This document shows, one piece after another, positions 1 to 64,000 of a DNA stretch of 64,000 nt; positions within the stretch are counted from its first letter, which is position 1, and every line of letters starts with the position of its first letter. The DNA is from Candidatus Moraniibacteriota bacterium (GTDB lineage Bacteria > Patescibacteriota > Minisyncoccia > Moranbacterales > DUUL01). Where the stretch lies: the NCBI GenBank assembly GCA_041583775.1, contig JBFHFF010000002.1, positions 64,274-128,273 on the forward strand, written 5' to 3'. Both the position numbers and the translations under genes were made by a program. The notes beneath the pieces are model-generated. The model saw only the letters and a program-made list of their open reading frames with translations, searched no databases and had not been told where the DNA came from.

Positions 1-2460
1 AAAATAGAAAGTGGCAGTATTGGCAAAATTCAAAATCGACCGCTTGTTCAAGAAATGGAAGAATCATACCTCTCTTATGCAATGAGTGTCATTGTTTCAA
101 GAGCACTACCTGATGTAAGAGATGGTCTAAAACCAGTTCAACGAAGAATTCTCTATGCTATGTGGAGACTTGGTTTAAAACATAGTGCAAAATATAGGAA
201 AAGTGCAACCGTGGTTGGTGAAGTTTTGGGTAAATATCATCCCCATGGTGATAGTTCCGTATATGAGGCAATGGTGAGAATGGCACAAGACTTTTCACTT
301 AGAGACCCCCTTGTTGATGGACAGGGAAATTTTGGCTCTATGGATGGCGATAGTGCTGCTGCGATGCGTTATACTGAAGCCAAATTAGCTCCACTTTCAT
401 CAGAAATTCTTATAGATATAGATAGGGAGACAATTCCTTGGGTTGACAACTATGATGGATCTAGAAAAGAACCCTCTTATTTACCTTCAAAACTCCCTCA
501 GCTCTTAGTTAATGGCACAACTGGTATTGCGGTTGGAATGGCAACTAACATTCCACCTCATAATTTATCAGAAGTAATTGACGGTATTAATGCTTATATT
601 GAAAATCCTGACATATCTGTTGAGGAATTGGTTAAGAATCATATCAAAGGACCAGACTTCCCAACTTCAGGAATTATCTATAATCAGAATGACATTATTG
701 AAGCTTATACAACTGGACGCGGTGGAGTTGTGACACGCGCAAAAGCTGATATTATTGAAGATAGTAAGGGTAAATTTCAAATTATTATTTCAGAGATTAC
801 CTATCAAACAAATAAATCTACTTTAATTCAAAAAATAGCAAATCTAGTAAAAGATGCTAAGATTGACGGGATTCGTGATATCCGTGATGAATCCGACAAA
901 GAGGGTGTAAGAATTGCAATCGACCTAAAAAAAGATGCTTTTCCGAAAAAGATCCTAAACAAGCTATACTCGATGACAGAGTTACAAAAAAACTTCAATT
1001 TCAATATGCTTGCGCTTGTCAATGGAACCGATCCTAAAATTCTAAACTTAAAAGCTATTATTGAGCATTTTGTTGCACATCGACAGGATGTTGTTACAAA
1101 AAGAACGCAATTCGAACTCAATAAAGCAAAGGAAAGAGCTCATATCCTAGAAGGATTGAAAATAGCTCTTGATTTTATAGATGAGATTATCAAAACAATT
1201 AAAAAATCCAAAACTAAAGAAGAGGCTCATGCTAATCTAATTAGGGATTTTAAACTTTCCGACAAGCAAACAACTGCAATCTTGGAAATGAAACTACAAA
1301 CTCTATCCGGACTAGAAAGAAAAAAGATCGAAGATGAGCTGATAGAGAAATTGGCGTTCATTGCAGAAATGGAAGCTATTTTAAGTAATCCTAAAAAAAT
1401 TCTTGAAATAGTCTCAAACGAACTAACGGAATTAAAAGAGAAATTTGGAACGCCTAGAAAAACCAAGGTAGTAAATGGAGCTGTTGGCGACTTTTCTCAA
1501 GAAGATTTAATTCCAGATGAAGATACTATTATCAGTCTAACAGAGGATGGTTACATTAAAAGATTGCATCCTACAACATTCAAATCACAAAAACGAGGCG
1601 GAAAGGGTGTAATTGGAGGGTCCGTCAAGGATGGGGACTCTGTGGATAAAGTGTTAGGAAGTACAACTCACGATGATTTGTTTTTGTTTACAGACACTGG
1701 AAAAGTTTTCTGTCTAAAAGCATATGAGATTCCACTTTCTTCAAGAACAAGTAAGGGTCAGGCAATTGTAAACTTTTTACAAGTTTCACATGAAGAAAAA
1801 ATAACTTCTATTTTAGCTATTCCAAAAGATTCAAAAGCTCAATATATGGTCATGCAAACAGTTCTTGGAAAAATCAAAAAAACTTCCTTACAAGATTTTG
1901 CAAATGTAAGAAGAACCGGTTTGATAGCAATTAGTTTGACTAAGGGTGATTCTTTAAAATGGGTTGGCACAACATCTGGTGATGATAGTATTATAATTTG
2001 TACAAAAAACGCTCAATCTATAAAATTCTCAGAAAAAAATGTTAGGCCGATGGGAAGAAATGCCGCTGGTGTTCGTTCAATCAAACTTAAAGGTGATGAC
2101 CAAGTTGTTGGAATGAATGTTATCGGAAAAGAAGAGTCGGATAATCAAGAATTTTTGATTATCACTGAAAACGGATACGGCAAAAGAACTCCTACTAATA
2201 AATACAAACTCCAAACACGCGGTGGCTCTGGAATTATGACAGCAAATATAACAAGCAAAACTGGTAAAGTTTCCGCTGCTCATGTGATTTCCAAGGGAAT
2301 TGAAGCTGATTTAATTACAAGTTCAAATAAAGGACAAATCATCAAGGTTCCTGTTCAAAGTATTTCTGTTTTAAACAGAGCAACACAAGGGGTAAGAATA
2401 ATGAAACTTAAAAGTGGTGAAAAAGTTTCAGCTTCAACTGTAATGCATTTTTCTATTTAA
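1..2460 (+). CDS. gyrA: DNA gyrase subunit A. 5' partial: the frame is open to base 1, so the ATG at 55 is internal
   Basis: Matches GyrA motifs: [44 protein letters not shown]-terminal beta-pinwheel repeats. The upstream frame ([18 protein letters not shown]) stays open to the window edge. Confidence 0.93.
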
Positions 2461-2485
2461 ATAATCCACAAAAGATTAACAAAAA

Positions 2486-2512
2486 AACAAGGCTAATTGC
2501 CTTGTTTTTTTG
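2486..2512 (+). terminator. Rho-independent terminator after gyrA
   Basis: CAAGGC-taatt-GCCTTG stem followed by T7. Confidence 0.6.
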
Positions 2513-2595
2513 TTAATGCTATACTTTAAAATAGAAAAATAAAAATTATAAGGCAAAGGTTTGCTTTTTAGTTTTATTTACAAATTAAAATAAAA

Positions 2596-3942
2596 ATGAA
2601 AATGACTTATAAAAAAATAACAGGCTTTTTATTAATATCCCTGTTAACAACACTTCCATTTCTCTTTTCTGGTTGTGGCGATAAGGGTGTTATAGTTCCT
2701 TATGAAATGCCCTTGGAAATTTGGGGTGTTTTTGATGACTCAACTGCATTTGAAAAAATAAACGACGCATACGCGAATAAAAATCCTCGCATTTCTGAAG
2801 TAGTCTATAAAAAAATATCAAGCAACCCAGTAGAATTCGAGAAAGAGCTTGTAGATGCTTTTGCAAGTGGCAACGGTCCTGATATTTTCTTTTTCAACAA
2901 CTTATGGCTCAAAAAACATGAAAATAAAATAGCGGCTATGCCAGAGAGTGAACTTTATTTAACAAAACACAAAAACGAATTTGTTGATGTTGTTAATCAA
3001 GATTTTTTCAGAGGAAACCAGGTATTTGCCTTGCCTCTCTATTGTGACACATTAGCACTTTATTATAACAAAAATATTCTCAACCAAGCCGGTATAACTT
3101 CTCCACCAGCAACTTGGGATGACCTCGAAAAACAAACTAAAACTCTTACTAAAATTGATAAGTTTGGAAACATCACACAGTCAGCAATAGCCCTAGGAAG
3201 ATCGAAATCTCCAGGTGCAATAAATCGCTCCTCTGATATCTTAGTACTAATGATGTTGCAAAATGGCGCTCTTCTTAACGATGTGAAAGGAATTAATTTT
3301 ACTAAATCTGACACAAAGGGAAATCCTGGATTAAGTGCCCTTGAATTTTATTCACAATTTTCTCAAGCAAATTCAAATGTTTACACTTGGAATAATAAAA
3401 TGCATTATTCTGACGATGCATTTCAAGATGGTGAAGTCGCTATGATAATCGGGTATCCTTATAAATATGCTCAGCTAAAAAAAACATCTCCCAAATTAAA
3501 CTTTGAGATTGCGCCGATGCCTCAATTGAATATTAACAATAAGATCAATTTTGCAAATTATTGGGGATTAGCTGTTGCAAAAAACAAAGACATCTCTACT
3601 GATGCAAGCTATACTAATGCAGATAGAATTACTGAATCGTGGAATTATATTTCTTATTTGACAACCAAGCCGCTTGACCCAAAGAATGACCCACTGAAAG
3701 ATTATCTTGATGCAACAAATAAGGTTTCTGCAAGAAAAGATCTCATTGAAGAGCAAAAGAATGAAACTCCACGCGGAATTTTTGCAGAACAGGCTTTGAC
3801 AGCAAAGTCTTGGATAGTGCCGGATGAAATTGCAGCTGACGAGATTATGACTGACATAATCAACGAGGTTGCAAGTGGAGAATCTACTGCCAGAGACGCA
3901 ATCGGAAGAGCAACTGCCAGATTTGAAGCGATTTGGAAATAG
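2596..3942 (+). CDS. Extracellular solute-binding lipoprotein (ABC transporter SBP family 1, sugar-type)
   Basis: Signal peptide with lipobox LFSGC. MalE-like SBP_bac_1 segments (NGPDIFFF, ALPLYCDTLALYYNKN, TWDDL). Confidence 0.55.
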   Translation: MKMTYKKITGFLLISLLTTLPFLFSGCGDKGVIVPYEMPLEIWGVFDDSTAFEKINDAYANKNPRISEVVYKKISSNPVEFEKELVDAFASGNGPDIFFFNNLWLKKHENKIAAMPESELYLTKHKNEFVDVVNQDFFRGNQVFALPLYCDTLALYYNKNILNQAGITSPPATWDDLEKQTKTLTKIDKFGNITQSAIALGRSKSPGAINRSSDILVLMMLQNGALLNDVKGINFTKSDTKGNPGLSALEFYSQFSQANSNVYTWNNKMHYSDDAFQDGEVAMIIGYPYKYAQLKKTSPKLNFEIAPMPQLNINNKINFANYWGLAVAKNKDISTDASYTNADRITESWNYISYLTTKPLDPKNDPLKDYLDATNKVSARKDLIEEQKNETPRGIFAEQALTAKSWIVPDEIAADEIMTDIINEVASGESTARDAIGRATARFEAIWK

Positions 3943-4003
3943 AAAATTCAAAAGAAAAATTTACAAAAAATATTAATTCTTTATAACTGCTATTAATAAA
4001 AAA

Positions 4004-4636
4004 ATGAAATTAATTTTCTCAGCCATCTTTTTACTGATTCTTTTTTGCGCCCCATTTTCATTGAATTATGAAAAATTACAAATCAATTCGGCATCGGCTG
4101 GTCCCAACCTAACTCACGACTATCAAAATCCTTTGAGAGTAAATAGTTTCACTAATTGGTTTGAGAATTTGTTAGTTAGTATCCAAGGAATTGTAGGATG
4201 GCTTGCAGTTATTATGATTATGGTTGGTGGAATAGTTTATATGACATCAGGTGGTTCACAAACGCAAGCATCAAGAGGTAAAGCTATAATAATAACTTCT
4301 CTTATTGGATTTGCAGTTGCTGTTGCAGCCCCATCTCTTTTAAGAGAAATAAGAGATCTTGCTGCTGCTGGAGCTGGCGGAGGATCTCCAAGCGTAATAG
4401 CCAGTGCAAAAACCATTCAAGAAATCGTTACTGATGTAATGAATTTTCTATTAGCTCTTATAGGAGTTCTTGCTCTTATTAGTTTTGTGTATGGAGGCTT
4501 TACTTATATAACTTCCGATGGGGATCAAGCCAAGGCAGATAAAGGAAAATCTGTAGTAACCTATTCTATTATAGCAGTTTGTGTAGCTGGTGCTTCCTTA
4601 ATTATTCTAAGGCAAGTGTTGTTAATCCTAGGTTAA
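4004..4636 (+). CDS. VirB2/TrbC-like (CPR T4SS-pilin-like) small membrane protein with two tandem pilin modules
   Basis: N-terminal signal. Two copies of hydrophobic helix - YMTSGG/YITSDG - K/A-rich loop (QASRGK / KADKGK) - second hydrophobic helix. Confidence 0.5.
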   Translation: MKLIFSAIFLLILFCAPFSLNYEKLQINSASAGPNLTHDYQNPLRVNSFTNWFENLLVSIQGIVGWLAVIMIMVGGIVYMTSGGSQTQASRGKAIIITSLIGFAVAVAAPSLLREIRDLAAAGAGGGSPSVIASAKTIQEIVTDVMNFLLALIGVLALISFVYGGFTYITSDGDQAKADKGKSVVTYSIIAVCVAGASLIILRQVLLILG

Positions 4637-4660
4637 ACCTTGTTATAAATAAACCATCTT

Positions 4661-6271
4661 TTGATGAAAAAGATATTTTCAAAAATCTCCTCCAAAACAA
4701 ACGAGGACAAACTTTTTACATTTGCAAATTTTTTATTCTGGCTAACAATTTTCATCACTTTTTTTGTTCTGGGAATTTCCAATCTTGACCCCGATCTTCC
4801 TTGGCACCTAAAAGTTGGTCAAGACATCTTGCAAAGTGGTCAAATTCCCACTATTGAACAGTATGTTTTTCCAACTTTCGGCGAACATTGGGTTGATCAT
4901 GAATGGCTGAGTAATTTGTTGTTATTTTTAATATACAATCTTTTCGGTAAATTTGGTTATTGGTTTTTAGGTTTCTTCTTTGCAGCAACTGCAACTTTGA
5001 CGCTTATTTTAATCTCAGAAACAACTAAAAAATATTTTCTTCCTAAATTTTATAATTGGGATTTCTTTTTTCTCAATTCATCGTTTACAATCCTTGGAAT
5101 TTTCGCACTATTCCGTTCATATGGAATAAGGCTTCAAGTTATTACTTGGCTTTTTTTTGTATTGTGTTTTATTTTTTACTTAAAAATTTCCAAAGAAAAG
5201 AAGTGGCAGTACCTAATTATTTATCCATTTTTTTTCTGTCTCTGGGCAAATATGCATGGAACATTTGTTTTGGGACTTGCAATTTCTTTATTTCTTTTAG
5301 CACTTCTTTTTTGGCAAAATAAAAATAATTCTATTCGCATAAAAATTATTTTTTCAGCCCTCGCTACAATACTTGCAACATTTTTAACACCATATAATTT
5401 TGAACTTTGGAAACTAATCGCTGGCGAATATACTCAAAACACTTCCTATCTTATTAGAATTTTTGAATGGTTACCTTTATATGCAGCTCCTTTCATCGAA
5501 TGGTATTCTACTTTTTACATTTCAATTATAATTTTCGTTATCTTGCTTTCTATAGTTCTAAAAAAGATTCCGAGAAAAATAAATGTATTTTTATACTATG
5601 GATTTATTTGTTTTATTTTATTTTTATCTATTAAGGCTCGTCGTTTCATCCCCATGTTTGTTTTGTGTTCAATTCCCTTGGCAATCTTTATTGTTGCACA
5701 AATTTTTAAGGAAAAAATTATTAAAAAATGGTTTGGTTTTTTAGTAATCCTAATTGCAGTCCCAATTATTGCTTATAAGATATTTTTCATTACCACTGTA
5801 CCTCTTGATTTATTAACTCAAAACACCCCTTTATCTCCATATAATGCTATGCTTTTTCTAAAAAACAATGCCTCTCTTGCTCAACACAATATCTATAACA
5901 AATACGGTTGGGGTGGTTATTTGGTTTTTATGTGGCCAGAAAAATTACATTTTATTGATGGCCGAATGCCACAAAAACCACTTTCCGATGGGACATCTTT
6001 TATAGACGAATATTTTAAATTTAGAGAAAGCGAAATTATATCGAAAGAAAAATTGGCGCAATATGATATCCAAGTTGTTTTAATCGAAAAAGAATATCGG
6101 ATCAAAGAAATGTTTTCTCCTTTTGAAACTTTTGCTCTAGAAAAACTTTTTTCGATTAATCTTGAAGAGTTTGATGAACCAGATTATTTAAGAGAGTATT
6201 TGGAAAAAAACTGGAAAAAAGTTTATACTGATGAAATTAGCATAGTGTACACAAGTCCAGAAATAGAATAA
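4661..6271 (+). CDS. Large polytopic membrane protein (about 12-14 TM helices plus C-terminal soluble domain); possibly a glycosyltransferase-like (PMT/ArnT-type) membrane enzyme
   Basis: 536 aa with many hydrophobic segments and a hydrophilic C-terminal 140 aa. No catalytic motif confidently recognised. Confidence 0.35.
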   Translation: MMKKIFSKISSKTNEDKLFTFANFLFWLTIFITFFVLGISNLDPDLPWHLKVGQDILQSGQIPTIEQYVFPTFGEHWVDHEWLSNLLLFLIYNLFGKFGYWFLGFFFAATATLTLILISETTKKYFLPKFYNWDFFFLNSSFTILGIFALFRSYGIRLQVITWLFFVLCFIFYLKISKEKKWQYLIIYPFFFCLWANMHGTFVLGLAISLFLLALLFWQNKNNSIRIKIIFSALATILATFLTPYNFELWKLIAGEYTQNTSYLIRIFEWLPLYAAPFIEWYSTFYISIIIFVILLSIVLKKIPRKINVFLYYGFICFILFLSIKARRFIPMFVLCSIPLAIFIVAQIFKEKIIKKWFGFLVILIAVPIIAYKIFFITTVPLDLLTQNTPLSPYNAMLFLKNNASLAQHNIYNKYGWGGYLVFMWPEKLHFIDGRMPQKPLSDGTSFIDEYFKFRESEIISKEKLAQYDIQVVLIEKEYRIKEMFSPFETFALEKLFSINLEEFDEPDYLREYLEKNWKKVYTDEISIVYTSPEIE

Positions 6272-6344
6272 TCCAATTCATTTTCACAAATTTAAAAATT
6301 TGTGCTATACTAAAAATGAAAATAACTTTTAGTTAAAATAAAAA

Positions 6345-6977
6345 GTGAAAAAGAAAAAGTTTTTAATATACATAGCCTTTGTTATGATGCTTTTTTTGTT
6401 TTTCGGTTTTAATAATGTTTTAGCTACTACCTATAGCTCCGCTAGTGACCCAGGGGGCTTTAACAATCCAATTGGCGTTTCAGATGATATTACTGCTTTC
6501 TTTGAAGCAGTAATGGTTCACTTACAAGGAATCATTGCCTTTGTAGCTGTTATGTTTATTATTATTGGTGGAATTTTATATATGTCATCTGGAGGAAATC
6601 AAGCAATGGCAACTGCTGGAAAAATTTGTATTACTAGTGCGATTATTGGATTTGCTTTAGCTGCTGCCGGACCTTCGTTTTTATATCAAATAAAGTTTTC
6701 TGTTTATGGTGATGTAAATGCTGCCGTTCCTACAAGCATTAATGCGGCACCAACTGTCATCCAGATAGTTGAACGAGTCACAACATTCCTCTTGTCAATC
6801 GTTGGTATTATTGGTATAATTGGGTTAACAATTAGTGGTTTATTATATTTATTTGCAGCAGGAGATAGTTCCCAATCACAAAAAGCAAAGGAGGCTATTA
6901 AGTATTCTATCGGCGGGATTGTAGTGGCTGGGGCTGCTTTAATAATAATAAGACAGATAGTGCTTTTTTTCACATAA
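6345..6977 (+). CDS. VirB2/TrbC-like pilin-family protein with two tandem modules (paralog of 4004-4636)
   Basis: Signal peptide. Repeated helix-YMSSGGNQAMATAGK-helix and helix-AAGDSSQSQKAKEAIKYSIGGIVVAGA. Confidence 0.5.
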   Translation: MKKKKFLIYIAFVMMLFLFFGFNNVLATTYSSASDPGGFNNPIGVSDDITAFFEAVMVHLQGIIAFVAVMFIIIGGILYMSSGGNQAMATAGKICITSAIIGFALAAAGPSFLYQIKFSVYGDVNAAVPTSINAAPTVIQIVERVTTFLLSIVGIIGIIGLTISGLLYLFAAGDSSQSQKAKEAIKYSIGGIVVAGAALIIIRQIVLFFT

Positions 6978-7051
6978 AAGCCAAAAAGAAACAAAAAGAC
7001 ATATATATTATAGTTTAATAAAAAAATTAATCTAGAAAGGCGGGTGATAAA

Positions 7052-7423
7052 ATGAAATTAACAAAAAAACATGTTTTAGCATTTAGTGTGGCATTGGCAG
7101 TAATGGTTCTTCCATTAGTTGCTAGCGCTGGAGGTTTCCAAGTGACTCGAAATATGGGGACTACTGGACTAACAAACACTAGTGTTGCAAGGATTATTTT
7201 CACCGTTTTACAATGGTTGCTTCTAATCTTAACATTCTTAGCTGTTATGGGTTTTGTAATCTCTGGTATTATGTACATCACAGCTGGAGGATCCGATCGA
7301 GCTGATCAAGCAAGACAATGGCTTACTTATTCAATCATTGGTATCATCGTTGCTCTTTTAGGTTATGTTATGACAACCTTTATTAGCACAATTATTACTG
7401 GAACTGTTCAATTGCAGACTTGA
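7052..7423 (+). CDS. VirB2/TrbC-like mini-pilin
   Basis: Signal peptide, then helix - ITAGGSDRADQARQWLTYSIIGIIVALLGY - helix. Confidence 0.55.
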   Translation: MKLTKKHVLAFSVALAVMVLPLVASAGGFQVTRNMGTTGLTNTSVARIIFTVLQWLLLILTFLAVMGFVISGIMYITAGGSDRADQARQWLTYSIIGIIVALLGYVMTTFISTIITGTVQLQT

Positions 7424-7448
7424 TTCTGAAATTGACATTCAAATAAAA

Positions 7449-7484
7449 AATAACAAGTTTTTAAAAACTTGTTATTTTTTATTT
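7449..7484 (+). terminator. Rho-independent terminator
   Basis: ATAACAAGTTTTT/AAAAACTTGTTAT perfect hairpin followed by a T-run. Confidence 0.65.
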
Positions 7485-7520
7485 GTCTTGATATAATATT
7501 ATTAGATATATAGCCAAAAA

Positions 7521-7892
7521 ATGAAAATAAAAATGAAGAAAGGAGCTATAAAATTATTTACAAAATTCTCTTTATTGAATTTGTTTTTTATTCCAGTCCT
7601 TTCATTTGCTCAATTTGTTGTTGAAGAGGAAAGAGAAACTCCCTCAAAATTTGCACAACAAGGCCTGGAAACACTAAACAACACAGTTGCTGCCATTAAT
7701 GTTTTTTTGGGGCTTCTTTTTCTTTTTTCAATTATCGGACTTTTAATTGCTGGTGTTCGTTTTGTGATTGCAGGAGGAAGTGAAGAGATGTTGAATTCTG
7801 CTAGAACAATCTCTATGGCATCTGTTATGGGGATAATTTTTTCCCTTATTGGTTACATCCTTGTTAATTCCATTAAACATTTTGTTATTTAA
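7521..7892 (+). CDS. VirB2/TrbC-like mini-pilin
   Basis: Signal peptide. VIAGGSEEMLNSARTISMASVMGIIFSLIGY motif between two hydrophobic helices. Confidence 0.5.
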   Translation: MKIKMKKGAIKLFTKFSLLNLFFIPVLSFAQFVVEEERETPSKFAQQGLETLNNTVAAINVFLGLLFLFSIIGLLIAGVRFVIAGGSEEMLNSARTISMASVMGIIFSLIGYILVNSIKHFVI

Positions 7893-7893
7893 A

Positions 7894-8283
7894 ATGAAAA
7901 AAAATACAAAAAGAATTCTTGCAGTGTTGGTTTGTTTTTTGCCTTTTCTTATATTCTTTTTACAAACGATGCCAGCATCAGCATCATGGGGGGTTGGTTT
8001 GAATCTTGCAAGAGACAATTCAAACCTACCAGAAAACAGAGCAGAGAGCGTTATCTTTACCTTCCTGAACTGGCTTTTACTTATTTTCACACTCATTAGT
8101 GTAATTGCTTTTGTGATTGCCGGAATGATGTTTTTGACATCAGGAGGGAATACCCAACAGGCAGAAAAAGCAAAAAACTATGTCACTTATGCAATCATTG
8201 GTATCGCTGTTAGTTTGTCAGGGTATGTTATTATATCGTTTATTGCATCAACAATGGGTGGCACAGTTCAAACACAATACTAG
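7894..8283 (+). CDS. VirB2/TrbC-like mini-pilin; start moved to the internal ATG (MKKNTKRIL) to avoid overlap with the upstream gene
   Basis: Signal peptide. LTSGGNTQQAEKAKNYVTYAIIGIAVSLSGY. Confidence 0.5.
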   Translation: MKKNTKRILAVLVCFLPFLIFFLQTMPASASWGVGLNLARDNSNLPENRAESVIFTFLNWLLLIFTLISVIAFVIAGMMFLTSGGNTQQAEKAKNYVTYAIIGIAVSLSGYVIISFIASTMGGTVQTQY

Positions 8284-8311
8284 ATTATTTTATTTCTTCA
8301 AATATAAAAAT

Positions 8312-8689
8312 ATGTTAAAAAAAGTTTTCACCTTCACTTTTACCCTTACTGTTATTTTGGGAATTTGGTTTTTCATATCTCCCGCACAAGAAGTATTTGC
8401 AACTGGAATAACGATTCCAACAGGAACTGGTTTACCTGATCCATCAGATACAACGGGACAAGGACCAGTTGTTCAGGTTGCTGTTAATGTTATGCGCTGG
8501 ATATTAGCAATTTTCACACTTTTGGCTGTTATAGCTTTTGTTTATACAGGTTTTAAATATCTCACAACCATGGGGGATACCTACAAAGCAGAATCTGCAA
8601 AAAATTCATTAGTATATTCGATTATCGGAGTTGCGGTAACGGCCGGAGCTTTAATTTTGATCAATACGGTCGATGTTCTTTTGAGATAA
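8312..8689 (+). CDS. VirB2/TrbC-like mini-pilin; start at internal ATG (MLKKVFTF)
   Basis: Signal peptide. YLTTMGDTYKAESAKNSLVYSIIGVAVTAGAL. Confidence 0.45.
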   Translation: MLKKVFTFTFTLTVILGIWFFISPAQEVFATGITIPTGTGLPDPSDTTGQGPVVQVAVNVMRWILAIFTLLAVIAFVYTGFKYLTTMGDTYKAESAKNSLVYSIIGVAVTAGALILINTVDVLLR

Positions 8690-8710
8690 ACTTGATCTGA
8701 AAAATTGAAA

Positions 8711-8750
8711 AATAAAAAGGCCTGTCATCCATTTTGGACAACAGGCCTTT
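8711..8750. terminator. Bidirectional Rho-independent terminator between convergent genes
   Basis: AGGCCTGT...ACAGGCCT 8-bp stem, flanked by an A-run on the left (T-run on the minus strand) and TTT on the right. Confidence 0.55.
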
Positions 8751-8757
8751 GCAACTC

Positions 8758-9447
8758 TCAGAATTTTTGCAGATGGAAATATATGTGCCATATATCTCCA
8801 GGACTTCCCCCTTGTATGTAAATCTTGTGAGGGGCTCTTTTTTCAAACTTTAGCACATCTCCTTTAAGGAGTTGTGCTACCCTGTTTTCTGCCCCTAAAG
8901 AAGATAAGGGCATAGTATTTTTAAATACCAACATGGGGGGCTCGTTATCCAAGCCGAAGACAGCATTGCCAAATCTTCGGCCCAACGCATCCCCTTTTCC
9001 TTCTCTGGCCCTTATTAACTCAGCTCCAGGAAAGAGTATCTCCGCCTTCCTTTTTGTAGGGAAGATAAACCCTATAGGATAATTAAGAATGATTTCATTC
9101 TTATATCCATCAGGAATCCTTGGAATTTCATAAACCAAAATTCCAGAGACGGGAATAACTTTAAATCTGGAAACATACTGTCTTGGTTGCCAGAAATAAG
9201 CCCTATCATTTCCTAATCCCCAAAACATATACACAAGAAGTGCAATAGTTAGAATTTTCACAATGCCCCGGAAAGTGAACCAGCCAAAGATCTTGGACAA
9301 TAATCCCCAAATTTTTAGCCATAAATTTCTGAGACCTGAAACCGAAACTGGAATGCTTCCCTTAGAGATTGTGCTGCCATACTTCTTATAAACAAGTATG
9401 GCGCCAGCTGCAACGCCAGCTGCAACTATCTTAAGCTCCATTTCCAC
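8758..9447 (-). CDS. Membrane protein, hypothetical (possibly operonic partner of the SPFH protein)
   Basis: Two N-terminal TM segments. No recognised motif. Confidence 0.4.
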   Translation of the reverse strand: MEMELKIVAAGVAAGAILVYKKYGSTISKGSIPVSVSGLRNLWLKIWGLLSKIFGWFTFRGIVKILTIALLVYMFWGLGNDRAYFWQPRQYVSRFKVIPVSGILVYEIPRIPDGYKNEIILNYPIGFIFPTKRKAEILFPGAELIRAREGKGDALGRRFGNAVFGLDNEPPMLVFKNTMPLSSLGAENRVAQLLKGDVLKFEKRAPHKIYIQGGSPGDIWHIYFHLQKF

Positions 9448-9458
9448 TATAATCCCTC

Positions 9459-10541
9459 CTATTTAGTCTTTTTTTCTTCTAATGCATTCAGAATAGAATT
9501 AACGAATTTTCCGGCCTGCTCCTCTGTGGCCTCAATACCTGTTTTCTCTTTTAACATGTTGGCTATACCAGGAGGCAAGCCATACAGAATTGTATTAGAG
9601 GTTCCCTGAGCCATTTCCCTCAGAGTATACAAAACTTCAAGATAAGTTCCGTCGCCTTTAAGTGCCAATATTTTCTGAAACAAAACTTCTCTCGCCTCAG
9701 CGTCTCCTTGTCCCTCTAATATCTTCGCCTGCCTTGACCCTTCCGCTTTTATTATTGCAGCGGTTTTCTCGTAGCCGGCTATCTCTGGCGCTGAGATCGC
9801 TTTTTCTACAAGCTCTGGCAATGTGACCTTGTTAATTACAACAGACACATTCTGCAGTCCGGGCTGTAGAATTGGATTACCTTCTCCGCCCTCTCTATCG
9901 TCCCCTTCTTTCTGCTGCTTTGTTAGAAGTTTTTCTAACACAAACTCGCGAAGAGGAACAACTGTTATTTTAGAGTCCTCACCCTCATTTTTCTCTCTCA
10001 GAAAAACTGTCCCCTGTCTAGCTTCCACATAGGAGATACTTCCTAGTGTCTCCCTTACAACACCTAAGACAAAATCCTGAAAATGTTCCTTCAGTCCAGC
10101 CATATCTTTTGGATTTGGAGCATACTTGAGAGATTTAATCAAGTTCTCATAATCTTCTGGCCAGTTAAAATATAATGCTGTGTCAACAGTCATTGTTACC
10201 TGAGAATAAGTTTTTCGTTCCGTTACTATTCCTTCGGGCGTGTCTTTTTTGATCTCCAACACCTTACTGCTAGAGATCATCACTGTCGGATCAAGATCTA
10301 TCCTCACTTGCTCTTTTGGCCATTGCTGAAACCTCTCAAAAGGCCAGATAGCATAGGTCCAAGTTCCTGTAAAAACCCTACCTGTCGGTCTTTCCATGCG
10401 AAGTTTTATTGCTGTGTTTGCTGCTGGAATCGCAACAAACCAGAGGGCAATGAGAATTATCAGAATTACCAGCCCCCAAGATGAACCAAAGAAATAAAAT
10501 ACCGAAAAAATTCCTGCTGCTACCAATGTGTTAAGCCACAT
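9459..10541 (-). CDS. SPFH/band-7 (stomatin/prohibitin/HflKC-like) membrane protein
   Basis: N-terminal TM followed by an SPFH-like core and a C-terminal coiled region (AAIIKAEGSRQAKILEGQGDAEAREVL). Confidence 0.55.
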   Translation of the reverse strand: MWLNTLVAAGIFSVFYFFGSSWGLVILIILIALWFVAIPAANTAIKLRMERPTGRVFTGTWTYAIWPFERFQQWPKEQVRIDLDPTVMISSSKVLEIKKDTPEGIVTERKTYSQVTMTVDTALYFNWPEDYENLIKSLKYAPNPKDMAGLKEHFQDFVLGVVRETLGSISYVEARQGTVFLREKNEGEDSKITVVPLREFVLEKLLTKQQKEGDDREGGEGNPILQPGLQNVSVVINKVTLPELVEKAISAPEIAGYEKTAAIIKAEGSRQAKILEGQGDAEAREVLFQKILALKGDGTYLEVLYTLREMAQGTSNTILYGLPPGIANMLKEKTGIEATEEQAGKFVNSILNALEEKKTK

Positions 10542-10779
10542 AATAAACCTCCTTAGGGTTTACTAAAATTTTTGATCTATATAGATCCTCCACTCTTCAT
10601 GTTGTCAAAAAACCTTGCAAAAGCATATTTTTATAAATCGCTCTTACAATGTGCAATTATAACATTTTTTATATTTTTTGTCAATGAATAATTTCTTTAT
10701 TTTTCATATAAATACACCCTTTTCTTAAAACCCCTTTTGTTCTATACTAAAATTAAGCTTAAAAACAACAACCAAAAAA

Positions 10780-11001
10780 ATGCGAGCTATAAACATCTTA
10801 TTTATTGCACTTATTTTCCTTTTTTCCGCAAAGAACGCAGATGCCTATTTAGATCCAGGAACTGGCAGTTTTATTTTTCAGATTGCAGTTGGTGCAATCT
10901 TAGGTGGCATTGTTGCTATCAAGGTAAAATTTAAACAAATAAAAGATTTCTCTTCCTCTCTGTTTAGGAAGAAAAATAAAGACATTTCTAAAGAAAATTA
11001 G
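10780..11001 (+). CDS. Small membrane/secreted protein, hypothetical
   Basis: Signal peptide plus TM. Directly precedes the methyltransferase gene. Confidence 0.35.
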   Translation: MRAINILFIALIFLFSAKNADAYLDPGTGSFIFQIAVGAILGGIVAIKVKFKQIKDFSSSLFRKKNKDISKEN

Positions 11002-11003
11002 TT

Positions 11004-12383
11004 ATGCTCAACAAAATTAAAGGCTCTTTTCGTGATCCAAGCGGATTTTTATTCTATAAAAAAGGGGTTTTGTATCGAAATATAGATAAGTCATACGAAG
11101 AAAACTACAAAAAACTCGTCTCTTCTGGTCTTTTGGCAGAGCTTTGGAATAAAGATCTTCTCATCAAACATCGAGAAGTTGAAACTCAAAAAAGTGATTT
11201 CTCATCTTTCAAGACAATCCAACCAGAAAAGCTCCCTTTCATTTCATATCCCTATGAATGGTGTTTTTCTGAACTCAAAGATGCTGCACTTTTGACCCTA
11301 GAGATACAAAAAATAGCCCTCTCTTATGGGATGAACCTGAAAGATGCAAGCGCTTTTAATGTGCAGTTTAAAAACGGAAAACCAATTTTCATTGACACAC
11401 TTTCTTTTGAAATACACAACAAAAACACTCCTTGGGTCGCATATAAACAATTTTGCCAGCATTTTCTCGCTCCCTTGGCATTGATGAAATATCAAGATTT
11501 GCGTTTAAATATTCTTTTCCGAACCTTTCTCGATGGCGTTCCCTTGGATCTTGCAAGTTCACTTTTGCCCAAAAAATCACTTTTAAACTTCTCTTTTTTG
11601 ACACATATCCATCTACATGCAAAAACGCAAAAACACTATGCAAACAAACCAGAAAGAGGTCAATTGAGAAAAAGTCCGAAGATGAACAAAGACGCTCTTC
11701 TAGCGTTAATTTCAAGCCTAGAAAGTGCCATTAAAAGGATTCTGATAAAAGAAATCGACACTGAATGGGGGAATTATTACAACTCAACAAACTATTCCGA
11801 ATCTTCTTTTCTGAAAAAAAGAGAAGTTATTGAAGAATTTCTTAGAAAATCAGGGAAAATTAAAAATGTTTGGGATTTAGGAGGAAATACTGGTGTTTTC
11901 AGTAGAATTGCTTCAAATAAAGATATTAAAACAATTTCCTTTGATATTGACCCTCTTGCAGTTGAGAAAAACTATCTTTTAACTAAAAAAAACCAAGAAT
12001 CAAACATTTTTCCTTTGGTTATGGATCTAACCAATCCAAGTCCCGGTCTTGGTTGGGCTCATTCAGAAAGATACTCCCTGCAAGCAAGAGCAAATTCCGA
12101 TTTAATTATGGCACTTGCAATTATCCATCACCTTTGTATTTCTAACAATCTTCCCTTTTTGAATATTGCTGAATATTTCAGTAAATTAGCAAAAAACTTA
12201 ATCATTGAGTTTGTTCCAAAATCAGATTCAAATGTAAAAAGATTGCTTGCAACCAGAGAAGATATTTTCAAAAAATATGACGAAAAACACTTTGAAGAAG
12301 CTTTTCTAAAGTTCTATCAAATCAAAGAAAAAAGGAAAATACAAGATTCTGAGAGAATTTTATACTTAATGGAAACCTTTTGA
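11004..12383 (+). CDS. Class I SAM-dependent methyltransferase with an N-terminal domain of unknown function
   Basis: Motif I VWDLGGNTGVFS and motif post-I FDIDP in the C-terminal half. The stop overlaps the next start (ATGA). Confidence 0.5.
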   Translation: MLNKIKGSFRDPSGFLFYKKGVLYRNIDKSYEENYKKLVSSGLLAELWNKDLLIKHREVETQKSDFSSFKTIQPEKLPFISYPYEWCFSELKDAALLTLEIQKIALSYGMNLKDASAFNVQFKNGKPIFIDTLSFEIHNKNTPWVAYKQFCQHFLAPLALMKYQDLRLNILFRTFLDGVPLDLASSLLPKKSLLNFSFLTHIHLHAKTQKHYANKPERGQLRKSPKMNKDALLALISSLESAIKRILIKEIDTEWGNYYNSTNYSESSFLKKREVIEEFLRKSGKIKNVWDLGGNTGVFSRIASNKDIKTISFDIDPLAVEKNYLLTKKNQESNIFPLVMDLTNPSPGLGWAHSERYSLQARANSDLIMALAIIHHLCISNNLPFLNIAEYFSKLAKNLIIEFVPKSDSNVKRLLATREDIFKKYDEKHFEEAFLKFYQIKEKRKIQDSERILYLMETF

Positions 12384-13951
12384 AAATAAACACGACAACA
12401 AAAAAGAAACGAAAAGTGGTTTTAATTTTACACCCTTATCTATTCGCCCTATTTTCTGTTTTATCATTATACAGCTATAACAAAGACCTGGTTAATCCCT
12501 CTTATGCTTTTTGGCCGACAATAATGGTCTTGTTTTTCGCTCTCTTTACACACCTTTTAGTGAAATATTTCGTTAAAGACAGAGATAAAGCAGCGCTATT
12601 AACTTCAATTTTTCTATTCACATTCCTATCCTTTGGACATTATGTCGAACTACCCTTTTTGCTTTTTCAAGAAATGCCTATAGAAAATTTAAATTATTAT
12701 ATAATACTAATAGGCTGGATTATTTTTCTTACGGTTACTGCTAATCAAATCATAAAAACAAAAAAACAATTTTCAAAAATCACTTTTTATCTAAATGCTG
12801 TTTCTGTCATTTTGGTTTTGATTTCCTTTTTTAATATTACTTTTTATGAAATTAAAACTAAAAATGTTACTGAGTTAATTGAAAAAAGCAACAATATTGG
12901 CCAATCAGCTTCCACTGAAAAACATCCTGATATTTATTATATCATTTTAGATGGCTTTGCTAGACAAGATATTCTAAAAGAAATATACCATGCCGATGAT
13001 AGTGTTTTCGTTTCCTCCCTGGAAAATCTTGGCTTTTTCGTTGCAAGTCAAAGTACTTCCAATTATCCCCAAACTTATCTGTCAGTTTCTTCAGCACTTA
13101 ATTTGAAATATCTTGATGATGTTGCATTAACTGTGGGTGAAGAATCTCAAGACCGTGGGCCTTTAAGAAAAATAATAAAAGACAATCAAGTTTATCAGAC
13201 ATTAAAAGAAAAGGGATATTCATTTGTATCTTTCCCATATACTTGGACTGGAACGGCCGACAATCAACACACTGATATCTATATGCAAGATCAAATTGGC
13301 TTTGGAGAATTTGGTGATTTATTCTTAAATCTCACACCTCTTTCAATTTTTCTTCAAAAAAATCTTCAATTTGAACAACATCGAAATAAAATCCTACATG
13401 TATTCGAAAAAATGCCAGATGTTGCAAAAATAGAGAAACCAACCTTTACTTATACTCATATCTTAGCACCACACCCACCTTTTGTCTTTAAATCAGACGG
13501 TGGTCCAACTGAGATGACTGGTAAAATGTATGGAAATGATGGAAGTCATTATTTCGAACTTCATCCAAATAAAGAGGAATACAGAAAATTATACGCAGAA
13601 CAACTCTCATTTATAGCAAAAAAAACTCTAGCAATGACGAAAGAAATCATTGAAAATTCCAAAGAAGAGCCTGTTATTATAATCCAATCAGACCATGGTC
13701 CAGGATCAATGTTAGAGTGGGAAGATGAAGAGAAAACAAATCTTCCAGAGCGCTTTTCAATCCTCAATGCCTATTACCTTCCAAGCGACAAAAATACAAA
13801 ACTTTATGAAACAATCACGCCAGTAAACTCCTTTCGTGTTGTCTTCAACAACATTTTTGACGCCAACTTAGAGCTCCTTCCTGATAGAAATTATTTTGCT
13901 CGTTGGAACACGCCTTACGCCCACATTGATATAACTGAAAAGTTGCAGTGA
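12380..13951 (+). CDS. Membrane-anchored sulfatase-family protein (LtaS / phosphoglycerol- or phosphoethanolamine-transferase-like)
   Basis: About 5 N-terminal TM helices. Alkaline-phosphatase-superfamily motifs YYIILDGF, IIIQSDHGPG. Confidence 0.6.
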   Translation: MKINTTTKKKRKVVLILHPYLFALFSVLSLYSYNKDLVNPSYAFWPTIMVLFFALFTHLLVKYFVKDRDKAALLTSIFLFTFLSFGHYVELPFLLFQEMPIENLNYYIILIGWIIFLTVTANQIIKTKKQFSKITFYLNAVSVILVLISFFNITFYEIKTKNVTELIEKSNNIGQSASTEKHPDIYYIILDGFARQDILKEIYHADDSVFVSSLENLGFFVASQSTSNYPQTYLSVSSALNLKYLDDVALTVGEESQDRGPLRKIIKDNQVYQTLKEKGYSFVSFPYTWTGTADNQHTDIYMQDQIGFGEFGDLFLNLTPLSIFLQKNLQFEQHRNKILHVFEKMPDVAKIEKPTFTYTHILAPHPPFVFKSDGGPTEMTGKMYGNDGSHYFELHPNKEEYRKLYAEQLSFIAKKTLAMTKEIIENSKEEPVIIIQSDHGPGSMLEWEDEEKTNLPERFSILNAYYLPSDKNTKLYETITPVNSFRVVFNNIFDANLELLPDRNYFARWNTPYAHIDITEKLQ

Positions 13952-13974
13952 TCTTTCTATGAGCAATTTTAAAA

Positions 13975-14015
13975 AAGAAAAGCGGTGATACTGCATCAGT
14001 ATTACCGCTTTTTTC
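13975..14015. terminator. Bidirectional terminator between convergent genes
   Basis: GCGGTGATACTG-cat-CAGTATTACCGC hairpin followed by T6; A-run on the 5' side. Confidence 0.6.
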
Positions 14016-14018
14016 AAC

Positions 14019-14645
14019 TCACATCGCGAGAAATCTTATTTCATCTTCAACCCTTTTTACAAAAGAATCTCTCTGTTCTGGTGGAAGATACGGGGCACCA
14101 ATTGAAATTTCCACTTTCCTTTCAAAAATTGGAGTTCTTTTGTTTGGTGGAAAAACTTCAAAAGCGCCCTTAATTCCAACTGGCAAAATAAATAAACCTG
14201 GAACACTTTTGGTAATCACTGTAAAACCAGGATTTATTTCATTTAATTCTCCTGTTCTCGTCCTGGTTCCTTCTGGGAAAATAACAACCGGTCCTTGACC
14301 TTCCCTTAAAATCTTGCTTGCTTTCTTAAGCGAAAGTTTGTCAGCACTCAATTGACCCATAGCCAAAAGAGCAAATCTCCATAAACGCTTATTGAAATAA
14401 TCATCTTTAATGAAAAAAACCAGATTTGGAGATTTTCTAAAAACAAAAATCAACAATAAAAAATCTAAATAGGACTGATGATTTGCTAAAATCAAAAAAT
14501 TACCACCTACTGGCACATTCTCTTGTCCATTCACCTTGCAAAGCCAGACAAAAGCAACTAACCTAGTAACTAAATTTTTTAAAAGCCAATAATAAATAAC
14601 CCCTAAGAAATTAAAGTTTTTTTTGATTTTTCCATTTTTCTGCAT
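14019..14645 (-). CDS. plsC: 1-acyl-sn-glycerol-3-phosphate acyltransferase (PlsC-family lysophospholipid acyltransferase)
   Basis: HX4D motif (ANHQSYLD) and FPEGTR motif. Confidence 0.75.
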   Translation of the reverse strand: MQKNGKIKKNFNFLGVIYYWLLKNLVTRLVAFVWLCKVNGQENVPVGGNFLILANHQSYLDFLLLIFVFRKSPNLVFFIKDDYFNKRLWRFALLAMGQLSADKLSLKKASKILREGQGPVVIFPEGTRTRTGELNEINPGFTVITKSVPGLFILPVGIKGAFEVFPPNKRTPIFERKVEISIGAPYLPPEQRDSFVKRVEDEIRFLAM

Positions 14646-14738
14646 ATTTGGCCTCCTTTGGGTGTTTTTTATTGCCCATGAGAAATATTTAAGGAACTGT
14701 TGAGGTTTTACTATACCTTAATTCCGAAAAAGAAACAA

Positions 14739-16637
14739 TCACTGAATATAATAAGGAAATCTGATTTGCCAAAAATCACGCTTTGGCAATGTGGGTTTTG
14801 TAACAGAATTAACATATTCCTCCTCAATGCCTTCAATTGGTGTGTATTCTATCCGTAAAGATCTCTCGAATCTCTTTTCGTTGAGTAAATATGTGTTTAT
14901 TTTTGGGGAATGAAAAGAAAGCTCTTTTTCGTTGCTTTTTTGCGCAAAAATAAAACTTTCTTGCGAACCAGAAACAAAACTATCAATGATTTGATTAACT
15001 ATCTCTTCCATTTCTTGTTCAGAAATCTGTTCTTTATTTTTTTCTAAAATATACTCCTTCGCTAAAAAACGAGCTTGTTTATTATCCTCTTCTAAATAGG
15101 AAATAAATGGTACTATTTTTTCAAAACCAGCTGATTTAACTGTATTTACATATTCTTTCCAAGGCGATTTTTTATCCTCAAGAATTCGCAATCCGTTTTC
15201 AGTTGATTCTATATGAGAAGCTATTCCCGGCGCATCAAAAACTAAAAAACCATCATCTTTAAGACGATTTTTAACAAAACTATAAAATTCCTTACTATAT
15301 AATCTTGAAATATTGTAATCAACTGCCAAGGGGAAATCCATGTAAATAGCATCAAATTGATCTTTTGAGTCTCTTACAAAGGAATATGCGTCAGCAACCT
15401 TCAAATCAACCCTTTTATTAGAAAGAGAATCTTTGTTCATTGCTAGAAAAAGGGGGTGTTCCTTGCCAAGTCGAATCATTTCTGGATCAATTTCAACTTG
15501 AACAATCTCTTTTATATCCTGATATTTCAAAAGTTCCCTAGTTAACATACCATCTCCTCCCCCAAGAACTAACACTTTTTCTGGAACTTTATCGGTAGCA
15601 AGAATTGGCACATGTGCAAAATATTCATGATATATTTCTTCCGTTCCTGAATTAAATTGCCAGTCACCATTAAGATAGAGCTCTTTTCCGATGGGAAAAT
15701 CTGGTTCAAAAACAAGTTTGTCAGTATAAGCATCCATAACGATATCAGCAGCGTTAAAAGTTTGCCCGTCAATAATATCAATTTTTTGATAAGCAGAGTT
15801 ATAAGTCTCAATTTTTGGAGCGTCTTTTAGTGGAAGAAAAATGTCTCTAAACCTATGAAGGGCTTGGGGGTAATAAAAATATTTTTCTGAAAAATATTTT
15901 TCAATATTATCAGCTTTTAATATACCAAAAAAGAAACTCCCCATTAACAATAACGCGATAATAAATCTGCTTTTATTTTTTTTCTCTTTTTCTAAAAATA
16001 TTTTCACTAGATATATTGCTGCAATTAAATTTATAATCGCAGTCAAAAAACCAACGGTAATTATGTTGAATACTGTAATGAAAAAAATTGGAAATAAAAT
16101 AGCACTAAACAAAGAAGCAAAATAATCAACAGCCAGTATTCTGTTCGTAACTATTTTTTTAGTTGAATATTTATTGGCAACATTCATTAACATTGGCAAT
16201 TCAAAGCCACTAAGAAAACCAATAATAACAACCACAAGTTGACTCCCAAGTAACATAAAAAATAAAGCTATTTTTTGATTACCATGTGACAAAAAATACA
16301 TATCAATGAGTTGAACAAAACGCATAGAACAAACAGCAAATGCTCCAAAAAAAGCTAGTGATATTTCCACCAAAAACAAATTCTTAATTGTATTTTCTTT
16401 TTCTATTTTTTCACTCAAAATTGAACCAACACCAAGTGATCCCAAAAAAAATCCCACTGTGATGCTATACCAAAAAATTGCATTTCCGGCAACAAGAGAA
16501 ATTGTTTGTGCTAAAAGAAGCTCATATAGCATACTACAAAAAGCAACTATAAAAGTTAATACATAAATCGCCTTTAACTTTTTTCTTTCAATCACTGCAA
16601 CTTCTTTTTTCTGTTTTTTCTCTTTTTGGTTTCTCAT
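14739..16637 (-). CDS. Spermidine-synthase-like aminopropyltransferase domain fused to an N-terminal polytopic membrane domain
   Basis: C-terminal VLVLGGGDGMLTREL...VEIDPEMI...DAIYMDFP (SpeE-type SAM-fold motifs). About 8 TM helices at the N-terminus. Confidence 0.6.
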   Translation of the reverse strand: MRNQKEKKQKKEVAVIERKKLKAIYVLTFIVAFCSMLYELLLAQTISLVAGNAIFWYSITVGFFLGSLGVGSILSEKIEKENTIKNLFLVEISLAFFGAFAVCSMRFVQLIDMYFLSHGNQKIALFFMLLGSQLVVVIIGFLSGFELPMLMNVANKYSTKKIVTNRILAVDYFASLFSAILFPIFFITVFNIITVGFLTAIINLIAAIYLVKIFLEKEKKNKSRFIIALLLMGSFFFGILKADNIEKYFSEKYFYYPQALHRFRDIFLPLKDAPKIETYNSAYQKIDIIDGQTFNAADIVMDAYTDKLVFEPDFPIGKELYLNGDWQFNSGTEEIYHEYFAHVPILATDKVPEKVLVLGGGDGMLTRELLKYQDIKEIVQVEIDPEMIRLGKEHPLFLAMNKDSLSNKRVDLKVADAYSFVRDSKDQFDAIYMDFPLAVDYNISRLYSKEFYSFVKNRLKDDGFLVFDAPGIASHIESTENGLRILEDKKSPWKEYVNTVKSAGFEKIVPFISYLEEDNKQARFLAKEYILEKNKEQISEQEMEEIVNQIIDSFVSGSQESFIFAQKSNEKELSFHSPKINTYLLNEKRFERSLRIEYTPIEGIEEEYVNSVTKPTLPKRDFWQIRFPYYIQ

Positions 16638-16647
16638 TTTAAAAGTT

Positions 16648-17358
16648 TTATTTCAAATAAATATTTATCATAATTTCATTTAAATTCTTTGAGAAAATAA
16701 ATGTTGCAATAAAGACAAAAAATAATGCAACTTGAAAATAAAACATTTTTTTTATATTTTTTTCAGCTTCTTTTTTAAAACCCCAATTCAAATAAAAAAT
16801 AATGCCCACAGCACAGTTTAAAAATCCAACGAAAAAAGTGGTTTGTAGTAGACCAAATTTTGGATAGAAAATAAAAGCAAAAATAAGTGAACCTGCAAAA
16901 GCACCCAGGTAATCAATTCCCAAAATATTTCCTTCATCCCTTTTTTTGTTTTTCTCTTCACTGGCAATTTCCATTAAAAGTGGAATTTCAAATCCTGTTA
17001 AAATTCCAATAAGTACGATCATTAAAAGTGCAAAAATTAAAAAAAGTGTACTGCTCCCCAAAATAAAATTGGCAAAAAATAATAAAATTGTCGAGAATCC
17101 ACCAATTATCATAAGCAGACTTTCCACAGCCATAAATGAGTATATTTGATTTTTCACAACTCTTCCTTCTGCAAACATGGCCCCTATTCCCATCGAAAAC
17201 ATATACAATCCAATTGTCACACTAAAGCGCAAAATTGTATTTCCCAAAAACAATGATAGGGCTTGACCAAGAGCCAACTCATAAGCAATACTGCAAAAAG
17301 CAACAATAAAAGTAAGAATGTATAATAATTTTAATTTATTCACTTTTTTCAATTTCAT
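16648..17358 (-). CDS. Polytopic membrane protein, stand-alone paralog of the membrane domain of the adjacent SpeE-like fusion
   Basis: LYILTFIVAFCSIAYELALGQ aligns with IYVLTFIVAFCSMLYELLLAQ of 14739-16637. Confidence 0.5.
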   Translation of the reverse strand: MKLKKVNKLKLLYILTFIVAFCSIAYELALGQALSLFLGNTILRFSVTIGLYMFSMGIGAMFAEGRVVKNQIYSFMAVESLLMIIGGFSTILLFFANFILGSSTLFLIFALLMIVLIGILTGFEIPLLMEIASEEKNKKRDEGNILGIDYLGAFAGSLIFAFIFYPKFGLLQTTFFVGFLNCAVGIIFYLNWGFKKEAEKNIKKMFYFQVALFFVFIATFIFSKNLNEIMINIYLK

Positions 17359-17983
17359 TTTTTATTTTTCCTCCTTTCTTTTTTCCAAAAAAATCTGCTA
17401 TTTTTTTGCAAGCAAAAAAACTAACAATAAAGGTTACCTCCCAAAACAAAAGAGAATTAACCAAAAAATATCTCAAATAACCTTCCATTGGATCAACAAC
17501 ATCACATGCATAAAAAACACAGTTAATGTTTTCCAATGAATCCGTGAAAAAGAACGAGGAAGATAGCAAGGCAAATCCATAGATTAAAATTGGTAACAAT
17601 GCGTTCCTTGCAAATCCAAGCTTCCAGACCCCATAAAAAGAAATTGGGATTACAATGGCATGCAAATTCACAGAAAGCCAAAAAACTGTCAGTCCATAAG
17701 AAAATAACATTGCGGTTCTACCAGCACCAACTCCAATTGCTTCCAAAAAGAAGTCTAGAATCCATCTGAACTGGGCTGGAATAGCCATAACCAAAGCTAA
17801 TGTTATCATCACTCGATTACGCAAAATAAGTCCTACTCCCAAAATAACAGCTGTCATATCACAAAACCATAAAATTTCAGTAGGATTGTGCCAACGCACA
17901 AAATTTACATATTGATTGGCAAACACGCTTCCAAGCACAAACAGACCCAAAAAGAAAAATCTATCGAATTCTACTTTTTTCAT
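17336..17983 (-). CDS. Polytopic membrane protein, hypothetical
   Basis: 6 or more hydrophobic helices. 23-nt overlap with the downstream gene suggests an operon. Confidence 0.45.
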   Translation of the reverse strand: MKKVEFDRFFFLGLFVLGSVFANQYVNFVRWHNPTEILWFCDMTAVILGVGLILRNRVMITLALVMAIPAQFRWILDFFLEAIGVGAGRTAMLFSYGLTVFWLSVNLHAIVIPISFYGVWKLGFARNALLPILIYGFALLSSSFFFTDSLENINCVFYACDVVDPMEGYLRYFLVNSLLFWEVTFIVSFFACKKIADFFGKKKGGKIKNEIEKSE

Positions 17984-18283
17984 CTTTTATTCTTAAAATA
18001 GTTTTTATTTCACCTGATGTCTTTTAGTATAGCAATCATCTGTTTTTGAGCAAGTTTCCAAAACTAATTTTTTTACTACTTATTGCCACAAAAATAGCCC
18101 TGGGAGCTCTATTTATAGATGCTGTATTGTTTTTATGCTATCGATACTGCACTTGCTTATTAAACTGTACAAATCCTCTTAGGGATTAAATTTGAGCATT
18201 TTAGCTTTATTTATTTTTTATTTCCTCATAATCAAAAAACACCTTTTTTTGATGTTTTTTGATTAGCCATTTTTAGTCTGTGA

Positions 18284-18748
18284 TTATTTCATTTTCAATT
18301 TCATCATTTTTCCTAGCTCTTCTTGTAATTTCTTGATATGCCCCTCTGTTTCCAGATTCAACTTCTCCAACACTTCCTTCACTGTTTTTTGATTAGGCGC
18401 AAAAATTTCAAAACTTTTTTTCTCTAGAAAAGATTGTTCCACCCTCAAAGCAACATTAAGAGCTTCAATATGAGAAATTTCCATATTTTTTGCTTCCTCA
18501 ACTGATTTTTTCACAAAATCAAAAATATTTCGAATTATTCCTTGATGAAATTTATTCTTCTCAAAAGAATTCTCACTTTTTTTATCAATTTTGGCAATCT
18601 CCTCAGCATGTCTGACTTCTTCTTTGGAAATTTTTTCCCAAAAAGTTTTCTTCTCGGGTATTTTTTCTGAATAAATTTTATACAATTCACTTATGTTCAA
18701 TTCATTTTGCTCAAATGCATCTAAAATGGACTTTGATTCAAAGTTCAT
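18284..18748 (-). CDS. Hypothetical protein, possibly ferritin-like/rubrerythrin-like four-helix bundle
   Basis: Two E-x-x-H segments (EEVRHAEE; ISHIEALNVALRVEQ). Weak. Confidence 0.3.
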   Translation of the reverse strand: MNFESKSILDAFEQNELNISELYKIYSEKIPEKKTFWEKISKEEVRHAEEIAKIDKKSENSFEKNKFHQGIIRNIFDFVKKSVEEAKNMEISHIEALNVALRVEQSFLEKKSFEIFAPNQKTVKEVLEKLNLETEGHIKKLQEELGKMMKLKMK

Positions 18749-18836
18749 AGCTTTGTTTTAATTGTTATTCCCTTGTTTAAATTCAACGCGTGGTGATTTT
18801 ACAAGAATTAATCTTTTTTATAAAAAGATAATTAAT

Positions 18837-20012
18837 TTATTCCAAGTCCACCCACCAATGTTTTTGTGGGATTTCCAAATTAGAGAAAAAACTTTCGCCG
18901 ATCATCGGTGAGGCTAGCATCAATTCTCTTCTACTAGCTTCCTCTGAGACCCTTTCTAGCGGCTCTTTCCAAGGATGTAAAGATAAATCAAATTTTGAAT
19001 TATGTATTGGCATTAAAATTTTTGCCTTCAAATCAATTGCTGTCTGAACAGTTTCCTCTGGAAACATATGCACATCTGGCCAATTTTTGTTATATGCGCC
19101 ACTTTCAATAAAAGCAATCTCAAAAGGCCCAAACTCCTCCCCAATTTTTTTAAACTCTTTAAAATAAGCACTATCGGCCCCAAGATAAATCCTCTTTTCA
19201 TTGTTTTGAATTATCCATCCTCCCCAAAGAGTCGCCATTCTATCATTCAACCCTCTTCCCGAGAAATGCCTTGTTGGAGTAAATACAAAACCCAATTCAC
19301 CAAAACTACTTTTTTCATACCAATCAAATTCAGTTATTTTATTTTCGGCCACTCCCCATTTTAAAAGATGCGCTCCAACACCTAGGGGAACATAAAACTT
19401 TTCCACTCTATCTTTAAGTTCAATTATGGACTTATAATCGAGATGATCATAATGATCATGAGAAATCAAAACTATATCAATTTTTGGTAAATCAGTTAAT
19501 TCATACTCTCGCTCATAAGGAAATCTTTTAGGACCAAGAAATTCGAATGGTGAAGATCTTTTGGAAAAAACAGGATCAACTATTATAGTTTTATCGCCTG
19601 ATTTAATTAACAAAATTGAATGTCCTAACCAAGTAACTAAAAAATCATCAATTTCTTCTTTTTGATATATTTCTTTATCCAAACTTAAGTTTGGCAAAGG
19701 CTCTTGAGGACTTCTTTTTAATTTGTCTGAAAAATAAAACTCTCTCAATAATTCAAAAAAATTTCTATCACTTCGCGACATAGACATATTGGTCTCAACT
19801 AAATTTTGAAATTTACCATCTTTAAAATTATTGGATTTCTGAAGCTCACGCAATTTTCCCTCATTATTTCTTGATCCAAAAGCGGGATTAAAGTAATAGA
19901 CCAGAAAACCAGCTGCTCCTATTGTTAAAAATATATATAATATCATATTTGCTACCTTTCTAGTTGTTTTTTTCTCTTTTTTTTCAGCAGAGCATTCTTT
20001 TTGCATTACCAT
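18837..20012 (-). CDS. Metallo-beta-lactamase-fold hydrolase (NAPE-PLD/Lactamase_B_2-like), membrane anchored
   Basis: N-terminal TM. HxHxDH motif ISHDHYDHLD. Confidence 0.65.
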   Translation of the reverse strand: MVMQKECSAEKKEKKTTRKVANMILYIFLTIGAAGFLVYYFNPAFGSRNNEGKLRELQKSNNFKDGKFQNLVETNMSMSRSDRNFFELLREFYFSDKLKRSPQEPLPNLSLDKEIYQKEEIDDFLVTWLGHSILLIKSGDKTIIVDPVFSKRSSPFEFLGPKRFPYEREYELTDLPKIDIVLISHDHYDHLDYKSIIELKDRVEKFYVPLGVGAHLLKWGVAENKITEFDWYEKSSFGELGFVFTPTRHFSGRGLNDRMATLWGGWIIQNNEKRIYLGADSAYFKEFKKIGEEFGPFEIAFIESGAYNKNWPDVHMFPEETVQTAIDLKAKILMPIHNSKFDLSLHPWKEPLERVSEEASRRELMLASPMIGESFFSNLEIPQKHWWVDLE

Positions 20013-20085
20013 ATAACTACATTGAATTATTTAATTCCGAACAATTTTTTCCTTAAAAAAATAACATTAAGAAATTTACAACAGA

Positions 20086-21234
20086 TTATTGCACTAACAG
20101 GTATTGTTTAAAGAAGGTAATGGATCTTTTCATAGCGATTGAAAAGTTTGGACCAGAAATATTATGGTCTCCTCCAGGATATTCATAAAGCTCAACTTTT
20201 TTACCATTTTCTAACAAAATTTCTTCAAAATGACGAGACAATTCCACTGGAACGCTCTTGTCATTAGTGCCATGATGAAGCTGGATAGGTGTGGAAATGT
20301 TTTGAATATAGGAATATGGGTCAAACTTAGACCAAAAAAGTGATTTTGGGCTTGGTTGACCATTTTTTGCAACAAGCTCTTCTGGTAAACTAACTCTTGG
20401 TTCTGAGTCCTTCAAATCCTCATCTGTCTTATTTAGCCAAGGTATTTTATCACGATGAGTTATTAATAAATCTTCATAACTACCAACGACTCCACCCCAG
20501 ATAACCGCTGCTTTGATGCCTTCAGAAACTTCCAGCGCCCTCAATGTTAGTCCACCACCGTTAGAATGCCCCCACATTCCAATTAAATTTGGATTAACAT
20601 CTTTATATGTCTTTAGAGCGGAAATTAGATTAAGAGTATCAACAACATACTCTTGTGAAAAATTAGAGTTAACGGCCTCCCCTTCAGAAAAACCATGCCC
20701 TCTTAAATCTGGCTTAAATGTGACAAACCCATTTTTTGCAAAACCATCTTGATATGCTACATATCTGTCAGTAGTTTTGTATGTTTTTGGATCAAGATAT
20801 CCATGTAAAAAAATAATTATCGGAAAACCATTCTCTGGCTTGTTGTCATTTGGAACAGTAAATAATCCATTTATTTTCAGTCCATCTGACTGATAAGAAG
20901 CGATGTAGCGCTGATAGTTTATTCCCTGACTTAAAGTTTCTTCAATTTTAATTTCACTGGCTAGATAATCCCGCTCCATTAAAGATTCAATGTAAAGACC
21001 TGCATTTGGGTCAAAATTTTGAGTTTTTTCCTGGATTTGAATAGAGGTAATTTCTGTTTGTTGCGGATAATTCACTGGGGCAAAAACATTCTTTATCTGT
21101 TTTTTTGGTTGAAATAAAAAATAAGCAATTATCAGAACTGGGATTATTAATAATATGCTAAGTTTAAGTTTCATATCTGCATAATTTATCCAAATTAACA
21201 CTTCAAATACTACCCCAAAAATTAGGTGCCCCAC
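20086..21234 (-). CDS. Alpha/beta hydrolase (S9 / dienelactone-hydrolase-like esterase/peptidase), membrane anchored
   Basis: Nucleophile elbow GMWGHSNGGG. HHGTNDKSVP near the C-terminus. Confidence 0.6.
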   Translation of the reverse strand: MGHLIFGVVFEVLIWINYADMKLKLSILLIIPVLIIAYFLFQPKKQIKNVFAPVNYPQQTEITSIQIQEKTQNFDPNAGLYIESLMERDYLASEIKIEETLSQGINYQRYIASYQSDGLKINGLFTVPNDNKPENGFPIIIFLHGYLDPKTYKTTDRYVAYQDGFAKNGFVTFKPDLRGHGFSEGEAVNSNFSQEYVVDTLNLISALKTYKDVNPNLIGMWGHSNGGGLTLRALEVSEGIKAAVIWGGVVGSYEDLLITHRDKIPWLNKTDEDLKDSEPRVSLPEELVAKNGQPSPKSLFWSKFDPYSYIQNISTPIQLHHGTNDKSVPVELSRHFEEILLENGKKVELYEYPGGDHNISGPNFSIAMKRSITFFKQYLLVQ

Positions 21235-21862
21235 AACTTTCTAGGTCCTCAATTAGCAATTTATGGTTATCCATCCCTCTTTGATTCATTATCTCACAAG
21301 GAAGGGTAAGTAGTCCAGGAGTCAAACCATCTTCAAATTGTTCCGTAGAAAGTCCCCCTCTATACTCAAAGTGAGGATCATCCACCTGCTCAAGCCCACA
21401 AAAATTAGCTATTCTTCCCAGTCGTTTCCAGTTAACATAATATCCTCTCCATCTATCAACCACATCAACCGCATAACCATAATTATGCATACTTTTACCA
21501 GGAACTGCCCAACTAACTATACTTCCATTTTCAACTCTCCCTTGACTATATATTTGATCTTGCTCGTCTAATGAGCGAAATCCCGAGGTAATTCGCAGTG
21601 TATAGCCATATAAATTTGCTGTTGGAATAAAGCACTTATTGACTTGGTTTAAGAAATTTCGATTGATTTCAGTTGGCATTACCACTTCTCTTGAAATTGT
21701 TTCGGTTATTATTTTTCTCTCAATAGAAGCATTTAGCAATGCCAATTCTCGTATCAATCTTTTTTGTACAAACAAATTTATTCCAAAAACAATGGTCAAA
21801 CAAAAAATCACAAAAAAAATAAAAAACCAGCTCACCCTACCTTTTTTAATAATCATAAACAC
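21203..21862 (-). CDS. Peptidase M15 family (VanY-like D-Ala-D-Ala carboxypeptidase / LAS metallopeptidase)
   Basis: SGFRSLDEQDQIY ... AVPGKSMHNYGYAVDV, the characteristic M15 signature. N-terminal TM. Confidence 0.65.
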   Translation of the reverse strand: MFMIIKKGRVSWFFIFFVIFCLTIVFGINLFVQKRLIRELALLNASIERKIITETISREVVMPTEINRNFLNQVNKCFIPTANLYGYTLRITSGFRSLDEQDQIYSQGRVENGSIVSWAVPGKSMHNYGYAVDVVDRWRGYYVNWKRLGRIANFCGLEQVDDPHFEYRGGLSTEQFEDGLTPGLLTLPCEIMNQRGMDNHKLLIEDLESCGAPNFWGSI

Positions 21863-21933
21863 TCTTAAATAATATTATGCATTACCCATGGTACTTCAAA
21901 CCCTCTTTTAACACAATAAAAATAAGCTTATTC

Positions 21934-22518
21934 TCACTTATTCTTCGATAAAAGTTTGATTATTTTATAAACAATATATAAGCCCAATAAAGCAAATATT
22001 ATGGATGCCGTATAATCAAGAATAAGACTTATTATTTCTTGCCAAGTTTCACGAAAATAATAACCAATAAAAACATAGAAGAAACAATAAACAATCTCTC
22101 CTAAAATAATGGCCTTCAAAAAAGTCTCCTTTTTTATATTTTGTAAACCACTAAAATAATTAACATATGGTCCTATTCCAGAAAACAAAAATCGTGTCAA
22201 AAAAACTGTATGGTACGAATATCTATTAAACAATTTTTGTACAACAATTCTCTTCTTTTCCATCCACCCAATTTTCTCAATCATCGGATTGATTTTTTTT
22301 CTAAAATACCGTGCTGCTGAATATGCTCCGTAGTCTCCAGAAATCGTTGCTGACAAAGAAAGTGCCACCAAAAGAATTGCATCGTTCCAATCACTTGTAG
22401 CTGAAGCAAAGGAGACAATCAAAACTAATGCTCCTGTTGGAATAGCAAAAGATGCTAAAAAAACTAACAAGAAGAAATATACCAAATAATACATATCTAG
22501 TGAAAAGATATCTATCAT
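21934..22518 (-). CDS. DedA/SNARE-associated family membrane protein
   Basis: FLTRFLFSGIGPYVNYFSGLQNIKKETFL resembles the DedA core. Confidence 0.45.
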   Translation of the reverse strand: MIDIFSLDMYYLVYFFLLVFLASFAIPTGALVLIVSFASATSDWNDAILLVALSLSATISGDYGAYSAARYFRKKINPMIEKIGWMEKKRIVVQKLFNRYSYHTVFLTRFLFSGIGPYVNYFSGLQNIKKETFLKAIILGEIVYCFFYVFIGYYFRETWQEIISLILDYTASIIFALLGLYIVYKIIKLLSKNK

Positions 22519-22841
22519 CTGGTTATTTTTTTATTCAAATTATCAATTACAATATCGCAATCAAGTTTATTTTTTTTACACACCTGATTAATGGTATAGC
22601 GTTGATTCCAATGATTGTTGGGCAATTGTAATTCTTTATATATTTCATTTTCTGATATGCCAAATTTTTTTATTACAAATCCAATTGGCATATCCTTCTC
22701 AATTTTCTGCAATGTTTTAAAATTTTCGAACTCTCTATGCTCTTTTCTTGCTTGTAATAAAAAAAGAGTTGATAAAAAAATCAATAAAACAAAAGCTACG
22801 AAATATACACCAATTTTAAAATATAATTTATTAAATTTCAA
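22515..22841 (-). CDS. Small membrane-anchored hypothetical protein
   Basis: Single N-terminal TM. Start/stop overlap with the upstream gene. Confidence 0.35.
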   Translation of the reverse strand: MKFNKLYFKIGVYFVAFVLLIFLSTLFLLQARKEHREFENFKTLQKIEKDMPIGFVIKKFGISENEIYKELQLPNNHWNQRYTINQVCKKNKLDCDIVIDNLNKKITR

Positions 22842-22978
22842 AATATTATTATTAATTATAATTCTTTTTATTATTTTCTATTTACACAATAATACAAAAT
22901 TTTTATTTTATAAACAAAGCCCACTCCCAATGTACACATCCTATGTTTAATAAAATGGTTTACAAAAAATACTCGCTG

Positions 22979-23623
22979 TTACACTTTCAATCTAAAAGCT
23001 ATTATATTTTTCGCTTTTTCATTTGGATATGCCCAAGCTTTTTCAAATAATTCAAAGTCTACTTTATGATTTTCTCTGCCAGGAAGCCCTGGGTCATTTA
23101 TAATAAAACCTTGCTTATCAAAACCTTTGATAACAATAAAATGTCCTACATATCCTGCTTCTCTATTTAAGGCTCTCGAGTTTACATTTACAATAATTGA
23201 ATAATCATCTACCAATAATTGTTTTATTTTATCTACCTTTGGGATTTTTCTCTCTATTTTAATCTGTTTGATAAACTTCTTTGCTATATTCAATTCTTGA
23301 TCGATATCACTATGTTTTATCTGCTCATTACCAATGTTTTCGCCATATTCTTCTATTAGGTATTGACTGCCTATTTTAATGAATTTACTATAATCAAAGT
23401 TTTCAATGTTTTTCACCTCTAGCCCATTTTTTTCCAGCCAGATCAATCCCGCCATTGGCCAAGTCCAAAAACCAGAGACTTTTTTAGTTATTTTATCTAG
23501 TTTCTCCCAGGAATAATTATTTTCAGGCCAGAAATATTTCATGACCATTTTCAAAGAGGCTTGAAAACAGTGCATCCCATCTTCTGCATTTGCACAAAAA
23601 GGAATTTCTTTGTAGCTCTCCAT
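22979..23623 (-). CDS. Peptidase C39-like (papain-fold) domain protein
   Basis: CANAEDGMHCFQASLKMV (Cys region) and GHFIVIKGFD (His region). Confidence 0.45.
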   Translation of the reverse strand: MESYKEIPFCANAEDGMHCFQASLKMVMKYFWPENNYSWEKLDKITKKVSGFWTWPMAGLIWLEKNGLEVKNIENFDYSKFIKIGSQYLIEEYGENIGNEQIKHSDIDQELNIAKKFIKQIKIERKIPKVDKIKQLLVDDYSIIVNVNSRALNREAGYVGHFIVIKGFDKQGFIINDPGLPGRENHKVDFELFEKAWAYPNEKAKNIIAFRLKV

Positions 23624-23735
23624 AGATTTAAAAATATTTATTACTTTCTCATACTAGCAACAAATAAAAGTAATTTCCAGCTTTCTCTGAGCTGACTAAA
23701 AAAAGAAATATGCAAAGCTTCTTTTTGTGTATTTG

Positions 23736-24248
23736 TTATATTTTTCTGCTGTCATATGCCCAATGCAAAAGTGCTTGTCTTTGTTTTTGTCTACAATATA
23801 AATCACCAGGAAAGCAGTTTTTCTTGACTGCGCCAAGATGTCTCTTGAAAGCTCTCCAGCGTTTTATCTGTCTTCTGTCATCTGAGTGTCTCCTCCCCAT
23901 ATAATATCGGCAATACCATTGAAACCAACCTCTTGGGTCATCAGGGTGAATCCAATCTTTCTCTTGCCAAACCTTGAGAGGCTGAGATGCATCAACTCCA
24001 AAAAAATTAAGTTCTTTGCTATGCCCAGGAAATCCTTTTGGATGTAATTTCGCTTTTTTAAACCAATCGTTGGGAAACTCTTTTCTACAATCGCGTAAAT
24101 ACCTCCCCCCAAAAACACCTATCCTTAGCATTTCTTTCGGAGTTAGTTCCGGCCGAAACTCAGAATCAAAATTTTCACCTCTCTTTTCCGAGAGATAATA
24201 AACATACTTTATCTGCATTTTATCATTAACAACGACCTTTTTTAACAT
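23736..24248 (-). CDS. Conserved hypothetical protein, Arg/Trp/Tyr-rich
   Basis: Open frame of 170 aa containing GWFQWYCRYYMGRR. Family not identified. Confidence 0.4.
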   Translation of the reverse strand: MLKKVVVNDKMQIKYVYYLSEKRGENFDSEFRPELTPKEMLRIGVFGGRYLRDCRKEFPNDWFKKAKLHPKGFPGHSKELNFFGVDASQPLKVWQEKDWIHPDDPRGWFQWYCRYYMGRRHSDDRRQIKRWRAFKRHLGAVKKNCFPGDLYCRQKQRQALLHWAYDSRKI

Positions 24249-24261
24249 TCAAATTTTTAAA

Positions 24262-24657
24262 TTAACTGTTTAAGTATGTAATTGTAAGCTGAAGAACTGT
24301 AGCAAATAAAACCCACAAAAGATATGGAATATTTATAAGAGCAACCCATTTTGCATATGGATAAATGGCGATCATCGCCCAAATAAGAGTTGCTAATACT
24401 AATAATATATCCATACTAGCCAAAAGATTGTTTTTTAAACCAAATTGAATAGGCGTAAAAGCAAAATTAAAAACTAAATTCAAAATAAAGGGCAAAAGAA
24501 CTATAAAAGCTATGCTTTTTCTAAAAAATAATACAGCAACATACCCGAAAGAAATAGCAATGACGACATACAGAAAAGTCCAAACAGGACCAAACAGCCA
24601 GGAAGGTGGTGACCAAGTGGGTTTTGTTAATTGTTGATACCAATTGAAATTATTCAT
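24262..24657 (-). CDS. tspO: TspO/MBR family tryptophan-rich membrane protein
   Basis: WYQQLTKPTWSPPSWLFGPVWTFLY signature. 4-5 TM helices. Confidence 0.6.
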   Translation of the reverse strand: MNNFNWYQQLTKPTWSPPSWLFGPVWTFLYVVIAISFGYVAVLFFRKSIAFIVLLPFILNLVFNFAFTPIQFGLKNNLLASMDILLVLATLIWAMIAIYPYAKWVALINIPYLLWVLFATVLQLTITYLNS

Positions 24658-24699
24658 AAGTATTTTTTCTTATTTTTTTAAATTTTAAAATTACACAAA

Positions 24700-25578
24700 C
24701 TATGTCTTCCAATATTCCTTTTTTCTATCGTCTTCAGCCTGTGACAAAAGACTTTGAGGATATGGATTGAAAAATTTTTGATCTAATAGGTCTTTTTCTT
24801 TTATTAGCAGTTTCGAAACTTCCTTCAATGTTTCAAGACTGATTTTATTCTCCTTATACCTCGATAAAATTTCTTCGTTTTTCGCTAGAAGTTTCTTAAA
24901 AAATAAGTAGATATTTTCACTTGAAGGGGGAACTTTCATTATTTTTCTAACTAACTCAAAGTAATTCTTTTTGTTTATGTCTAATTTTTTTGAAAGTTCT
25001 TGATTGTAAAATTCCAATAATAGTTTATTTCTTTGATTAAAACTTTTTAAATCATTTTTTTTAAAGGAATTTCGATAATCCGAAAACAAAAAAATTTGTG
25101 TTAAAAAATGATCTCTGATTTTTTTATTTCTGAGCCTGTCTTCCTCTTCAATTGGATAATTATTAAACTTTTCTGCAATCTTACTGGCAAAAAATCCCCC
25201 ACATCTATCAACCACTGGAGAACCTTTCATTCCTGAATATACTTTAATGTTTGACATTCCCATAGTTGGGGACTTTGATTTAAAAATAAATCCATCAACC
25301 TCACCCAGCTTGTTTGTAAAGTTTTCTGAAAATTTATTCATCTCCTCTGTAACATCCCTGTTTGTACCATGTTGCACCAATCTTTGTTCTCCATTTTTCT
25401 TAACTATTCTTATGGGATTCCTTGGAACTCCCAATCCAATCTCATATTCAGGACAAACTTTTATATACTCTACAAAAGGATTAAGGTCTTTTACTATTTG
25501 CGAGGGGACTGATTGTCCATTATATCTAACCTTTTCAAACTCTAAACATGCGCTTATCAAAACTATTGGCTTTTTCAT
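24700..25578 (-). CDS. DUF523 (TudS-like, putative Fe-S thionucleobase desulfidase) plus DUF1722 two-domain protein
   Basis: N-terminal KKPIVLISACLEFEKVRYNG with further Cys at KVCPEY and DRCGGFF. Confidence 0.5.
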   Translation of the reverse strand: MKKPIVLISACLEFEKVRYNGQSVPSQIVKDLNPFVEYIKVCPEYEIGLGVPRNPIRIVKKNGEQRLVQHGTNRDVTEEMNKFSENFTNKLGEVDGFIFKSKSPTMGMSNIKVYSGMKGSPVVDRCGGFFASKIAEKFNNYPIEEEDRLRNKKIRDHFLTQIFLFSDYRNSFKKNDLKSFNQRNKLLLEFYNQELSKKLDINKKNYFELVRKIMKVPPSSENIYLFFKKLLAKNEEILSRYKENKISLETLKEVSKLLIKEKDLLDQKFFNPYPQSLLSQAEDDRKKEYWKT

Positions 25579-25632
25579 TAGAGTTTTATTAAAGAATAAT
25601 TAAAATTTTTTACTTACACAATAAAAATAAAA

Positions 25633-26397
25633 CTATTTTATAAAGAAATTAGGAAACATAGCTGGAGTTTTCTTTGCATACTCAATGAACTCCTTATTGT
25701 CTTTATACCTCTGTTCGGCCATTGGGACACCCGAAACAAACCTAAGTAGAATTGTTATTGTTAAAGGACTTATAATTCCAATCCAAAAATATTCAACTCC
25801 CCAGGTCGTTATAAATATTCCCCACCAAAGAACTGCTTCTCCGAAATAATTTGGATGACGCGTATATTTCCAAAGCCCACTTACCATTATTTCTTTCGAA
25901 TCTTTTCTTTCTGCAATAAATTTTTTCAATTGTCTATCCCCTATCATTTCAAAACAAAAACCAAAAAACCAAATCAATACTCCTATAATATTTATATAAC
26001 CAAAACCGCCTTGGTCAAATTTTGTTGCAACAAGAACAGCAGTTGAAACAAACACTAGAAGAATTCCTTGAAGCATAAACACTCTAGCCCAAGAATTCAA
26101 ATTCTGAGAACCTTTCCATGAATCACGCATCTTCTGATAGCGATGCTCTTCCCTTTTTTTATTCAAAAATCTCTTTCCTATATGGAGAGCAAGTCTAGCT
26201 CCCCATATAAAAACTAAAAGTGCAATAACCAAAGTCTTAGAAGTGGGATTGTAAAAAGCTCCAATAATAGCGATTATAAAAAAACCCAGTCCCCAAGCAA
26301 CATCGGCTATATCATTTCTCTTTTTAATAACAGCATAAAGAAAGCATGCGTTAAAGAAGATAAAAAGTGACAATATTTGGACCAAAAAAACATTCAT
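25633..26397 (-). CDS. DUF1295 / ICMT-steroid-reductase-like membrane methyltransferase-fold protein
   Basis: [18 protein letters not shown] motif. Polytopic. Confidence 0.55.
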
Positions 26398-26402
26398 TTT
26401 GT

Positions 26403-26810
26403 TTATACAAAATTCTTACCAATGAAATATGCAAGGAATGAAACTGAGCCTGAAAGAAGCACTCCCCAAATAATATCAATAATAACAATTTTCCACGGCC
26501 AGTCCTTTAAGATTGCTAAATTTGTAAGATCAAATGTCATATAAGTAAAGAATCCAAACATTGCCCCATAAATAAGCGCGTAAGACCAAGAATTGTTCTT
26601 AACTGCTGGATAAATTGCAAAAACAACAAGACCAGAAACAAAAATTAAATAAAAGATAATGGCAGCTGTCCAATTTGGCGTCGAAAGCATAAGATGTCCA
26701 ATATATTTTTTATATATCCCTTTGGCTAAAACGCCCAACCAAACAAGGTCTATCAGAAAAAATATTGAAACTGCAACTAAATAAAGTTTTATAAAATCAA
26801 TTATTATCAT
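26403..26810 (-). CDS. Small integral membrane protein (DUF2177-like)
   Basis: 4 TM helices, 135 aa. Confidence 0.35.
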
Positions 26811-26922
26811 ATTTTTAAAATAAGATAATTAACTTTTAAGAAACTACACTAGGCTTAATATTTAGTTCTATGTTTATATTATAAACTTATTTCCGCTATT
26901 ACTCAAATAAAAAAACTTTACT

Positions 26923-27930
26923 TTATCTTCTCTCTAAATTTATATTGCATTCAGGACATTTTAAACTGGAACAAGGAATTCCTTTTTTATGCAAGATATG
27001 ATAAGTACATTTTGGACAAATACAATCTCCTTCTGGTCCCTGTTCAGCAGCCTCTTTAATAACACCTTTGAACCTTCCCTTCCCTTGCCAAGAAAAACTT
27101 TTTCCAAGACTTGGCTTATAAAAACTATTTTCAATTTCATGGCTGACAATCTGAATAACAACATATTGCAAACTTTCGATTCCGGTTATTAATTTTTTTC
27201 TTAATACATCAGATATTTTAGTTGCTTCTTCTATTTTTAGATTGCTAGCAAGATTTATTTCTAAATTAGCGGTTATTGCAGAGCCTTTTCTTTGAGTTTT
27301 AAGTGAATCAATTTCAATATTTTCTTCTTTTACAATCGATTTAATTTTATTTTCTATTTCTTCGCCAGCAGAAACATCCAATAAAGAATCAACCGCTTCC
27401 TTTCCAGTCGAAAAAGATTCTTTTATTATATACAACCCCATTAACATAGCTAAAAGTGCATCTGCATAAATCCAATATGATGTTAGAAATAAACCAACTA
27501 ATATCACCAAGGATGTATATACATCAAGTCTTGAATGCGCACCATCTGATAGCAAACTTATTGAATTTTCTTTTTTACCATAATAAGTTTTGATTCTTGC
27601 CATTATCTCGTTTACGATGCTGGAAAAGATCATTATTCCGAAAGATAAATAACCTATATCAATCTTTTGTGGTTCAAAAAAATTTTTAAAAGCATCATAA
27701 ATAATACCGATGCCAGTTATTAAAATAATTAATGTAATAATAACGCCGCTTAAAACTTCAAATTTATAATGTCCATAAGGATGCTCTTTATCAGCTGGTT
27801 TTCCTGCTATTTTTATTCCAAAATAGCTAATAAATGAAGAAAAAATATCCACAAAAGAATCCACCCCTGCTGCTAAAATTGCTGCAGAATTAGAAAAAAT
27901 ACCCAAAGTAATTTTCCCAATTGCTAACAA
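26923..27930 (-). CDS. Cation diffusion facilitator (CDF) family metal efflux transporter with a C-terminal Cys-rich tail
   Basis: HPYGHYKFEVL and TM-domain Asp/His pairs. Tail is CICPKCTYHILHKKGIPCSSLKCPECN. The true start may be upstream at a non-ATG codon. Confidence 0.65.
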   Translation of the reverse strand: MLAIGKITLGIFSNSAAILAAGVDSFVDIFSSFISYFGIKIAGKPADKEHPYGHYKFEVLSGVIITLIILITGIGIIYDAFKNFFEPQKIDIGYLSFGIMIFSSIVNEIMARIKTYYGKKENSISLLSDGAHSRLDVYTSLVILVGLFLTSYWIYADALLAMLMGLYIIKESFSTGKEAVDSLLDVSAGEEIENKIKSIVKEENIEIDSLKTQRKGSAITANLEINLASNLKIEEATKISDVLRKKLITGIESLQYVVIQIVSHEIENSFYKPSLGKSFSWQGKGRFKGVIKEAAEQGPEGDCICPKCTYHILHKKGIPCSSLKCPECNINLERR

Positions 27931-27968
27931 TATATTAACTGCTATTGATAGAATTGCGACTCTTTCTT

Positions 27969-28841
27969 TTATTTTGCGAATTTATTTACCTGTTTAATGA
28001 TTCCTTGAAATAATTTTTTATATTCAGGATTAATTTCAATGACTGGTTTCATTTTAATTGTCGAGTTAACAAAATCCTTCCTATAAGGAATTTTGCCCAA
28101 TATCGGAACTCCATTTTCACTAGCAAACTTTTCTATTTCCAAGAAAAAACTTTCATCCAAATCATATTTGTTTATCACAATTCCGTGCTTTATTTTAAAA
28201 TGACGGGCAAGATACAAAACTCTTTTCAAATCATGAAGTGCAGACGGTGTTGGTTCAGTTACAGCAACAATATAGTCTGTACCAACCAAAGAAGCAATCA
28301 CCGGACAACCAACTCCAGCAGAAGAATCTATTAATATTATTTCCGATTTCAACTCTCTACTTATTTTATCAGCATACTTCCTCACTTCAGCCACAATTTC
28401 ACCTGAAGCTAATTCTCCTATTTTTAATTCTCCTGAAATAAGATCCACTTTATGATTTTTTCCTATATAAATCGTACCAATCTCTTTTTTGGATTCTGAA
28501 ATAGCTTTCGTTGGACACACCACCATACAGGCTTTACAGCCGATACAAACATCTTGCACAAAAGCTGGATATTTGCCTTTAACAAAAATAATAGCATTTT
28601 GCTTACAAACATCAGCACATTTTCCACATTTTATACATTTCTTAAAATCCCATTTAGGAATAATTTGATATATTGTCTCAACTTTTTTTCTTTTAACAGA
28701 AAGCAAAAGATGATCGTTTGGACATTCTGCATCAGCATCAACTATTAATGTTTTATACTTTTGAGAAAATTCAATCGCCAAGGAGGTAGTGACCATTGAT
28801 TTTCCAGTTCCACCTTTTCCGCCAGTAATTGCTATTTTCAT
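27969..28841 (-). CDS. MinD/ParA/Mrp-type P-loop ATPase with two 4Fe-4S ferredoxin motifs
   Basis: Walker A ITGGKGGTGKS plus two CxxCxxCxxxCP clusters (CIKCGKCADVC, CIGCKACMVVCP). Confidence 0.7.
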   Translation of the reverse strand: MKIAITGGKGGTGKSMVTTSLAIEFSQKYKTLIVDADAECPNDHLLLSVKRKKVETIYQIIPKWDFKKCIKCGKCADVCKQNAIIFVKGKYPAFVQDVCIGCKACMVVCPTKAISESKKEIGTIYIGKNHKVDLISGELKIGELASGEIVAEVRKYADKISRELKSEIILIDSSAGVGCPVIASLVGTDYIVAVTEPTPSALHDLKRVLYLARHFKIKHGIVINKYDLDESFFLEIEKFASENGVPILGKIPYRKDFVNSTIKMKPVIEINPEYKKLFQGIIKQVNKFAK

Positions 28842-29197
28842 ATTTTATGTTGTTCACAAACATCTTCAAATGATGCTTTTTTGAGTTTATTATTTTTCCA
28901 TTTTTCAAAAATTTCTACTACTGTATTAGCCTCACCGCAATAAATTTCAATCCCAAATTCACCACATAAATCCAAGGCTCGTGGCCCAAGATCTTTACAC
29001 AACAAAACATTTGCACCATTTTTTTTCATCAATTCTGGCGGAAGTCCTTGTCCTCCCATATGCTCACTGGTATTATCTATTATCTCAAGAACCTTTCCAT
29101 TTTTATCTAGAAAAGTATAGGTATTACATCTGCCAAAATGTTGGGCGACTTTATTATCTAATCCATTCTTTTTGTCTGTCGGAATAACAATTTTCAT
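28838..29197 (-). CDS. NifX/NifB-C/NafY-like dinitrogenase FeMo-cofactor-binding domain protein
   Basis: AQHFGRCNTYTFLD signature of the Nitro_FeMo-Co fold. Confidence 0.6.
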   Translation of the reverse strand: MKIVIPTDKKNGLDNKVAQHFGRCNTYTFLDKNGKVLEIIDNTSEHMGGQGLPPELMKKNGANVLLCKDLGPRALDLCGEFGIEIYCGEANTVVEIFEKWKNNKLKKASFEDVCEQHKI

Positions 29198-29203
29198 ACT
29201 AAA

Positions 29204-29536
29204 TTATTTTCTAATTTTTTTATCAATAAATTTCTCTAAAACATCACCAATTACTCCTTCTTCTTTATAAACCTCAATATTAAATTGTTTCAAAACATCT
29301 AAGGCTCTAGGTCCTACGCTTTTAGCTATCACGACATCAACATCTTTCTCCACTAAAAATTTAGCAACCAACATTCCGGCTCCGCTCACCTGATTTTCAT
29401 TTTCATTTCTCAAAGACTCTGTTTTTATTATTTTCTCACCTTCAACTTCTACAACAATAAAATATGCACATCTCCCAAAAAACTCAGCTATATTATCTGA
29501 CAATTCTTTACCATTTGAACTAAATGCTACTTTCAT
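29204..29536 (-). CDS. NifX/NifB-C/NafY-like FeMo-cofactor-binding domain protein (paralog)
   Basis: AEFFGRCAYFIVVEV signature. Confidence 0.6.
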   Translation of the reverse strand: MKVAFSSNGKELSDNIAEFFGRCAYFIVVEVEGEKIIKTESLRNENENQVSGAGMLVAKFLVEKDVDVVIAKSVGPRALDVLKQFNIEVYKEEGVIGDVLEKFIDKKIRK

Positions 29537-29857
29537 AGTTTTTTAAATTTAATTGATTAATTTCTTTTTTAGCTGAATAATAAATAAAAATATTTTTTCA
29601 AAACTATTTATTCTTATTTCCATTTTAGCACTATAAAATATTATAACAATTAAAAAATATCAAGAGATAATTCATAAGTAAAAAAATGACCAAAAAAAAT
29701 ACTCCTTTGAAATCTAAATTTTGGCTCTTCTTAACAACAAATATAATAACGAAATATTTATTGTTTTTCTTTATTTTTTTATTATTTATCTATTTATATT
29801 AATCCCAATTCAAATATAAAATTATATCTACTAAAAAATATTTTATAAAAAAACAAC

Positions 29858-29922
29858 CCCCTCGAGGAAGGCTGTCTTAAGATGCACGGGCTGTTGGATG
29901 AAGTTAGAACCTGTTTTTGTTA
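29858..29922. repeat. Intergenic repeat family, copy A: palindrome CCTCGAGG plus core GCACGGGCTGTTGGATGAAGTTAGAACCTGTTTTT
   Basis: Shares an approximately 36-nt core GCACG-N8-GGATG-WW-GTTAGAAC-YWKTTTTT with copies at 31276-31338 and 32987-33046. Confidence 0.5.
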
Positions 29923-29925
29923 TTT

Positions 29926-30249
29926 TTAACGATGATTAAGGCTTATGCTTAATTCTTTATTACTATTTTCGTCTATATAATCCTCATTAACTAAAATAAT
30001 TCTCAAATAGATCTCTCCCATTTTCCTTTCTTTTTCAAAACTAGCACTAAATTCACCGCCCTTCCATTCAAAGTCCCTTTTCCATCCAGCATTTTCTGCA
30101 ATTTCTATTACATCATTAAATGTTTGTTCGTTTTTTTCCTGATTTATAATTCTATATCTCAAAAGAATTTCTGCACATGATGGTTTTCCTAAAGTTTTTC
30201 CTTCAGGCATTTCAAATTTCCTAATCAGCTCTGTATTATTATATGTCAT
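29926..30249 (-). CDS. Hypothetical protein
   Basis: Open frame of 107 aa; no motif. Confidence 0.35.
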   Translation of the reverse strand: MTYNNTELIRKFEMPEGKTLGKPSCAEILLRYRIINQEKNEQTFNDVIEIAENAGWKRDFEWKGGEFSASFEKERKMGEIYLRIILVNEDYIDENSNKELSISLNHR

Positions 30250-30621
30250 ATTAACAAAAGGATCACCTTTAAGTGATTTCAGTTTTAGTTTATAAAATGA
30301 GCTGAATAAAAATATTCCGATAAAAATTGTAATTATAAAGAGAATACTAATTATAATTTTTGTTTTTTACCTTTCATTTTGTTTTCTTGAAAATCAAAAA
30401 TAAAATCATAATAATAGAAATTATTGTTAAAAATCCTGCTATAAGTATTACGCCCATACTGAAACCTGTATAGCAAAGAAAACTTGTTTCGGGGTTATTT
30501 TCCACACAAGGATATAATATTTTTCCTAAAAACCCATCTTTATTTTCAAAAAATGCAACCAAAACTGATATTACCAAAACTACTAATCATATAATAATCT
30601 TTCTATTCATAATAAATTATT

Positions 30622-31221
30622 TTATGGATTTACATACTCTCCCGGATTATATTCATAATTATCCAGCTCTGAACAATCTACTTCTTGTTTGGTCGGTCTA
30701 TGTATGTAACAATTGGTTCTCTTACCAATACAATTTTCTCCTGCTAAAAAATTAGATTTTATTAGACCTGTGCAATCACAGGAATACATCGTAGCCCCCT
30801 TCATTCTACCTACGCATTTTTTTGAAGGAATAAAAGTTGTTCCAACTTGTAATAGTAAAATAAAAATTGGAATTAAATAAAATATTTTTCTTTTTAATTT
30901 CCAAACAACTAATGTAACAGATAAAAAATATGCAAAAAACAAGAGCGGAGAAATATATTGAACTGAGCCAGCTGAAGTAAATAAAAAAATGATTAGACCT
31001 AGAATATAAAATAAAATTGATATTAGCAGTTTACCTGTTTTTATTCTATCTTTTTTCACAACCCAATAAACAACTCCGAGTAAAACAATTTGAGACACCA
31101 AAGAATTAAATGCCCCTGAATAAAATATTTTTAGTGAATTACCAAAAAAACCGCTTAAAATAAATAAAACGAAATTTATAGTTAAATAAATTATTAAGAA
31201 ATCAATTATTTTTTTATTCAT
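30622..31221 (-). CDS. Membrane protein with Cys-rich C-terminal extracytoplasmic tail
   Basis: 4-5 TM helices, then CVGRMKGATMYSCDCTG...CIGKRTNCYIH...CSELD. Confidence 0.4.
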   Translation of the reverse strand: MNKKIIDFLIIYLTINFVLFILSGFFGNSLKIFYSGAFNSLVSQIVLLGVVYWVVKKDRIKTGKLLISILFYILGLIIFLFTSAGSVQYISPLLFFAYFLSVTLVVWKLKRKIFYLIPIFILLLQVGTTFIPSKKCVGRMKGATMYSCDCTGLIKSNFLAGENCIGKRTNCYIHRPTKQEVDCSELDNYEYNPGEYVNP

Positions 31222-31275
31222 ACACTAATTATATCACAAAAGATTCTGACTTCCTACTGTCCCCATAAAAAATAA

Positions 31276-31338
31276 GGCTCTTTCAAGCCTTAAATTTAAC
31301 CGCACGCCATAGTAAAGGATGTTAGAACTATTTTTATG
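31276..31338. repeat. Intergenic repeat family, copy B: hairpin GGCTctttcaAGCC plus core GCACGCCATAGTAAAGGATGTTAGAACTATTTTTAT
   Basis: See copy A. Confidence 0.5.
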
Positions 31339-31482
31339 AATAAGAAAGAATATGTTTATATTCCGGATTTAAGATAATATAAAAACTATAATTCTTTTTA
31401 GAGAAATAAAAAAATTATATTATTGATAAATAAAGAATAAATTTAAAAAATTAATTTCAATTGAAGACATAATTAATTCTTC

Positions 31483-32145
31483 TTAAGAATTACCATACTT
31501 TCCTAGAAATTCCTCCCTAGAAATAGAAGCCGTAGCCTTTTTTAATTTTTCATCAATTGATTCCACACTAAACCCCAACTTCTCTTCTATAAATTTTCTA
31601 TGGTAATATACAATCCAGGAATATCCTTTGATTTTTTCAATTGAAGAAAACTCTTCATTTGATTTAATTTTTTGAGCTAATTCCTTAAAACCCTCGATTA
31701 AAACAGTTATTGTCTCCCTCATATCTTCAGTTGGTATTATCGGTATGTGTATGTTTATTTCTGTCATTGCCTCATTAAAATCATAGGAAAGAACTTCATT
31801 TATTTCTGAAAAACCGAATTCTTTACGATCTTCTCGTGAAAAATTTTTTATTTGTTCAAGTGTATAATTTTCGTTATAAAAACAAAAAAGTTCCCGTGCA
31901 ATAAAGTCAGCAAGCTCCTCCTTGCTCTTTATATTAACTATATTTAATCCTTCTAACCGTTTAACTGATTCGGTTCTTATACTGGATTTAATTTTTCCCA
32001 TTGTCTCCATAAAATAACAAAGCCGATCTTCTGGCTTCTCCCCTTCGGATTGCAAAATAGTACTGTAAATTCTTTTTTTAAATGAGTTTAAATAACTATC
32101 AGGCATTTTAGAAATATTTTTATTCAGATTTTCAATATTTTCCAT
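31483..32145 (-). CDS. Hypothetical protein
   Basis: 220 aa; no motif. Confidence 0.4.
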   Translation of the reverse strand: MENIENLNKNISKMPDSYLNSFKKRIYSTILQSEGEKPEDRLCYFMETMGKIKSSIRTESVKRLEGLNIVNIKSKEELADFIARELFCFYNENYTLEQIKNFSREDRKEFGFSEINEVLSYDFNEAMTEINIHIPIIPTEDMRETITVLIEGFKELAQKIKSNEEFSSIEKIKGYSWIVYYHRKFIEEKLGFSVESIDEKLKKATASISREEFLGKYGNS

Positions 32146-32160
32146 ATATTTATAATATTT

Positions 32161-32634
32161 TTATTTTATGATATGCAATCCATTCTCATCAAAACCCAAT
32201 AATCCTCTGTCTAAATTTTCATTCTCCACAATGTTTTTAAAACCATCTTTAAATTTTTTAAAATAACTAGAAACAATTACTCCCAATTTCATTTTGCTTA
32301 ACTCTTCAAAAGAAAAAAAATCTATCTCTTGTCCTTCATTTCCCAATTTAATATCTTTTATTTTATCTTCCGATAATTTAATCCAATAGAGAGAATGTTC
32401 CAGTTTATCTGGAATAATAATCTTACCAATTTCCTTTATTTCATCCTCTGAAATTTGAAGATTTGATTCCTCCTTAACTTCTCGAATCAAAGCCTCTATG
32501 GGAGTTTCGTTTGCTTCCAGATATCCACCTATCAATTGCCAGCAGTTAGGATCCGGGATTCTTGGATTATTATCGCGCAACAACATTAATACTTTTTTAT
32601 TACATGTTATTAAAGCTCCTGATGATTTTTTCAT
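32161..32634 (-). CDS. NUDIX hydrolase
   Basis: Nudix box GGYLEANETPIEALIREVKEESNL. Confidence 0.55.
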   Translation of the reverse strand: MKKSSGALITCNKKVLMLLRDNNPRIPDPNCWQLIGGYLEANETPIEALIREVKEESNLQISEDEIKEIGKIIIPDKLEHSLYWIKLSEDKIKDIKLGNEGQEIDFFSFEELSKMKLGVIVSSYFKKFKDGFKNIVENENLDRGLLGFDENGLHIIK

Positions 32635-32986
32635 ATTAATTTATTTAGATAATTTTTTTAGCAATCATTATATTCTCTTTCTTCTTATTAATTCCCCAAA
32701 GATAGCAAAAAAAATCTTTGGATCACTACATAGCCAGAACGGTCCTCGAACAGTTTTAGGTATTGCAAATTTTACATAATAATACCACTTAAAATCAAAA
32801 AATACCTCCCCTATTTGATTGATATTTTTATTTTATCTGCACAGGATGAGAGAAAAACTCACTCGCGAAGCTCTCAATAGGGCTTCCGCCCTCTTATCCT
32901 CCCCATTCTTCGTCAGTCACCCCAAACTGGAAACTTCCGTTTCCCAACCCCTTCCCACTTCGATTCTCTCCTTGCAAATTAAAAAT

Positions 32987-33046
32987 ACCCTTGAAAGGGT
33001 ATTTTATTTGCACGGGGTCGTGAAGGATGTTAGAACTATTTTTATA
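32987..33046. repeat. Intergenic repeat family, copy C: hairpin ACCCTTgaaAGGGT plus core GCACGGGGTCGTGAAGGATGTTAGAACTATTTTTAT
   Basis: See copy A. 22 of 22 identity with copy B over GGATGTTAGAACTATTTTTAT. Confidence 0.5.
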
Positions 33047-33250
33047 AAAAGAAGTGACCCTCTTTTTATTCCAAATTCAAAGAATATTTAGTCTATATGG
33101 TCTGTTTTTTAATAAATTTAAAAGATAAACCTACTTTTATAAAAAATATCGACTTCTCTTATAAAAACTTCCCTTAAAGTTACCTAAACCCTCCTTATAC
33201 AAGTAAATTCCCTTGTATTAGCCAAAATAACGACTTCCCTTATCTTAATG

Positions 33251-34711
33251 CTAACTTCTCTTAATTGAATATAATGCATTTATATCACGTTTTTTTGTGG
33301 TATTTTTTTCCAAAACATCCATTAGACAAAATTTGTTAAGATATCCTCTTATGACTTTATCACTTTTAGATAGGCTAATACTCAACTGTCCAACTGTGGC
33401 ACCATTGCTCGCCAAAATATACGACAATATTTCTATTTCTGTTTCATTCAAGTGTTTCCACATCGATTCAACCTTTTTCATCACAATCTCTGGGATAGCT
33501 TTTTCGTGATCTGCTATCTTATTCCTAAGTATAAGAGTAACTGTATTGTTTCTATCATAATATTTTGGCTCTGCCAACATTGATTTTTCCATCGATTCAA
33601 AAATACGAGAAACTCCTTCATTTAATTCTCGTACAAGTCCCAAATCCGACAACACTCGTGCTACTCTTGGATTCCTAGAAAATCTCTCTTCTCTTATGTT
33701 TTCAACTGTAACCTGAGCTGGCAAAGGTCCACTATTGGATATTTCCAAACGATCATCAAAATGTTTTATATAGATACAATTTCCTTGAACATTATACGAA
33801 CGATGGCAAAGAGCATTAACCAACCCCTCAAGCCACGCTTCTTCTGGATATTCAGAAATCTTTACAAATCGTCCCTTCTCTACATCTAAATAATAATAAT
33901 CTCTTAATGAGGCATAGATAAATTTCTGGAGATCCCTTGCAAGAAGTGGAATACATCCCTCAAAACGTTCGTCTTTGATAACGTTGTGATCCACTCCTGT
34001 CTTTGCCACCACTCCATCATAACGTATGTATCTAGCGCACGATGACGGAATATACTTATCGGGATTTTTTGCAAAAAGAAGAACGGCTGAGTTTTTATAA
34101 ACCACCTCATTTCCGTCTCTGATAGCTAGGTTCCTACTGAGAAGAAGTTCCTTGTAATCACCCTCAAATTTAAGCTGCTTCTTATAAAATTCTAGGGTTT
34201 TTTCTTCAAAATCATTAGTGTCAAAGTCTTTCCTAGGTTCATCTTCAAAGCTTCTTATTTCTCTGTCATATTCCAATTTACGGACCTCTTCTCTGGTCAA
34301 TGGACCTTTGTTTGAGTCTCCTATCCTTATATAAACATCTTCATTATCTTTTCTGCAAAATACTCTTTCGTAATCCTGTTCTATGTGATAAATAAATAGC
34401 AACTCACCAGAATCCAAAATTACTTCCTCAAGCTCTACATTCGCTGGAGGAGCTATAAAATCAAAACAAATTTTACGATACCGATCGATTAAATTAGTAT
34501 TCATTGTTTTTAAATCTTGAACACCATCTTGTTCAGAAACACCCACTACTATAATCCCGCCGTCAGCATTAAGCATTCCAATTATCTCATTAGCAAGCTT
34601 TGTGGGTTTCAATCCAGATTCCTCAATCCCTTTTCTCTCGAAATACTGTCCTTCTACTTTTTCTATTAGATACTCTACAGTTATTCTTTTATCTATTTTA
34701 GAAATACTCAT
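33251..34711 (-). CDS. Schlafen/AlbA_2 domain plus HATPase_c_4 plus C-terminal wHTH protein (so-called RecG-like putative regulator/ATPase)
   Basis: KLANEIIGMLNADGGIIVVGVSEQDG (AlbA_2). ALCHRSYNVQGNCIYIKHFDDRLEISNSGPLP (HATPase_c_4). Confidence 0.7.
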   Translation of the reverse strand: MSISKIDKRITVEYLIEKVEGQYFERKGIEESGLKPTKLANEIIGMLNADGGIIVVGVSEQDGVQDLKTMNTNLIDRYRKICFDFIAPPANVELEEVILDSGELLFIYHIEQDYERVFCRKDNEDVYIRIGDSNKGPLTREEVRKLEYDREIRSFEDEPRKDFDTNDFEEKTLEFYKKQLKFEGDYKELLLSRNLAIRDGNEVVYKNSAVLLFAKNPDKYIPSSCARYIRYDGVVAKTGVDHNVIKDERFEGCIPLLARDLQKFIYASLRDYYYLDVEKGRFVKISEYPEEAWLEGLVNALCHRSYNVQGNCIYIKHFDDRLEISNSGPLPAQVTVENIREERFSRNPRVARVLSDLGLVRELNEGVSRIFESMEKSMLAEPKYYDRNNTVTLILRNKIADHEKAIPEIVMKKVESMWKHLNETEIEILSYILASNGATVGQLSISLSKSDKVIRGYLNKFCLMDVLEKNTTKKRDINALYSIKRS

Positions 34712-34846
34712 AAAAAATTATTTAATTAAAAAATATTTACCATAATCGCTTAAAACAAAACTATCTATACGCATATACTAATTAATTATCTTTATCGTCA
34801 ATGTCTTTAGATTATTTCAAAAAATTGAAAAGCTATGTTTTTAATT

Positions 34847-35491
34847 TTATTTTCTTTTCTGAAAAATCCTTAATTTACTTATCTTATTTTTAATAGCAGC
34901 TGGCATAAAGCCAAAGTGACCATAGAACACCCACATATAGGTAAGAAAAAATATAATGTTAGCAAATAAAAAAAATATAGATACGTACTTGTTCTCCAAA
35001 AAATTATTGGTCAATGAAAATATGACCGTGCATATAATAGAAATGAAAGACGGCAAAATAAAGGTGCTAAACACCACCATATAAAATGCTGTATCTTTTT
35101 TGAAATTCAAGAAAATAATTTCACTCCCCTTTTTTGTATAACTTTTTATCAGTTCCGTATTGTAACGAACTACATTTTCTTTTCCTGACAATTCTTTTAT
35201 TCTGCTCTCAATTTCACTACTCAGATATGCCCGTAATTCCACAACATTGAGAGCATTATCCAACCACCACAAACCAAATAAAGCTGATTCGATAGGTACC
35301 AAAAAAATCAACCAGCGACCAAGAGGAAGTAAAAAAATTCCTCCTAATATTGTCGTGATCGTCGCAATGTGCATCTGAAGAAGTGTATTTTGAGCGTTAC
35401 TTCGATTTTGCACCTCAGTATTCAAAACGTTATACTCTACAAGGACTGCGGATAGCGCATTTCCATCTATTTCTTTTGTTGCTTTGTTCAT
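34847..35491 (-). CDS. Membrane protein, hypothetical
   Basis: 4 TM helices; no motif. Confidence 0.4.
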   Translation of the reverse strand: MNKATKEIDGNALSAVLVEYNVLNTEVQNRSNAQNTLLQMHIATITTILGGIFLLPLGRWLIFLVPIESALFGLWWLDNALNVVELRAYLSSEIESRIKELSGKENVVRYNTELIKSYTKKGSEIIFLNFKKDTAFYMVVFSTFILPSFISIICTVIFSLTNNFLENKYVSIFFLFANIIFFLTYMWVFYGHFGFMPAAIKNKISKLRIFQKRK

Positions 35492-35782
35492 AATTTTGTT
35501 TGATTGCTCGTCCGCAGGGCTATTTGACAGATTAATGCCTTAATTGTAACACAGGAGTTTTCATATTACACTAATTTATATAAAAAATAGCTAACAAAAA
35601 CACTTTGGAAATCCACACCCAGCGATGGATACTATAACCATTTTTATTGGAAAAGAAGGGAATGGTTATATTTAAATATCAATCTCTTTAATTCAATTTT
35701 GTTTGTTTTGAATTTCTAGAAGGAATATATTCCAAAACCTTTTCGACCTCATTGACTGTTGCATCTAGGTCAAACTCCCCAT

Positions 35783-36631
35783 CTATTTTTTCACTCTCTG
35801 AATCAATTTTATTTTTAATACGTCCGTGAAATGAAGTCTTATTTTGTTTTCTCTATATTTTTCCAAAAACTCTTCATCTTTTATGGTTGCTTTTATAATC
35901 TGGTCTCCTTTACCACCCAACCTAAACGACCACTGCCTTGGGTCAGCGTCAAAACTTCCTCTTTTTGGACTTACAAAAATTTCCATCTCCGTTTTAACCT
36001 CTTCTTCTACTGCTAAGGAAGGTATTTCTGCTTCTGAATAATTTCTAAAACTTTCTACATCACCTTTGTTAAAAGTAACTTTTGTTTCTTCTTCTTCCTT
36101 TTGTAAATAACAATCTATACTTTCTACGTTATCTCCTTCCAATGGTAGACCATATGAATTATAAACAAATTTTTGTATATTATTGTTCGAAAATAATTGA
36201 TGAGTTCTACTGCCAACTACAAAAGCATTACCCTCTTCATTTGTGTATCTAATCTCATTAGGCTTTAGTTGCTCCACTGTTTTAGGCTTCCCTTTTAGTT
36301 TTTTTATTAACCAAAATAGACTTCCTCCTCCTCCAGTAATTAACCCTACCCACTCAAGCAGCTCCTTTATATCCTTTGTGCTATCCTTATTTATTAAATC
36401 TAATATTCCTTGACAATTATTTTGAGCAAACAATACAATATCAACAATAAAAGAGCCTTCCCTAAAAGGTTTTATGTTAACAGCGACCTCCCTACCATTA
36501 GGATTTAAAATTTTATTGCTCTCTTTTATCAGCTCGCCGAGGGATAACAATACTGGTGCTAACTCGAAAACATCCAATCCACAATCAATATTCTTGCCAT
36601 CTAACCGATAAATAAAATTAACCTTTTTCAA
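35783..36631 (-). CDS. Hypothetical protein (downstream neighbour of the RelA/SpoT-fusion gene)
   Basis: 282 aa; no motif. Confidence 0.45.
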   Translation of the reverse strand: MKKVNFIYRLDGKNIDCGLDVFELAPVLLSLGELIKESNKILNPNGREVAVNIKPFREGSFIVDIVLFAQNNCQGILDLINKDSTKDIKELLEWVGLITGGGGSLFWLIKKLKGKPKTVEQLKPNEIRYTNEEGNAFVVGSRTHQLFSNNNIQKFVYNSYGLPLEGDNVESIDCYLQKEEEETKVTFNKGDVESFRNYSEAEIPSLAVEEEVKTEMEIFVSPKRGSFDADPRQWSFRLGGKGDQIIKATIKDEEFLEKYRENKIRLHFTDVLKIKLIQRVKK

Positions 36632-36669
36632 TATAGTATGCTAATTAATTATGTTTTGCTGCCTCCTTT

Positions 36670-36847
36670 ATTATACACGATTTTTATCAATAAATCTTTC
36701 TATTTCACCACCCTTGTTCCGCTCATCTATCTTCAAGAGTAAATCGAAAAAACCAACGAAATTACTTTTAGACTCAGAGACCTCTTTATCAGTTAATTTT
36801 TTTCCACTTAATTTTTCATAAAACTCTTTGTTGCTTTTTTTATTCAT
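36670..36847 (-). CDS. Small hypothetical protein (about 58 aa) between the RelA/SpoT-fusion gene and 35783-36631; not in the ORF track. Coordinates are approximate (plus or minus 1-2 nt at the 3' end)
   Basis: Hand translation gives MNKKSNKEFYEKLSGKKLTDKEVSESKSNFVGFFDLLLKIDERNKGGEIERFIDKNRV. Confidence 0.3.
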
Positions 36848-36935
36848 AAATATAAATATTTATTTAAAGTATTTTTCTATACTAACTTATGAAAAAATCC
36901 AGACCTTAGCTCCGAAAAAAATCTGTCGATAGATA

Positions 36936-39900
36936 TTATTTTTCAAATTCAAGTTTTCTTAGTTTAATTCCCTCTTCCTCTTTCTTCCTTTGTTCATCTG
37001 CCATTTCGTTTAAATTTTCAATCATTTTTATGGCAAATCTGCTAACCCTATCTTCGGCTGAATCCAGATATTTTTCTAAAGAACTGGCTTTATTTCTTAA
37101 GCTATCAGAAAAACCATACTCACCAGAAACTACGCCAGTTTTATGCATAAGAGAAGCAACCCTGTTTAAAATCTTTTCATCATCAGTTCTCTTAACAATT
37201 TCAAAACAAATTTCAAATGATGGAACGCTAACCGTTCTTAAAATATCAACCGCATTTGCCAAACTTTTAGCATCCCCTTTTTCGATAATATTTTTCAATA
37301 CTTTATCAAAAGATTTATCTATTTTTTCTATAAACTGCCCTAACTCCCAATTATATATGCTCCACTCCTTTGTCATCTTCTCTGACCATTTTCCGATATA
37401 ATTAATATATTCGTCATTTTTACTTATATATTCGGCAAGATTCTCATTAAAATTAAACGGAATAGCTTCATAATGATGCAGTCCTAATCGCTTCTTTGGT
37501 TTCTCTTTTTGTGCCCTTTTTATCCTATTTAGAATAAGCTCCATAATTGAGTCGAAATTCTTTTTTTCCATATTAAGAAGAAGTTCTTGGGCGTCACAAT
37601 TAAAATCTTCTATTTCGACCAACTTACTCAAAATATACTTTTTAGTTTCTGTCCTAAACTTTGAACAATCAATTGATTCTCTAATCTCCATATGGTGCAA
37701 CTCTCGTATAAAAAAACCTGGCATTAATGGGTTTTTTTCGATTTCAGAAATAAACAATTTTTCAATCACCTTAGGGTTCTTTGCGTGAATGCTTGAGAGG
37801 CCTTGCATTAAAGAGGAATGAAAGGCAAATTCATTGACACCCTTCCTTCTCAAAAAACTAAATGTTCTGTCTTTATTTATAGACCTTTGAAATAATTCTA
37901 TGTCTTTTCTTCTTACACCTTTTTTTATCCCCTTTTTATTAATATACAAAAACGAAAGATAGGCATCAAAAAGCTGTTCTGCGGATTTGTTTTTTATAAT
38001 TATGTCTACATATTTGTCCCAAAGTTGAAGGTTATCTTCTTTTCTAAATCCATATAAAAATTGTCCCACAAATTTGAACAGTGGTTTTTTATTTTTAACC
38101 GCATCGTCCAAAATAATTTCGGCTATTTCTGGTTTTTTCTCAGCTAATCGCTGAAGCAAAGAGTTAAATCCTTGAAGTTTCCAACTCTCTTCTTCAACTC
38201 CATATTGCGCCATATCATTCAATATTATTTTCCATTTTTCAACACTTTTCAAGTTTATTTTAGACAAACAAGATGAAATGGTGTCATTCCTTCTCTTTTC
38301 ATATGCTTCGTATTTCTTTTCTTCCTTGTAAACAATGTCACCGATTAGAACCCTATACAATCCATAAAACTCATCTGAACGTATTTTACTTAATATTTTT
38401 TTTATTTTTTCTTCGTTTTCAGTGCCGAGTTTGTCTATCCAGATTAATTTTTCTTCTATTTCCAAAACGATTGGTGATTCAGCTTTAATATTGTCCTGCT
38501 TACCAAAAATGATATCCTCATAAAAATCCATAACGTATTCGAGTTCTTCATAAATGAATTTTCTTCCTTTCTCATCTATATTAGAATGAAAACGAGAAAT
38601 GTTTTCAAGTGTTTCAAGAAGACTAATTTTAGATTTCACATCAACAACCCGCCCGTATAGATTTTTTATTAAATCAATTGCTTCTCTTCGTATCTTTCTC
38701 AATTCTTCACTCGGAACGAGTGGTCCAGAAATCAATGATATGGTGTTCCAATCTCTCATCTCCTGTAACTCATAAGAAAACTCTAGAATTTTACCAAGCG
38801 CTTTGTTTATTATTTTCAAATTCCTTATTTGCTTAGCATTGTCCCATACTAAAATCGTAGCAATTAAATCTTTTTGATACTTATAAAGAAAAGCTACTGA
38901 ATTTTTTCTTTGTCTCAATACCTGATATTTTGAAAAGTTTTTCACAGCATCTAGAATTTTTTTCTCACTTAATCCCATTTCTTCGTATTCGCAAAACTCC
39001 ACGAGAAGATTAAAGGCATTTATAAAATCAGCATTTTTGATTTTGTTAATAATATCTATGCATTTTTCAGCAATATTTATCAAAGTTTTTCCTGGTATTT
39101 CACCTAATATACTTGATTCATTTTTCTTCTTGTTTGTTTTGACTTTATTCATACAGTCCCTTAATAAATCGACTATTTCTTCATTGCCATATCTACCGAT
39201 ATTTACCTCCTCGGTATACTTCTCCAATAACAACAATTCTTGGTAAATTTTATTGTTGTTTTGGGACCTTATATGTTCAGGATTGAATATTGCACGGCCT
39301 TTTTCAAGTTCACCGTACAAATAGGAGATGTTTTCAAACTCAAAACTTGCTTCATTAATGTGCCTTATCATTATATCTTTAAATCTCTCATCCAATATTT
39401 CGAATTCTTTTGGGTATCTCTTTTTCACTTCCTGTGTAGGTTTGTATATAATGTCGTGTTCTAGTTCGGACCAAGCGTGAAACAATGGTGTTGTTAATTG
39501 TATTTCACATTTTAGACCCTTAAATTTTGAATATTCCAATAATCTTAATCTTTCTTCATTAAGACCATTAACAACCAAGTGGATTGCCTTGTAACCATCG
39601 TGCTTTAACTTTCTTTTTATTTTTACATTTAGCAACTCCTTCTCTACTAATTTAGAAAACTTATCAGCTTCACTTTCCAAGTAAAAAATTATTCGTACCC
39701 CAGCCAAATCATCAATATCTGAAAATTTCTTTATACTCTTTTCAATATAATAGACTGAACTTCCTTCTGGTCGCTTTAACTTTTCTTTTAGCTTATATTT
39801 TTCTTTTACTCTATAAGTTATAACTTGAATTTTTGATTTAAGCTTTTTTTCTTCAATTATTTTTTCAATTATCGTTTTTATTGCCAAAGCAAAACTCTCA

Positions 39901-39974
39901 TACAACTTTATTTTTTCATCGTTGTATTCAATCATTATTTGATTCACCCTGTCGTCTGCTTTACGTTTTTTCAT
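36936..39974 (-). CDS. RelA/SpoT-family nucleotide pyrophosphokinase (small-alarmone-synthetase-like) N-terminal domain fused to about 800 aa of uncharacterised alpha-helical region
   Basis: All synthetase-domain motifs are present in the first 200 aa: YRVKEKYKLKEKLKR, DDLAGVRIIFY, GYKAIHLVV, CEIQLTTPLFHAWSELEHDIIYK. There is no HD hydrolase, TGS or ACT domain. Confidence 0.75.
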   Translation of the reverse strand: MKKRKADDRVNQIMIEYNDEKIKLYESFALAIKTIIEKIIEEKKLKSKIQVITYRVKEKYKLKEKLKRPEGSSVYYIEKSIKKFSDIDDLAGVRIIFYLESEADKFSKLVEKELLNVKIKRKLKHDGYKAIHLVVNGLNEERLRLLEYSKFKGLKCEIQLTTPLFHAWSELEHDIIYKPTQEVKKRYPKEFEILDERFKDIMIRHINEASFEFENISYLYGELEKGRAIFNPEHIRSQNNNKIYQELLLLEKYTEEVNIGRYGNEEIVDLLRDCMNKVKTNKKKNESSILGEIPGKTLINIAEKCIDIINKIKNADFINAFNLLVEFCEYEEMGLSEKKILDAVKNFSKYQVLRQRKNSVAFLYKYQKDLIATILVWDNAKQIRNLKIINKALGKILEFSYELQEMRDWNTISLISGPLVPSEELRKIRREAIDLIKNLYGRVVDVKSKISLLETLENISRFHSNIDEKGRKFIYEELEYVMDFYEDIIFGKQDNIKAESPIVLEIEEKLIWIDKLGTENEEKIKKILSKIRSDEFYGLYRVLIGDIVYKEEKKYEAYEKRRNDTISSCLSKINLKSVEKWKIILNDMAQYGVEEESWKLQGFNSLLQRLAEKKPEIAEIILDDAVKNKKPLFKFVGQFLYGFRKEDNLQLWDKYVDIIIKNKSAEQLFDAYLSFLYINKKGIKKGVRRKDIELFQRSINKDRTFSFLRRKGVNEFAFHSSLMQGLSSIHAKNPKVIEKLFISEIEKNPLMPGFFIRELHHMEIRESIDCSKFRTETKKYILSKLVEIEDFNCDAQELLLNMEKKNFDSIMELILNRIKRAQKEKPKKRLGLHHYEAIPFNFNENLAEYISKNDEYINYIGKWSEKMTKEWSIYNWELGQFIEKIDKSFDKVLKNIIEKGDAKSLANAVDILRTVSVPSFEICFEIVKRTDDEKILNRVASLMHKTGVVSGEYGFSDSLRNKASSLEKYLDSAEDRVSRFAIKMIENLNEMADEQRKKEEEGIKLRKLEFEK

Positions 39975-40252
39975 AAAAATTCATCTTTGAAACTTATTGC
40001 CTTAATCATACACCCAGACATTATCTTTACAACCTAACTTAAATTCAAAAAAGTTATAGCCAAAAAATCTCTACTTCTAAAAAAATAAAGGAAAATGAGC
40101 TTTGTTTATAGTCGAATTCTTTGTTCCACCTTTTATAGATCTATATCAAGCAATTGACTAGGATTAGATATAAGATCTACATTAATCAACCTATCAAACG
40201 CTTTTTCTTTTTTCAACACCGCTTTTTCACTTTCAAACGGAAAATCTTCCAA

Positions 40253-40519
40253 CTAAACAAATTCTTGACTAAAATCAATTGCCTCAGTCTTCAATGTCCC
40301 CCAATTCGTTGGTAGAATCCCCTGAAGACACCTAGGAGGCTCCTCTCCTGTCTTTTGCTTGATATGTTCGATAGCTGGGCTTGCGTCTCCCTTGCAGTGC
40401 ATGGTGAGCCAATAACACTTGTGTTTATTCGTTACCTTTTCTAAAAATTCTACTGCGCCAATTGCCCAGTTACCATCTTTAGTAAGAAGAACTCCATCTA
40501 TGTCTAGATATACATTCAT
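40253..40519 (-). CDS. Small HAD-like hypothetical protein
   Basis: N-terminal DIDGVL motif. Confidence 0.35.
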   Translation of the reverse strand: MNVYLDIDGVLLTKDGNWAIGAVEFLEKVTNKHKCYWLTMHCKGDASPAIEHIKQKTGEEPPRCLQGILPTNWGTLKTEAIDFSQEFV

Positions 40520-40564
40520 TTTTAATAAATTGCTAATTATAGAAACAAGGTAATTCTAAGTAAC

Positions 40565-40804
40565 TTAAAGAACCTCATTTTTACGCGCAAGAAGTTCTGC
40601 ATCTTCCAATCTGATTTTCTTTCGATACGCAAAAAATACTTTTTCTACTATTTTAATATCTTCCAACGAATACTTCCTTCCCTTTTCGAGTGCCTCTTTC
40701 AAAACGTACATTATTTCTTCTTCAGAGAATTTTCCTGCATTAAATGCATTAAAGTCTCCTGTTTCATTTGTATATTCATTTTTAATATCGATGATTTCCA
40801 TCAT
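40565..40804 (-). CDS. Small hypothetical protein
   Basis: 79-aa open frame. Confidence 0.3.
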   Translation of the reverse strand: MMEIIDIKNEYTNETGDFNAFNAGKFSEEEIMYVLKEALEKGRKYSLEDIKIVEKVFFAYRKKIRLEDAELLARKNEVL

Positions 40805-40839
40805 ATCTTCTCTTGAAATCCCTTTATGCCCCTCGACTA

Positions 40840-41511
40840 TTAATATCCCCCAGATACAGTCTTCATACTCTTCGTCTCTCTTTTTTCCCTCTCAATGGTT
40901 TCATCGTCTGACACAGACATACCATCAAAAGATCCTGCATAAGTACAACAAACTACCCTACCATTCGGCAAACAAAGATACGTCATAATGGCACTATCTT
41001 CTGTTCTCATCCCCTCTAAAAGATATTTTACTTTTTCATCCTCTTCCTTAGAATGAATCTCAGCATTCCCATCTTCAACTATGGATGTGATTTTCTCATT
41101 CTTTATAAAACATTGGGGAACTCTAACTATTTCACCCTTCTTAATTTTCTCACGGATAATTTTTATATGTCTGTCAGTAGCAAATGATGATCCATTCAGA
41201 AACTCTTCCACGTCATTCATTTCCAAATGAAATTTAATAACTGCCCAGTCATCTTCATAAAAAGCATTTAACCCCTTCACATTTTCTTTTAGATCAATTT
41301 TTCTAAATCCCTTAACATCAATTAAATAGCCAGATTCTCTGTCAAAAAAAGACTTGCGAAATTTAATTCCACCGCCGTCCCTTTCATCGAACATTTTTTC
41401 ATCATTTTTTATGTAAGATTTTAGCTCTTTTAATCTCTTATAGCCTAAAATAAAAGACACTACCAATCCGATACATAAACCTGACACAAGATAAGTTGTT
41501 TCTATTGGCAT
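40840..41511 (-). CDS. Hypothetical protein with N-terminal TM
   Basis: 223 aa. Confidence 0.4.
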   Translation of the reverse strand: MPIETTYLVSGLCIGLVVSFILGYKRLKELKSYIKNDEKMFDERDGGGIKFRKSFFDRESGYLIDVKGFRKIDLKENVKGLNAFYEDDWAVIKFHLEMNDVEEFLNGSSFATDRHIKIIREKIKKGEIVRVPQCFIKNEKITSIVEDGNAEIHSKEEDEKVKYLLEGMRTEDSAIMTYLCLPNGRVVCCTYAGSFDGMSVSDDETIEREKRETKSMKTVSGGY

Positions 41512-41559
41512 AATATTTGTTTATTAGCTTGCTTTATTATCCTGACATACTCAAAGTAT

Positions 41560-41870
41560 ACATCCTACCTAAGAAAAAGGTACTAAAGAATTGCATAAAC
41601 CAAAATAATAGAGGCTAAGCCATTTGATCTATTTGCGCCAAGTCCATTTCGAGATTCAACAGGCACATCTCCTCCGTCATATCTGGGTGCTTCGCTTGTA
41701 GTTTCTCTACTGCTTCCCAAATCATTTTTGGATTGTACGTCGCTAGTGTTGGGTACTACTTTGGGTCTATCGATTTCATATTGTTCATATTGTTTAGTTA
41801 TACTATTTAGATATGACTCTTCTTTTTCCTTCGCTCATTTTTGTATCTTTCTTTAGTATAATATCCTTTT
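41560..41870 (-). pseudogene. Possible gene remnant: GC-richer segment with protein-like but frame-broken reading frames
   Basis: The minus strand gives protein-like peptides in two frames (...PKMIWEAVEKLQAKHPDMTEEMCLLNLEMDLAQIDQMA and ...VVPNTSDVQSKNDLGSSRETTSEAPRYDGGDVPVESRNGLGANRSNG) interrupted by stops. No ORF of at least 60 aa. Confidence 0.25.
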
Positions 41871-41873
41871 GTA

Positions 41874-42386
41874 TTAATCAACGACCTCTGCCCACTCTTG
41901 AAATTTTGGTGTCATTTTTCTTGCTAAATACATCGCAAACATAACATTCTCAAGATTTTTCTCAGCCTTCAATTTCTTAGATAAAAATTCAGAAAATTCA
42001 ACGGAAACAATAGTCAGATCTTTATCATCCGCATAAATTTCATCGTATTTTCTGTAATGCAAATTAAAATCATCGCAAACAAGTTGTTGTGCTTTGGAAT
42101 CATAACCAGATTTTTTCAATCTATTATAATACTGATTATGCACTTCATCTAGAATTGCTCTGTGCATTAATCCAAGAAAAACATCTGAATTTTTGAACAA
42201 CCAAAAGGAAAGTGCCGTCAATTCAAACTTAACAATTTCCTTTGTTTCTTGATCTTTTATTTTCCCTTCTTCCTCGAAATGATCAATAGTCTCCATAACT
42301 ATCTTAGCAATCTCTTCAAGGACAAATAAAGCACTTCCTCTTATCATTTTTTTATACCTCTGATACTTTAGAAATTTTAATAACAT
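41874..42386 (-). CDS. Hypothetical protein
   Basis: 170 aa. Confidence 0.4.
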   Translation of the reverse strand: MLLKFLKYQRYKKMIRGSALFVLEEIAKIVMETIDHFEEEGKIKDQETKEIVKFELTALSFWLFKNSDVFLGLMHRAILDEVHNQYYNRLKKSGYDSKAQQLVCDDFNLHYRKYDEIYADDKDLTIVSVEFSEFLSKKLKAEKNLENVMFAMYLARKMTPKFQEWAEVVD

Positions 42387-42391
42387 AAAAA

Positions 42392-42535
42392 CGACTTAAT
42401 TGTTAAGTCGTCGGGAAGTTTATCTCGAGAGGACGACCCGGCGGTATCCACATTCAAGAAAACACCAAGTGTCTCTATTGTGTGCACCGAATCGCCCACT
42501 AAAAGGCGCAATAGAGACAAGCGTAGCTTGTTTTA
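42392..42535 (+). ncRNA. GC-rich structured element (candidate cis-regulatory leader or small RNA); strand uncertain
   Basis: ACGACTTAA-ttg-TTAAGTCGT (9-bp hairpin) overlaps the alternative GTCGTC...GACGAC pairing. Then GTCTCTATTG...CAATAGAGAC (10-bp stem, inner CGCC/GGCG) followed by a U-rich tract. Local GC is well above the flanks. Confidence 0.3.
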
Positions 42536-42654
42536 TGATGTTTATTTGAATATGGATACACTTCCAATATACAATCAAAGTTAATTTAGCACAACTAATC
42601 TTATTGTTTTTTGTCTGATATTAAGTTAAATTAGAGTAAATTAAGATTAAAATT

Positions 42655-43473
42655 ATGCAGTCTGCAATCAAATCATTAAAAAGAAGATTCGAAGTTATAA
42701 ATAGCTCCAATGGTAAGAAAACTTTTATTCCAGCCTTGTTTCAGTATTTAAAATTTGCGACCAACAATAAAAAAATTTCACAAATACTAAAAGAATTGGA
42801 GAAAAAGAGGAACAACGAGCTCAAAAAGCTCAATCTTCGGCAACTTCCCTTTTTAGAAGAAACAGAAATTTGGCCCCATTGGGGAAAAATAGAACCAGCC
42901 TTATTATTATCTGGCAAATCATACCACAAGGCTAGTGAAACCTTTTTGGAAGAGAAAAGGAACGATTCAGTCCTTGACTTTCTTCACTTTAGAGCAGGAA
43001 ATAACTCTTTTAATGGAGCGCCTACAAATGAACAACTTGCAAATCTTATGGTAAGTATAAAAATTGTTCACAACTTTTTACTTGATGAACTTGAAAAGGT
43101 TGAGCCAGAAAAAACATTAGTAACGGAAAAAAACGGGGATTTTTATTATAATAACTTTCTGATAAATTTTGGTGAGGGAACACAATATAAAGAGCTTTTT
43201 AAAATAATTTATACCGAATGCAGCAATAGCAAAGAAAGTTTTATATCCTATAAAAAAATAAGCTTATTATTAGACAAAAGAACTAATACAAACGGACCGA
43301 TCAAAAAAACTGACAGGCAATCTTCACAAAAAAAAATCCAAAACTTAATAAGAAACGGCATCTTTAGAACTGGCAAATTAGCAAATAAGAGTAACTTAGA
43401 AAATATAACCCCTTCTGGAAAAAAACTAATTGAGATAATCCGAGGGAAAGGAATCAAATTGAATCAAGGATAA
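42655..43473 (+). CDS. Hypothetical protein
   Basis: 272 aa; no motif. Confidence 0.45.
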   Translation: MQSAIKSLKRRFEVINSSNGKKTFIPALFQYLKFATNNKKISQILKELEKKRNNELKKLNLRQLPFLEETEIWPHWGKIEPALLLSGKSYHKASETFLEEKRNDSVLDFLHFRAGNNSFNGAPTNEQLANLMVSIKIVHNFLLDELEKVEPEKTLVTEKNGDFYYNNFLINFGEGTQYKELFKIIYTECSNSKESFISYKKISLLLDKRTNTNGPIKKTDRQSSQKKIQNLIRNGIFRTGKLANKSNLENITPSGKKLIEIIRGKGIKLNQG

Positions 43474-43499
43474 ACATATTCAGCTTAGAAAAGTTTCTC

Positions 43500-43528
43500 A
43501 AAAGACCCTAAATGGGGTCTTTTTTGTT
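43500..43528 (+). terminator. Rho-independent terminator
   Basis: AAGACCC-taaat-GGGGTCTT followed by T6. Confidence 0.6.
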
Positions 43529-43626
43529 TATTCTAAGCGACTCTAGCATTTTAAGCCAAATAAGTTTTTCCAAGTAATTGTCCTTTAAGAAATAATTACT
43601 ATAGATAAACATTAAAACACTAAACA

Positions 43627-43863
43627 ATGAAAGACAAAGAAAGGGTTTATACTTCTGATTTTTTGACAGCAACAATTTTTTTGTACTTCAAAGAAGAGTT
43701 AAAGGAACTTAATAAAAAAGACCCTAGTAGAATTATTTTTTGTTTTCTTAAAAATGAAACCACTGATAAAACATTAGAGTTACTTCATAAAGGTAAATTA
43801 AAGGTCGAACCAAAAAAATTAGCTTATATTCAAAGAAGTCTAAAAAATAGGATGTTTAGCTAA
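43627..43863 (+). CDS. Small hypothetical protein
   Basis: 78 aa. Confidence 0.35.
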   Translation: MKDKERVYTSDFLTATIFLYFKEELKELNKKDPSRIIFCFLKNETTDKTLELLHKGKLKVEPKKLAYIQRSLKNRMFS

Positions 43864-43881
43864 CATCAATATTATCTTAAT

Positions 43882-44052
43882 ATGCTTTCAGAAGATCAAA
43901 TCCTAAAATTTCAAGAAATCTACAAAAAACGCTTTGGAAGAGAAATCTCCAAAGAAGATGTTCTTGATCATGGAATTAAATTGATTTATCTGATGCGAAC
44001 AATTTATCAGCCGATCACAAAAAAAGAGCTGGATAATCTACTAGAAAAATAA
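43882..44052 (+). CDS. Small hypothetical protein (56 aa; not in the ORF track)
   Basis: MLSEDQILKFQEIYKKRFGREISKEDVLDHGIKLIYLMRTIYQPITKKELDNLLEK fills the gap before the primase-like gene. Confidence 0.3.
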   Translation: MLSEDQILKFQEIYKKRFGREISKEDVLDHGIKLIYLMRTIYQPITKKELDNLLEK

Positions 44053-44058
44053 CATCCT

Positions 44059-44643
44059 ATGAACAACAAAGAATACTTCTATAAACAACAAAAAATTTGG
44101 CGAAAAGAACAGCTTAGACCGTCGGCAAAAGATCTTCTCATAATGTTTCCCCGAGCAAAAGAGATTGTGAAAGAAAGATTAAAAGAAGAAATAAAAATTA
44201 ACAAAACCCAACTATGCAAAATAAAGAAGGTCTTAAATAAAATGAGGTATAGAAAAGATTTTTGGTTTGTTGAGGAATTTGTAAAAGCATTTTTCTTACC
44301 AGACCTCTTGAAAAATGAAAAAATGATTGCCAAACACAGAATGTTCCTAAATAGCTTACAGGGAGACGGGAATCAAATCGATTTTCAAGTAAAGCTTGAA
44401 AAAGCAAGGGGATATCCAATCCTCCAACTTGCAGAGAAAGAACTGGTTTTGCAAAAAATTGGAAACAAATATCGCTCTTTATGTCCTTTTCATAAAGAAA
44501 AAACAGCTTCTTTTTATCTTTATCCAGAATCAAATAGTTATTATTGCTTTGGATGTCAAACTGGATCATCTGACCCGATATCCCTCGCTATGCAACTACA
44601 CAATTTAGATTTTAGAAGTGCCGTTAGTTTATTGAGTCAATAG
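44059..44643 (+). CDS. DNA primase CHC2-type zinc-finger domain protein (DnaG N-terminal-like)
   Basis: CPFHKEKTASFYLYPESNSYYCFGCQTGSSDPISLAMQL. Confidence 0.65.
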   Translation: MNNKEYFYKQQKIWRKEQLRPSAKDLLIMFPRAKEIVKERLKEEIKINKTQLCKIKKVLNKMRYRKDFWFVEEFVKAFFLPDLLKNEKMIAKHRMFLNSLQGDGNQIDFQVKLEKARGYPILQLAEKELVLQKIGNKYRSLCPFHKEKTASFYLYPESNSYYCFGCQTGSSDPISLAMQLHNLDFRSAVSLLSQ

Positions 44644-44749
44644 TAACAATTAAGATTAAAATTATGACAATGAAGAAAGAGAAGAGACTAAAAGAAATTG
44701 AAGATGAAATAAAAACAGAAGCCAAAAAAAGATTATACATATTGCTTCA

Positions 44750-46069
44750 ATGATCTTACAAGATAAAACAATTGTTGAAATGGTATTAGACAAAGAAGAA
44801 AATAAAACATATTTTGCTACATATAAAGATAATGAAATAAAAAGAGAAGCAAGTTTGGAAATAGAAGAAAAACTTTTTCTACCCTATCCAGCTGATAAAG
44901 ATTTTCTAACCAACGATGTCATTCTTTTTCCGTCTGCTCCAATAGAGTATGTTGATCAAAAAGAACTGATTAAAGAAATTCAATATTTCGTTCATAAATA
45001 TCTTACTGTCTCTGATTTTTTTGAGAAAATTTGTACTTATTATGTTCTTTTTTCTTGGATTTATGATGATTTTAAAGAGCTTCCTTATTTGAGAGGCTTA
45101 GGAGATTATGGCACAGGGAAATCAAGATTTCTAAAGACAATTGGTTCAGTTTGCTACCACCCAATTTTTACAAGTGGGGCAACGACTGTTTCGCCTATAT
45201 TTAGGATGCTCAACGATTTCAAAGGAACTCTAGTCTTGGATGAAGCGGACTTAAAAATATCAGACACTACAACCGAGCTGGTTAAAATATTGAATTGTGG
45301 TTTTGCTAAAGGGACTCCAGTTCTTAGAAGTGAAGGCAATGGCAAATCCTTCGATGTTAAGGCTTTCCACGTTTTCGGTCCAAAAATAATTGCGACAAGA
45401 AAATTATTTGACGATAGCGCTCTGGAAAGCAGAATGATTACTGAGGATATGAATCAAAATTTTCCAAGAAAAGATATCTTGATTCATATACCCTCTGAGT
45501 TTGAAGAAGAAGCTTTGTGCCTAAGAAATAAACTTTTAATGTTTAGGTTTAGGAATAAGGGAAAATCCTTTATAAAAACTGAATTTGAAGATAGGAGTAT
45601 CGAACCACGCTTAAATCAAATTGCAGTTCCCTTAATGAGTGTTATTGATGATGCACAAACCATAAAAGAGCTTCAAAAATACATAAGGGAGTACAATGAC
45701 ACAATAAAAACAGACCGGACTCTAGATTGTAATTACCAAATATTGGAATCTATTGTTTTGCTTTTAGACAAGGGAAATATGGAACCAACTATCGGTGATA
45801 TAACCAGACAATTTAATGAAAATTTTGATTCTTCAGATACAATAACCCCCAAGAAAATGGGTTACTTATTAAAGAAAACATTAAATTTAAAAACGATAAA
45901 AACAAGAGATGGTTATATCGTTTCAAAAGATAATAAAGAAAAAATTGAAATATTGCGAAAAAGGTTTGGAATTGAACTAATTTCCGACGTTATTAATGAT
46001 GTGAACAATGTGAACAATGTGAACAATGTGAACAATAAAAAAGAAGATGTACAAGAAATAATGTTTTAA
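44750..46069 (+). CDS. P-loop NTPase (primase-associated / D5-P4-like helicase-type), with C-terminal NVNN tandem repeat
   Basis: Walker A GDYGTGKS, Walker B LVLDEAD. Confidence 0.5.
   Translation: MILQDKTIVEMVLDKEENKTYFATYKDNEIKREASLEIEEKLFLPYPADKDFLTNDVILFPSAPIEYVDQKELIKEIQYFVHKYLTVSDFFEKICTYYVLFSWIYDDFKELPYLRGLGDYGTGKSRFLKTIGSVCYHPIFTSGATTVSPIFRMLNDFKGTLVLDEADLKISDTTTELVKILNCGFAKGTPVLRSEGNGKSFDVKAFHVFGPKIIATRKLFDDSALESRMITEDMNQNFPRKDILIHIPSEFEEEALCLRNKLLMFRFRNKGKSFIKTEFEDRSIEPRLNQIAVPLMSVIDDAQTIKELQKYIREYNDTIKTDRTLDCNYQILESIVLLLDKGNMEPTIGDITRQFNENFDSSDTITPKKMGYLLKKTLNLKTIKTRDGYIVSKDNKEKIEILRKRFGIELISDVINDVNNVNNVNNVNNKKEDVQEIMF
45992..46036 (+). repeat. Tandem 9-bp repeat (GTGAACAAT x4, plus a degenerate copy) encoding NDVNNVNNVNNVNN
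   Basis: Direct reading of 46001-46036. Confidence 0.8.
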
Positions 46070-46189
46070 ATAAAGTCTTTTTCACAAAAAATAATTGCTT
46101 TTCCATTATCAGAATAAAGTTCACAATATTCACAACCTCAATGAAAATATCTGAAAATCTTAACAAACCTTAACGTTATCCATCCAATT

Positions 46190-46447
46190 ATGCGATATAA
46201 CTTATCGAAGAGAAAATTAACTTTTGCATATTACTATTTTGATTTTGAAAGAAAGTATTCCTCTTGCTTGGCTGGCAATGCTTATCGATGTGCACTCAAA
46301 GTAAATTACAGCAAAACTTATGCAAAAAAGATAATGTCTCATATACATTGGACCGAATTAGCGAAATTAGCAGAAAAACAGGGCTTAATGATGGATAGAA
46401 GTCTCAAAAAATACCTAGACAAAATATCAGAAAATGTTAGAAAATGA
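46190..46447 (+). CDS. Small protein, possibly terminase-small-subunit-like / HTH
   Basis: KRKLTFAYYYFDFERKYSSCLAGNAYRCALKVNYSKTYAKKIM loosely resembles the Terminase_2 N-terminus. Weak. Confidence 0.25.
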   Translation: MRYNLSKRKLTFAYYYFDFERKYSSCLAGNAYRCALKVNYSKTYAKKIMSHIHWTELAKLAEKQGLMMDRSLKKYLDKISENVRK

Positions 46448-46499
46448 TAACATTGAACATCTATGCTATAATGAAAACACTTACCCAATTCACAATATA

Positions 46500-46590
46500 C
46501 CAAGAATTTTATGTTTCGCTCCTAAGTGGGCGGTTCTGCCAGCAAAACCATTCTTGGTCGAGTTGGGTAAGTCAGAACCGCCTTTTTAGT
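46500..46590 (+). promoter_or_regulatory. Nested inverted repeats upstream of the recombinase gene (candidate att/regulatory site or long-loop terminator)
   Basis: CCAAGAAT...ATTCTTGG and GGCGGTTCTG-N34-CAGAACCGCC followed by TTTTT. Confidence 0.35.
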
Positions 46591-46611
46591 ATTAAAATTT
46601 ATTAAACTTAT

Positions 46612-48231
46612 ATGGAAACAAAAAAACCAAGGTTACAGTATTTTTTATATGCCAGAAAATCATCCGAGAGCGAAGATCGCCAGGTTCAATCTATCGATGA
46701 CCAAACTGGACGTTTAAAACGATTAGCGCAAGAATTAGGCATAACCATAAAACATATCTACACGGAAGCTAAATCAGCCAAAAAACCTGGTAATCGCCCA
46801 TTTTTTGACAAAATGATGACTGAAATAGAAAGTGGTGAAGCTGATGGCATTCTATGTTGGCATCTTAATCGTCTCTCTAGAAATCCGATTGATAGTGGAA
46901 AGATAAGTTGGCTTCTACAGGAAGGGTCTATCAAATCGATTCAAACAATGGAAAAACAGTTTCTTCCAGAAGACAATGTCTTGCTTTTTAGTGTTGAAAG
47001 TGGAATGGCAAACCAATTTTGTCGAGAACTAAGCACAAACGTAAAAAGAGGTATTCAAAAGAAGCTGGAAGACGGCTGGAGACCTGGTATAGCGCCACAA
47101 GGATATCTAAATGAACTATCTAACCATACAATCATAAAAGACACTGAGAGGTTCAATCTTATAAGGAAAGTGTGGGATTTAATGCTCACTGGAAATTACA
47201 CTGTTCCTCAACTACTAATTAAATTAAATGATGAATGGGGATATAAAACTCCTCTCAAAAAACGCCTCGGCGGTAAACCTTTAACTATAAGTGGTCTTTA
47301 TAAAGTTTTCACTAATTTATTTTATACTGGAATAATTTTGCATAAAGATCAGACTTACCCAGGGAAACACGATCAAATGATAACCCTCGAAGAATATGAT
47401 CAAGTTCAGTTAATATTGGGAAGAAAGGGGAAGCAAAGACCTAAGACTCATAATTTCGCTTTTACTGGAATGATTAGGTGTGGAGAATGTGGTTGTCTTC
47501 ATACAGCCGAAACAAAGAAAAAAATAATCAAAAAGACAGGAACTCTAAAAGAATATACTTATTACCACTGTACGAGAAGAAAAAAAGACATTGATTGTTC
47601 GCAAAGAAAGGTTTTAAATCAAGATAATCTGGAGTTGCAAATCAATGAATTATTAGCTACCTACACGATATTGCCAGAATTTAGAGACTGGGCTTTGGAA
47701 ATTGTTCATAATAGCAAAAATCTAGAAATCGAAGATAAATCAAAAATTCTAGACTCTTTGCGCAATGAATTGCTAAAAGCTGAGGAAAATTTAAACGAAT
47801 TGATTAAAATGAGATACAGAAAATTGATTGATGATAAATTTTTTATTAAAGAAAAAGAGACTCTTCAGATGCAAATATCCAAATCAAAAGAAAAGCTGAA
47901 GAAATCAGGCGGTGAAAAAAATAAACAGTTAGAACTCACGAAAAAAACTTTCAATTTCGCAACATATGCCCGAATAAACTTTAATAAAGGCACATTAGAA
48001 CAAAAAAGAGAAATTCTAGCTGCTTTAGGTTCGAACCATAGAATCACTGACCAAAAACTCTTTGTTGATGCCCATAAATGGTTCCAGCCTATTAGAAAAG
48101 ACTATCCTCGATTGGAAGAAGAATATATAAGGTTAGAACTAAATAAATCTCCCTTAAATAAAGCAAAAAGCGAGCAATTAAGCTCGCTCATTACACGATG
48201 GCACGGGTGGAGAGAATCGAACTCCCGCTAG
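46612..48231 (+). CDS. Large serine recombinase (integrase)
   Basis: N-terminal resolvase catalytic domain FLYARKSSESEDRQVQSIDDQ...LNRLSR. Central recombinase domain and zinc ribbon CGECGCLH...YYHC. The 3' end overlaps tRNA-Trp. Confidence 0.8.
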   Translation: METKKPRLQYFLYARKSSESEDRQVQSIDDQTGRLKRLAQELGITIKHIYTEAKSAKKPGNRPFFDKMMTEIESGEADGILCWHLNRLSRNPIDSGKISWLLQEGSIKSIQTMEKQFLPEDNVLLFSVESGMANQFCRELSTNVKRGIQKKLEDGWRPGIAPQGYLNELSNHTIIKDTERFNLIRKVWDLMLTGNYTVPQLLIKLNDEWGYKTPLKKRLGGKPLTISGLYKVFTNLFYTGIILHKDQTYPGKHDQMITLEEYDQVQLILGRKGKQRPKTHNFAFTGMIRCGECGCLHTAETKKKIIKKTGTLKEYTYYHCTRRKKDIDCSQRKVLNQDNLELQINELLATYTILPEFRDWALEIVHNSKNLEIEDKSKILDSLRNELLKAEENLNELIKMRYRKLIDDKFFIKEKETLQMQISKSKEKLKKSGGEKNKQLELTKKTFNFATYARINFNKGTLEQKREILAALGSNHRITDQKLFVDAHKWFQPIRKDYPRLEEEYIRLELNKSPLNKAKSEQLSSLITRWHGWRESNSR

Positions 48232-48272
48232 AGGTTTTGGAGACCCCTGTACTACCACTATACTACACCCGC
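48199..48272 (-). tRNA. tRNA-Trp (anticodon CCA)
   Basis: The reverse complement folds as a cloverleaf: GCGGGTG/CACCCGT acceptor stem, anticodon loop CTCCAAA, T-loop TTCGATT, 3' CCA encoded. Confidence 0.8.
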
Positions 48273-48277
48273 AAATA

Positions 48278-48913
48278 TCATATTAATTTTTCAATTGCTC
48301 GTTTCAATTCAACTGGACTGTTGATAAAAACATCTGGTTTATGTTTTTTTAAAATATCTTTCGAATTCAAACCCCATGAAACGGCAATCACTTTTATCCC
48401 AGCTTTTTTTGCCGCTTCAATGTCCCGAACTTCATCACCTACATAGACTACCTCACTTTTCACAATTTTTCTACTAGTAATAACTTTTTTAATTTTCCTA
48501 TGTTTTCCAAAAAAACTTTTGGCACTAAAAACAAAATCAAATAAATCAATCCTATTTTTATTTAAAAAATTCTCTGTATTCTCAATTGAATTAGAAGTGA
48601 TAATTCCCAAAACAAATCCTTCTTTTTTTAGTTCTTCTAACACATCTACCAATCCTTTAATAGGTTTTATTTTTTCTATTTTTTCACCAAAAATAATTCT
48701 CGCTTCCTTTAAAATTGAAATTAGTTTCAAATAGGATACACCAAATTTTTTCATTTGCTCTTGCACAGTGCATCCTCTTAGTTTCTCAATCTCTACTTTG
48801 GTGATTCTACTATAACCAAGTTTGCCAGCTAATTGATTAGCAATCTCAAAAACTATTTCAAATGAATCTACAATGGTTCCATCAAAGTCAAATATTATAG
48901 TTTTTTTTGGCAT
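48278..48913 (-). CDS. HAD-superfamily hydrolase (phosphoglycolate-phosphatase-like)
   Basis: FDFDGTIVDS motif I, VGDEVRDIEAAKKAG motif IV. Confidence 0.65.
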   Translation of the reverse strand: MPKKTIIFDFDGTIVDSFEIVFEIANQLAGKLGYSRITKVEIEKLRGCTVQEQMKKFGVSYLKLISILKEARIIFGEKIEKIKPIKGLVDVLEELKKEGFVLGIITSNSIENTENFLNKNRIDLFDFVFSAKSFFGKHRKIKKVITSRKIVKSEVVYVGDEVRDIEAAKKAGIKVIAVSWGLNSKDILKKHKPDVFINSPVELKRAIEKLI

Positions 48914-48938
48914 TATTTTACGCAGTAATTAACAAGCT

Positions 48939-49079
48939 CTATTTTTTGGTCTTTCCTTCTTTATGTACAGTGTGTTTTCTACACTTTGGACAATGTTTTT
49001 TCAATTCAAGTTTTTCCTGAATCTTTTTTTTATTTTTAAAAGTATAGAAATTTCTATTTCCACACTCTGAACATTTCAA
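48939..49079 (-). CDS. rpmG: 50S ribosomal protein L33; apparent TTG start
   Basis: Hand translation gives (M)[45 protein letters not shown], with the L33 zinc-ribbon CxxC...CxxC. Below the ORF-track size cutoff. Confidence 0.55.
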
Positions 49080-49130
49080 TGTTGTTAAAGTATCTTGAGA
49101 CATATGTTTAATTTATAAATTTCTTAAGCT

Positions 49131-49811
49131 TTAGAGGTTTTTCAATTTAATCGCAGGATTCATTGTTGAAGTGATAGAAATACCCTTGATAAACTTACCT
49201 TTAATAGCAGATGGTTTATGTTGTTGCAATTCTTTCATAAATACCTCAAAATTTTCCTTTAGTTGTTCTTTCTTGAAAGATCTTTTTCCAATCACTTGAT
49301 GGATATTTGCTCCGTTATCGTTTTTAAAACTAGCTCTTCCACCCTTAAGTCCTTCAATTAAAACATCGATCTTTGGTCCAACTGTTTGGGTTTTTGGATT
49401 TGGCATAAGACCTCTTGGCCCAAGAACTCTTGCTGCCTTAGCAAGTTTTGGCATCATTTCTGGTGTTGTTACTGCAACATCAAAATCAATTTCCCCTCCC
49501 GCAACTATCTTATCAATTAACTCAACTCCAGCAACAATATCTGCTCCTGCAGCTTTTGCTTCTTTTGCTTGAGTTTCTGTAAATGCAGCAATCCGCTTTG
49601 TTTTTCCTGTTCCGTGTGGCAAATCAACTGTTGCACGAACTTGCTGATCTGATTTTGTGGGATTGATACTCAATTTAACATGAACTTCAACAGACTCATC
49701 AAATTTAGGTGCTGAAAATTTCTCAAGAATTTCCAATGCTTCTTCAATTGCATATTCTGTATTCTGTTCATAACCCTCAACAACACTTCGATATCTTTTT
49801 CCTCTTTTCAT
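49131..49811 (-). CDS. rplA: 50S ribosomal protein L1
   Basis: VDLPHGTGKTKRIAAFTE and overall L1 pattern. Confidence 0.85.
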   Translation of the reverse strand: MKRGKRYRSVVEGYEQNTEYAIEEALEILEKFSAPKFDESVEVHVKLSINPTKSDQQVRATVDLPHGTGKTKRIAAFTETQAKEAKAAGADIVAGVELIDKIVAGGEIDFDVAVTTPEMMPKLAKAARVLGPRGLMPNPKTQTVGPKIDVLIEGLKGGRASFKNDNGANIHQVIGKRSFKKEQLKENFEVFMKELQQHKPSAIKGKFIKGISITSTMNPAIKLKNL

Positions 49812-49879
49812 AATATTGTGGTGCGGACGGATAATTTTAATATCCTCCCACAGCGTATTATTAAATTATTATAAATAAA

Positions 49880-50305
49880 CTAACCTTCAATTTTAATTCC
49901 CATTGAGCGAGCTGTTCCTGCGATAATCTTAACTCCTTCTTCAACAGAATTTGCATTTAAATCCTCTTTCTTTTTTTCAACAATTTCTTCCAGCTGAGCT
50001 TTTGTTACTGTTCCAATCTTTTCCTTTAATGGACTTGCAGAACCTTTTTGTACCTTTGCTGCCTTTTTTAACAATTCAGATGCTGGAGGTGATTTTAAAA
50101 TAAAATCAAAACTTCTATCATCATAAATATTTATTTCAACTGGGATAATGTCCCCCATAGATTCTTTTGTAGCCTCATTAAAACGAGTACAAAAATCTTG
50201 AATATTCACTCCATGTTGTCCAAGTGCAGGTCCTACTGGAGGAGCTGGATTTGCTTGCCCTGCCTTGATTTGAAGCTTAATCATACTTGCTATTTTCTTT
50301 GCCAT
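49880..50305 (-). CDS. rplK: 50S ribosomal protein L11
   Basis: [26 protein letters not shown]. Confidence 0.9.
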
Positions 50306-50348
50306 ATTCGTAAATTACTTAAATTACTTTTTAAAAATTCAAATTTAA

Positions 50349-50894
50349 TTAGATCTTTTTAATCTGCAGAAAATCCAATTCTACAGGTGTTTCTCTTCCA
50401 AAAATACTAACCAGAACCTTAATCTTACCTTTGTCATTATCAACCTCGGAAACTTTCGCATCAAAATTTTTGAATGGTCCATCCACAACCTTAACTGATT
50501 CTCCAATCTCTACATCAAGTTTATATTTAGGTTCATCAGTTCCCATTCTTTTTTTAATTCCACCAATTTCATCTGGATCAACTGGTGTTGGAGTTGTTCC
50601 GATTCCGATAAAACCTGTTACATTCGGCGTGTTTCTAACCACATACCAAGAATCATCCGTCACAATCATATTCACAAGTACATAACCAGGAAATACTCTC
50701 TCTTCAACAACATATCTCTTTCCATTTCTAATTTTAATCTTCTTTTCAGTTGGAACAATAACATCGAAGATTCTATCTTGCATATTCATTGACTCAATTC
50801 TCTGTTTCAGATTTCGCTTCACATTCTCTTCATATCCACTGTATGTATGAAGAACATACCAAGCTCTTCCGTGATGTTGTGTTTGTTTAGCCAT
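50349..50894 (-). CDS. nusG: Transcription termination/antitermination factor NusG
   Basis: [21 protein letters not shown] domain; C-terminal KOW ([15 protein letters not shown]). Confidence 0.85.
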
Positions 50895-50930
50895 ATAAAT
50901 GTCTTTGTTCTTTATAAATAAATAACTTTT

Positions 50931-51113
50931 CTAAAAAATAAACTTTTCTACAATTGTTGAAAAAATTTTATCCAAAAATCCTAAAAATAAAGCCACCACA
51001 ATACTTGAAGAAATAACAATGGCAGAATAATTAATTGTTTGTTTTTTGCTAGGCCAATTAACTTTTCGTAGTTCTACATATGATTCCTTAATAAATGCGA
51101 CTGCTTTGTTCAT
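50931..51113 (-). CDS. secE: Preprotein translocase subunit SecE
   Basis: 60 aa, ELRKVNWPSKKQ followed by a single TM. Sits in the conserved secE-nusG-rplK-rplA context. Confidence 0.75.
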   Translation of the reverse strand: MNKAVAFIKESYVELRKVNWPSKKQTINYSAIVISSSIVVALFLGFLDKIFSTIVEKFIF

Positions 51114-51363
51114 TTTTTAAATAAAATTGTTCTTAAATAATTCTCGCCAGAAAATAAAATTTCTTTTTGACTTTTATTTACGAGCAATTCTGTTATTACT
51201 CCTGTCTTAAAAATTTTTAGTTTAAAAAACAGCCTCTCGGCGTTTCTTATTTTTTACTAAACTAATTATACACGAACTGGTGATAATGTCAATGATGACG
51301 CTCTTTATTTCAAGGTTTTGTATTTTTTCAAAAAAATTCACAAAACTCGTCTCAACATCTTGT

Positions 51364-52203
51364 TCACCTCACAGAATCCCATTCATCATCACTTCCGTAA
51401 ACCTTAGAGAGATTTTCGTCATCAAAGGGATTTGTTTCAATTTCAATTTCAACATTACTTCTATCCACTTCACCCTCAAATCTTACAGGAAAAAGCATAT
51501 TAAAATCCCTTCGGTTGCCAGCGCTAAAACCACCCAAAAGATCAGAGTTCGTAGCCAAAAGGACCCCGTCCTCATCCCTTAAAAAAGTTTTGACAAAAAC
51601 CTCCTCAAAATCAACATTTCCTCTATTTATAACAGTTCCCCAGACTCGAGAAAAATTAGCGACACCTCCTGTAAGTTCCTCGTAATGTTTTTCATTAATA
51701 ATAAAATCCGGTCCTTCAAAATCAGTATACTTCTCCCATTCAATCTCTTTAATATCTAACTCCATTCGAACTTTTACGGGTGGTGCAGAAAGTTCCATTC
51801 CCTGAACTAGTAGAGTTTTCTTTTCACCAGGCAAAGCAAAGCTTTTTATCCAATCAGACATAATTGCTTTTTCTCCGTTTTGTATCTCAACAACAACCCT
51901 GTATTTAAACTTGGAAGCACCATATTTATTGTTTGGGTTTTTTAAATAACCCACAAAATCATATTTGTTATCATAACTATAAACCCACTCGTAATTATCT
52001 ATTTTAATTGGTTCTAGTATTATTTTTTCGGTACATGGTTTGCATGGACCGCCACAATCAACATCTATTTCCCCTTGATTTCTTTTGTTGTCATCACAAG
52101 TTGCTGTTGTCTTGAATAATAAAAACAGTGTGCTAAAAAAAACAGCAAAAATGCCTATGTAGGCAAATGTAAGACGCATTCTTTTTCGAGACCTTTTTTG
52201 CAT
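51364..52203 (-). CDS. Membrane-anchored exported protein, hypothetical
   Basis: N-terminal TM; Cys pairs near the N-terminus. Confidence 0.4.
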   Translation of the reverse strand: MQKRSRKRMRLTFAYIGIFAVFFSTLFLLFKTTATCDDNKRNQGEIDVDCGGPCKPCTEKIILEPIKIDNYEWVYSYDNKYDFVGYLKNPNNKYGASKFKYRVVVEIQNGEKAIMSDWIKSFALPGEKKTLLVQGMELSAPPVKVRMELDIKEIEWEKYTDFEGPDFIINEKHYEELTGGVANFSRVWGTVINRGNVDFEEVFVKTFLRDEDGVLLATNSDLLGGFSAGNRRDFNMLFPVRFEGEVDRSNVEIEIETNPFDDENLSKVYGSDDEWDSVR

Positions 52204-52357
52204 TGCTTTTGTTTTCTATAGAAAAATGTATTTTTATTTTCAAATTCTCAAATGATACATTAACTATACCATCTACCCTCTATTTTGTCGATATGTTTTT
52301 ATTTATTTAGTTTTATCACAAAGTTTTATCTAACAAATTAAAGTATTCCTTGTATTA

Positions 52358-52402
52358 TAAAAAATAAAAAGGGGCTGTGACTAAAATTCTAGTCACAGCC
52401 CT
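52358..52402 (-). terminator. Rho-independent terminator for 52408-52761
   Basis: GGGCTGTGACTA-aaatt-TAGTCACAGCCC 12-bp stem followed by a T-run on the minus strand. Confidence 0.7.
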
Positions 52403-52407
52403 CTCGA

Positions 52408-52761
52408 CTATACGGCCTGGAGAAATTTGTATTTCTCCTCAAGCCAAAGAAATATTTTCCTCAGCTCATATCTATGCCTAGAAGGGCATAGATATACTTG
52501 CTGATATAATTTTCCGCTTGGCTCTTTCCAAGACGGAATTAACTCATACCTGACAGGAAAAATGATTTTCAATTTTTCCAGTCTTATTACTACATTTCTG
52601 ACAGTTTCGTATTCAACACTTGTCTCTTCAGAGATAGCGCTGATTGTGACTTCTTTTTTTTTCTGAGTAAGACATCTCAGATACAGAAAAGCCACCACCA
52701 GCCATGTGTTTTCTGTCCGGTAAACAACACCTTCTCCTCCTTTTTTTCTTCTTCCACTCAC
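52408..52761 (-). CDS. Hypothetical protein (possible winged-helix DNA-binding)
   Basis: 117 aa. Confidence 0.35.
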   Translation of the reverse strand: MSGRRKKGGEGVVYRTENTWLVVAFLYLRCLTQKKKEVTISAISEETSVEYETVRNVVIRLEKLKIIFPVRYELIPSWKEPSGKLYQQVYLCPSRHRYELRKIFLWLEEKYKFLQAV

Positions 52762-52982
52762 ATTGTCTCTCCCTTGAAGTACATCTTTTTTATTAAAAGA
52801 ACTACCAACAACAAAATACTATAATATAATCAAACGATTATGTCAATATAAAACTGTTTATAATTTTAATTCATAAGGGCATTTCCACTACTTCAATTCC
52901 CAATTCTCTATCTTCTTTATTTTTACAAAAAAGCAAGAGACTGCTATACTAAATTTGATTTAGTCGTCAAAAAAATAAAAAA

Positions 52983-53354
52983 ATGGGCAATTTTTTAAAA
53001 AGTCTTTCTTCTGGAGCCATTATAATTCTTTTGGTTTTTTTGTGTTTTTCTTTTGCAATACCAAAAACAGAAACTTATAAAACAAATATCACTGAAGAAA
53101 AAAACTATATCGCTGATTTTTGCAATGAAAATGAAGGCAGACATGAAGTTTCAACGAATGAGGACGGCTCATTTTCTGGTTCTTGTTTTTTTGATGACGG
53201 AAGTAGTTGTGACGATCTAGAGTTTTTTACCAAAAAATGCAAAAAGGGTGATACAAGCGAAAACAATTCAAAAAAAGAAACTTCTGTTGCAAAAGAAATA
53301 AATGAAAAAACTTGTATTATGGGAGAACCTGAGTGTGTTGTTTCAGGCGAATAG
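52983..53354 (+). CDS. Secreted Cys-rich small protein, hypothetical
   Basis: Signal peptide; 8 Cys. Confidence 0.4.
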   Translation: MGNFLKSLSSGAIIILLVFLCFSFAIPKTETYKTNITEEKNYIADFCNENEGRHEVSTNEDGSFSGSCFFDDGSSCDDLEFFTKKCKKGDTSENNSKKETSVAKEINEKTCIMGEPECVVSGE

Positions 53355-53620
53355 TCAAACTTTTCGAAGATAAAATTAAAAACTGTGCTACTAATAATAA
53401 GTACCACAGCCTTGTTTTTCGAAAAACCCCTTTCTCAATTTGAAGAAATTTTTGTAATAACTGTTTCCACAGTGATGGTGTCACTTTCCTTAGGGTTAAG
53501 TTGTCCAATCAAAAGCGTTAGGGTTAAACAAATAACAGCAAACAGTAAAGAATAAATGACTTTCTTCATCTTTAATCTCCCTGGATTTTTAAAAAGAACT
53601 TGTTTTTATTTAAAAACTGG

Positions 53621-54124
53621 TTAGTACTTCTTTAAGAAAGCAAAATGTTGTGGCATGCTTATTGTATATTCTTCTGGATTTGTTTTTAGCCTATTTTCAA
53701 AGTCTTTTTTATTTATCCACATTATTTTATCAACTTCATCCCCCTGAAGAACAAGTTTATCAATTTCTAAATCTTCTTCTAAAAAATACCACTGACAGAA
53801 AAAATTGTATTTTCCCTTAACTCTGATTTTATCTATTTCTTTAAAATTATACTTTTCAAGGTCAATTCCAATTTCTTCCTCAGTCTCTTTTATTATATTC
53901 TCCCAATAACCCTCTTTTCTCTCTACTGTGCCAGACACAGCTGGTCCCCATTTTCCAGGATCATTTTTCTTGTTTATACTTCTTTTAGCAATTAAGATCT
54001 GATTTTTAGAATTACTAATCCATAAGGCAGAAACTCTATAAATATCACCCAATTCAATCGATTCTCTATTTTTAGTTCCAATTATATTGTCATTTTCATC
54101 AACAATAATAATTTTCTCTTTCAT
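53621..54124 (-). CDS. NUDIX hydrolase (IDI-1/ADP-ribose-pyrophosphatase-like)
   Basis: Nudix box GTVERKEGYWENIIKETEEEIGI. Confidence 0.6.
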   Translation of the reverse strand: MKEKIIIVDENDNIIGTKNRESIELGDIYRVSALWISNSKNQILIAKRSINKKNDPGKWGPAVSGTVERKEGYWENIIKETEEEIGIDLEKYNFKEIDKIRVKGKYNFFCQWYFLEEDLEIDKLVLQGDEVDKIMWINKKDFENRLKTNPEEYTISMPQHFAFLKKY

Positions 54125-54425
54125 ATTTTTCTATTTTTAGCTTATATTCCCAAATTAAATATTTATTTTTCTCAAAATATATCTTTTTCTATAACATAAA
54201 TCTCCCTTTAAGGGAAACATTCCTATTATAACAAAAGCTTATTTCGTTGTCGATTGAAAAATATGCGCAAATCTCACCAATAGAGCCTATTACAAAAGAA
54301 AGCTACTGCAAATCAAGTAATCTAATGTACAAAAAACTGGCATTTTAATATTACAGTTCTTGACAAAAAGTAGATTAAGGTGTATAATTAAAAAAGTTCA
54401 TTACAAATCCCAGCCTTAATAAAAA

Positions 54426-54929
54426 ATGTGCTTTAAGCACGAATTCAAAAAGGAGATTTCTATGAGAAGTTTAATCTGTCTGTTTATTGTTGGGAATTTT
54501 TTGTTTTTTACACCTACATACTCGTATTCAGCTGTTTTCTATTCCTATGATTACAGAGCATTAAAGAAGGTGATTTCTTCTGATCATCTAGAAATAACGG
54601 GTGGGTCTCTGTTTTTCTCGTGGAACAGTTCTACAGAGACTTTCTATAGGATTTCAATCCCAATAGATCTGTGCGAATTTCGCGCGGGTCGAGAGAAAAC
54701 AGCTGATAATGCGGTGGACAAACTTTCTTTCGTGGTTTTCACAAGCTATATAGAAATAGCCTTTGAAAAACCAGAAGAGAAACAAGAATTTGAAAAAAGT
54801 CTCAACCAGGACTTTAGTTCAATTGAGTACACCCCCCAATCTCTTTTCAACACAAACTTAAAGGTGGGGGCTATTAAAAAAATTATTGTCTATTTGACCC
54901 CTGTTGACAGAAAAAATCTCAGGATTTAA
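54426..54929 (+). CDS. Secreted hypothetical protein
   Basis: Signal peptide. Confidence 0.4.
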   Translation: MCFKHEFKKEISMRSLICLFIVGNFLFFTPTYSYSAVFYSYDYRALKKVISSDHLEITGGSLFFSWNSSTETFYRISIPIDLCEFRAGREKTADNAVDKLSFVVFTSYIEIAFEKPEEKQEFEKSLNQDFSSIEYTPQSLFNTNLKVGAIKKIIVYLTPVDRKNLRI

Positions 54930-55011
54930 AAGGACAAACTCTACTAACAGGACCTATCGCAAATTAGCGTTTAGGTCCTGTTTTCTTTTTAATTCTTTTA
55001 GAAAAAAGACA

Positions 55012-55059
55012 CAAAAAAACCGTGTTAACCCTAATAGATTAACACGGTTTTACTTTTTG
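55012..55059 (+). terminator. Rho-independent terminator
   Basis: AAACCGTGTTAA-cccctaataga-TTAACACGGTTT followed by a T-run. Confidence 0.7.
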
Positions 55060-55204
55060 ATGTTTAGTTTTTTTCATTTTTCAACGAAAAAAACATCGAA
55101 ATATTTTTTAAATCTTCCTTTCCTGACATCTATTTGGACTCCATTATCATCCACTACCACTTTTATAACTATACTACTTAGTGGTTTGTTGATATTTATT
55201 ACAC

Positions 55205-55447
55205 TCAAAAAAATTCTTTTTGAAGAGTGTTTTTTTCTTGGAAGTCCTTTGCAAAAGAAGCCACCATACTTAAAACATCTTCCCTTGTATTAAGTGTTTT
55301 TTCTTCTTCTGAAATCTTCTCGCAGAATTTTTGAATAAATTTTTCCTCCAGTTTACTGACTGATTTTACTACGAGACGGTCTCCGTTACGAAGGGTAATG
55401 CAACAACCCTTCGGGTTATATAAGTGTGCTATTTTAAATGATAGCAC
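55205..55447 (-). CDS. Hypothetical small protein downstream of the 5S rRNA
   Basis: 80-aa ORF. Weak. Confidence 0.25.
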   Translation of the reverse strand: MLSFKIAHLYNPKGCCITLRNGDRLVVKSVSKLEEKFIQKFCEKISEEEKTLNTREDVLSMVASFAKDFQEKNTLQKEFF

Positions 55448-55490
55448 AAATTGATGTTTTTGTCAATGTCTGTAATTCCTCCAGCCTTCC

Positions 55491-55526
55491 TACAAACGCA
55501 AAAAAACCAACACTTTCGCGTTGGTA
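55491..55526 (-). terminator. Rho-independent terminator after the 5S rRNA
   Basis: ACCAAC-gcgaaagt-GTTGGT stem followed by T7 on the minus strand. Confidence 0.55.
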
Positions 55527-55560
55527 ACTTTTCTGAAAAATAGTTTCTATTTGATTACAT

Positions 55561-55672
55561 TGTTCTCGGCACCGTCTTACTCTTGCCTTGCGGCTACCAT
55601 CAGCGCTAGAGTGCTTAACTTCTGTGTTCGAGATGGGAACAGGTGTACCCACTCCGCCAAAAGCACCGAGAA
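55561..55672 (-). rRNA. rrf: 5S ribosomal RNA
   Basis: The reverse complement contains GTTCCCATCTCGAACACAGAAGTTAAGCACTCTAGCGCTGATGGTAG, the 5S core. Confidence 0.85.
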
Positions 55673-55834
55673 CAATGTAATCAAACCACAGATATAATAC
55701 TTTATACAAGCACTTTTGTCAATTCTATCAAACAGAAAATTTATTTCTCTTATTTGCTAGTCACATCAACCTAACAAAGAAACTAATACAAGATCAATCT
55801 CAATCGTTAGGTCAAAAAAGTAGAGTTGTAATAC

Positions 55835-58952
<3,118 letters not shown>

Positions 58953-59336
58953 TGACTAACAAATAACAAAAATAAATTCTTGTAAATCTTTATTATTTTC
59001 TAATTTTCTTGTTGTTCGATAAAATTGCTATATTTATACAATATGTATTGTATATACTTACTTGTTTTTAGTATTCGCAAATGCTGTCGAAAGACATTTG
59101 CATACTACCTGTGTATATAATAAAGTTTTTTCTCTCTCTTTATTATATCTTTTTTACTATTGTTTATTCAATTGTCAAGGTATCTAATCTTTTAAATTCA
59201 TTCTTCATCCCGTTTATTAATAAAGGGATTTCACGAATAAAAGATTCACCAATAGAGGGAGCATCTATAATATGAGTATCGCCAACGCAATGACCCATGC
59301 TGCCCTTCCCCTATTGGTAAATCCTTTTTAACTTTA

Positions 59337-59371
59337 ATGTGCTTTATTAAACAAAACAAAAACCGCCTCTT
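59337..59371 (-). terminator. Candidate minus-strand terminator hairpin
   Basis: AACCGC-ctcttgt-GCGGTT followed by a T-rich run on the minus strand. Confidence 0.3.
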
Positions 59372-59748
59372 GTGCGGTTTAAAAAAGAAACTAAAAAGTT
59401 TGTCTTCAACCGCTTTTTAAATTTTGCTTATCAACGAAATTGATACGCGTCATTTATTATAGAGTTTTATGTTTTATTTAACACTTTTGAAAGCCACTTA
59501 ATCTCTTTCATGCGACTTCAGAATCAAATATAGCACCTTAAAAAATATTGTCAAGCATTGGACTCACCCGTTTCTATTGACATAAGCCTCAACAAGTCAT
59601 AATTCTTTCCTAAACCTTATGTATAAGCCAAAAAATACAACTATCATTCCCTAAAAAATCTCAAAGAAATGTTTTTTTATCCCTATAAATAAGTGCTTTT
59701 TCTTTGCCAATAAAAATACCTTCTTTTTGTTTTATTTTTTTTCATAAA

Positions 59749-62241
59749 TTAATACGAGTCAGTAAAAACACCATCCACTCCCAACTTACGAAATTTCAAA
59801 ATTTCTTTTCTATTATTAAGCGTATGAACAAAAGTCGTTACACCAATTTCTTGCAAACGAAAATTGAGTTCTTTATTAAATCTAGTTTTGCTCATAACTA
59901 CAATAGGAATGTTTTTTTTGTTTTTCTCCACGAAATCAAAAACATTATTATCTGAATCATTGTTTTTATATAAAGTATAGGCCATTTTTTCAAATCCCAA
60001 CTCTTGCTTTGTCATTTCAAAACTTGCCTTATCATATATTTGAGGAATGATTCTATTTAACAATTCTGGTGATATTATTCTTATTTCCTCAAATAGTTTT
60101 TTTGTTGTTTTTCCATAATCTTCATTTTTAATATCTGTTATTAAAATAATTTCTGGATTTTCCTTCATTTTTTGCATCAACTCTTCAAGAGACAGGGGTG
60201 TGAAACCTCCTGTTGCTTTGCTATTTAAAAATTGTTCTTTTGTTTTAGTGACTACTTCTTCGTGCGATAAAACAATTTCTTGATCCGAAGATAGCGTTAT
60301 ATCTACTTCAAAAATTTTACGCTTTCGCTCCAAACTTTTTTCTAAAGCTTCTTTAGAATTTGTGTAATAAAACCCGTTAATACCGCCTAGTGCATGCATC
60401 ACTATGTTGTTTTTGACTAAAGGAAAAAATTTCTCCGTCGTATTAATAGCTTTATTTTTTTCAATAATTTGCTCCAAAGGAAATTTTTCATCAGCATCTT
60501 TTTTTAAATCAAAAATTTTCCAGCTCTTTTCTTTACTATTATAAATATACTTATTGAAATTATCGTCAATAATGGCTACAAATTTTTCAGAAAATGGTTG
60601 CACTAAAAGAATTTGTTGATTTTCGTTGTCTTTTCTCTCTCCTAAAAAAGATTTTTGAAATTCATTTTCTGTGTATTCTAAGTTAAATAAATGAAAAAAG
60701 CTTGGCAAAACATCCATATGGCTATGAACCTCTTCTATGATTTCATTTTTATTTTTTTCTCCGTCACCAAATACCATTACAAGTTCTGTTTTAAAATTTT
60801 CCTCAAAAGCTCCGCTACCACAGAAACTATTACCAGGGTGTTCTCCAGAAGGCCAACTATGATCGCCTGTAATAATAACCGTATAATTTTTTTCTGGAAA
60901 GATTTTATTAATTTCATCCCAGGCAACTTTCAACTGTTTATCTTGCAAAAACATTGTATTTTCAAGTTTTTCTTTTTGGTTTTCGGGATTTTTATGTGGG
61001 ACTTCTTCAACAAACTCTTGTGGTGTTATAAATGGCCAATGGTTTGTCGGCCCAACTTCTAAAAACAAAAAATTATTCTTTTTTTGAAAATTTTCTCCAA
61101 TATAAGAAAAGGCTCTTTTATAAAAAATATCTTCTCGGTAACCCCAATTATATTGAGGGTCACCTTCTTGCATAATATCATCCGCATGCACCTCTGCAAA
61201 ACCAATATTGTGCATAAACTCACCCGTGTTTGTAAAATTCAAGTTATATGTTTTAAAAAATGCTGTTTGATAACCGAGTTGATTAAAAACTTCAGGAAGA
61301 CACAAAATCTCTTTGTCTTTTTTTGTTGCATTGAGATTACTATAAAAAGAAGACGGCAAAGAACAAAGTAAGTTTTCTTGTCCTAATATTGTTTGGACTC
61401 CATTGGCATAATAATTTGAAAAACGCATTCCATTTTTTGAAATTTGATATAAATTCGGAGTAATCTCTTTGGAACTTAATTTCCCATTAATACTTTCTAA
61501 TTGCAAAAAAATAATATTGTCGAGATACTTCGGTCTTTCTTCTGCTTCTTTTCCATCTTTCTTTTGTAGTATTTTCTGAGATAAATTTTTCTTGTTAACA
61601 ATTGATTTTTCTACTAAATCATCATAATAAAGCTGATATACTTCTACTGTCTCATCCTTTCCAAAAGCACTCTTAATAAAAAATAATGTCTCATTTAGAT
61701 ATTTATCTCCTTTAAAAACTGGTATTAATAAAAAAATAATCAAAAAGACAACCGCTATAGCATATCTTTTCACTCCCTTTATTTTTATTTTTACAAAAAA
61801 ATATCCACAAAAAAATGCAAAAAACAAGATCACGCTCAAAGTGTCCAAAAGCGGCATGTTGATATCTGGTAAATTTCCTCCATTAAAAGAAAAGAATGCA
61901 AAATCCAATCTCTTTTTTACAATTAAAAAGTATATCGACAAAACAAATTGAAAAAAGAAAACTAAACTTCCTATTAAAATAGCCAGGATTGGGCTTATTT
62001 TTTTAGCTAATGAAATTAAAATCAATACAAAAAAACATAGTTGCAAAATTTTAACAATTTCCGCTAATGAACTGTTAGAGCCATAAGACTCCTTTGATAA
62101 AAAAAATATAATAAAAAATGCTATTATAAAAAAAATTAATGCGGAAAAAACAAAAATGCCTTGTTTCAAAAGGGACCATTTTTCTGACTTTAAAATTTCT
62201 TTTTTTATTAGACTCACATTTACCAAGTCTTTATAATTCAA
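59749..62241 (-). CDS. Membrane-anchored LtaS-like sulfatase domain fused to a C-terminal glycerophosphodiester phosphodiesterase (GDPD) domain
   Basis: About 5 TM helices. Sulfatase motifs IIFLQLESINGK, VIITGDHSWPSGEH. C-terminal GDPD-like NIVMHALGGINGFYY ... FEVDITLSSDQEIVLSHEE ... GVDGVFTD. Confidence 0.55.
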   Translation of the reverse strand: MNYKDLVNVSLIKKEILKSEKWSLLKQGIFVFSALIFFIIAFFIIFFLSKESYGSNSSLAEIVKILQLCFFVLILISLAKKISPILAILIGSLVFFFQFVLSIYFLIVKKRLDFAFFSFNGGNLPDINMPLLDTLSVILFFAFFCGYFFVKIKIKGVKRYAIAVVFLIIFLLIPVFKGDKYLNETLFFIKSAFGKDETVEVYQLYYDDLVEKSIVNKKNLSQKILQKKDGKEAEERPKYLDNIIFLQLESINGKLSSKEITPNLYQISKNGMRFSNYYANGVQTILGQENLLCSLPSSFYSNLNATKKDKEILCLPEVFNQLGYQTAFFKTYNLNFTNTGEFMHNIGFAEVHADDIMQEGDPQYNWGYREDIFYKRAFSYIGENFQKKNNFLFLEVGPTNHWPFITPQEFVEEVPHKNPENQKEKLENTMFLQDKQLKVAWDEINKIFPEKNYTVIITGDHSWPSGEHPGNSFCGSGAFEENFKTELVMVFGDGEKNKNEIIEEVHSHMDVLPSFFHLFNLEYTENEFQKSFLGERKDNENQQILLVQPFSEKFVAIIDDNFNKYIYNSKEKSWKIFDLKKDADEKFPLEQIIEKNKAINTTEKFFPLVKNNIVMHALGGINGFYYTNSKEALEKSLERKRKIFEVDITLSSDQEIVLSHEEVVTKTKEQFLNSKATGGFTPLSLEELMQKMKENPEIILITDIKNEDYGKTTKKLFEEIRIISPELLNRIIPQIYDKASFEMTKQELGFEKMAYTLYKNNDSDNNVFDFVEKNKKNIPIVVMSKTRFNKELNFRLQEIGVTTFVHTLNNRKEILKFRKLGVDGVFTDSY

Positions 62242-62250
62242 ATATTTTAG

Positions 62251-64000
62251 CTATTTTCCACAACATTTTTTGAATTTTTTCCCACTTCCACACGGACAAG
62301 GTTCGTTCCTGTTGATATTTTTTTGATTTATAATTGGCGAAGGAGTGGATTTTTTTTCTTTTTCTGTAGAAATTTTTCCCAACAAAGAATTATTTGTTTT
62401 TTTTGTGTCATTATATGCCATACGCCTTTCTTGTGGCTCAGTATTTGTTGTTTCGCTTTCCTTGGATACCGGATGAATCCTAAAAATCGCTTTTATAATA
62501 TTCTGATTAATTGTAGCCAAAAGAGACTGAAACATACTAAAAGCTTCTTTTTTATACATAACCAAAGGATCTCTTTGTCCATATCCCTGCAATCCAATTC
62601 CCTCTCGTGTGAAATCCATTTGCTCAAGATGATCCATCCAAAAACTATCAATTGTTCTCAAGCAAAGACTTTTTTCAATTATTCTCATTTGCTCTGCTCC
62701 CAATTCTTTTTCTTTTTCTGCATATCTTCTTTTTAAATAGTCTGCTAATACTTCGATTATTGCACTTCTTTTCTCAGTACTGTGTGCATAGTCTTTAGAA
62801 TTTTTAACCGCTAACAATTTTTTGTGTAGCTCTGATATTTCACCTTCCGTGATTACACCCAACTCCTCTGAAATTTCTTCAGTATTCCAACTATTTTCAT
62901 CATCCGAATCTGTGTGAACGACAACAATGGCATCTATTTCATCATAGAACATCTGCAGAACATCATCCTTTACACTTTTTTTACTTAAAATATCTTTCCT
63001 TTTTTTGTAAATAGTCTCTCGTTGTTTATTCATAACATCGTCATACTCCAAAACTCGTTTACGAATGTCAAAATTAAATCCTTCTATTTTTCCTTGTGCC
63101 GATTCAATTGATTTGGAAATTATTTTATTTTCAATTGGTTGATCTTCTGGTAAACCCAATTTATCCATAATATTTTTCATTCTATCTCCACCAAAACGCC
63201 TTAATAATTCATCTTCTAGCGATACAAAGAATTGTGTAATTCCTGGGTCACCTTGTCGCCCAGCACGCCCACGAAGCTGGTTGTCAATTCGACGCGCTTC
63301 ATGCCTTTCTGTTCCAATAATGAAAAGTCCTCCAACCTCTGCAACTCCTTCTCCGAGTTTAATATCAGTTCCTCTTCCGGCCATATTAGTCGCAATTGTG
63401 ACGGCTCCTTTTTGCCCTGCGTTAGCAATGATTTGCGCCTCTCTTTCATGATTCTTCGCATTCAAAACTTCTCTTTCAATACCTCTTTTTTTCAAAATTT
63501 CTGCTAAATATTCAGACTTTTCAATTGCAATTGTTCCTACCAAAACAGGAATCCCTTTTTTATGACTCTCAATAACTTCCTCTACAATAGCATTAAATTT
63601 ACCTTTCTCTGTTTTGTATACGACATCCTTTCTGTCAACTCTCGCCAACGGTTTATTTGTTGGAATTTCAACAACCTCAAGTTTATAAACTTTATCAAAC
63701 TCCTCTGCAGAAGTAAGTGCTGTTCCTGTCATTCCTGCAAGTTTATTATACATTCTAAAGTAATTTTGGAATGTTATTGTGGCTAAAGTTCGAGACTCTC
63801 TTTGAACAGTGACACCTTCTTTTGCTTCAATTGCTTGATGTAGACCTTCGGAATATCTTCTTCCTGGCATAAGCCTTCCTGTAAATTCATCAACAATTAT
63901 AATCTCACCATCCTTAACAACATAATCTTTGTCTAATTGAAAAAGTACATTTGCTTTTAGTGCCTGCTCCAAATGATGTACATATGAAACTTTATTTGTC
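62251..64000 (-). CDS. secA: Preprotein translocase ATPase SecA (C-terminal about 580 aa; the 5' end lies beyond the window)
   Basis: DEAD-like motor motifs (TGRLMPGRRYSEGLHQAIEAKEG, GRGTDIKLGG, LRGRAGRQGDPG). C-terminal zinc-binding CPCGSGKKFKKCCG. Confidence 0.9.
   Translation of the reverse strand, partial: TNKVSYVHHLEQALKANVLFQLDKDYVVKDGEIIIVDEFTGRLMPGRRYSEGLHQAIEAKEGVTVQRESRTLATITFQNYFRMYNKLAGMTGTALTSAEEFDKVYKLEVVEIPTNKPLARVDRKDVVYKTEKGKFNAIVEEVIESHKKGIPVLVGTIAIEKSEYLAEILKKRGIEREVLNAKNHEREAQIIANAGQKGAVTIATNMAGRGTDIKLGEGVAEVGGLFIIGTERHEARRIDNQLRGRAGRQGDPGITQFFVSLEDELLRRFGGDRMKNIMDKLGLPEDQPIENKIISKSIESAQGKIEGFNFDIRKRVLEYDDVMNKQRETIYKKRKDILSKKSVKDDVLQMFYDEIDAIVVVHTDSDDENSWNTEEISEELGVITEGEISELHKKLLAVKNSKDYAHSTEKRSAIIEVLADYLKRRYAEKEKELGAEQMRIIEKSLCLRTIDSFWMDHLEQMDFTREGIGLQGYGQRDPLVMYKKEAFSMFQSLLATINQNIIKAIFRIHPVSKESETTNTEPQERRMAYNDTKKTNNSLLGKISTEKEKKSTPSPIINQKNINRNEPCPCGSGKKFKKCCGK

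Follow-up and report, generated by a model that had tools for sequence, protein, structure and literature searches.

A VirB2/TrbC-like pilin array with an embedded GT-C-fold glycosyltransferase gene in a Moranbacteria-related Patescibacterium

Introduction

Arrays of VirB2-like pilin genes in Patescibacteria, some of them interrupted by a non-pilin gene, were already reported in 2023 and 2025. The published arrays, 441 in 383 assemblies in one survey, comprise 2-11 genes that stand in tandem or are split by a non-pilin gene, with identities of 25% on average and 54% at most, and the same pilin Pfam family was found near virB4 in 1,135 assemblies (PMC12102498). In S. epibionticum, an essential six-pilin array lies inside a T4SS cluster (PMC10633639; PMC12857230). 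T4SSs of monoderm bacteria normally come without pili (PMC12102498; PMC12857230). Two glycosylation systems are also relevant to the locus described here. In group IV strains of P. aeruginosa, the GT-C glycosyltransferase TfpW is encoded beside the type IV pilin gene (bioRxiv 10.1101/2020.04.19.049825), and the three-component CsbB/GtcA/YfhO system decorates lipoteichoic or wall teichoic acid (PMC5836110).

The array analyzed here is located in a 64-kb stretch of DNA, referred to as the window. What it adds to the known arrays is the identity of the embedded protein as a GT-C, the linkage of this protein with pilins and a fixed set of paralogs; neither this linkage nor such a fixed set was found described in the literature searched.

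Results

Layout of the locus

Positions 2596-8689 of the window can, with better than even confidence, be read as a single operon-like unit from a Patescibacterium related to Moranbacteria. Its products are an orphan substrate-binding (SBP) lipoprotein, six VirB2/TrbC-like pilin proteins (p1 to p6) and, after p1, a GT-C-fold glycosyltransferase, with gaps of 1-97 bp between the genes.

2475-2517, both strands: palindromic hairpin with a 19-bp stem, terminator-like site after gyrA
2596-3942, plus strand: SBP lipoprotein (SBP_bac_1, Pfam PF01547 at 5.3e-21; lipobox LFSGC), first gene of the unit
4004-4636, plus strand: p1, double-module pilin, 210 aa (PF18895 at 3.9e-19, two stretches)
4664-6271, plus strand: GT-C-fold glycosyltransferase, 535 aa from ATG 4664 (a TTG start at 4661 is also possible)
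6345-6977, plus strand: p2, second double-module pilin, 210 aa (PF18895 at 4.6e-17, two stretches)
7052-7423, plus strand: p3, single-module pilin, 123 aa (PF18895, 31.6 bits)
7521-7892, plus strand: p4, divergent single-module paralog, 123 aa (PF18895, 13.6 bits; BLASTP matches to p3 and p5)
7894-8283, plus strand: p5, single-module pilin, 129 aa from ATG 7894 (PF18895, 28.9 bits)
8312-8689, plus strand: p6, single-module pilin, 125 aa from ATG 8312 (PF18895, 34.3 bits), last gene of the unit
8716-8750: hairpin with a 16-bp stem, terminator-like site between p6 and a convergent minus-strand gene

The first hairpin is likely a bidirectional terminator at the upstream edge of the unit, and the second likely a terminator that closes it. 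All six same-strand genes for a signal peptide followed by a helical hairpin, which the original prediction had placed at 4004-8689, were recovered together with the polytopic protein between them (535 or 536 aa, depending on the start), and a search with a module HMM gave no additional pilin ORF in the 64-kb window. The mechanical ORFs of p5 and p6 (from 7849 and 8180) are overextended, and the two ATG starts listed above yield proper signal peptides; that of p5 lies 1 nt past the p4 stop. For p2, the GTG start at 6345 gives a signal peptide with a KKKK n-region, and gene callers chose ATG 6384 on identical contigs. No ABC permease is encoded near the SBP lipoprotein, which is a conserved partner of the pilins among relatives and whose orthologs (34-36% identity) adjoin a lone pilin in loci of the divergent type.

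Pilin modules

The proposed VirB2/TrbC-like membership agrees with the Pfam profiles, as five of the six proteins exceed the gathering score of PF18895 (T4SS_pilin), p1 with 68.9 and p2 with 62.3 bits and p3, p5 and p6 with the scores listed above. The sub-threshold p4 is a clear paralog according to BLASTP (7.5e-9 to p3, 9e-8 to p5). In the Pfam scan, no pilin of the window reached the TrbC/VirB2 profile PF04956; in an alignment of 37 double-module sequences (p1 and p2 with the p1 homologs), all match PF18895 and four also match PF04956 (best E 9e-10).

Six genes encode eight modules, since p1 and p2 are each a tandem fusion. These pairs are recognized by Pfam and by the module HMM and, for p1, in an AlphaFold model, where a signal peptide and a disordered exposed segment precede two helical hairpins at residues 49-122 and 138-209 (helices 49-80/86-122 and 138-169/175-209) that are connected by a linker roughly 15 residues long (123-137). 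A Foldseek search with this model matched no solved pilin structure. Homologs of p1 fall into about 60 clusters of 200-240 aa. Identities between modules range from 13 to 45%, with 43% for p1a and p2a, 36% for p1b and p2b and 40% for p5 and p3. The (A/S)GG...(A/S)K motif described for all paralogs is a real loop motif but looser than stated, reading [S/T/A]-[G/D/M]-G, 6-8 residues and [A/G]-[K/R], and its sole invariant position is the final basic residue.

Conservation of the paralogs

In relatives, each of the eight modules is matched by a 1:1 ortholog that occupies the same place in the array, and this holds down to a GT-C identity of only 38%; module-by-module score matrices are diagonal against the loci L008, L003 and L010. 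The pilins are 70-87% identical to their L008 orthologs (GT-C 72%, SBP 81%) and 47-75% to those of L003 (GT-C 46%, SBP 53%). The most conserved pilin of the set is p3 (87% and 75%, respectively), and positional orthologs of p4 are present in all relatives compared. Exposed N-terminal segments are conserved among orthologs and differ between paralogs. Among 48 fully flanked loci, 29 carry 7 pilin ORFs and another 8 carry 8; in L086 the array has expanded, specifically in that lineage, to nine genes, four of them g2-like. The 1:1 orthology, an ortholog conservation matching that of the neighbouring genes and the conserved exposed segments together indicate that paralog divergence is old and fixed, not ongoing.

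The embedded GT-C protein

The product of 4664-6271 confidently models as a GT-C-fold glycosyltransferase (AF2, pLDDT 93, pTM 0.92), and the original guess thus proved right at the level of the fold. All 19 Foldseek PDB hits at E <= 1e-3 are GT-C enzymes, the nearest solved folds being STT3, PglB, AglB, DPY19 and ArnT, and no sequence match was obtained in Pfam, NCBIfam or PDB. The predicted topology comprises 11 TM helices with the N-terminus inside and the C-terminus outside, an external C-terminal domain of about 160 aa and a D42-x-D44 motif in the first external loop. Judged by topology and charge distribution, all family-invariant residues lie on external loops or in the external C-terminal domain. 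Exposed pilin segments are not enriched in N-x-S/T sequons (134 observed, 116 expected).

Linkage of GT-C, pilin and GT2 genes

A pilin gene is found at most 400 bp from the GT-C gene in 38 of the 48 fully flanked loci, and at least three lie within 4.5 kb in 39, adjacency counts that stem largely from one broadly syntenic clade and thus from non-independent loci. Pilin ORFs number 345 in 585 kb near GT-C genes and 20 in 555 kb farther off. The linkage is seen in at least two architectures, one with GT-C embedded on the pilin strand and one divergent, and persists across GT-C proteins that are only 30-38% identical. In the divergent-type loci, where synteny extends over some 20 kb, adjacency is weak evidence of coupling. 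In 46 of 61 loci, GT-C is followed downstream by a GT2 gene for a polyprenyl-phosphate-sugar-synthase-like product that resembles AglJ, ArnC or Dol-P-hexose synthases. It is a tighter GT-C partner than the pilins, because pilin adjacency was lost in at least four clades in which GT2 is mostly retained. L007 carries GT-C, GT2 and a GtrA-family protein and no pilins. In the window's clade, GT-C retained its pilin neighbours and lost the GT2 neighbour, with no GT2 encoded within 10 kb.

T4SS genes

A Pfam scan of the 45 larger ORFs detected no VirB4, VirB6, VirD4 or other T4SS gene in the 64-kb window, as had been noted from the letters alone. In L003, L005 and L006, no such gene was called up to 10 kb from the arrays, and none was found among ten recurrent neighbour ORFs sampled with Pfam, so that T4SS dependence is deduced from the family name and the literature. 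Machinery could plausibly lie elsewhere in the genome; in part of a published Table S1, 15 Moranbacteria genomes are listed and 13 of them scored VirB4-positive.

Discussion

We lean towards reading the unit as the form that the known VirB2-like pilin array of Patescibacteria T4SSs takes in this lineage. The pilins would be exported via Sec, cleaved by signal peptidase I at an AxA-type site and held in the membrane as helical hairpins with both termini outward and the short basic loop in the cytoplasm, and tandem fusion of modules would be topologically allowed. They may be the subunits from which VirB4-type machinery, encoded in another part of the genome, would build a filament or envelope conduit associated with a T4SS. 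As all eight modules are kept as 1:1 positional orthologs at ordinary rates, they probably make up a fixed heteromeric set whose parts are not redundant, with major plus minor or specialised subunits, and not a repertoire for variation. GT-C most likely would move a sugar from a polyprenyl-phosphate carrier, charged in relatives by the adjacent GT2, onto an extracytoplasmic acceptor. Because its gene recurs next to or within pilin arrays, the exposed segments of the pilins are the foremost candidate for this acceptor; glycosylation of the pilins is a tentative proposal, held at somewhat less than an even chance.

It is conceivable, and a minority possibility of some weight, that GT-C instead belongs to a three-component envelope glycosylation system (GT2, flippase and GT-C) of the CsbB/GtcA/YfhO kind, with a polymer of the cell wall or surface proteins other than the pilins as target and a pilin neighbourhood inherited by synteny. 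Beside the described precedent, this would account for GT2 as the most constant neighbour, also in pilin-less clades, for the gene set of L007 and for the 20-kb synteny that weakens the divergent-type adjacency, and it fits two LtaS/sulfatase-family membrane proteins encoded in the window (12380-13951 and 59749-62241). However, the window's clade has a same-strand GT-C inside a pilin operon that lacks a nearby GT2, the linkage spans two architectures and strongly diverged GT-Cs, the protein has no YfhO or PMT_2 match in Pfam and its top fold matches (STT3, DPY19, PglB, AglB) are protein-modifying enzymes. Less probable, and in our view unlikely, is a T4SS-independent membrane hetero-oligomer of PF18895 proteins, for example an envelope or uptake platform with the orphan SBP lipoprotein and the glycosylation genes. 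The arrays of the window's clade and of the divergent-type loci adjoin no T4SS gene and consistently adjoin the permease-less lipoprotein, pili are normally missing from monoderm T4SSs and, to our knowledge, none has been observed in any Patescibacterium; yet the same family occurs within the essential S. epibionticum cluster and near virB4 in many assemblies, close homologs match TrbC/VirB2, and VirB4 is present in most Moranbacteria genomes in the part of Table S1 mentioned above.

The original prediction took paralog divergence as a sign of a diversifying surface appendage, for antigenic variation or host attachment. Such a repertoire, known from the VirB2 paralogs of Bartonella and Anaplasma and also floated for Patescibacteria (PMC12102498), would be in line with the low identity between paralogs, their differing exposed segments and the L086 expansion. 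The positional orthology of all eight modules, a pilin conservation equal to or above that of GT-C and SBP, exposed segments that are conserved among orthologs and a nearly fixed gene number argue against it, and from these sequence comparisons antigenic variation appears unsupported and quite improbable. An assembly artefact or a collapsed or expanded repeat, which near-identical copies would have suggested, has a negligible probability, because the modules are only 13-45% identical; identical gene order, found in other samples and species on independent contigs, refutes it as well, and no point in its favour was found.

Comparison with known systems

The arrays of S. epibionticum ML1 (SEML1_0006-0019) and N. 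lyticus TM7x share with the window PF18895 and about six sequence-divergent, structurally similar tandem pilins, and published Patescibacteria arrays sometimes have a non-pilin interruption and show comparable identity levels (PMC12102498). In contrast to these, the window array lies outside any T4SS cluster, holds two tandem-fused double pilins, is interrupted by a gene identified as GT-C and has the SBP lipoprotein as a conserved partner; whereas the published discussion leans toward variation, its paralogs show fixed positional orthology. The PF04956 TrbC/VirB2/TraA pilins of diderm T4SSs likewise combine a signal peptide, two hydrophobic helices and a short basic loop, and a minority of close window homologs match their profile. 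The window proteins, however, fall below this profile and belong to a monoderm-like Patescibacterium with multiple fixed paralogs and fused doubles.

In the case of TfpW, the GT-C gene is also directly beside pilin genes whose products it could modify, and the window enzyme would similarly use a polyprenyl-phosphate sugar on the outward side of the membrane; the pilin class differs (type IV there, VirB2-like hairpin here) and the likeness is one of gene arrangement. Among STT3/AglB/PglB enzymes, the best structural matches are 8age_A (E 3e-7, TM 0.63), PglB and AglB, and the C-terminal domain resembles the globular domain of AglB-S2 (3vu0, TM 0.57). Common features are two motifs, an acidic D-x-D on external loop 1 and an I-x-E on the long loop, also external, before the last four TM helices. 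Unlike these enzymes, the window GT-C has no STT3 Pfam match, 11 predicted TM helices instead of 13 and, in place of WWDYG, an invariant YGWGGY as nearest motif, assigned by inferred position rather than superposition; its GT2 partner points to a single sugar linked through a monophosphate, and the pilins lack sequon enrichment. With CsbB/GtcA/YfhO (PMC5836110) the locus family shares a GT2 beside GT-C and, in L007, a GtrA-family protein. It differs from that system in the missing YfhO match, in the GT2-free locus of the window's clade and in its recurrent neighbours, which are pilin arrays rather than teichoic-acid genes.

The eight-gene unit and its pilins

The pilin genes lie in a unit of eight same-strand genes, spaced by 1-97 bp and enclosed by two hairpins:

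2475-2517, palindromic hairpin after gyrA, upstream edge of the eight-gene unit
2596-3942 (+), SBP_bac_1 lipoprotein (SBP), 448 aa, lipobox LFSGC
4004-4636 (+), pilin gene p1 (modules p1a and p1b), 210 aa
4664-6271 (+), polytopic membrane protein (GT-C), 535 aa
6345-6977 (+), pilin gene p2 (modules p2a and p2b), 210 aa
7052-7423 (+), pilin gene p3, 123 aa
7521-7892 (+), pilin gene p4, 123 aa
7894-8283 (+), pilin gene p5, 129 aa
8312-8689 (+), pilin gene p6, 125 aa
8716-8750, second hairpin before a convergent gene, downstream edge of the unit

For p5 and p6, the mechanical ORFs (from 7849 and 8180) are too long; internal ATGs yield canonical signal peptides and agree with the orthologs. According to the sequences and the module alignment, all six proteins share one plan, in which a signal peptide is followed by two hydrophobic helices and the short connecting loop ends in Lys/Arg.

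The array of six pilins put forward in the original prediction proved to be real. Five of the six proteins exceed the gathering score of the Pfam model PF18895 (T4SS_pilin; 26.6 bits), namely p1 (68.9 bits), p2 (62.3), p3 (31.6), p5 (28.9) and p6 (34.3), while p4 stays below it with 13.6 bits and is tied in as a paralog by BLASTP (7.5e-9 to p3 and 9e-8 to p5). The internal duplication of two members was confirmed as well: p1 and p2 contain two PF18895-matched stretches apiece, and in the AlphaFold model of p1 (pLDDT 77 overall, about 90 in the hairpins), the signal-peptide helix and a disordered stretch (20-48) are followed by two helical hairpins (49-122 and 138-209), with a linker of about 15 residues between them. 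The eight modules can be aligned end to end with a mutual identity of 13-45%; the paralogs are not near-identical, which rules out an assembly artefact. Module p1a pairs with p2a (43% identity) and p1b with p2b (36%), and the tandem fusion is therefore older than the p1/p2 duplication. A module HMM run over the 64-kb window retrieved no additional pilin copy.

In an alignment of 37 double-module sequences (p1, 35 homologs and p2), PF18895 was matched by all 37 and the TrbC/VirB2 model PF04956 by four (best E 9e-10); none of the window proteins matched PF04956 in Pfam at E ≤ 1. A Foldseek comparison of the p1 model with the PDB, for which short hairpins are ill suited, returned generic helical bundles only and no hit with E < 0.4, and a profile of the p1 alignment had zero hits among PDB sequences. 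The window proteins can therefore be assigned firmly to the pilin family of the Patescibacteria, and only indirectly to classical TrbC/VirB2. Below the threshold (E 6e-7 to 5e-4), p1, p2, p3, p5 and p6 also match NCBIfam NF045849, a model for the pilin-like conjugal transfer protein Mbov_0395 encoded by Mycoplasma ICEs, which bears on the published claim that MPF-FATA systems have no VirB2-like proteins. A flippase role for the pilin-like proteins was dropped on reasoning only, on the grounds that, once the signal peptide has been removed, two TM helices remain and that they form 6-7 fixed paralogs, unlike GtrA or ArnE/F.

Predicted fold of the embedded membrane protein

The GT-C protein between p1 and p2 matched nothing in Pfam and NCBIfam at E ≤ 1, and its family profile had zero hits among PDB sequences. 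The family is large, with 28,763 representatives at E ≤ 1e-3 in the full profile search and 5,727 representatives of 50%-identity clusters at E ≤ 1e-30. All named homologs are annotated as "hypothetical"; most names indicate Patescibacteria, and a few bins are evidently mislabelled. The nearest named relative of the window is a Ca. Moraniibacteriota MAG (GT-C 72%, GyrA 94% identical). A model built from a 50-sequence alignment reached a pLDDT of 93 and a pTM of 0.92, and all 19 Foldseek hits to the PDB at E ≤ 1e-3 were GT-C enzymes, namely yeast and human STT3 (best E 3e-7, TM 0.63), DPY19, PglB, AglB and ArnT; ALG9 and AftA come next. The C-terminal domain alone resembles the globular domain of AglB-S2. 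At the level of its predicted fold, the embedded protein is a GT-C glycosyltransferase, a candidacy raised in the original prediction.

From the helices of the model and the positive-inside rule, we infer a topology of 11 TM helices with the N-terminus inside and the C-terminus outside. All family-invariant residues would lie on the outer side, and the charge pattern supports this arrangement. An acidic motif of the catalytic type directly follows TM1, in the first external loop, with D44 invariant and D42 nearly invariant (at least 90% of sequences). Besides D44, the invariant set comprises W47, H48, H79-E80-W81, R156, Q158, H198, I266-x-E268-W269 and R327 and, in the C-terminal part, W416-G417-G418 and D432-G-R-x-P-Q; like D42, D78 (before H79) and N412 and Y414 (before W416) are nearly invariant. 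In contrast to STT3, AglB and PglB, the protein has no STT3 profile match, no WWDYG motif in the C-terminal domain and fewer TM helices and is thus not a bona fide OST; the invariant motif opening its C-terminal domain is N-x-Y-G-W-G-G, with no Asp.

Linkage of GT-C with pilins and GT2 genes

A total of 80 loci encoding the GT-C family was fetched from species-representative genomes, of which 48 were fully flanked, that is, with at least 4 kb on each side of GT-C. In this subset, a pilin ORF lies within 400 bp of GT-C in 38 loci and at least three pilin ORFs lie within 4.5 kb in 39. The density of pilin ORFs is 345 per 585 kb near GT-C versus 20 per 555 kb farther out. In part, these linkage figures reflect broad synteny inside one clade. 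Two architectures are found. The same-strand, embedded one characterizes the clade of the window (loci L001-L004, L008, L009 and L011), in which GT-C is located inside the array after p1; in the variant L010, it precedes the whole array. In the divergent architecture, seen in a large set labelled Falkowbacteria or Patescibacteria, six single pilins are transcribed divergently from GT-C. In two such loci, L005 and L006, GT-C is followed by a polyprenyl-phosphate-sugar-synthase-like gene (GT2), a small membrane protein, a methyltransferase, a RodZ-like protein, a lone pilin and the orthologous SBP, and L006 has a PMT_2 gene between GT-C and GT2.

The GT2 gene occurs within 2.5 kb downstream of GT-C in 46 of 61 loci; among the NCBIfam models it comes closest to AglJ, ArnC and Dol-P-hexose transferase, in each case below the cut-off. 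None was found among the scanned ORFs of the window or within 10 kb in the loci of its clade, where the pilins are kept beside GT-C. On a neighbour-joining tree of GT-C, pilin adjacency was lost in at least four clades, usually with retention of GT2. The linkage between GT-C and pilins thus goes far back and recurs, without being obligatory.

An SBP_bac_1 lipoprotein with no ABC permease in sight neighbours the pilins in both architectures (window 2596-3942 (+), L005 14461-15840 (-) and L006 15840-17237 (-)). The orthologs are 34-36% identical between architectures (E 1e-72 to 1e-78), and SBP may work together with the pilins. In relatives, an extra Cys-rich pilin, p0, with the motif CGRxCD...DETxxCTLCHLL, is inserted between SBP and p1 (L009 8735-9274, L003 8783-9343, L011 5314-5958 and L010 13075-13698). 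It is missing at window 3943-4003, having been lost in the window and in L008, and in the divergent-type loci L006 and L017 it is most similar to the lone pilin adjacent to SBP. Among the double-module homologs, P0139, P0173, P0174, P0175 and P0181 owe their 316-360 aa to a long additional extracellular domain at the N-terminus, which in P0139 is Cys-rich; such domains are consistent with a pilin N-terminus displayed outside.

The T4SS machinery reported to be absent from the window is indeed not encoded there, since no T4SS component (VirB4, VirB3/VirB6-like) was detected with Pfam among the 45 larger ORFs. Likewise, the gene calls of L003, L005 and L006 show no T4SS gene up to 10 kb from the arrays, and Pfam found none among ten recurrent neighbour ORFs sampled from relatives. 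In the published dataset on Patescibacteria VirB2 arrays, 1,948 assemblies have both a pilin gene and virB4, and in 1,135 of them the two lie near each other (Quinonero-Coronel et al. 2025; PMC12102498). Among 15 Moranbacteria genomes taken from Table S1, 13 are VirB4-positive. A T4SS encoded elsewhere in the genome is therefore plausible.

A fixed set of paralogs rather than a variable repertoire

The divergence of the paralogs has been explained by surface variation, both in the original prediction (antigenic or host-attachment variation) and in the literature, where antigenic or host-range variation was proposed by analogy with Bartonella and Anaplasma (PMC12102498). When the modules were compared one by one with BLAST, the matrices for the window against L008, L003 and L010 were cleanly diagonal, and so were those of divergent-type loci among themselves, save one lineage-specific expansion in L086. 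The pilins are 70-87% identical to those of L008, compared with 72% for GT-C, 81% for SBP and 94% for GyrA; for L003, the values are 47-75%, 46%, 53% and 71%, respectively. The exposed N-terminal segments are conserved inside orthogroups, and copy number is almost constant, with 7 pilin ORFs in 29 of 48 loci. Diagonal orthology, ordinary conservation and steady copy number argue for non-redundant subunits that are probably under ordinary purifying selection. The variation reading of the original prediction is not supported by this comparison, given 1:1 orthology, identities at or above those of neighbouring genes and a near-fixed copy number, and the fixed positional orthology, as judged from sequence comparison, argues against the published variation hypothesis as well. 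The only clear recent paralog turnover was observed in L086 (5501-9788 (-)), whose array has grown to nine pilins, four of them closest to orthogroup g2.

The acceptor of GT-C

The exposed segments of the pilins abound in G, T, S, A, N and D but are essentially unenriched in N-x-S/T sequons, of which a count over 278 pilins gave 134 where 116 were expected, and a shared sequon column exists in only about half of the orthologs of g1 and of g2, two pilin orthogroups. That the pilins are the acceptor can be proposed tentatively, at somewhat below an even chance. Alternatively, GT-C could modify an envelope polymer or other proteins, a reading of about the same probability. An envelope polymer would conform to the combination of GT2 and GT-C known from teichoic-acid glycosylation (PMC5836110), and LtaS-family proteins are encoded in the window. 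These LtaS/sulfatase-family membrane proteins are located at 12380-13951 (+) and 59749-62241 (-), the second being fused to a GDPD domain, and relatives carry several paralogs downstream of the array, as in L003. Together, the two proteins and the paralogs in relatives suggest a teichoic-acid-like polymer in the window organism.

With the pilins as acceptor, the genes would form a conserved surface module of the Patescibacteria, in which an unannotated, OST-like GT-C would glycosylate a fixed heteromeric set of VirB2-like pilins, fused doubles included, and would be fed in most lineages by the AglJ/ArnC-like GT2. This complete scheme is rather unlikely as it stands. If true, it would represent the first glycosylated T4SS-type pilus or conduit and, for the Candidate Phyla Radiation, a pathway devoted to protein glycosylation. 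The conserved orphan lipoprotein SBP might take part with it in uptake or in contact with the host.

Other features of the window

A 5S and a 23S rRNA gene are found at 55564-55670 and 55823-58944 (-) with no adjoining 16S; the 23S match measures 3,122 nt against a model of 2,925 positions, which suggests an insertion. The plus-strand island at 42655-48272, with reversed GC skew, looks like an integrated element. It contains a DnaG-type zinc-ribbon ORF (44059-44643), an unassigned ORF of 439 aa and a large serine recombinase (46612-48231) that overlaps tRNA-Trp (48199-48272 (-)) at its end; no att-site repeats were found for the putative element at 42.6-48.2 kb. The 439-aa ORF carries at its 3' end (45999-46034) the 9-nt unit ATGTGAACA in four tandem copies, which the repeat finder listed as three 18-nt copies that overlap. 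Elsewhere, a 1,012-aa protein (36936-39974 (-)) has an N-terminal RelA_SpoT as its sole recognisable domain, and a Schlafen/AlbA_2 plus HATPase_c_4 protein is encoded at 33251-34711 (-).

Significance and comparison with known systems

The sole genetically tractable Patescibacterium needs both the T4SS and the pilin array for its epibiotic life. Three points could make the product of the pilins, and the reason for having about six of them, more testable: the subunits appear fixed and individually conserved, against the variation hypothesis of the literature; covalently fused pairs limit the arrangements of neighbouring subunits in any polymer; and in many lineages the arrays are linked in the genome to a large unannotated GT-C family, which puts forward a concrete modification enzyme and candidate substrates.

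The series of pilins within the S. epibionticum T4SS cluster was found to be essential (Wang et al. 2023; PMC10633639); a 2025 review counts six pilins in this cluster and mentions pilus formation only as a possibility (PMC12857230). None of the three publications (PMC12102498, PMC10633639 and PMC12857230) says what the interrupting gene is, and neither fused pilins nor glycosylation come up in them; full-text literature searches combining Patescibacteria and oligosaccharyltransferases yielded nothing relevant. Tandem-fused double pilins, an embedded, broadly linked but unannotated GT-C and fixed positional orthology were not found described. The array as such is a genuine member of an already known kind. 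The published Patescibacteria arrays, found with the same Pfam model PF18895, comprise 2-11 pilin genes, in tandem or split by one non-pilin gene, with a mean mutual identity of 25% and a maximum of 54% (PMC12102498); the window fits this description with six genes, one interrupter and 13-45% identity. The fast evolution and turnover expected of VirB2 arrays that serve variation, as in Bartonella and Anaplasma, were not seen for its paralogs in the comparisons with L008, L003 and L010. For a GT-C enzyme encoded next to pilins, as here, TfpW of the P. aeruginosa type IV pili provides a precedent.

Follow-up and report, generated by a model that had tools for sequence, protein, structure and literature searches.

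A probable tandem array of three integrated units at the tRNA-Trp 3' end of a Moraniibacteriota genome

In the very small genome of a CPR bacterium of the Moraniibacteriota, the gene of a large serine recombinase (LSR) runs into the 3' end of tRNA-Trp, which raises the question of what has been inserted there. The analysed window comprised 64,000 nucleotides. A preliminary description had read about 18 kb of it as one island, a satellite related to phage-inducible chromosomal islands (PICIs). The segment at 29.88-48.20 kb is interpreted here, with a probability of about 0.75, as three units in tandem that accumulated by accretion, each placed by LSR in a site-specific manner into the tRNA-Trp 3' end. 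E2 (33.01-48.20 kb, 15.19 kb), the tRNA-proximal unit and the only one with a recombinase, would be a complete integrative element, and it is followed by two recombinase-less cassettes, C1 and C2. The proposed extent and left edge of the island were retained, whereas its unity was not.

The target tRNA and the junction sites

Features of the target, the junctions and the cassettes (window positions, strand):
48199-48272, minus: tRNA-Trp(cca), integration target (ARAGORN; Rfam 62.9 bits; alignment with L010, L011, L015, L054)
48201-48207, minus: attR core CCCGTGC, final 7 nt of the native tRNA, common to all junctions
48168-48189, minus: element-supplied tRNA terminator hairpin and T-run, inside the LSR C-terminal coding region (terminator scan, folding)
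33010-33037, minus: site B, attL-type junction AGTTCTAACATCCTTCACGAC-CCCGTGC, E2 left end (pattern search, 0 in 100 shuffles)
32981-33006, minus: terminator-like hairpin and T-run after site B, tRNA-proximal end of C1 (fold z = -4.8)
31330-33009, minus: cassette C1, ~1.7 kb, between sites B and C; no recombinase, no LSR remnant (blastx)
32840-32985, minus: GC-rich structured stretch of C1 (sequence)
32161-32634, minus: NUDIX of C1 (Pfam; PADLOC PDC-S07 within C1)
31483-32145, minus: 220-aa ORF of C1
31302-31329, minus: site C, degenerate form of the junction, AGTTCTAACATCCTTTACTAT-GGCGTGC (differs from the arm/core consensus at 3 positions; no match in shuffles)
31273-31292, minus: hairpin after site C (terminator scan)
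29912-31301, minus: cassette C2, ~1.4 kb, between sites C and A, no recombinase
30622-31221, minus: Cys-rich membrane ORF of C2, 199 aa, orphan
within C2, minus: 67-aa ORF, orphan protein
29926-30249, minus: 107-aa ORF of C2, orphan
29847-29911, minus: site A, the junction farthest from the tRNA, GGTTCTAACTTCATCCAACAG-CCCGTGC, with ATC, hairpin and T-run behind it; left boundary of the array

The LSR gene overlaps the 3' end of the convergent tRNA-Trp by 33 nt (ARAGORN, Rfam, Pfam), in agreement with the preliminary description, and the tRNA and its trailer encode the last ~14 LSR codons (tail ...WHGWRESNSR). Of the 15 related loci whose LSR is complete, 9 likewise had a convergent LSR ending inside a tRNA or tmRNA 3' end, and so did L015, a locus found independently; the targets were Trp, Gly, Asn, Asp and Ile tRNAs and tmRNA. 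Because of this recurrence, the overlap in the window is not regarded as a chance arrangement. The hairpin at 48168-48189 was the best terminator-scan match (-17.8 kcal/mol, z = -4.7), and a terminator within the LSR 3' coding region was likewise present in L004, L005, L015 and L104. An encoded CCA was confined to the element-occupied tRNA-Trp genes of the window and L104, the copies of the relatives being without it.

On the tRNA-sense strand, the junction motif GTTCTAAC-N12-CCCGTGC, composed of an element arm and the final 7 nt of the tRNA, occurred twice in the window, at 33010-33036 and at 29884-29910; a third, degenerate copy lies at 31302-31329. The core was located at 48201-48207, 33010-33016 and 29884-29890 and, in degenerate form, at 31302-31308. 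The repeat of the tRNA 3' end that had been expected near 29.9 kb was found in this way as a short att duplication with the core CCCGTGC. The motif had no match in 100 shuffles of the sequence, the degenerate form of site C was likewise missing from shuffles, and each junction copy was followed by a stable hairpin and a T-run. Site B was identical in 26-27 of 28 nt to two sites of L010, the closest relative. At site A the core is followed by ATC, as in the trailer of the CCA-less tRNA of L010, and by a terminator hairpin at 29857-29871 (fold z = -2.6); the left edge proposed earlier, 29858, falls in this hairpin, after the junction site at 29884-29911.

Among the genomes examined, the three most closely related ones (L010, L011 and L054) lacked the island. 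The earlier view of an island acquired horizontally and inserted by LSR into the tRNA-Trp 3' end was supported. In L011 and L054, rplA-tRNA-Trp is directly followed by homologues of the window genes at 14.7-18.7 kb. In L010, with an L1 protein 92% identical, collinearity with the window extends as far as the tRNA and resumes at 26.81 kb; its gap holds two different mini-cassettes without LSR, bounded by the 28-nt arm/core (0-1 mismatch). A further 3 kb left of the array (26.8-29.9 kb) were also missing from this closest relative.

These junctions suggest how the array could have been formed. An attP with the P arm AGTTCTAAC-N12 would recombine with an attB provided by the T-arm and acceptor end of the tRNA (AGTTCGATT-N7), the two having the core CCCGTGC in common and GT being the probable point of crossover. 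The element arm bears the tRNA T-arm motif at an offset of exactly 5 bp (P arm GTTCTAAC-N12 versus tRNA arm GTTCGATT-N7), and both registers put the central dinucleotide at GT in the common core. In the attB of serine integrases, the motif of the zinc-ribbon domain (ZD) lies 5 bp nearer the centre than in attP (PMC3783163). From the spacing of the ZD motif, the crossover dinucleotide GT is predicted at 48203-48204; no clear inverted motif was seen in the P' and B' arms. Integration would swap the last nucleotides of the tRNA for those of the element, here with an encoded CCA, and the arriving element would supply a new tRNA terminator hairpin inside the C-terminal coding sequence of its own LSR. 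Every newcomer would displace the older units and their hairpins away from the tRNA. Serial integration at tRNA-Trp would imply a relaxed att-pair selectivity. The predicted attP junction of the excised circle is ...AGTTCTAACATCCTTCACGACCCCGT joined to GCCATCGTGTAATGAGCG.... The anatomy of the region, its absence from relatives, the recurrence of the arrangement and the conserved att arms are observed, while mobility today and the route of transfer are inferred.

Backbone and cargo of E2

Features of E2 (window positions, strand):
42655-43473, plus: orphan ORF, 272 aa, start of the backbone
43627-43863, plus: DUF5659-like ORF, 78 aa (weak DUF5659 match here, strong in L104)
43882-44052, plus: conserved 56-aa ORF, found in 5 loci
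44059-44643, plus: CHC2 zinc-finger protein, 194 aa (PF01807, residues 121-193)
44750-46069, plus: P-loop NTPase, 439 aa, with C-terminal winged helix (Walker A GTGKS, Walker B LVLDEAD)
45999-46036: tandem repeat of 9 nt, ATGTGAACA x 4.2, free of mismatches, in the 3'-terminal part of the NTPase gene (TRF)
46190-46447, plus: orphan ORF, 85 aa, earlier called TerS-like
46434-46589, plus: orphan ORF, 51 aa
46612-48231, plus: LSR of E2, 539 aa (PF00239, PF07508, PF13408; phrog_95)
33251-42386, minus: cargo block, ~9 kb (Pfam, PADLOC, NCBIfam)
36936-39974, minus: RelA/SpoT fusion, 1012 aa (Pfam RelA_SpoT)
35783-36631, minus: LAPAL/PDC-S42 protein, 282 aa (NCBIfam LAPAL, PADLOC)
33251-34711, minus: Schlafen SLFN_AlbA_2 with HATPase_c_4, 486 aa (Pfam)

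The plus-strand backbone of E2 runs from the 272-aa orphan ORF through the DUF5659-like ORF, the 56-aa ORF, the CHC2 zinc finger and the AAA+-like NTPase to LSR, and this order is repeated in L004, L005, L008 and L104. The LSR has, intact, the Resolvase (PF00239, 2.8e-19), Recombinase (PF07508, 5.3e-05) and Zn_ribbon_recom (PF13408, 4.3e-09) domains of Pfam, and its best PHROG match was the integrase phrog_95 (2.5e-66). By sequence clustering it was a singleton. The LSR of L104, which is 66% identical, also sits at tRNA-Trp.

The CHC2 protein occupies a conserved position in 15 loci. Its earlier designation as a primase was correct for the zinc finger only: the DnaG-type zinc-binding domain is present, and no Toprim or other catalytic domain was found with Pfam and NCBIfam. 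The score against the DnaG model TIGR01391 was 67.6 bits at a cutoff of 283.6, covering model positions 16-87 of 414, and a DnaG-type primase identity was rejected. The phage homologues of the CHC2/NTPase module do have Toprim.

The NTPase is the hallmark of the element family, in which some relatives are fused to primases; it is probably a replication initiator or helicase. At least three tandem copies of a repeat lie near the NTPase stop in 19 of the 81 family loci, 18 of them with a 9-nt period, and several of these repeats have a GTGAAC core. The 9-nt repeats are candidate origin iterons and may function as the replication origin.

The 85-aa and 51-aa ORFs had no match in Pfam, PHROGs or NCBIfam, so that the TerS-like label was dropped, and no homologue in ~180 related loci. 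They occupy the place of the ~218-aa and ~107-aa backbone genes of the relatives; no remnant of the 218/107-aa genes of L104 was found in the window.

The minus-strand cargo also includes ORFs of 170, 223, 79, 88 and 58 aa and a 214-aa membrane protein. The domain calls made earlier (Walker A/B NTPase, Schlafen/AlbA_2-HATPase, NUDIX, RelA/SpoT) were correct according to Pfam. The view of the cargo as defence-associated agreed with the PADLOC candidate families: PDC-S33, PDC-S42 and the pAgo-associated Schlafen domain in E2, in addition to PDC-S07 in C1. The E2 cargo is enriched in candidate anti-phage families and may have a role in defence. Since it is essentially without homologues in the other family loci, this block is considered variable cargo.

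Origin of the cassettes and class of the element

According to the array model, C1 and C2 would be units that can be mobilised in trans or else what deletions have left of larger ones. It is possible, though rather doubtful, that the distal cassettes were left behind by internal deletions of full-size elements, that only E2 was ever mobile and that the array records past integrations. The degenerate core of site C (GGCGTGC) and the lack of a recombinase in the cassettes are in line with this, and accretion and decay is a known model for tRNA islands (10.1101/2020.12.28.424599, on tycheposons). However, site B and the two sites of L010 have near-identical arms (0-1 mismatch over 24 specified positions), whereas the enclosed genes are wholly different. 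Each cassette also has its two ends preserved, one with a terminator hairpin and the other with a P arm, and such repeated retention is improbable by random deletion. In addition, cassettes without a recombinase that resemble those of the staphylococcal cassette chromosome (SCC) are mobilised in trans (PMC11470126).

A broader and still more tentative reading, which we consider unlikely, extends the array model to the whole phylum Patescibacteria: LSR elements would make tRNA 3' ends integron-like platforms of gene capture, where cassettes lacking a recombinase would be stockpiled and exchanged in trans, every one of them bringing a tRNA terminator of its own and a conserved attP arm. Because the LSR gene straddles the att site, the LSR C-terminal tail would switch between an integrated (...WHGWRESNSR) and an excised (...WHGVVKDVRTIF...) form, which, if true, could serve as a built-in sensor of the integration state.

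The classification of E2 as a PICI-like satellite, induced by a helper phage, replicated by a pri-rep module and packaged into helper capsids via a TerS-like protein, was found improbable. PICI-like traits are the integrase with the CHC2/NTPase module and the size of ~15 kb; the cargo recalls the defence hotspots of satellites, one cargo protein matches the NCBIfam model 'LAPAL putative phage structural protein', and NTPase relatives occur in genuine phage contigs, one of them with a large terminase. In contrast, searches of the window and of the conserved backbone proteins of the relatives with Pfam, PHROGs and NCBIfam gave no match to TerS, to capsid, portal or head-size-redirection proteins or to a Ppi-like protein. 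With neither capsid nor terminase nor packaging-redirection genes detected in the window or the shared family backbone, the satellite class is not supported. The supposed TerS is an orphan missing from all ~180 related loci, a master repressor was not recognisable by profile search, and the integrase is a serine and not a tyrosine recombinase. IMG/VR contained neither the predicted attP pattern of E2 nor a close relative of the element.

Temperate phages often use serine integrases, the best match of LSR is the phage integrase phrog_95 and phage contigs contain NTPase homologues; nevertheless, a decayed prophage of a temperate CPR phage that lost its structural genes is very improbable, as the compact backbone without structural genes recurs with intact ORFs (45-71% identity) in many unrelated CPR contigs and therefore indicates a maintained element type and not random decay. 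In L004 the element forms a complete unit of 13.5 kb that lacks structural genes. Its att repeats are a 16-nt direct repeat of the tRNA-Gly 3' end, in copies separated by 13,456 bp, after which come the native trailer and terminator. No virion structural or terminase genes were detected in the window with Pfam and PHROGs, the 'putative structural' label of LAPAL being the sole hint.

Comparison with known systems

The serine integrases of temperate phages, such as A118/LI, Bxb1 and phiC31, usually target protein-coding genes. The three-domain LSR and the short core, with a predicted central dinucleotide, are shared with them, and the P arm versus the tRNA arm reproduces their 5-bp ZD motif offset. 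In the window, however, the T-arm and acceptor end of a tRNA provide attB, the element restores the tRNA 3' end together with a terminator, and virion genes are absent. With PICIs/SaPIs, E2 shares an integrase with a putative replication-initiator module, iteron-like repeats, a size of 13-15 kb and accessory/defence cargo; it differs in the serine integrase, the lack of packaging/capsid-redirection genes and of an identifiable master repressor, and the lack of helper-phage evidence.

In Prochlorococcus and other marine bacteria, tycheposons target tRNA/tmRNA genes, mostly with tyrosine recombinases (910/937) and ~40-nt att repeats and in a minority with large serine recombinases (10.1101/2020.12.28.424599). 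By description, the array resembles them in the integration site, in the partial tRNAs that separate tandem elements, in growth by accretion that leaves the youngest and most variable DNA beside the tRNA, and perhaps in the primase/helicase modules. Tycheposons occur as cargo-carrying and PICI-like forms, whereas here no capsid/terS forms were seen, the recombinase is LSR, and the duplicated core is 7 nt with a conserved 21-nt arm.

Experimental precedents come from the SCC/SCCmec elements of staphylococci, both for defence cassettes in tandem that Ccr mobilises (PMC11470126) and for the SCC replication module (PMC7581432). SCC targets the rlmH 3' end and not tRNA-Trp. The LSR of E2, tried as a Ccr-type recombinase, was not an orthologue (CcrB 65.2, CcrC 53.3 and CcrA 49.5 bits against NCBIfam cutoffs of 700-900, that of CcrB being 900), and its ORF itself crosses the att site into the target. 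The CHC2 finger and novel NTPase are unrelated in sequence to CCPol-MP-Cch2 of SCC, and the host of E2 is a CPR bacterium. The best analogy is with SCC-like tandem cassettes with candidate defence cargo and not with a phage satellite: in both, tandem arrays include recombinase-less cassettes between the same att repeats, as at sites A, B and C of the window and sites 1 and 2 of L010.

The tRNA-Trp locus and its serine recombinase

The sole tRNA gene determined in the window with ARAGORN was tRNA-Trp(cca), in concurrence with Rfam. The 5S and 23S rRNA genes were detected with Rfam at 55.5-58.9 kb and the context of the window is therefore chromosomal. The 23S rRNA match (55823-58944) spans 3122 nt compared to the 2925-nt model, which suggests insertions; rRNA insertions are common in CPR bacteria (Patescibacteria). 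The right flank consists of the housekeeping order nusG-rplK-rplA-HAD-tRNA-Trp, and the HAD hydrolase gene (48278-48913, between rplA and tRNA-Trp) was missing in one relative, L011. The exact-protein look-up of the flank proteins HAD and L11 gave no record. With ribosomal protein L1 as the anchor in a scan of GTDB representative genomes, the host was placed by sequence as a Moraniibacteriota bacterium.

Features of the island and its target:
29884-29911, site A, att-type junction, followed by a terminator and then host genes
between sites A and C, cassette C2, 1.4 kb, ORFs of 199, 67 and 107 aa
31302-31329, site C, degenerate att-type junction
between sites C and B, cassette C1, 1.7 kb, a NUDIX gene, a 220-aa ORF and a GC-rich stretch
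32161-32634, C1 NUDIX protein, PADLOC PDC-S07
33010-33037, site B, att-type junction
33.01-48.20 kb, element E2, 15.19 kb core to core, from site B to tRNA-Trp, carrying the large serine recombinase (LSR)
33251-34711, Schlafen/HATPase protein (SLFN_AlbA_2 + HATPase_c_4), PADLOC match to the N-terminal part of a pAgo model
35783-36631, 282-aa protein, PADLOC PDC-S42 (full length, 1e-40)
36936-39974, RelA/SpoT fusion, PADLOC PDC-S33
44059-44643, CHC2 protein
44750-46069, Walker A/B NTPase, 439 aa
46612-48231, plus strand, LSR
48199-48272, minus strand, tRNA-Trp

The LSR has 539 aa with Resolvase, Recombinase and Zn_ribbon_recom domains, and its best PHROG was the integrase family phrog_95 (2.5e-66). 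The final 33 nt of the ORF fall within the 3' end of the convergent tRNA-Trp, as the preliminary description had proposed. The survey set comprised the window and 83 loci, 80 of them from a metagenome scan; 15 loci had a complete LSR ORF downstream of the NTPase gene. In 9 of the 15 (~60%) the LSR stop codon lies within the 3' end of a convergent tRNA or tmRNA, and the overlap is a trait of the element family. The tmRNA case (L129 3659-3973) widens the range of targets beyond tRNAs.

Targets and overlaps of the nine LSR genes (locus, target, overlap):
Window, tRNA-Trp, 33 nt
L104, tRNA-Trp, 33 nt
L166, tRNA-Trp, 11 nt
L005, tRNA-Asn, 40 nt
L113, tRNA-Asn, 40 nt
L004, tRNA-Gly, 10 nt
L107, tRNA-Asp, 42 nt
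L156, tRNA-Ile, 87 nt
L129, tmRNA, 22 nt

A 576-aa LSR overlapping tRNA-Trp by 31 nt was found independently via rplA in a different Moraniibacteriota genome (L015), and it was just 29% identical to the LSR of the window. Due to the position of the stop codons inside the tRNA 3' ends, the LSR tails end in antisense-tRNA peptides, …HGWRESNSR or …DSNPRP. All these loci have, on the element side of the tRNA end, a spacer of 9-14 nt and then a terminator-like hairpin with a T-run, and the whole stretch lies within the C-terminal coding region of the LSR. The hairpin of the window was the top match of the terminator scan, with a fold of -17.8 kcal/mol (z = -4.7).

Two side observations were made at the targets of L004 and L005. 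A second, divergent serine recombinase (368-2053, 561 aa) lies in L005 about 12 kb upstream of the tRNA-Asn-associated one, which suggests that full-size elements stand in tandem there, but an att copy was not found. Small GIY-YIG genes of 70-88 aa (L004 14383-14983, L005 14533-14869) adjoin the target tRNAs and are flanked by 20-24-nt direct repeats including the tRNA 5' end or upstream sequence, suggesting a separate small mobile cassette inserted beside tRNA genes.

Att sites and the structure of the array

A duplication of the tRNA end near 29.9 kb had been anticipated. Repeats of the tRNA 3' end of at least 12 nt, or with up to 3 mismatches, were not found on the island side of the window, but a 7-nt core with a common arm was detected. 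The native CCA-less tRNA ends in the 7-mer CCCGTGC, which recurs on the tRNA-sense strand at 29884-29890 and 33010-33016. Both copies are intergenic and each is preceded by the same arm, GTTCTAAC-N12-CCCGTGC, a pattern with exactly 2 matches in the window and 0 in 100 shuffles. The true duplication is the 7-nt core, recognisable only together with its flanking arm. An extended-consensus search resulted in a third, degenerate copy at 31302-31329 with the core GGCGTGC. Each of the three sites is followed by 3 nt and then by a hairpin and T-run; the 3 nt are ATC after site A, as in the tRNA trailer of the relative L010, and AAA after site B, as in the trailer of L011. The only hit of the long-repeat search matched the tRNA-Trp T-arm (TTCGATTCTCTCC) over 13 nt in inverted orientation, at 32959-32971; it was judged to be due to chance (blastn-short E = 0.11), although its place 40 nt from site B is curious.

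The mapping of sites A-C therefore identifies the island as an array and not as a single element. The composite array is 18.3 kb, and the coordinates of the island of about 18 kb proposed earlier essentially match it, but they enclose E2, C1 and C2 rather than one element. No significant match to a recombinase pseudogene left of site B was obtained by blastx against 17 LSRs. The GC-rich stretch of C1 (32840-32985) folds on the plus strand much more stably than shuffles (z = -4.1) and is 75% identical to L106 6372-6461 over 100 nt. It had no Rfam match even at E <= 1, and it may be a small RNA of the element or what is left of a decayed coding sequence.

The closest relative, L010 (L1 92% identical), is syntenic with the window through the tRNA and about 10 nt of trailer, and synteny resumes just upstream of the DUF2177 start codon (window 26810). 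Between these stretches lie just 2.9 kb of unrelated DNA, in which the 28-nt arm/core recurs twice, once with 0 mismatches and once with 1. The cassettes bounded by these copies are 0.43 kb (a 74-aa Cys-rich ORF) and 0.93 kb (a 183-aa membrane protein), with no recombinase nearby. Neither the other 56 rplA loci nor shuffled sequences contained the arm/core. The native L010 trailer, expected at the far end of the island, was not found there and proved to be part of a cassette.

In L011 and L054, homologues of the window genes at 14.7-18.7 kb nearly adjoin tRNA-Trp. None of the genes of window 26.9-48.2 kb was present at the tRNA-Trp locus in any relative compared, therefore the region downstream of tRNA-Trp is a nested variable hotspot. 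The island was thus absent from L010, L011 and L054. The Logan contig SRR29257458_14520 is collinear with the window from about 25.8 kb to within the tRNA, where its break is uninformative. Variable DNA is nested also outside the att-bounded array, at 26811-29883 and 18800-26810, and no att-like sites were found in either interval. The cation-efflux, MinD/4Fe-4S and two FeMo-co-like genes at 26.8-29.9 kb were missing from L010; the 18.8-26.8 kb block is common to the window and L010 and missing from L011 and L054.

Among the related elements, L004 was fully delimited: a second copy of the final 15 nt of its tRNA-Gly, with 1 further nt, lies at a distance of 13,456 bp, just past a Schlafen/HATPase_c_4 gene, and the native trailer and terminator follow. 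Distal att copies were not located in L005, L015 and L104. L104 was considered as a minimal cargo-free element; no size is claimed for it since a search of the contig did not reveal its left att site.

Predicted recombination and regeneration of the tRNA end

In the junction alignment the core is invariant, the element-side arm A-GTTCTAAC-(A/G)TCCTTCAC… is conserved, and the tRNA arm is GAGTTCGATT-CTCTCCA. Between the distal motif GTTC(T/G)A… and the core there are 12 nt in the element arm and 7 nt in the tRNA arm, so that the motif sits 5 bp nearer the centre in attB. A 5-bp shift of the zinc-ribbon-domain (ZD) motif is the established geometry of serine integrases, with the motif at positions 16-24 in attP and 11-19 in attB (PMC3783163). 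By these registers on both arms, the central dinucleotide would be GT within CCCGTGC. The fit is only partial because the P' and B' arms show no convincing inverted motif.

The predicted attP is about 50 bp and the predicted attB lies within tRNA-Trp. The circle junction of E2 would be AGTTCTAACATCCTTCACGACCCCGT|GCCATCGTGTAATGAGCGAGC, and the chromosome after excision of E2 would read …TTCGATTCTCTCCACCCGT|GCAAATAAAATACCC. The encoded CCA was detected only in element-occupied tRNA-Trp genes (window, L104) and was missing in L010, L011, L015 and L054, which agrees with the supply of nucleotides 3' of the crossover by the element. The element would regenerate the tRNA end and bring a replacement terminator embedded in its own recombinase gene, a tidy answer to the targeting of an essential gene; we know of no description of such an arrangement, and none was found in the literature searched. 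The C-terminus of the LSR should then be …WHGWRESNSR when the element is integrated and …WHGVVKDVRTIF…, in frame from site B, when it is excised. The excised-form variant was not found, the LSR cluster being a singleton.

Backbone, cargo and relation to known systems

A plus-strand backbone recurs in the family: [260-600-aa ORF]-[DUF5659/small ORFs]-[CHC2 protein]-[NTPase]-[~218 aa]-[~107-123 aa]-[LSR]. The LSR end of the backbone borders on host genes, and the other end on variable cargo encoded on the opposite strand. The NTPase has more than 2,400 homologues (45-71% identity), and those named by organism were all from CPR (Moranbacteria, Taylorbacteria, Patescibacteria group). It had no PDB sequence match and no Pfam, PHROG or NCBIfam family, and the structure search gave weak AAA+/winged-helix similarity only. 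In some CPR contigs its relatives form fusions with Prim-Pol/PriCT_1, and in IMG/VR phage contigs the fusion partner is a complete CHC2 + Toprim primase; one of these phage contigs has a large terminase. A perfect (ATGTGAACA)×4.2 repeat was found at the 3' end of the NTPase gene; at least 3 tandem copies are present there in 19/81 family loci, 18 with a 9-nt period and several with a GTGAAC core. Due to the fusions and the repeats, a role of the NTPase as a replication initiator with iterons is plausible. Two related elements (L110 8310-8434, L174 1855-1975) have Rfam LOOT RNA motifs upstream of their backbones, and a DUF3800-IX RNA lies directly after the L110 recombinase gene (L110 14352-14420).

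The locus had been read as a PICI-like phage satellite with a primase, a TerS-like protein and defence cargo. The calls of the CHC2, Walker A/B, RelA_SpoT, SLFN_AlbA_2 + HATPase_c_4 and NUDIX domains held. The supposed primase comprises the CHC2 zinc-binding domain alone: PF01807 covers residues 121-193 only, and TIGR01391 scored 67.6 bits against a cutoff of 283.6 (positions 16-87/414). The 85-aa ORF taken for TerS-like was an orphan in Pfam, PHROGs, NCBIfam and the family loci, as was its 51-aa neighbour, and the backbone proteins of relatives (423/261/594, 218/225 and 107/123 aa) had no Pfam or PHROG function. In IMG/VR, neither a close relative of the element nor the attP-arm pattern was found. 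A single-protein query of viral collections gave no match, and a profile query only distant primase-fused homologues in unrelated phages. The sole phage-structural hint was the NCBIfam label NF053583, 'LAPAL motif-containing putative phage structural protein' (154.7 bits, cutoff 60), on the 282-aa cargo protein, in conflict with PDC-S42 from PADLOC. As no packaging function was found, the assignment to PICIs fails on packaging; a satellite lifestyle for E2 seems improbable and had no positive support, and no satellite was demonstrated. What stands of the preliminary description is that the CPR genome carries a defence-flavoured island integrated by an LSR.

The families matched in the PADLOC cargo screen are candidates and none is a validated system. 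Each element has its own unique cargo, Schlafen and DUF805 in L004, and Macro, HD and DUF805 in L005. A homologue (31% identity) of the giant RelA/SpoT fusion was observed in another Moraniibacteriota genome (L034 13279-15723) about 3 kb downstream of rplA; no tRNA was detected at that locus with ARAGORN.

CPR bacteria account for much of bacterial diversity and have tiny genomes, few described mobile elements and no genetic tools. In the literature searched, an incomplete sample, Patescibacteria genomic islands were reported generically only and no description of this element family was found. The locus defines a concrete, widespread family with explicit predicted att sites, which offers a mechanism for the build-up of defence-type and other accessory genes in reduced CPR genomes and candidate site-specific integrases for engineering these bacteria.

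The closest functional analogue of the array is the staphylococcal SCC. SCC elements use serine recombinases, integrate at the 3' end of a housekeeping gene, carry a replication module beside the recombinase, and occur with tandem recombinase-less, defence-rich cassettes mobilised in trans by the recombinase (PMC11470126, PMC7581432). The array is not itself an SCC because its LSR is not a Ccr orthologue and its target is not rlmH. Tycheposons share with it tRNA targeting, tRNA-proximal accretion and occasional LSRs (10.1101/2020.12.28.424599). The array is a natural counterpart, from a very distant lineage, of SCC cassettes and tycheposons.

Follow-up and report, generated by a model that had tools for sequence, protein, structure and literature searches.

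CapRel is a fused sensor-toxSAS, exemplified by CapRelSJ46 (PMC9712102; PDB 7ztb). DSR2 combines a SIR2 head with an alpha-solenoid sensor in a single chain of about 1000 residues (PMC11850899, PMC10981675). PANGU contains a pppGpp-making SAS that is non-toxic until its sensor activates it (10.64898/2026.04.06.716658), and the SPARDA short-Argonaute immune systems use DUF4365 as their collateral nuclease effector (PMC10810196, PMC12205087). Here we describe a gene within a 64,000-nucleotide stretch of DNA (the whole of which we call the window) whose 1012-residue product appears, from its sequence and predicted structure, to join a RelQ/RelP-like alarmone-synthetase head to a helical-repeat module of about 780 residues in one polypeptide. 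On balance, we think that this protein is a self-contained, single-polypeptide sensor-effector of a conflict system, most likely of the anti-phage abortive-infection type, carried as cargo of a serine-recombinase island.

The gene is an ATG-to-stop frame in the ORF list (Table 1). It is genuine and a chance ORF can be dismissed, because its homologs are full-length: one is 63% identical and dozens more are 25–40% identical. The AF2 model of the protein has a pLDDT of 88.4 and a pTM of 0.70. Only RelA_SpoT was matched when the protein was compared with Pfam (no HD, TGS, ACT, or other Pfam domain), which bears out an earlier reading of the sequence alone that described a fusion lacking these domains. 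That sequence-only reading was also right that the remainder of the protein, which it put at about 800 residues, has no recognizable domain: no Pfam, NCBIfam, or PADLOC family covers the C-terminal ~780 residues. A full-text literature search turned up no account of an RSH-solenoid protein this long (about 1000 residues), although subscription papers were thinly covered and absence from such a search is not proof. The region is not enriched in promoter-like sites (27 versus 42 expected), and so the two matches upstream of the ATG are weak evidence for a promoter.

Table 1. Coordinates of the features discussed, numbered from the first letter of the window
Feature	Position	Strand	Evidence or remarks
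Complete gene, RSH-head/alpha-solenoid fusion, 1012 aa	36936..39974	-	ORF list, full-length homologs, AF2 model; stop codon 36936-36938
Pair of overlapping sigma-70-like promoter matches within the 278 nt that precede the ATG	40005..40048	-	Consensus matches only
Head, aa 1-230: two N-terminal helices, RelA/SpoT synthetase core, long connector helix (aa 188-229)	39285..39974	-	
Pfam RelA_SpoT (PF04607), aa 55-180; catalytic R55, K57, K65, D89, G92, R94, Y128, H132, E157, Q159	39435..39812	-	46.4 bits (Pfam cut-off 27)
C-module, aa 231-1012: discrete conserved unit, mostly HEAT/ARM-like alpha-solenoid; putative sensor/regulatory part	36939..39284	-	
C-module segment of mixed alpha/beta structure, aa ~281-420	38715..39134	-	DSSP on AF2 model; regional identities
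Conserved C-terminal block, aa 831-960: YxAIP (P839), TGVVSGEYG (G947, V949, G951, G954)	37095..37484	-	Invariant or near-invariant columns
58-aa ORF, 88 nt downstream; context, probably outside the system	36671..36847	-	No family match; not seen at 57 full-length homolog loci
Gene of the LAPAL/PDC-S42 family with a frameshift near 35785; context, outside the system	35694..36631	-	Listed ORF 35783-36631, 282 aa
tRNA-Trp (48199-48272, -), overlapped in its 3' part by a large serine recombinase (46612-48231, +); island end	46612..48272	.	

The head has the synthetase fold of the RSH superfamily. Motifs that define this superfamily are RxK...K (ATP phosphates), DxxGxR (Mg2+), the G-loop GYxxxH (acceptor base), and ExQ (Mg2+), and the head contains R55/K57, D89xxG92xR94, G-Y128-xxx-H132, E157-x-Q159, and H166..E170..H173..Y177K178. 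In about 170 relatives that carry the head, each of the ten catalytic residues listed in Table 1 is conserved at more than 97%, and R64, K66, K74, D90, and Y128 of FaRel2 are positional equivalents of catalytic residues in the head (PMC11782079). The sequence-only reading had held that every catalytic motif is present. The RSH motifs are indeed found and conserved, but the arginine of the canonical EIQIRT is replaced by T, Q, or H across the whole family, and the chemistry of the head may consequently differ from that of known SAS. From its sequence, we assign the N-terminal 230 residues to a RelQ/RelP-like RSH pyrophosphokinase that has intact catalytic residues and is predicted to be catalytically competent.

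The head is closer to RelQ/RelP (1e-16) than to CapRel (1.6e-6), and its nearest relatives include stand-alone CPR SAS of about 208 residues that are 73–87% identical between CPR genomes, have no partner, and lie among housekeeping neighbors. As these relatives look like housekeeping enzymes, the head does not belong intrinsically to a "toxin" lineage. Against the PADLOC PDC-S33 profile (349 positions) there was no full-length match, only one to positions 43–175 (the RSH core; E 7.5e-13), and the same core-only pattern was seen in 40 of 48 relatives. We rate the chances as even that the acceptor is a purine nucleotide, with (p)ppGpp or (p)ppApp as the predicted product; this acceptor is favored because the head resembles RelQ/RelP and the conserved stand-alone CPR SAS. 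Pyrophosphorylation of the tRNA 3'-CCA end, as carried out by CapRel and FaRel2, is possible but has less in its favor. Among known enzymes, the electrostatic acceptor patch is large in those that make alarmones and small in those that modify tRNA (PMC11782079). Alarmone synthesis is at least as likely as tRNA modification because the head is closer to housekeeping-type SAS than to CapRel.

The C-module evolves faster than the head, as a separate alpha-solenoid module: mean pairwise identity is 26% in the C-module and 47% in the head. The mixed alpha/beta segment (with beta-hairpins at residues 286–293, 351–363, and 399–418 according to DSSP on the model) is one of the two most divergent stretches, at 29–35% identity versus 54–56% in the catalytic core in comparisons with three homologs (P0003–P0005). 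The block at residues 831–960, bordered by R817 and F980, is the second most conserved region of the protein. Conservation in this part extends to proteins with another head: R817 is found in 186 of 187 sequences, P839 in 185 of 186, G951 in 184 of 185, and F980 in 183 of 186. Fold searches with the solenoid returned only generic HEAT proteins (TM 0.2–0.28), and a sensing role is therefore deduced from architecture, not homology. Nothing specific was found in a search of viral folds (BFVD), and no P-loop NTPase (NACHT/NB-ARC) of the STAND/Avs type was found with Pfam, PADLOC, NCBIfam, or the AF2 model. A similarity of residues 482–828 to OloA (Olokun; E 0.0011) was dismissed as chance, since just 1 of 48 family members shared it. 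The solenoid module is common to bacteria (CPR included) and archaea (Asgard-related lineages included).

In some relatives, the synthetase on the C-module is replaced by a DUF4365 nuclease head: this holds for protein P0052 and for six of the seven alternative-head representatives tested. One such DUF4365-headed sister is P0166. A head swap of this kind is the hallmark of a sensor whose effectors can be exchanged. It strengthens the earlier proposal that an enzymatic head is fused to a C terminus with a regulatory or sensing role. The swap also bears on a non-immune reading, in which the protein is a regulated "long SAS" whose solenoid scaffold docks the synthetase to host machinery or a stress sensor and which tunes physiological (p)ppGpp, replacing the regulatory C-terminal domains of Rel/RelA. 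The likeness of the head to non-toxic housekeeping RelQ/RelP and to the highly conserved, unpartnered CPR SAS is in keeping with this reading, as are the absence of an antitoxin or immunity gene from the family and the fact that HEAT solenoids are typically protein-protein scaffolds. However, a nuclease head on the same C-module makes no sense for alarmone homeostasis, and the distribution and genomic context described below also argue against it. We consider this explanation unlikely; if it were nevertheless correct, the protein would still represent a new class of "long" RSH with a noncanonical regulatory region.

The family is large and scattered. An exhaustive profile search returned at least 150 cluster representatives (50% identity), all above 660 bits, and 2,426 matches reached E<=1e-30; profile comparison showed that most of the "short" homolog matches are full-length proteins with diverged C-terminal halves. 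In 185,579 species genomes we found 178 relatives, distributed over CPR, Nitrospirota, Proteobacteria, Bacilli, Methanosarcinales, Bathyarchaeota, Thermoplasmata, and Promethearchaeota. Culturable species that carry full-length members include Bacillus cereus (P0039), Sutcliffiella horikoshii (P0033), Legionella parisiensis (L015), and Bradyrhizobium retamae (L080). The distribution is not that of a near-universal, vertically inherited core gene, because occurrence is sparse, crosses phyla and domains, and comes with variable genomic context, and the sparseness counts against the non-immune long SAS. The sequence-only reading had named a conserved core gene in a fixed context as the observation that would overturn its proposal. 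No such gene was seen: the 57 full-length loci share no conserved neighbor, and when 3,799 flanking ORFs were clustered de novo, no conserved partner emerged (the best cluster occurs at 9 of 80 loci). The 147 nearest neighbors are spread over 128 Pfam families. The gene thus has no obligate partner.

Recurrent neighbors of the family are R-M methylases and nucleases, integrases, umuDC/LexA, SRAP, and HipA; as raw counts, defense genes appear modestly enriched. The closest homolog lies 91 nt downstream of HsdM-HsdS-HsdR, and near the next closest is a large serine recombinase together with an excisionase-type HTH. The window gene and its two closest homologs are thus on recombinase islands or beside type I R-M genes, which, like the lack of a fixed context, speaks against a role in alarmone homeostasis. 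Only four members are on predicted viral contigs.

The sequence-only reading had proposed that the 58-residue and 282-residue ORFs downstream are antitoxin or partner components, which would make the locus a multi-gene toxSAS system with one or both proteins as its cognate antitoxin or partner. All three genes point the same way, with only 88 and 39 nt between them, and an orf58-like ORF (43% identity over 46 residues) is found downstream of the closest homolog. At that locus (L081), however, an FtsK-like gene lies between the ORF and the RSH gene, and no other full-length locus has the ORF. The 282-residue ORF is missing from all 80 homolog genome loci and from three further loci (L081–L083). 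It belongs to an independent family, with matches to NCBIfam LAPAL (NF053583, 154.7 bits; cut-off 60), PADLOC PDC-S42 (1e-40), and phrog_3243 (1e-35); its homologs are 315–330 residues long and their loci have no RSH gene, and the tail aligns in another frame, indicating a frameshift in the window. When the two ORFs and six other window neighbors were compared with the 80 loci by tblastn, each gave zero or one match. The proposed partners do not travel with the RSH gene, the co-occurrence data contradict the multi-gene model, and we regard that model as largely refuted and very improbable.

The gene is part of a mobile island at tRNA-Trp that contains defense-like genes, as had been proposed. 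A protein with a primase-type CHC2 zinc finger adjoins the serine recombinase, and the defense-like genes are one for a Schlafen/AlbA_2-HATPase_c_4 protein and the PDC-S42 gene. A search for att sites found no direct repeat matching the tRNA-Trp end, and the left border is therefore deduced only from gene content. We rejected a prophage origin because PHROGs gave only a primase-type match and no structural genes. Location on such an island raises the possibility that the protein is a fused toxin-antitoxin addiction module that stabilizes its element, with element loss or proteolysis of the solenoid freeing a toxic head. The island is integrative and carries the recombinase and the primase-like gene, homologs adjoin recombinases, integrases, and FtsK-like genes, and a single gene with an intact catalytic head would fit a fused toxin-antitoxin pair. 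A well-folded, covalently attached "antitoxin" of 780 residues is, however, poorly suited to the differential instability that addiction requires, many members are in long chromosomal contigs with no recombinase nearby, and fast divergence of the solenoid is a better fit to the recognition of changing ligands. We therefore judge an addiction module to be quite improbable.

Another alternative is a polymorphic or secreted toxin that is delivered in the manner of Tas1/Apk or exported alarmone synthetases, with the solenoid serving for delivery or as an adaptor. In polymorphic toxins, the toxin domain is at the C terminus. The head of the 1012-residue protein is N-terminal; the protein has no signal peptide-like, PAAR, LXG, Rhs, or MuF domain, and the family has no conserved immunity gene or secretion-system neighbors. 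This explanation is the most remote of those considered.

The single-chain sensor-effector that we favor suggests the following mechanism. In the resting state, the solenoid would keep the head inactive, which would explain why an antitoxin is not needed. Among known enzymes, control acts at the ATP-donor site in CapRel and FaRel2 and at the acceptor site in the Tis1-like mode. A trigger (a phage protein or other infection cue) may bind the variable solenoid surfaces, at residues ~231–420 and ~701–830, and so release or assemble the head. The active head would then move pyrophosphate from ATP to the acceptor, leading to growth arrest of the infected cell. More tentatively, the solenoid (~750 residues) could be an unrecognized pattern-recognition module that binds an invader ligand and switches on alarmone-synthetase or DREN heads, making the window protein the first single-chain immune receptor with an alarmone burst ((p)ppGpp or (p)ppApp) as output and with no antitoxin, NTPase, or partner. 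If this is correct, stringent-response chemistry would be tied directly to pathogen sensing.

If the protein is a sensor-effector, a large cross-domain family (thousands of sequences), in which three quarters of the protein has no Pfam domain, would be added to the single-protein immune receptors, together with a new sensor module whose effectors can be swapped. Little is known of immunity in CPR/Patescibacteria, and the protein would be among the few candidate defense systems native to these bacteria; it would provide a tractable case for asking whether the output is alarmone synthesis or tRNA modification. It would also be a second independent wiring of RSH enzymes to infection sensing, after the zinc-finger domain of CapRel and the trans-acting NAP of PANGU.

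The comparison with known systems sets this protein apart from each of them. CapRel has about 370 residues and a small C-terminal pseudo-Zn-finger antitoxin domain, whereas the C-terminal part here is a 780-residue alpha-solenoid; the pseudo-Zn-finger antitoxin/sensor domain and its anchors are absent from the window protein. The fold alignment covers 178 of 344 CapRel residues (the head), and the C termini show no detectable similarity. CapRel modifies tRNA, whereas the acceptor of the head described here is only predicted. RelQ/RelP (YjbM/YwaC; PDB 5dec, 6ewz, and 6fgk) are stand-alone homotetramers of ~210-residue subunits with housekeeping or stress roles; the window domain is fused to the 780-residue module, is sparsely distributed, and does not have the EIQIRT arginine. 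Long RSH proteins (Rel/RelA/SpoT) have HD and TGS/ACT-type regions, which neither Pfam nor NCBIfam finds here, where the C terminus is an alpha-solenoid. The toxSAS modules (FaRel, FaRel2, PhRel, PhRel2, and split CapRel) are bi- or tricistronic with an antitoxin, an arrangement absent from the 57 full-length loci, and the differing neighbors of the closest homologs argue against a toxSAS-type operon.

The DUF4365 effector of SPARDA (DREN-APAZ/short pAgo; PMC10810196) is the same as the alternative head of the sister proteins. There is no APAZ or Argonaute, and the relation is limited to this head of the relatives and does not extend to the window protein. The likeness to DSR2 is one of design only: one gene, about 1000 residues, an N-terminal enzymatic effector, a middle region, and a C-terminal alpha-solenoid. 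Neither profile nor fold searches matched DSR2, and the protein has no SIR2 NADase domain and no homolog of the DSR2 MID/CTD; the DSR2 solenoid senses a phage protein, whereas the solenoid described here is a putative sensor. With type I PANGU (NAP sensor and the GRel toxSAS Pag1B), the shared idea is an alarmone-making SAS as abortive-infection effector. Members of the family have no linked NAP gene. PANGU comprises two genes, a trans-acting nucleoid-associated sensor, and an effector with a DNA-mimic C-domain, whereas in the window protein sensor and effector are apparently fused.

The 1012-aa ORF reported by the sequence-only reading (minus strand, ATG at 39974, stop at 36936) was recovered exactly as described and, judged by its full-length homologs, is a real gene. 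Its product, the RSH-solenoid protein, has a RelA/SpoT (RSH) synthetase head (aa 1–230) and a HEAT/ARM-like alpha-solenoid C-module (aa 231–1012). A word-indexed search found a closest homolog of 1014 aa (63% identity) and ~50 more full-length relatives. Among 1.84 billion cluster representatives searched exhaustively with a profile, at least 150 belonged to the family, every listed one scoring >660 bits and nearly all 950–1040 aa long; there were 2,426 matches in total at E ≤ 1e-30 and 12,941, a number that takes in generic RSH enzymes, at E ≤ 1e-3. The gene had been rightly recognized as a giant RSH-domain fusion, and it is no singleton: it belongs to a large modular family whose members are named in databases merely "RelA/SpoT domain-containing protein". 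A literature search of incomplete coverage found no published description of the architecture.

In the toxic synthetase FaRel2, donor ATP, Mg2+, and the acceptor base are bound by R64, K66, K74, R77, D90, and Y128 (PMC11782079). The positional equivalents in the head are R55, K57, K65, R68, D89, and Y128, together with E157 and Q159. We collected 192 family proteins and scored the catalytic positions among head-bearing members: R55 was present in 169/170, K57 in 170/170, D89 in 171/171, R94 in 170/171, E157 in 172/174, and Q159 in 174/174, and Y128 was kept in 157 of 172 (Phe in 11). Because these positions are essentially invariant, the head appears to be under selection to work as an enzyme, and as judged from its residues it is catalytically intact. 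Head-bearing members have T, Q, or H in place of the Arg of the canonical EIQIRT motif, and an invariant Cys directly precedes the Glu of the equivalent motif.

Mean pairwise identity across the protein is highest in the catalytic core (46.5%) and falls to 26.3% in the C-module, where aa 231–420 and 701–830 vary most and aa 831–960 vary least. A 1027-aa homolog, P0052, aligns with aa 239–969 (E 7e-39) and has a DUF4365 domain at its N terminus. The C-module begins at residue ~285–337 in nine of the top 150 representatives; among seven such late-start proteins examined, six carried a DUF4365 head and the remaining one had no Pfam match. Several representatives, 729–790 aa long, contain nothing but the C-module; some may be fragmentary sequences. 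The motifs R817, YxAIP839, TGVVSGEYG (945–954), and F980 are kept behind either head. These alignments show the solenoid to be a discrete evolutionary unit, separable from the head and faster evolving, behind which RSH and DUF4365 heads are interchangeable.

SPARDA immune systems use DUF4365 as their collateral nuclease (PMC10810196, PMC12205087). The exchange of heads is the best single reason to regard the RSH-solenoid protein as a one-chain sensor-effector, because swapping a nuclease and an alarmone synthetase on a common scaffold typifies the sensor modules of conflict systems; we favor this reading by a modest margin. The solenoid would hold the head off until it binds a ligand, for which a phage protein is the most plausible candidate. 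The freed head would then pyrophosphorylate a purine nucleotide (an even chance) or, a more doubtful target, the tRNA CCA end, and this activity would halt growth.

The relatives of the head bear on a different explanation, a physiological role for the protein in alarmone synthesis. In eight loci, a stand-alone protein of ~208 aa matches the whole head (213–252 bits, ~40–46% identity); these proteins are 73–87% identical between different CPR genomes (Moraniibacteriota/Paceibacterota). They have no conserved neighbor in these loci, adjoining housekeeping-type genes, for example a GreA-like factor or a signal peptidase. This is the profile of a housekeeping small alarmone synthetase (SAS), not of a toxin-antitoxin toxin, and these proteins may serve these reduced bacteria as their native alarmone synthetase. 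Such relatives, together with RelQ/RelP similarity, make the synthesis of nucleotide alarmones no less likely than tRNA modification, and they keep a physiological role alive, although we consider that role improbable. The PANGU system shows that a SAS making pppGpp can act in abortive infection as an effector that is non-toxic and switched on by a sensor (preprint, 10.64898/2026.04.06.716658); immunity is thus compatible with a head of housekeeping type. Separately, a 760-aa protein of a Syntrophaceae MAG carries the head C-terminally (aa 552–755) behind ~550 aa of other sequence, a third architecture for this head.

A scan of 185,579 species, with one genome per species, found 178 relatives. 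The best 80 of these include bacteria (Patescibacteria/CPR, which are closest at ~33%, Nitrospirota, Bacilli, and Alpha-, Beta-, and Gammaproteobacteria such as Legionella, Bradyrhizobium, Mesorhizobium, and Paraburkholderia) and archaea (Methanosarcinales, Bathyarchaeota, Thermoplasmata, and Promethearchaeota). Full-length tblastn matches were present in 57 of the 80 loci, and by profile most "short" homolog matches were also full-length. Clustering of 3,799 flanking ORFs from the 80 loci revealed no conserved neighbor. The largest cluster, LexA/UmuD-like, occurred in 9/80 loci at varying distance and orientation; others comprised response regulators, kinases, tyrosine integrases, SRAP, UmuC, and serine recombinases. 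The nearest neighbors (n = 147) were spread over 128 Pfam families, most commonly DNA methylases, S24 peptidases, HTH_3, SRAP, integrases, Eco57I/MmeI, ResIII, PLD nucleases, and HipA; these raw counts are suggestive of enrichment for defense or mobile-type genes. A complete type I R-M operon ends 91 nt upstream of the closest homolog (P0002), with an FtsK-like gene downstream; the next-closest, P0003 (40% identity), lies 1.8 kb from genes for a large serine recombinase and an HTH protein of excisionase type; and four C-module-bearing members are on predicted viral or prophage contigs. The family is thus shown to have no obligate partner, a sparse cross-domain spread, and variable contexts that are often mobile or R-M-adjacent. 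The gene run at the closest homolog's locus, L081, may be a compact defense or mobile cassette.

Two downstream ORFs, of 58 aa (orf58) and 282 aa (orf282), had been put forward as a possible antitoxin or partners of the protein. orf282 belongs to NCBIfam NF053583 (LAPAL, 155 bits), PADLOC PDC-S42, and phrog_3243. Its homologs are 315–330 aa long (identity up to 71%, in Candidatus Magasanikbacteria), and their loci contain no RSH gene; in the loci of RSH-solenoid homologs that were searched, orf282 was never found. The last ~40 codons of the LAPAL gene (…KIDGEFDLDATVNEVEKVLEYIPSRNSKQTKL) lie in another reading frame past the annotated stop, which could reflect a pseudogene, a sequencing error, or a programmed shift. 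orf58 had no family match. A similar ORF (43% over 46 aa) lies downstream of the closest homolog, past the FtsK-like gene, and is missing from all other full-length loci; a second is in L076, 5.7 kb from a stand-alone SAS. We read orf58 as a lineage or island-backbone gene outside the RSH-solenoid system. Judged by these loci, the interpretation as a toxic SAS (toxSAS) with neighboring antitoxins is wrong, since orf282 belongs to an independent family and orf58 is not kept with the gene.

Features of the window and of homolog loci (L-numbers)
Feature	Position	Strand	Remarks
78-nt imperfect direct repeat	31295–31372, 33003–33080		72%; conserved core GGATGTTAGAACTATTTTTAT; brackets NUDIX region
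Schlafen-type protein, 486 aa	33251–34711	−	AlbA_2 aa 20–135, HATPase_c_4 aa 310–395, C-terminal winged-helix-like tail
LAPAL/PDC-S42 gene	35694–36631	−	Frameshifted near 35785; other frame runs down to about 35694
88-aa ORF upstream of RSH-solenoid gene	40253–40519	−	Weak Pfam/NCBIfam matches, HAD hydrolase
Exact 19-nt repeat AATTAAGATTAAAATTATG	42639–42657, 44648–44666		Both copies end in ATG; first supplies start of 272-aa ORF
9-mer ATGTGAACA, four perfect tandem copies	45999–46034		3′ end of 439-aa orphan ORF, beside primase-like gene
Large serine recombinase and tRNA-Trp	46612–48272	recombinase +, tRNA −	Right island bound
23S and 5S rRNA genes	55564–58944	−	23S 3122 nt versus 2925-nt model
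Stand-alone ~208-aa SAS	L059, L067, L070, L072, L073, L074, L076, L079		Match at ~10.0–10.6 kb in most
760-aa protein, head C-terminal	L069:2334–4616
Counterpart of 88-aa ORF	L076:2359–2625		57% identity; Moraniibacteriota
Gene run of closest homolog	L081:2831–12205		HsdM-HsdS-HsdR, RSH-solenoid gene (fourth, same strand, 91-nt gap), FtsK/SpoIIIE-like gene, orf58-like 72-aa gene

The tRNA-Trp-associated island of the sequence-only reading is borne out: the gene lies within a ~15-kb segment (about 33.1–48.2 kb) closed on the right by the serine recombinase; the 3′ end of the recombinase ORF and the 3′ part of tRNA-Trp share 33 nt. Such an overlap suggests that integration of the island took place in the tRNA gene, whose end the island now provides. 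In the window, a repeat search found no att repeat matching the tRNA-Trp end on the other side of the segment, and the island does not stand out in base composition. Ordinary genes flank it on the left (NUDIX, cation efflux, MinD/ParA-ferredoxin, and others) and right (HAD hydrolase, L1, L11, NusG, 23S/5S rRNA). The cargo comprises a primase-type CHC2 protein, the Schlafen-type protein, the PDC-S42/LAPAL gene, and several orphans. The Schlafen-type protein matches a PADLOC pAgo model over aa 18–408 (2e-40) and is a candidate defense gene. The ATGTGAACA array is possibly a set of iterons or a binding site for a recombinase or replication protein; the 78-nt repeat, just left of the presumed border, could be related to the left attachment site; and AATTAAGATTAAAATTATG looks like a putative shared translation-initiation or regulatory element. 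The 88-aa ORF looks like an N-terminal fragment of a HAD hydrolase, and the presence of its counterpart together with an orf58-like ORF in L076 hints at an island backbone common to CPR genomes. Outside the island, the 23S rRNA gene likely contains an insertion, and no 16S gene was found upstream of it in the remaining 5 kb of the window, which is protein-coding. Such an unlinked arrangement is frequent among CPR and reduced genomes.

Among known systems, the closest design analogues include CapRel (PMC9712102) and DSR2 (PMC11850899), the latter with a SIR2 head, a MID domain, and an alpha-solenoid sensor, but the C-terminal part of the RSH-solenoid protein has no detectable homology to either. 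Unlike toxSAS toxin-antitoxin families, of which it is not a member, the protein has neither an antitoxin gene nor a pZFD; unlike STAND receptors, it has no NTPase. It is likewise not DSR2. Nor is it a housekeeping long RSH, since it lacks HD, TGS, and ACT domains and a core-gene distribution. The PADLOC candidate PDC-S33 overlaps it at the RSH core only. What is new here is probably, by a slight balance of the evidence, a single-protein sensor-effector with a putative role in defense, in which an RSH head is paired with a new solenoid module.
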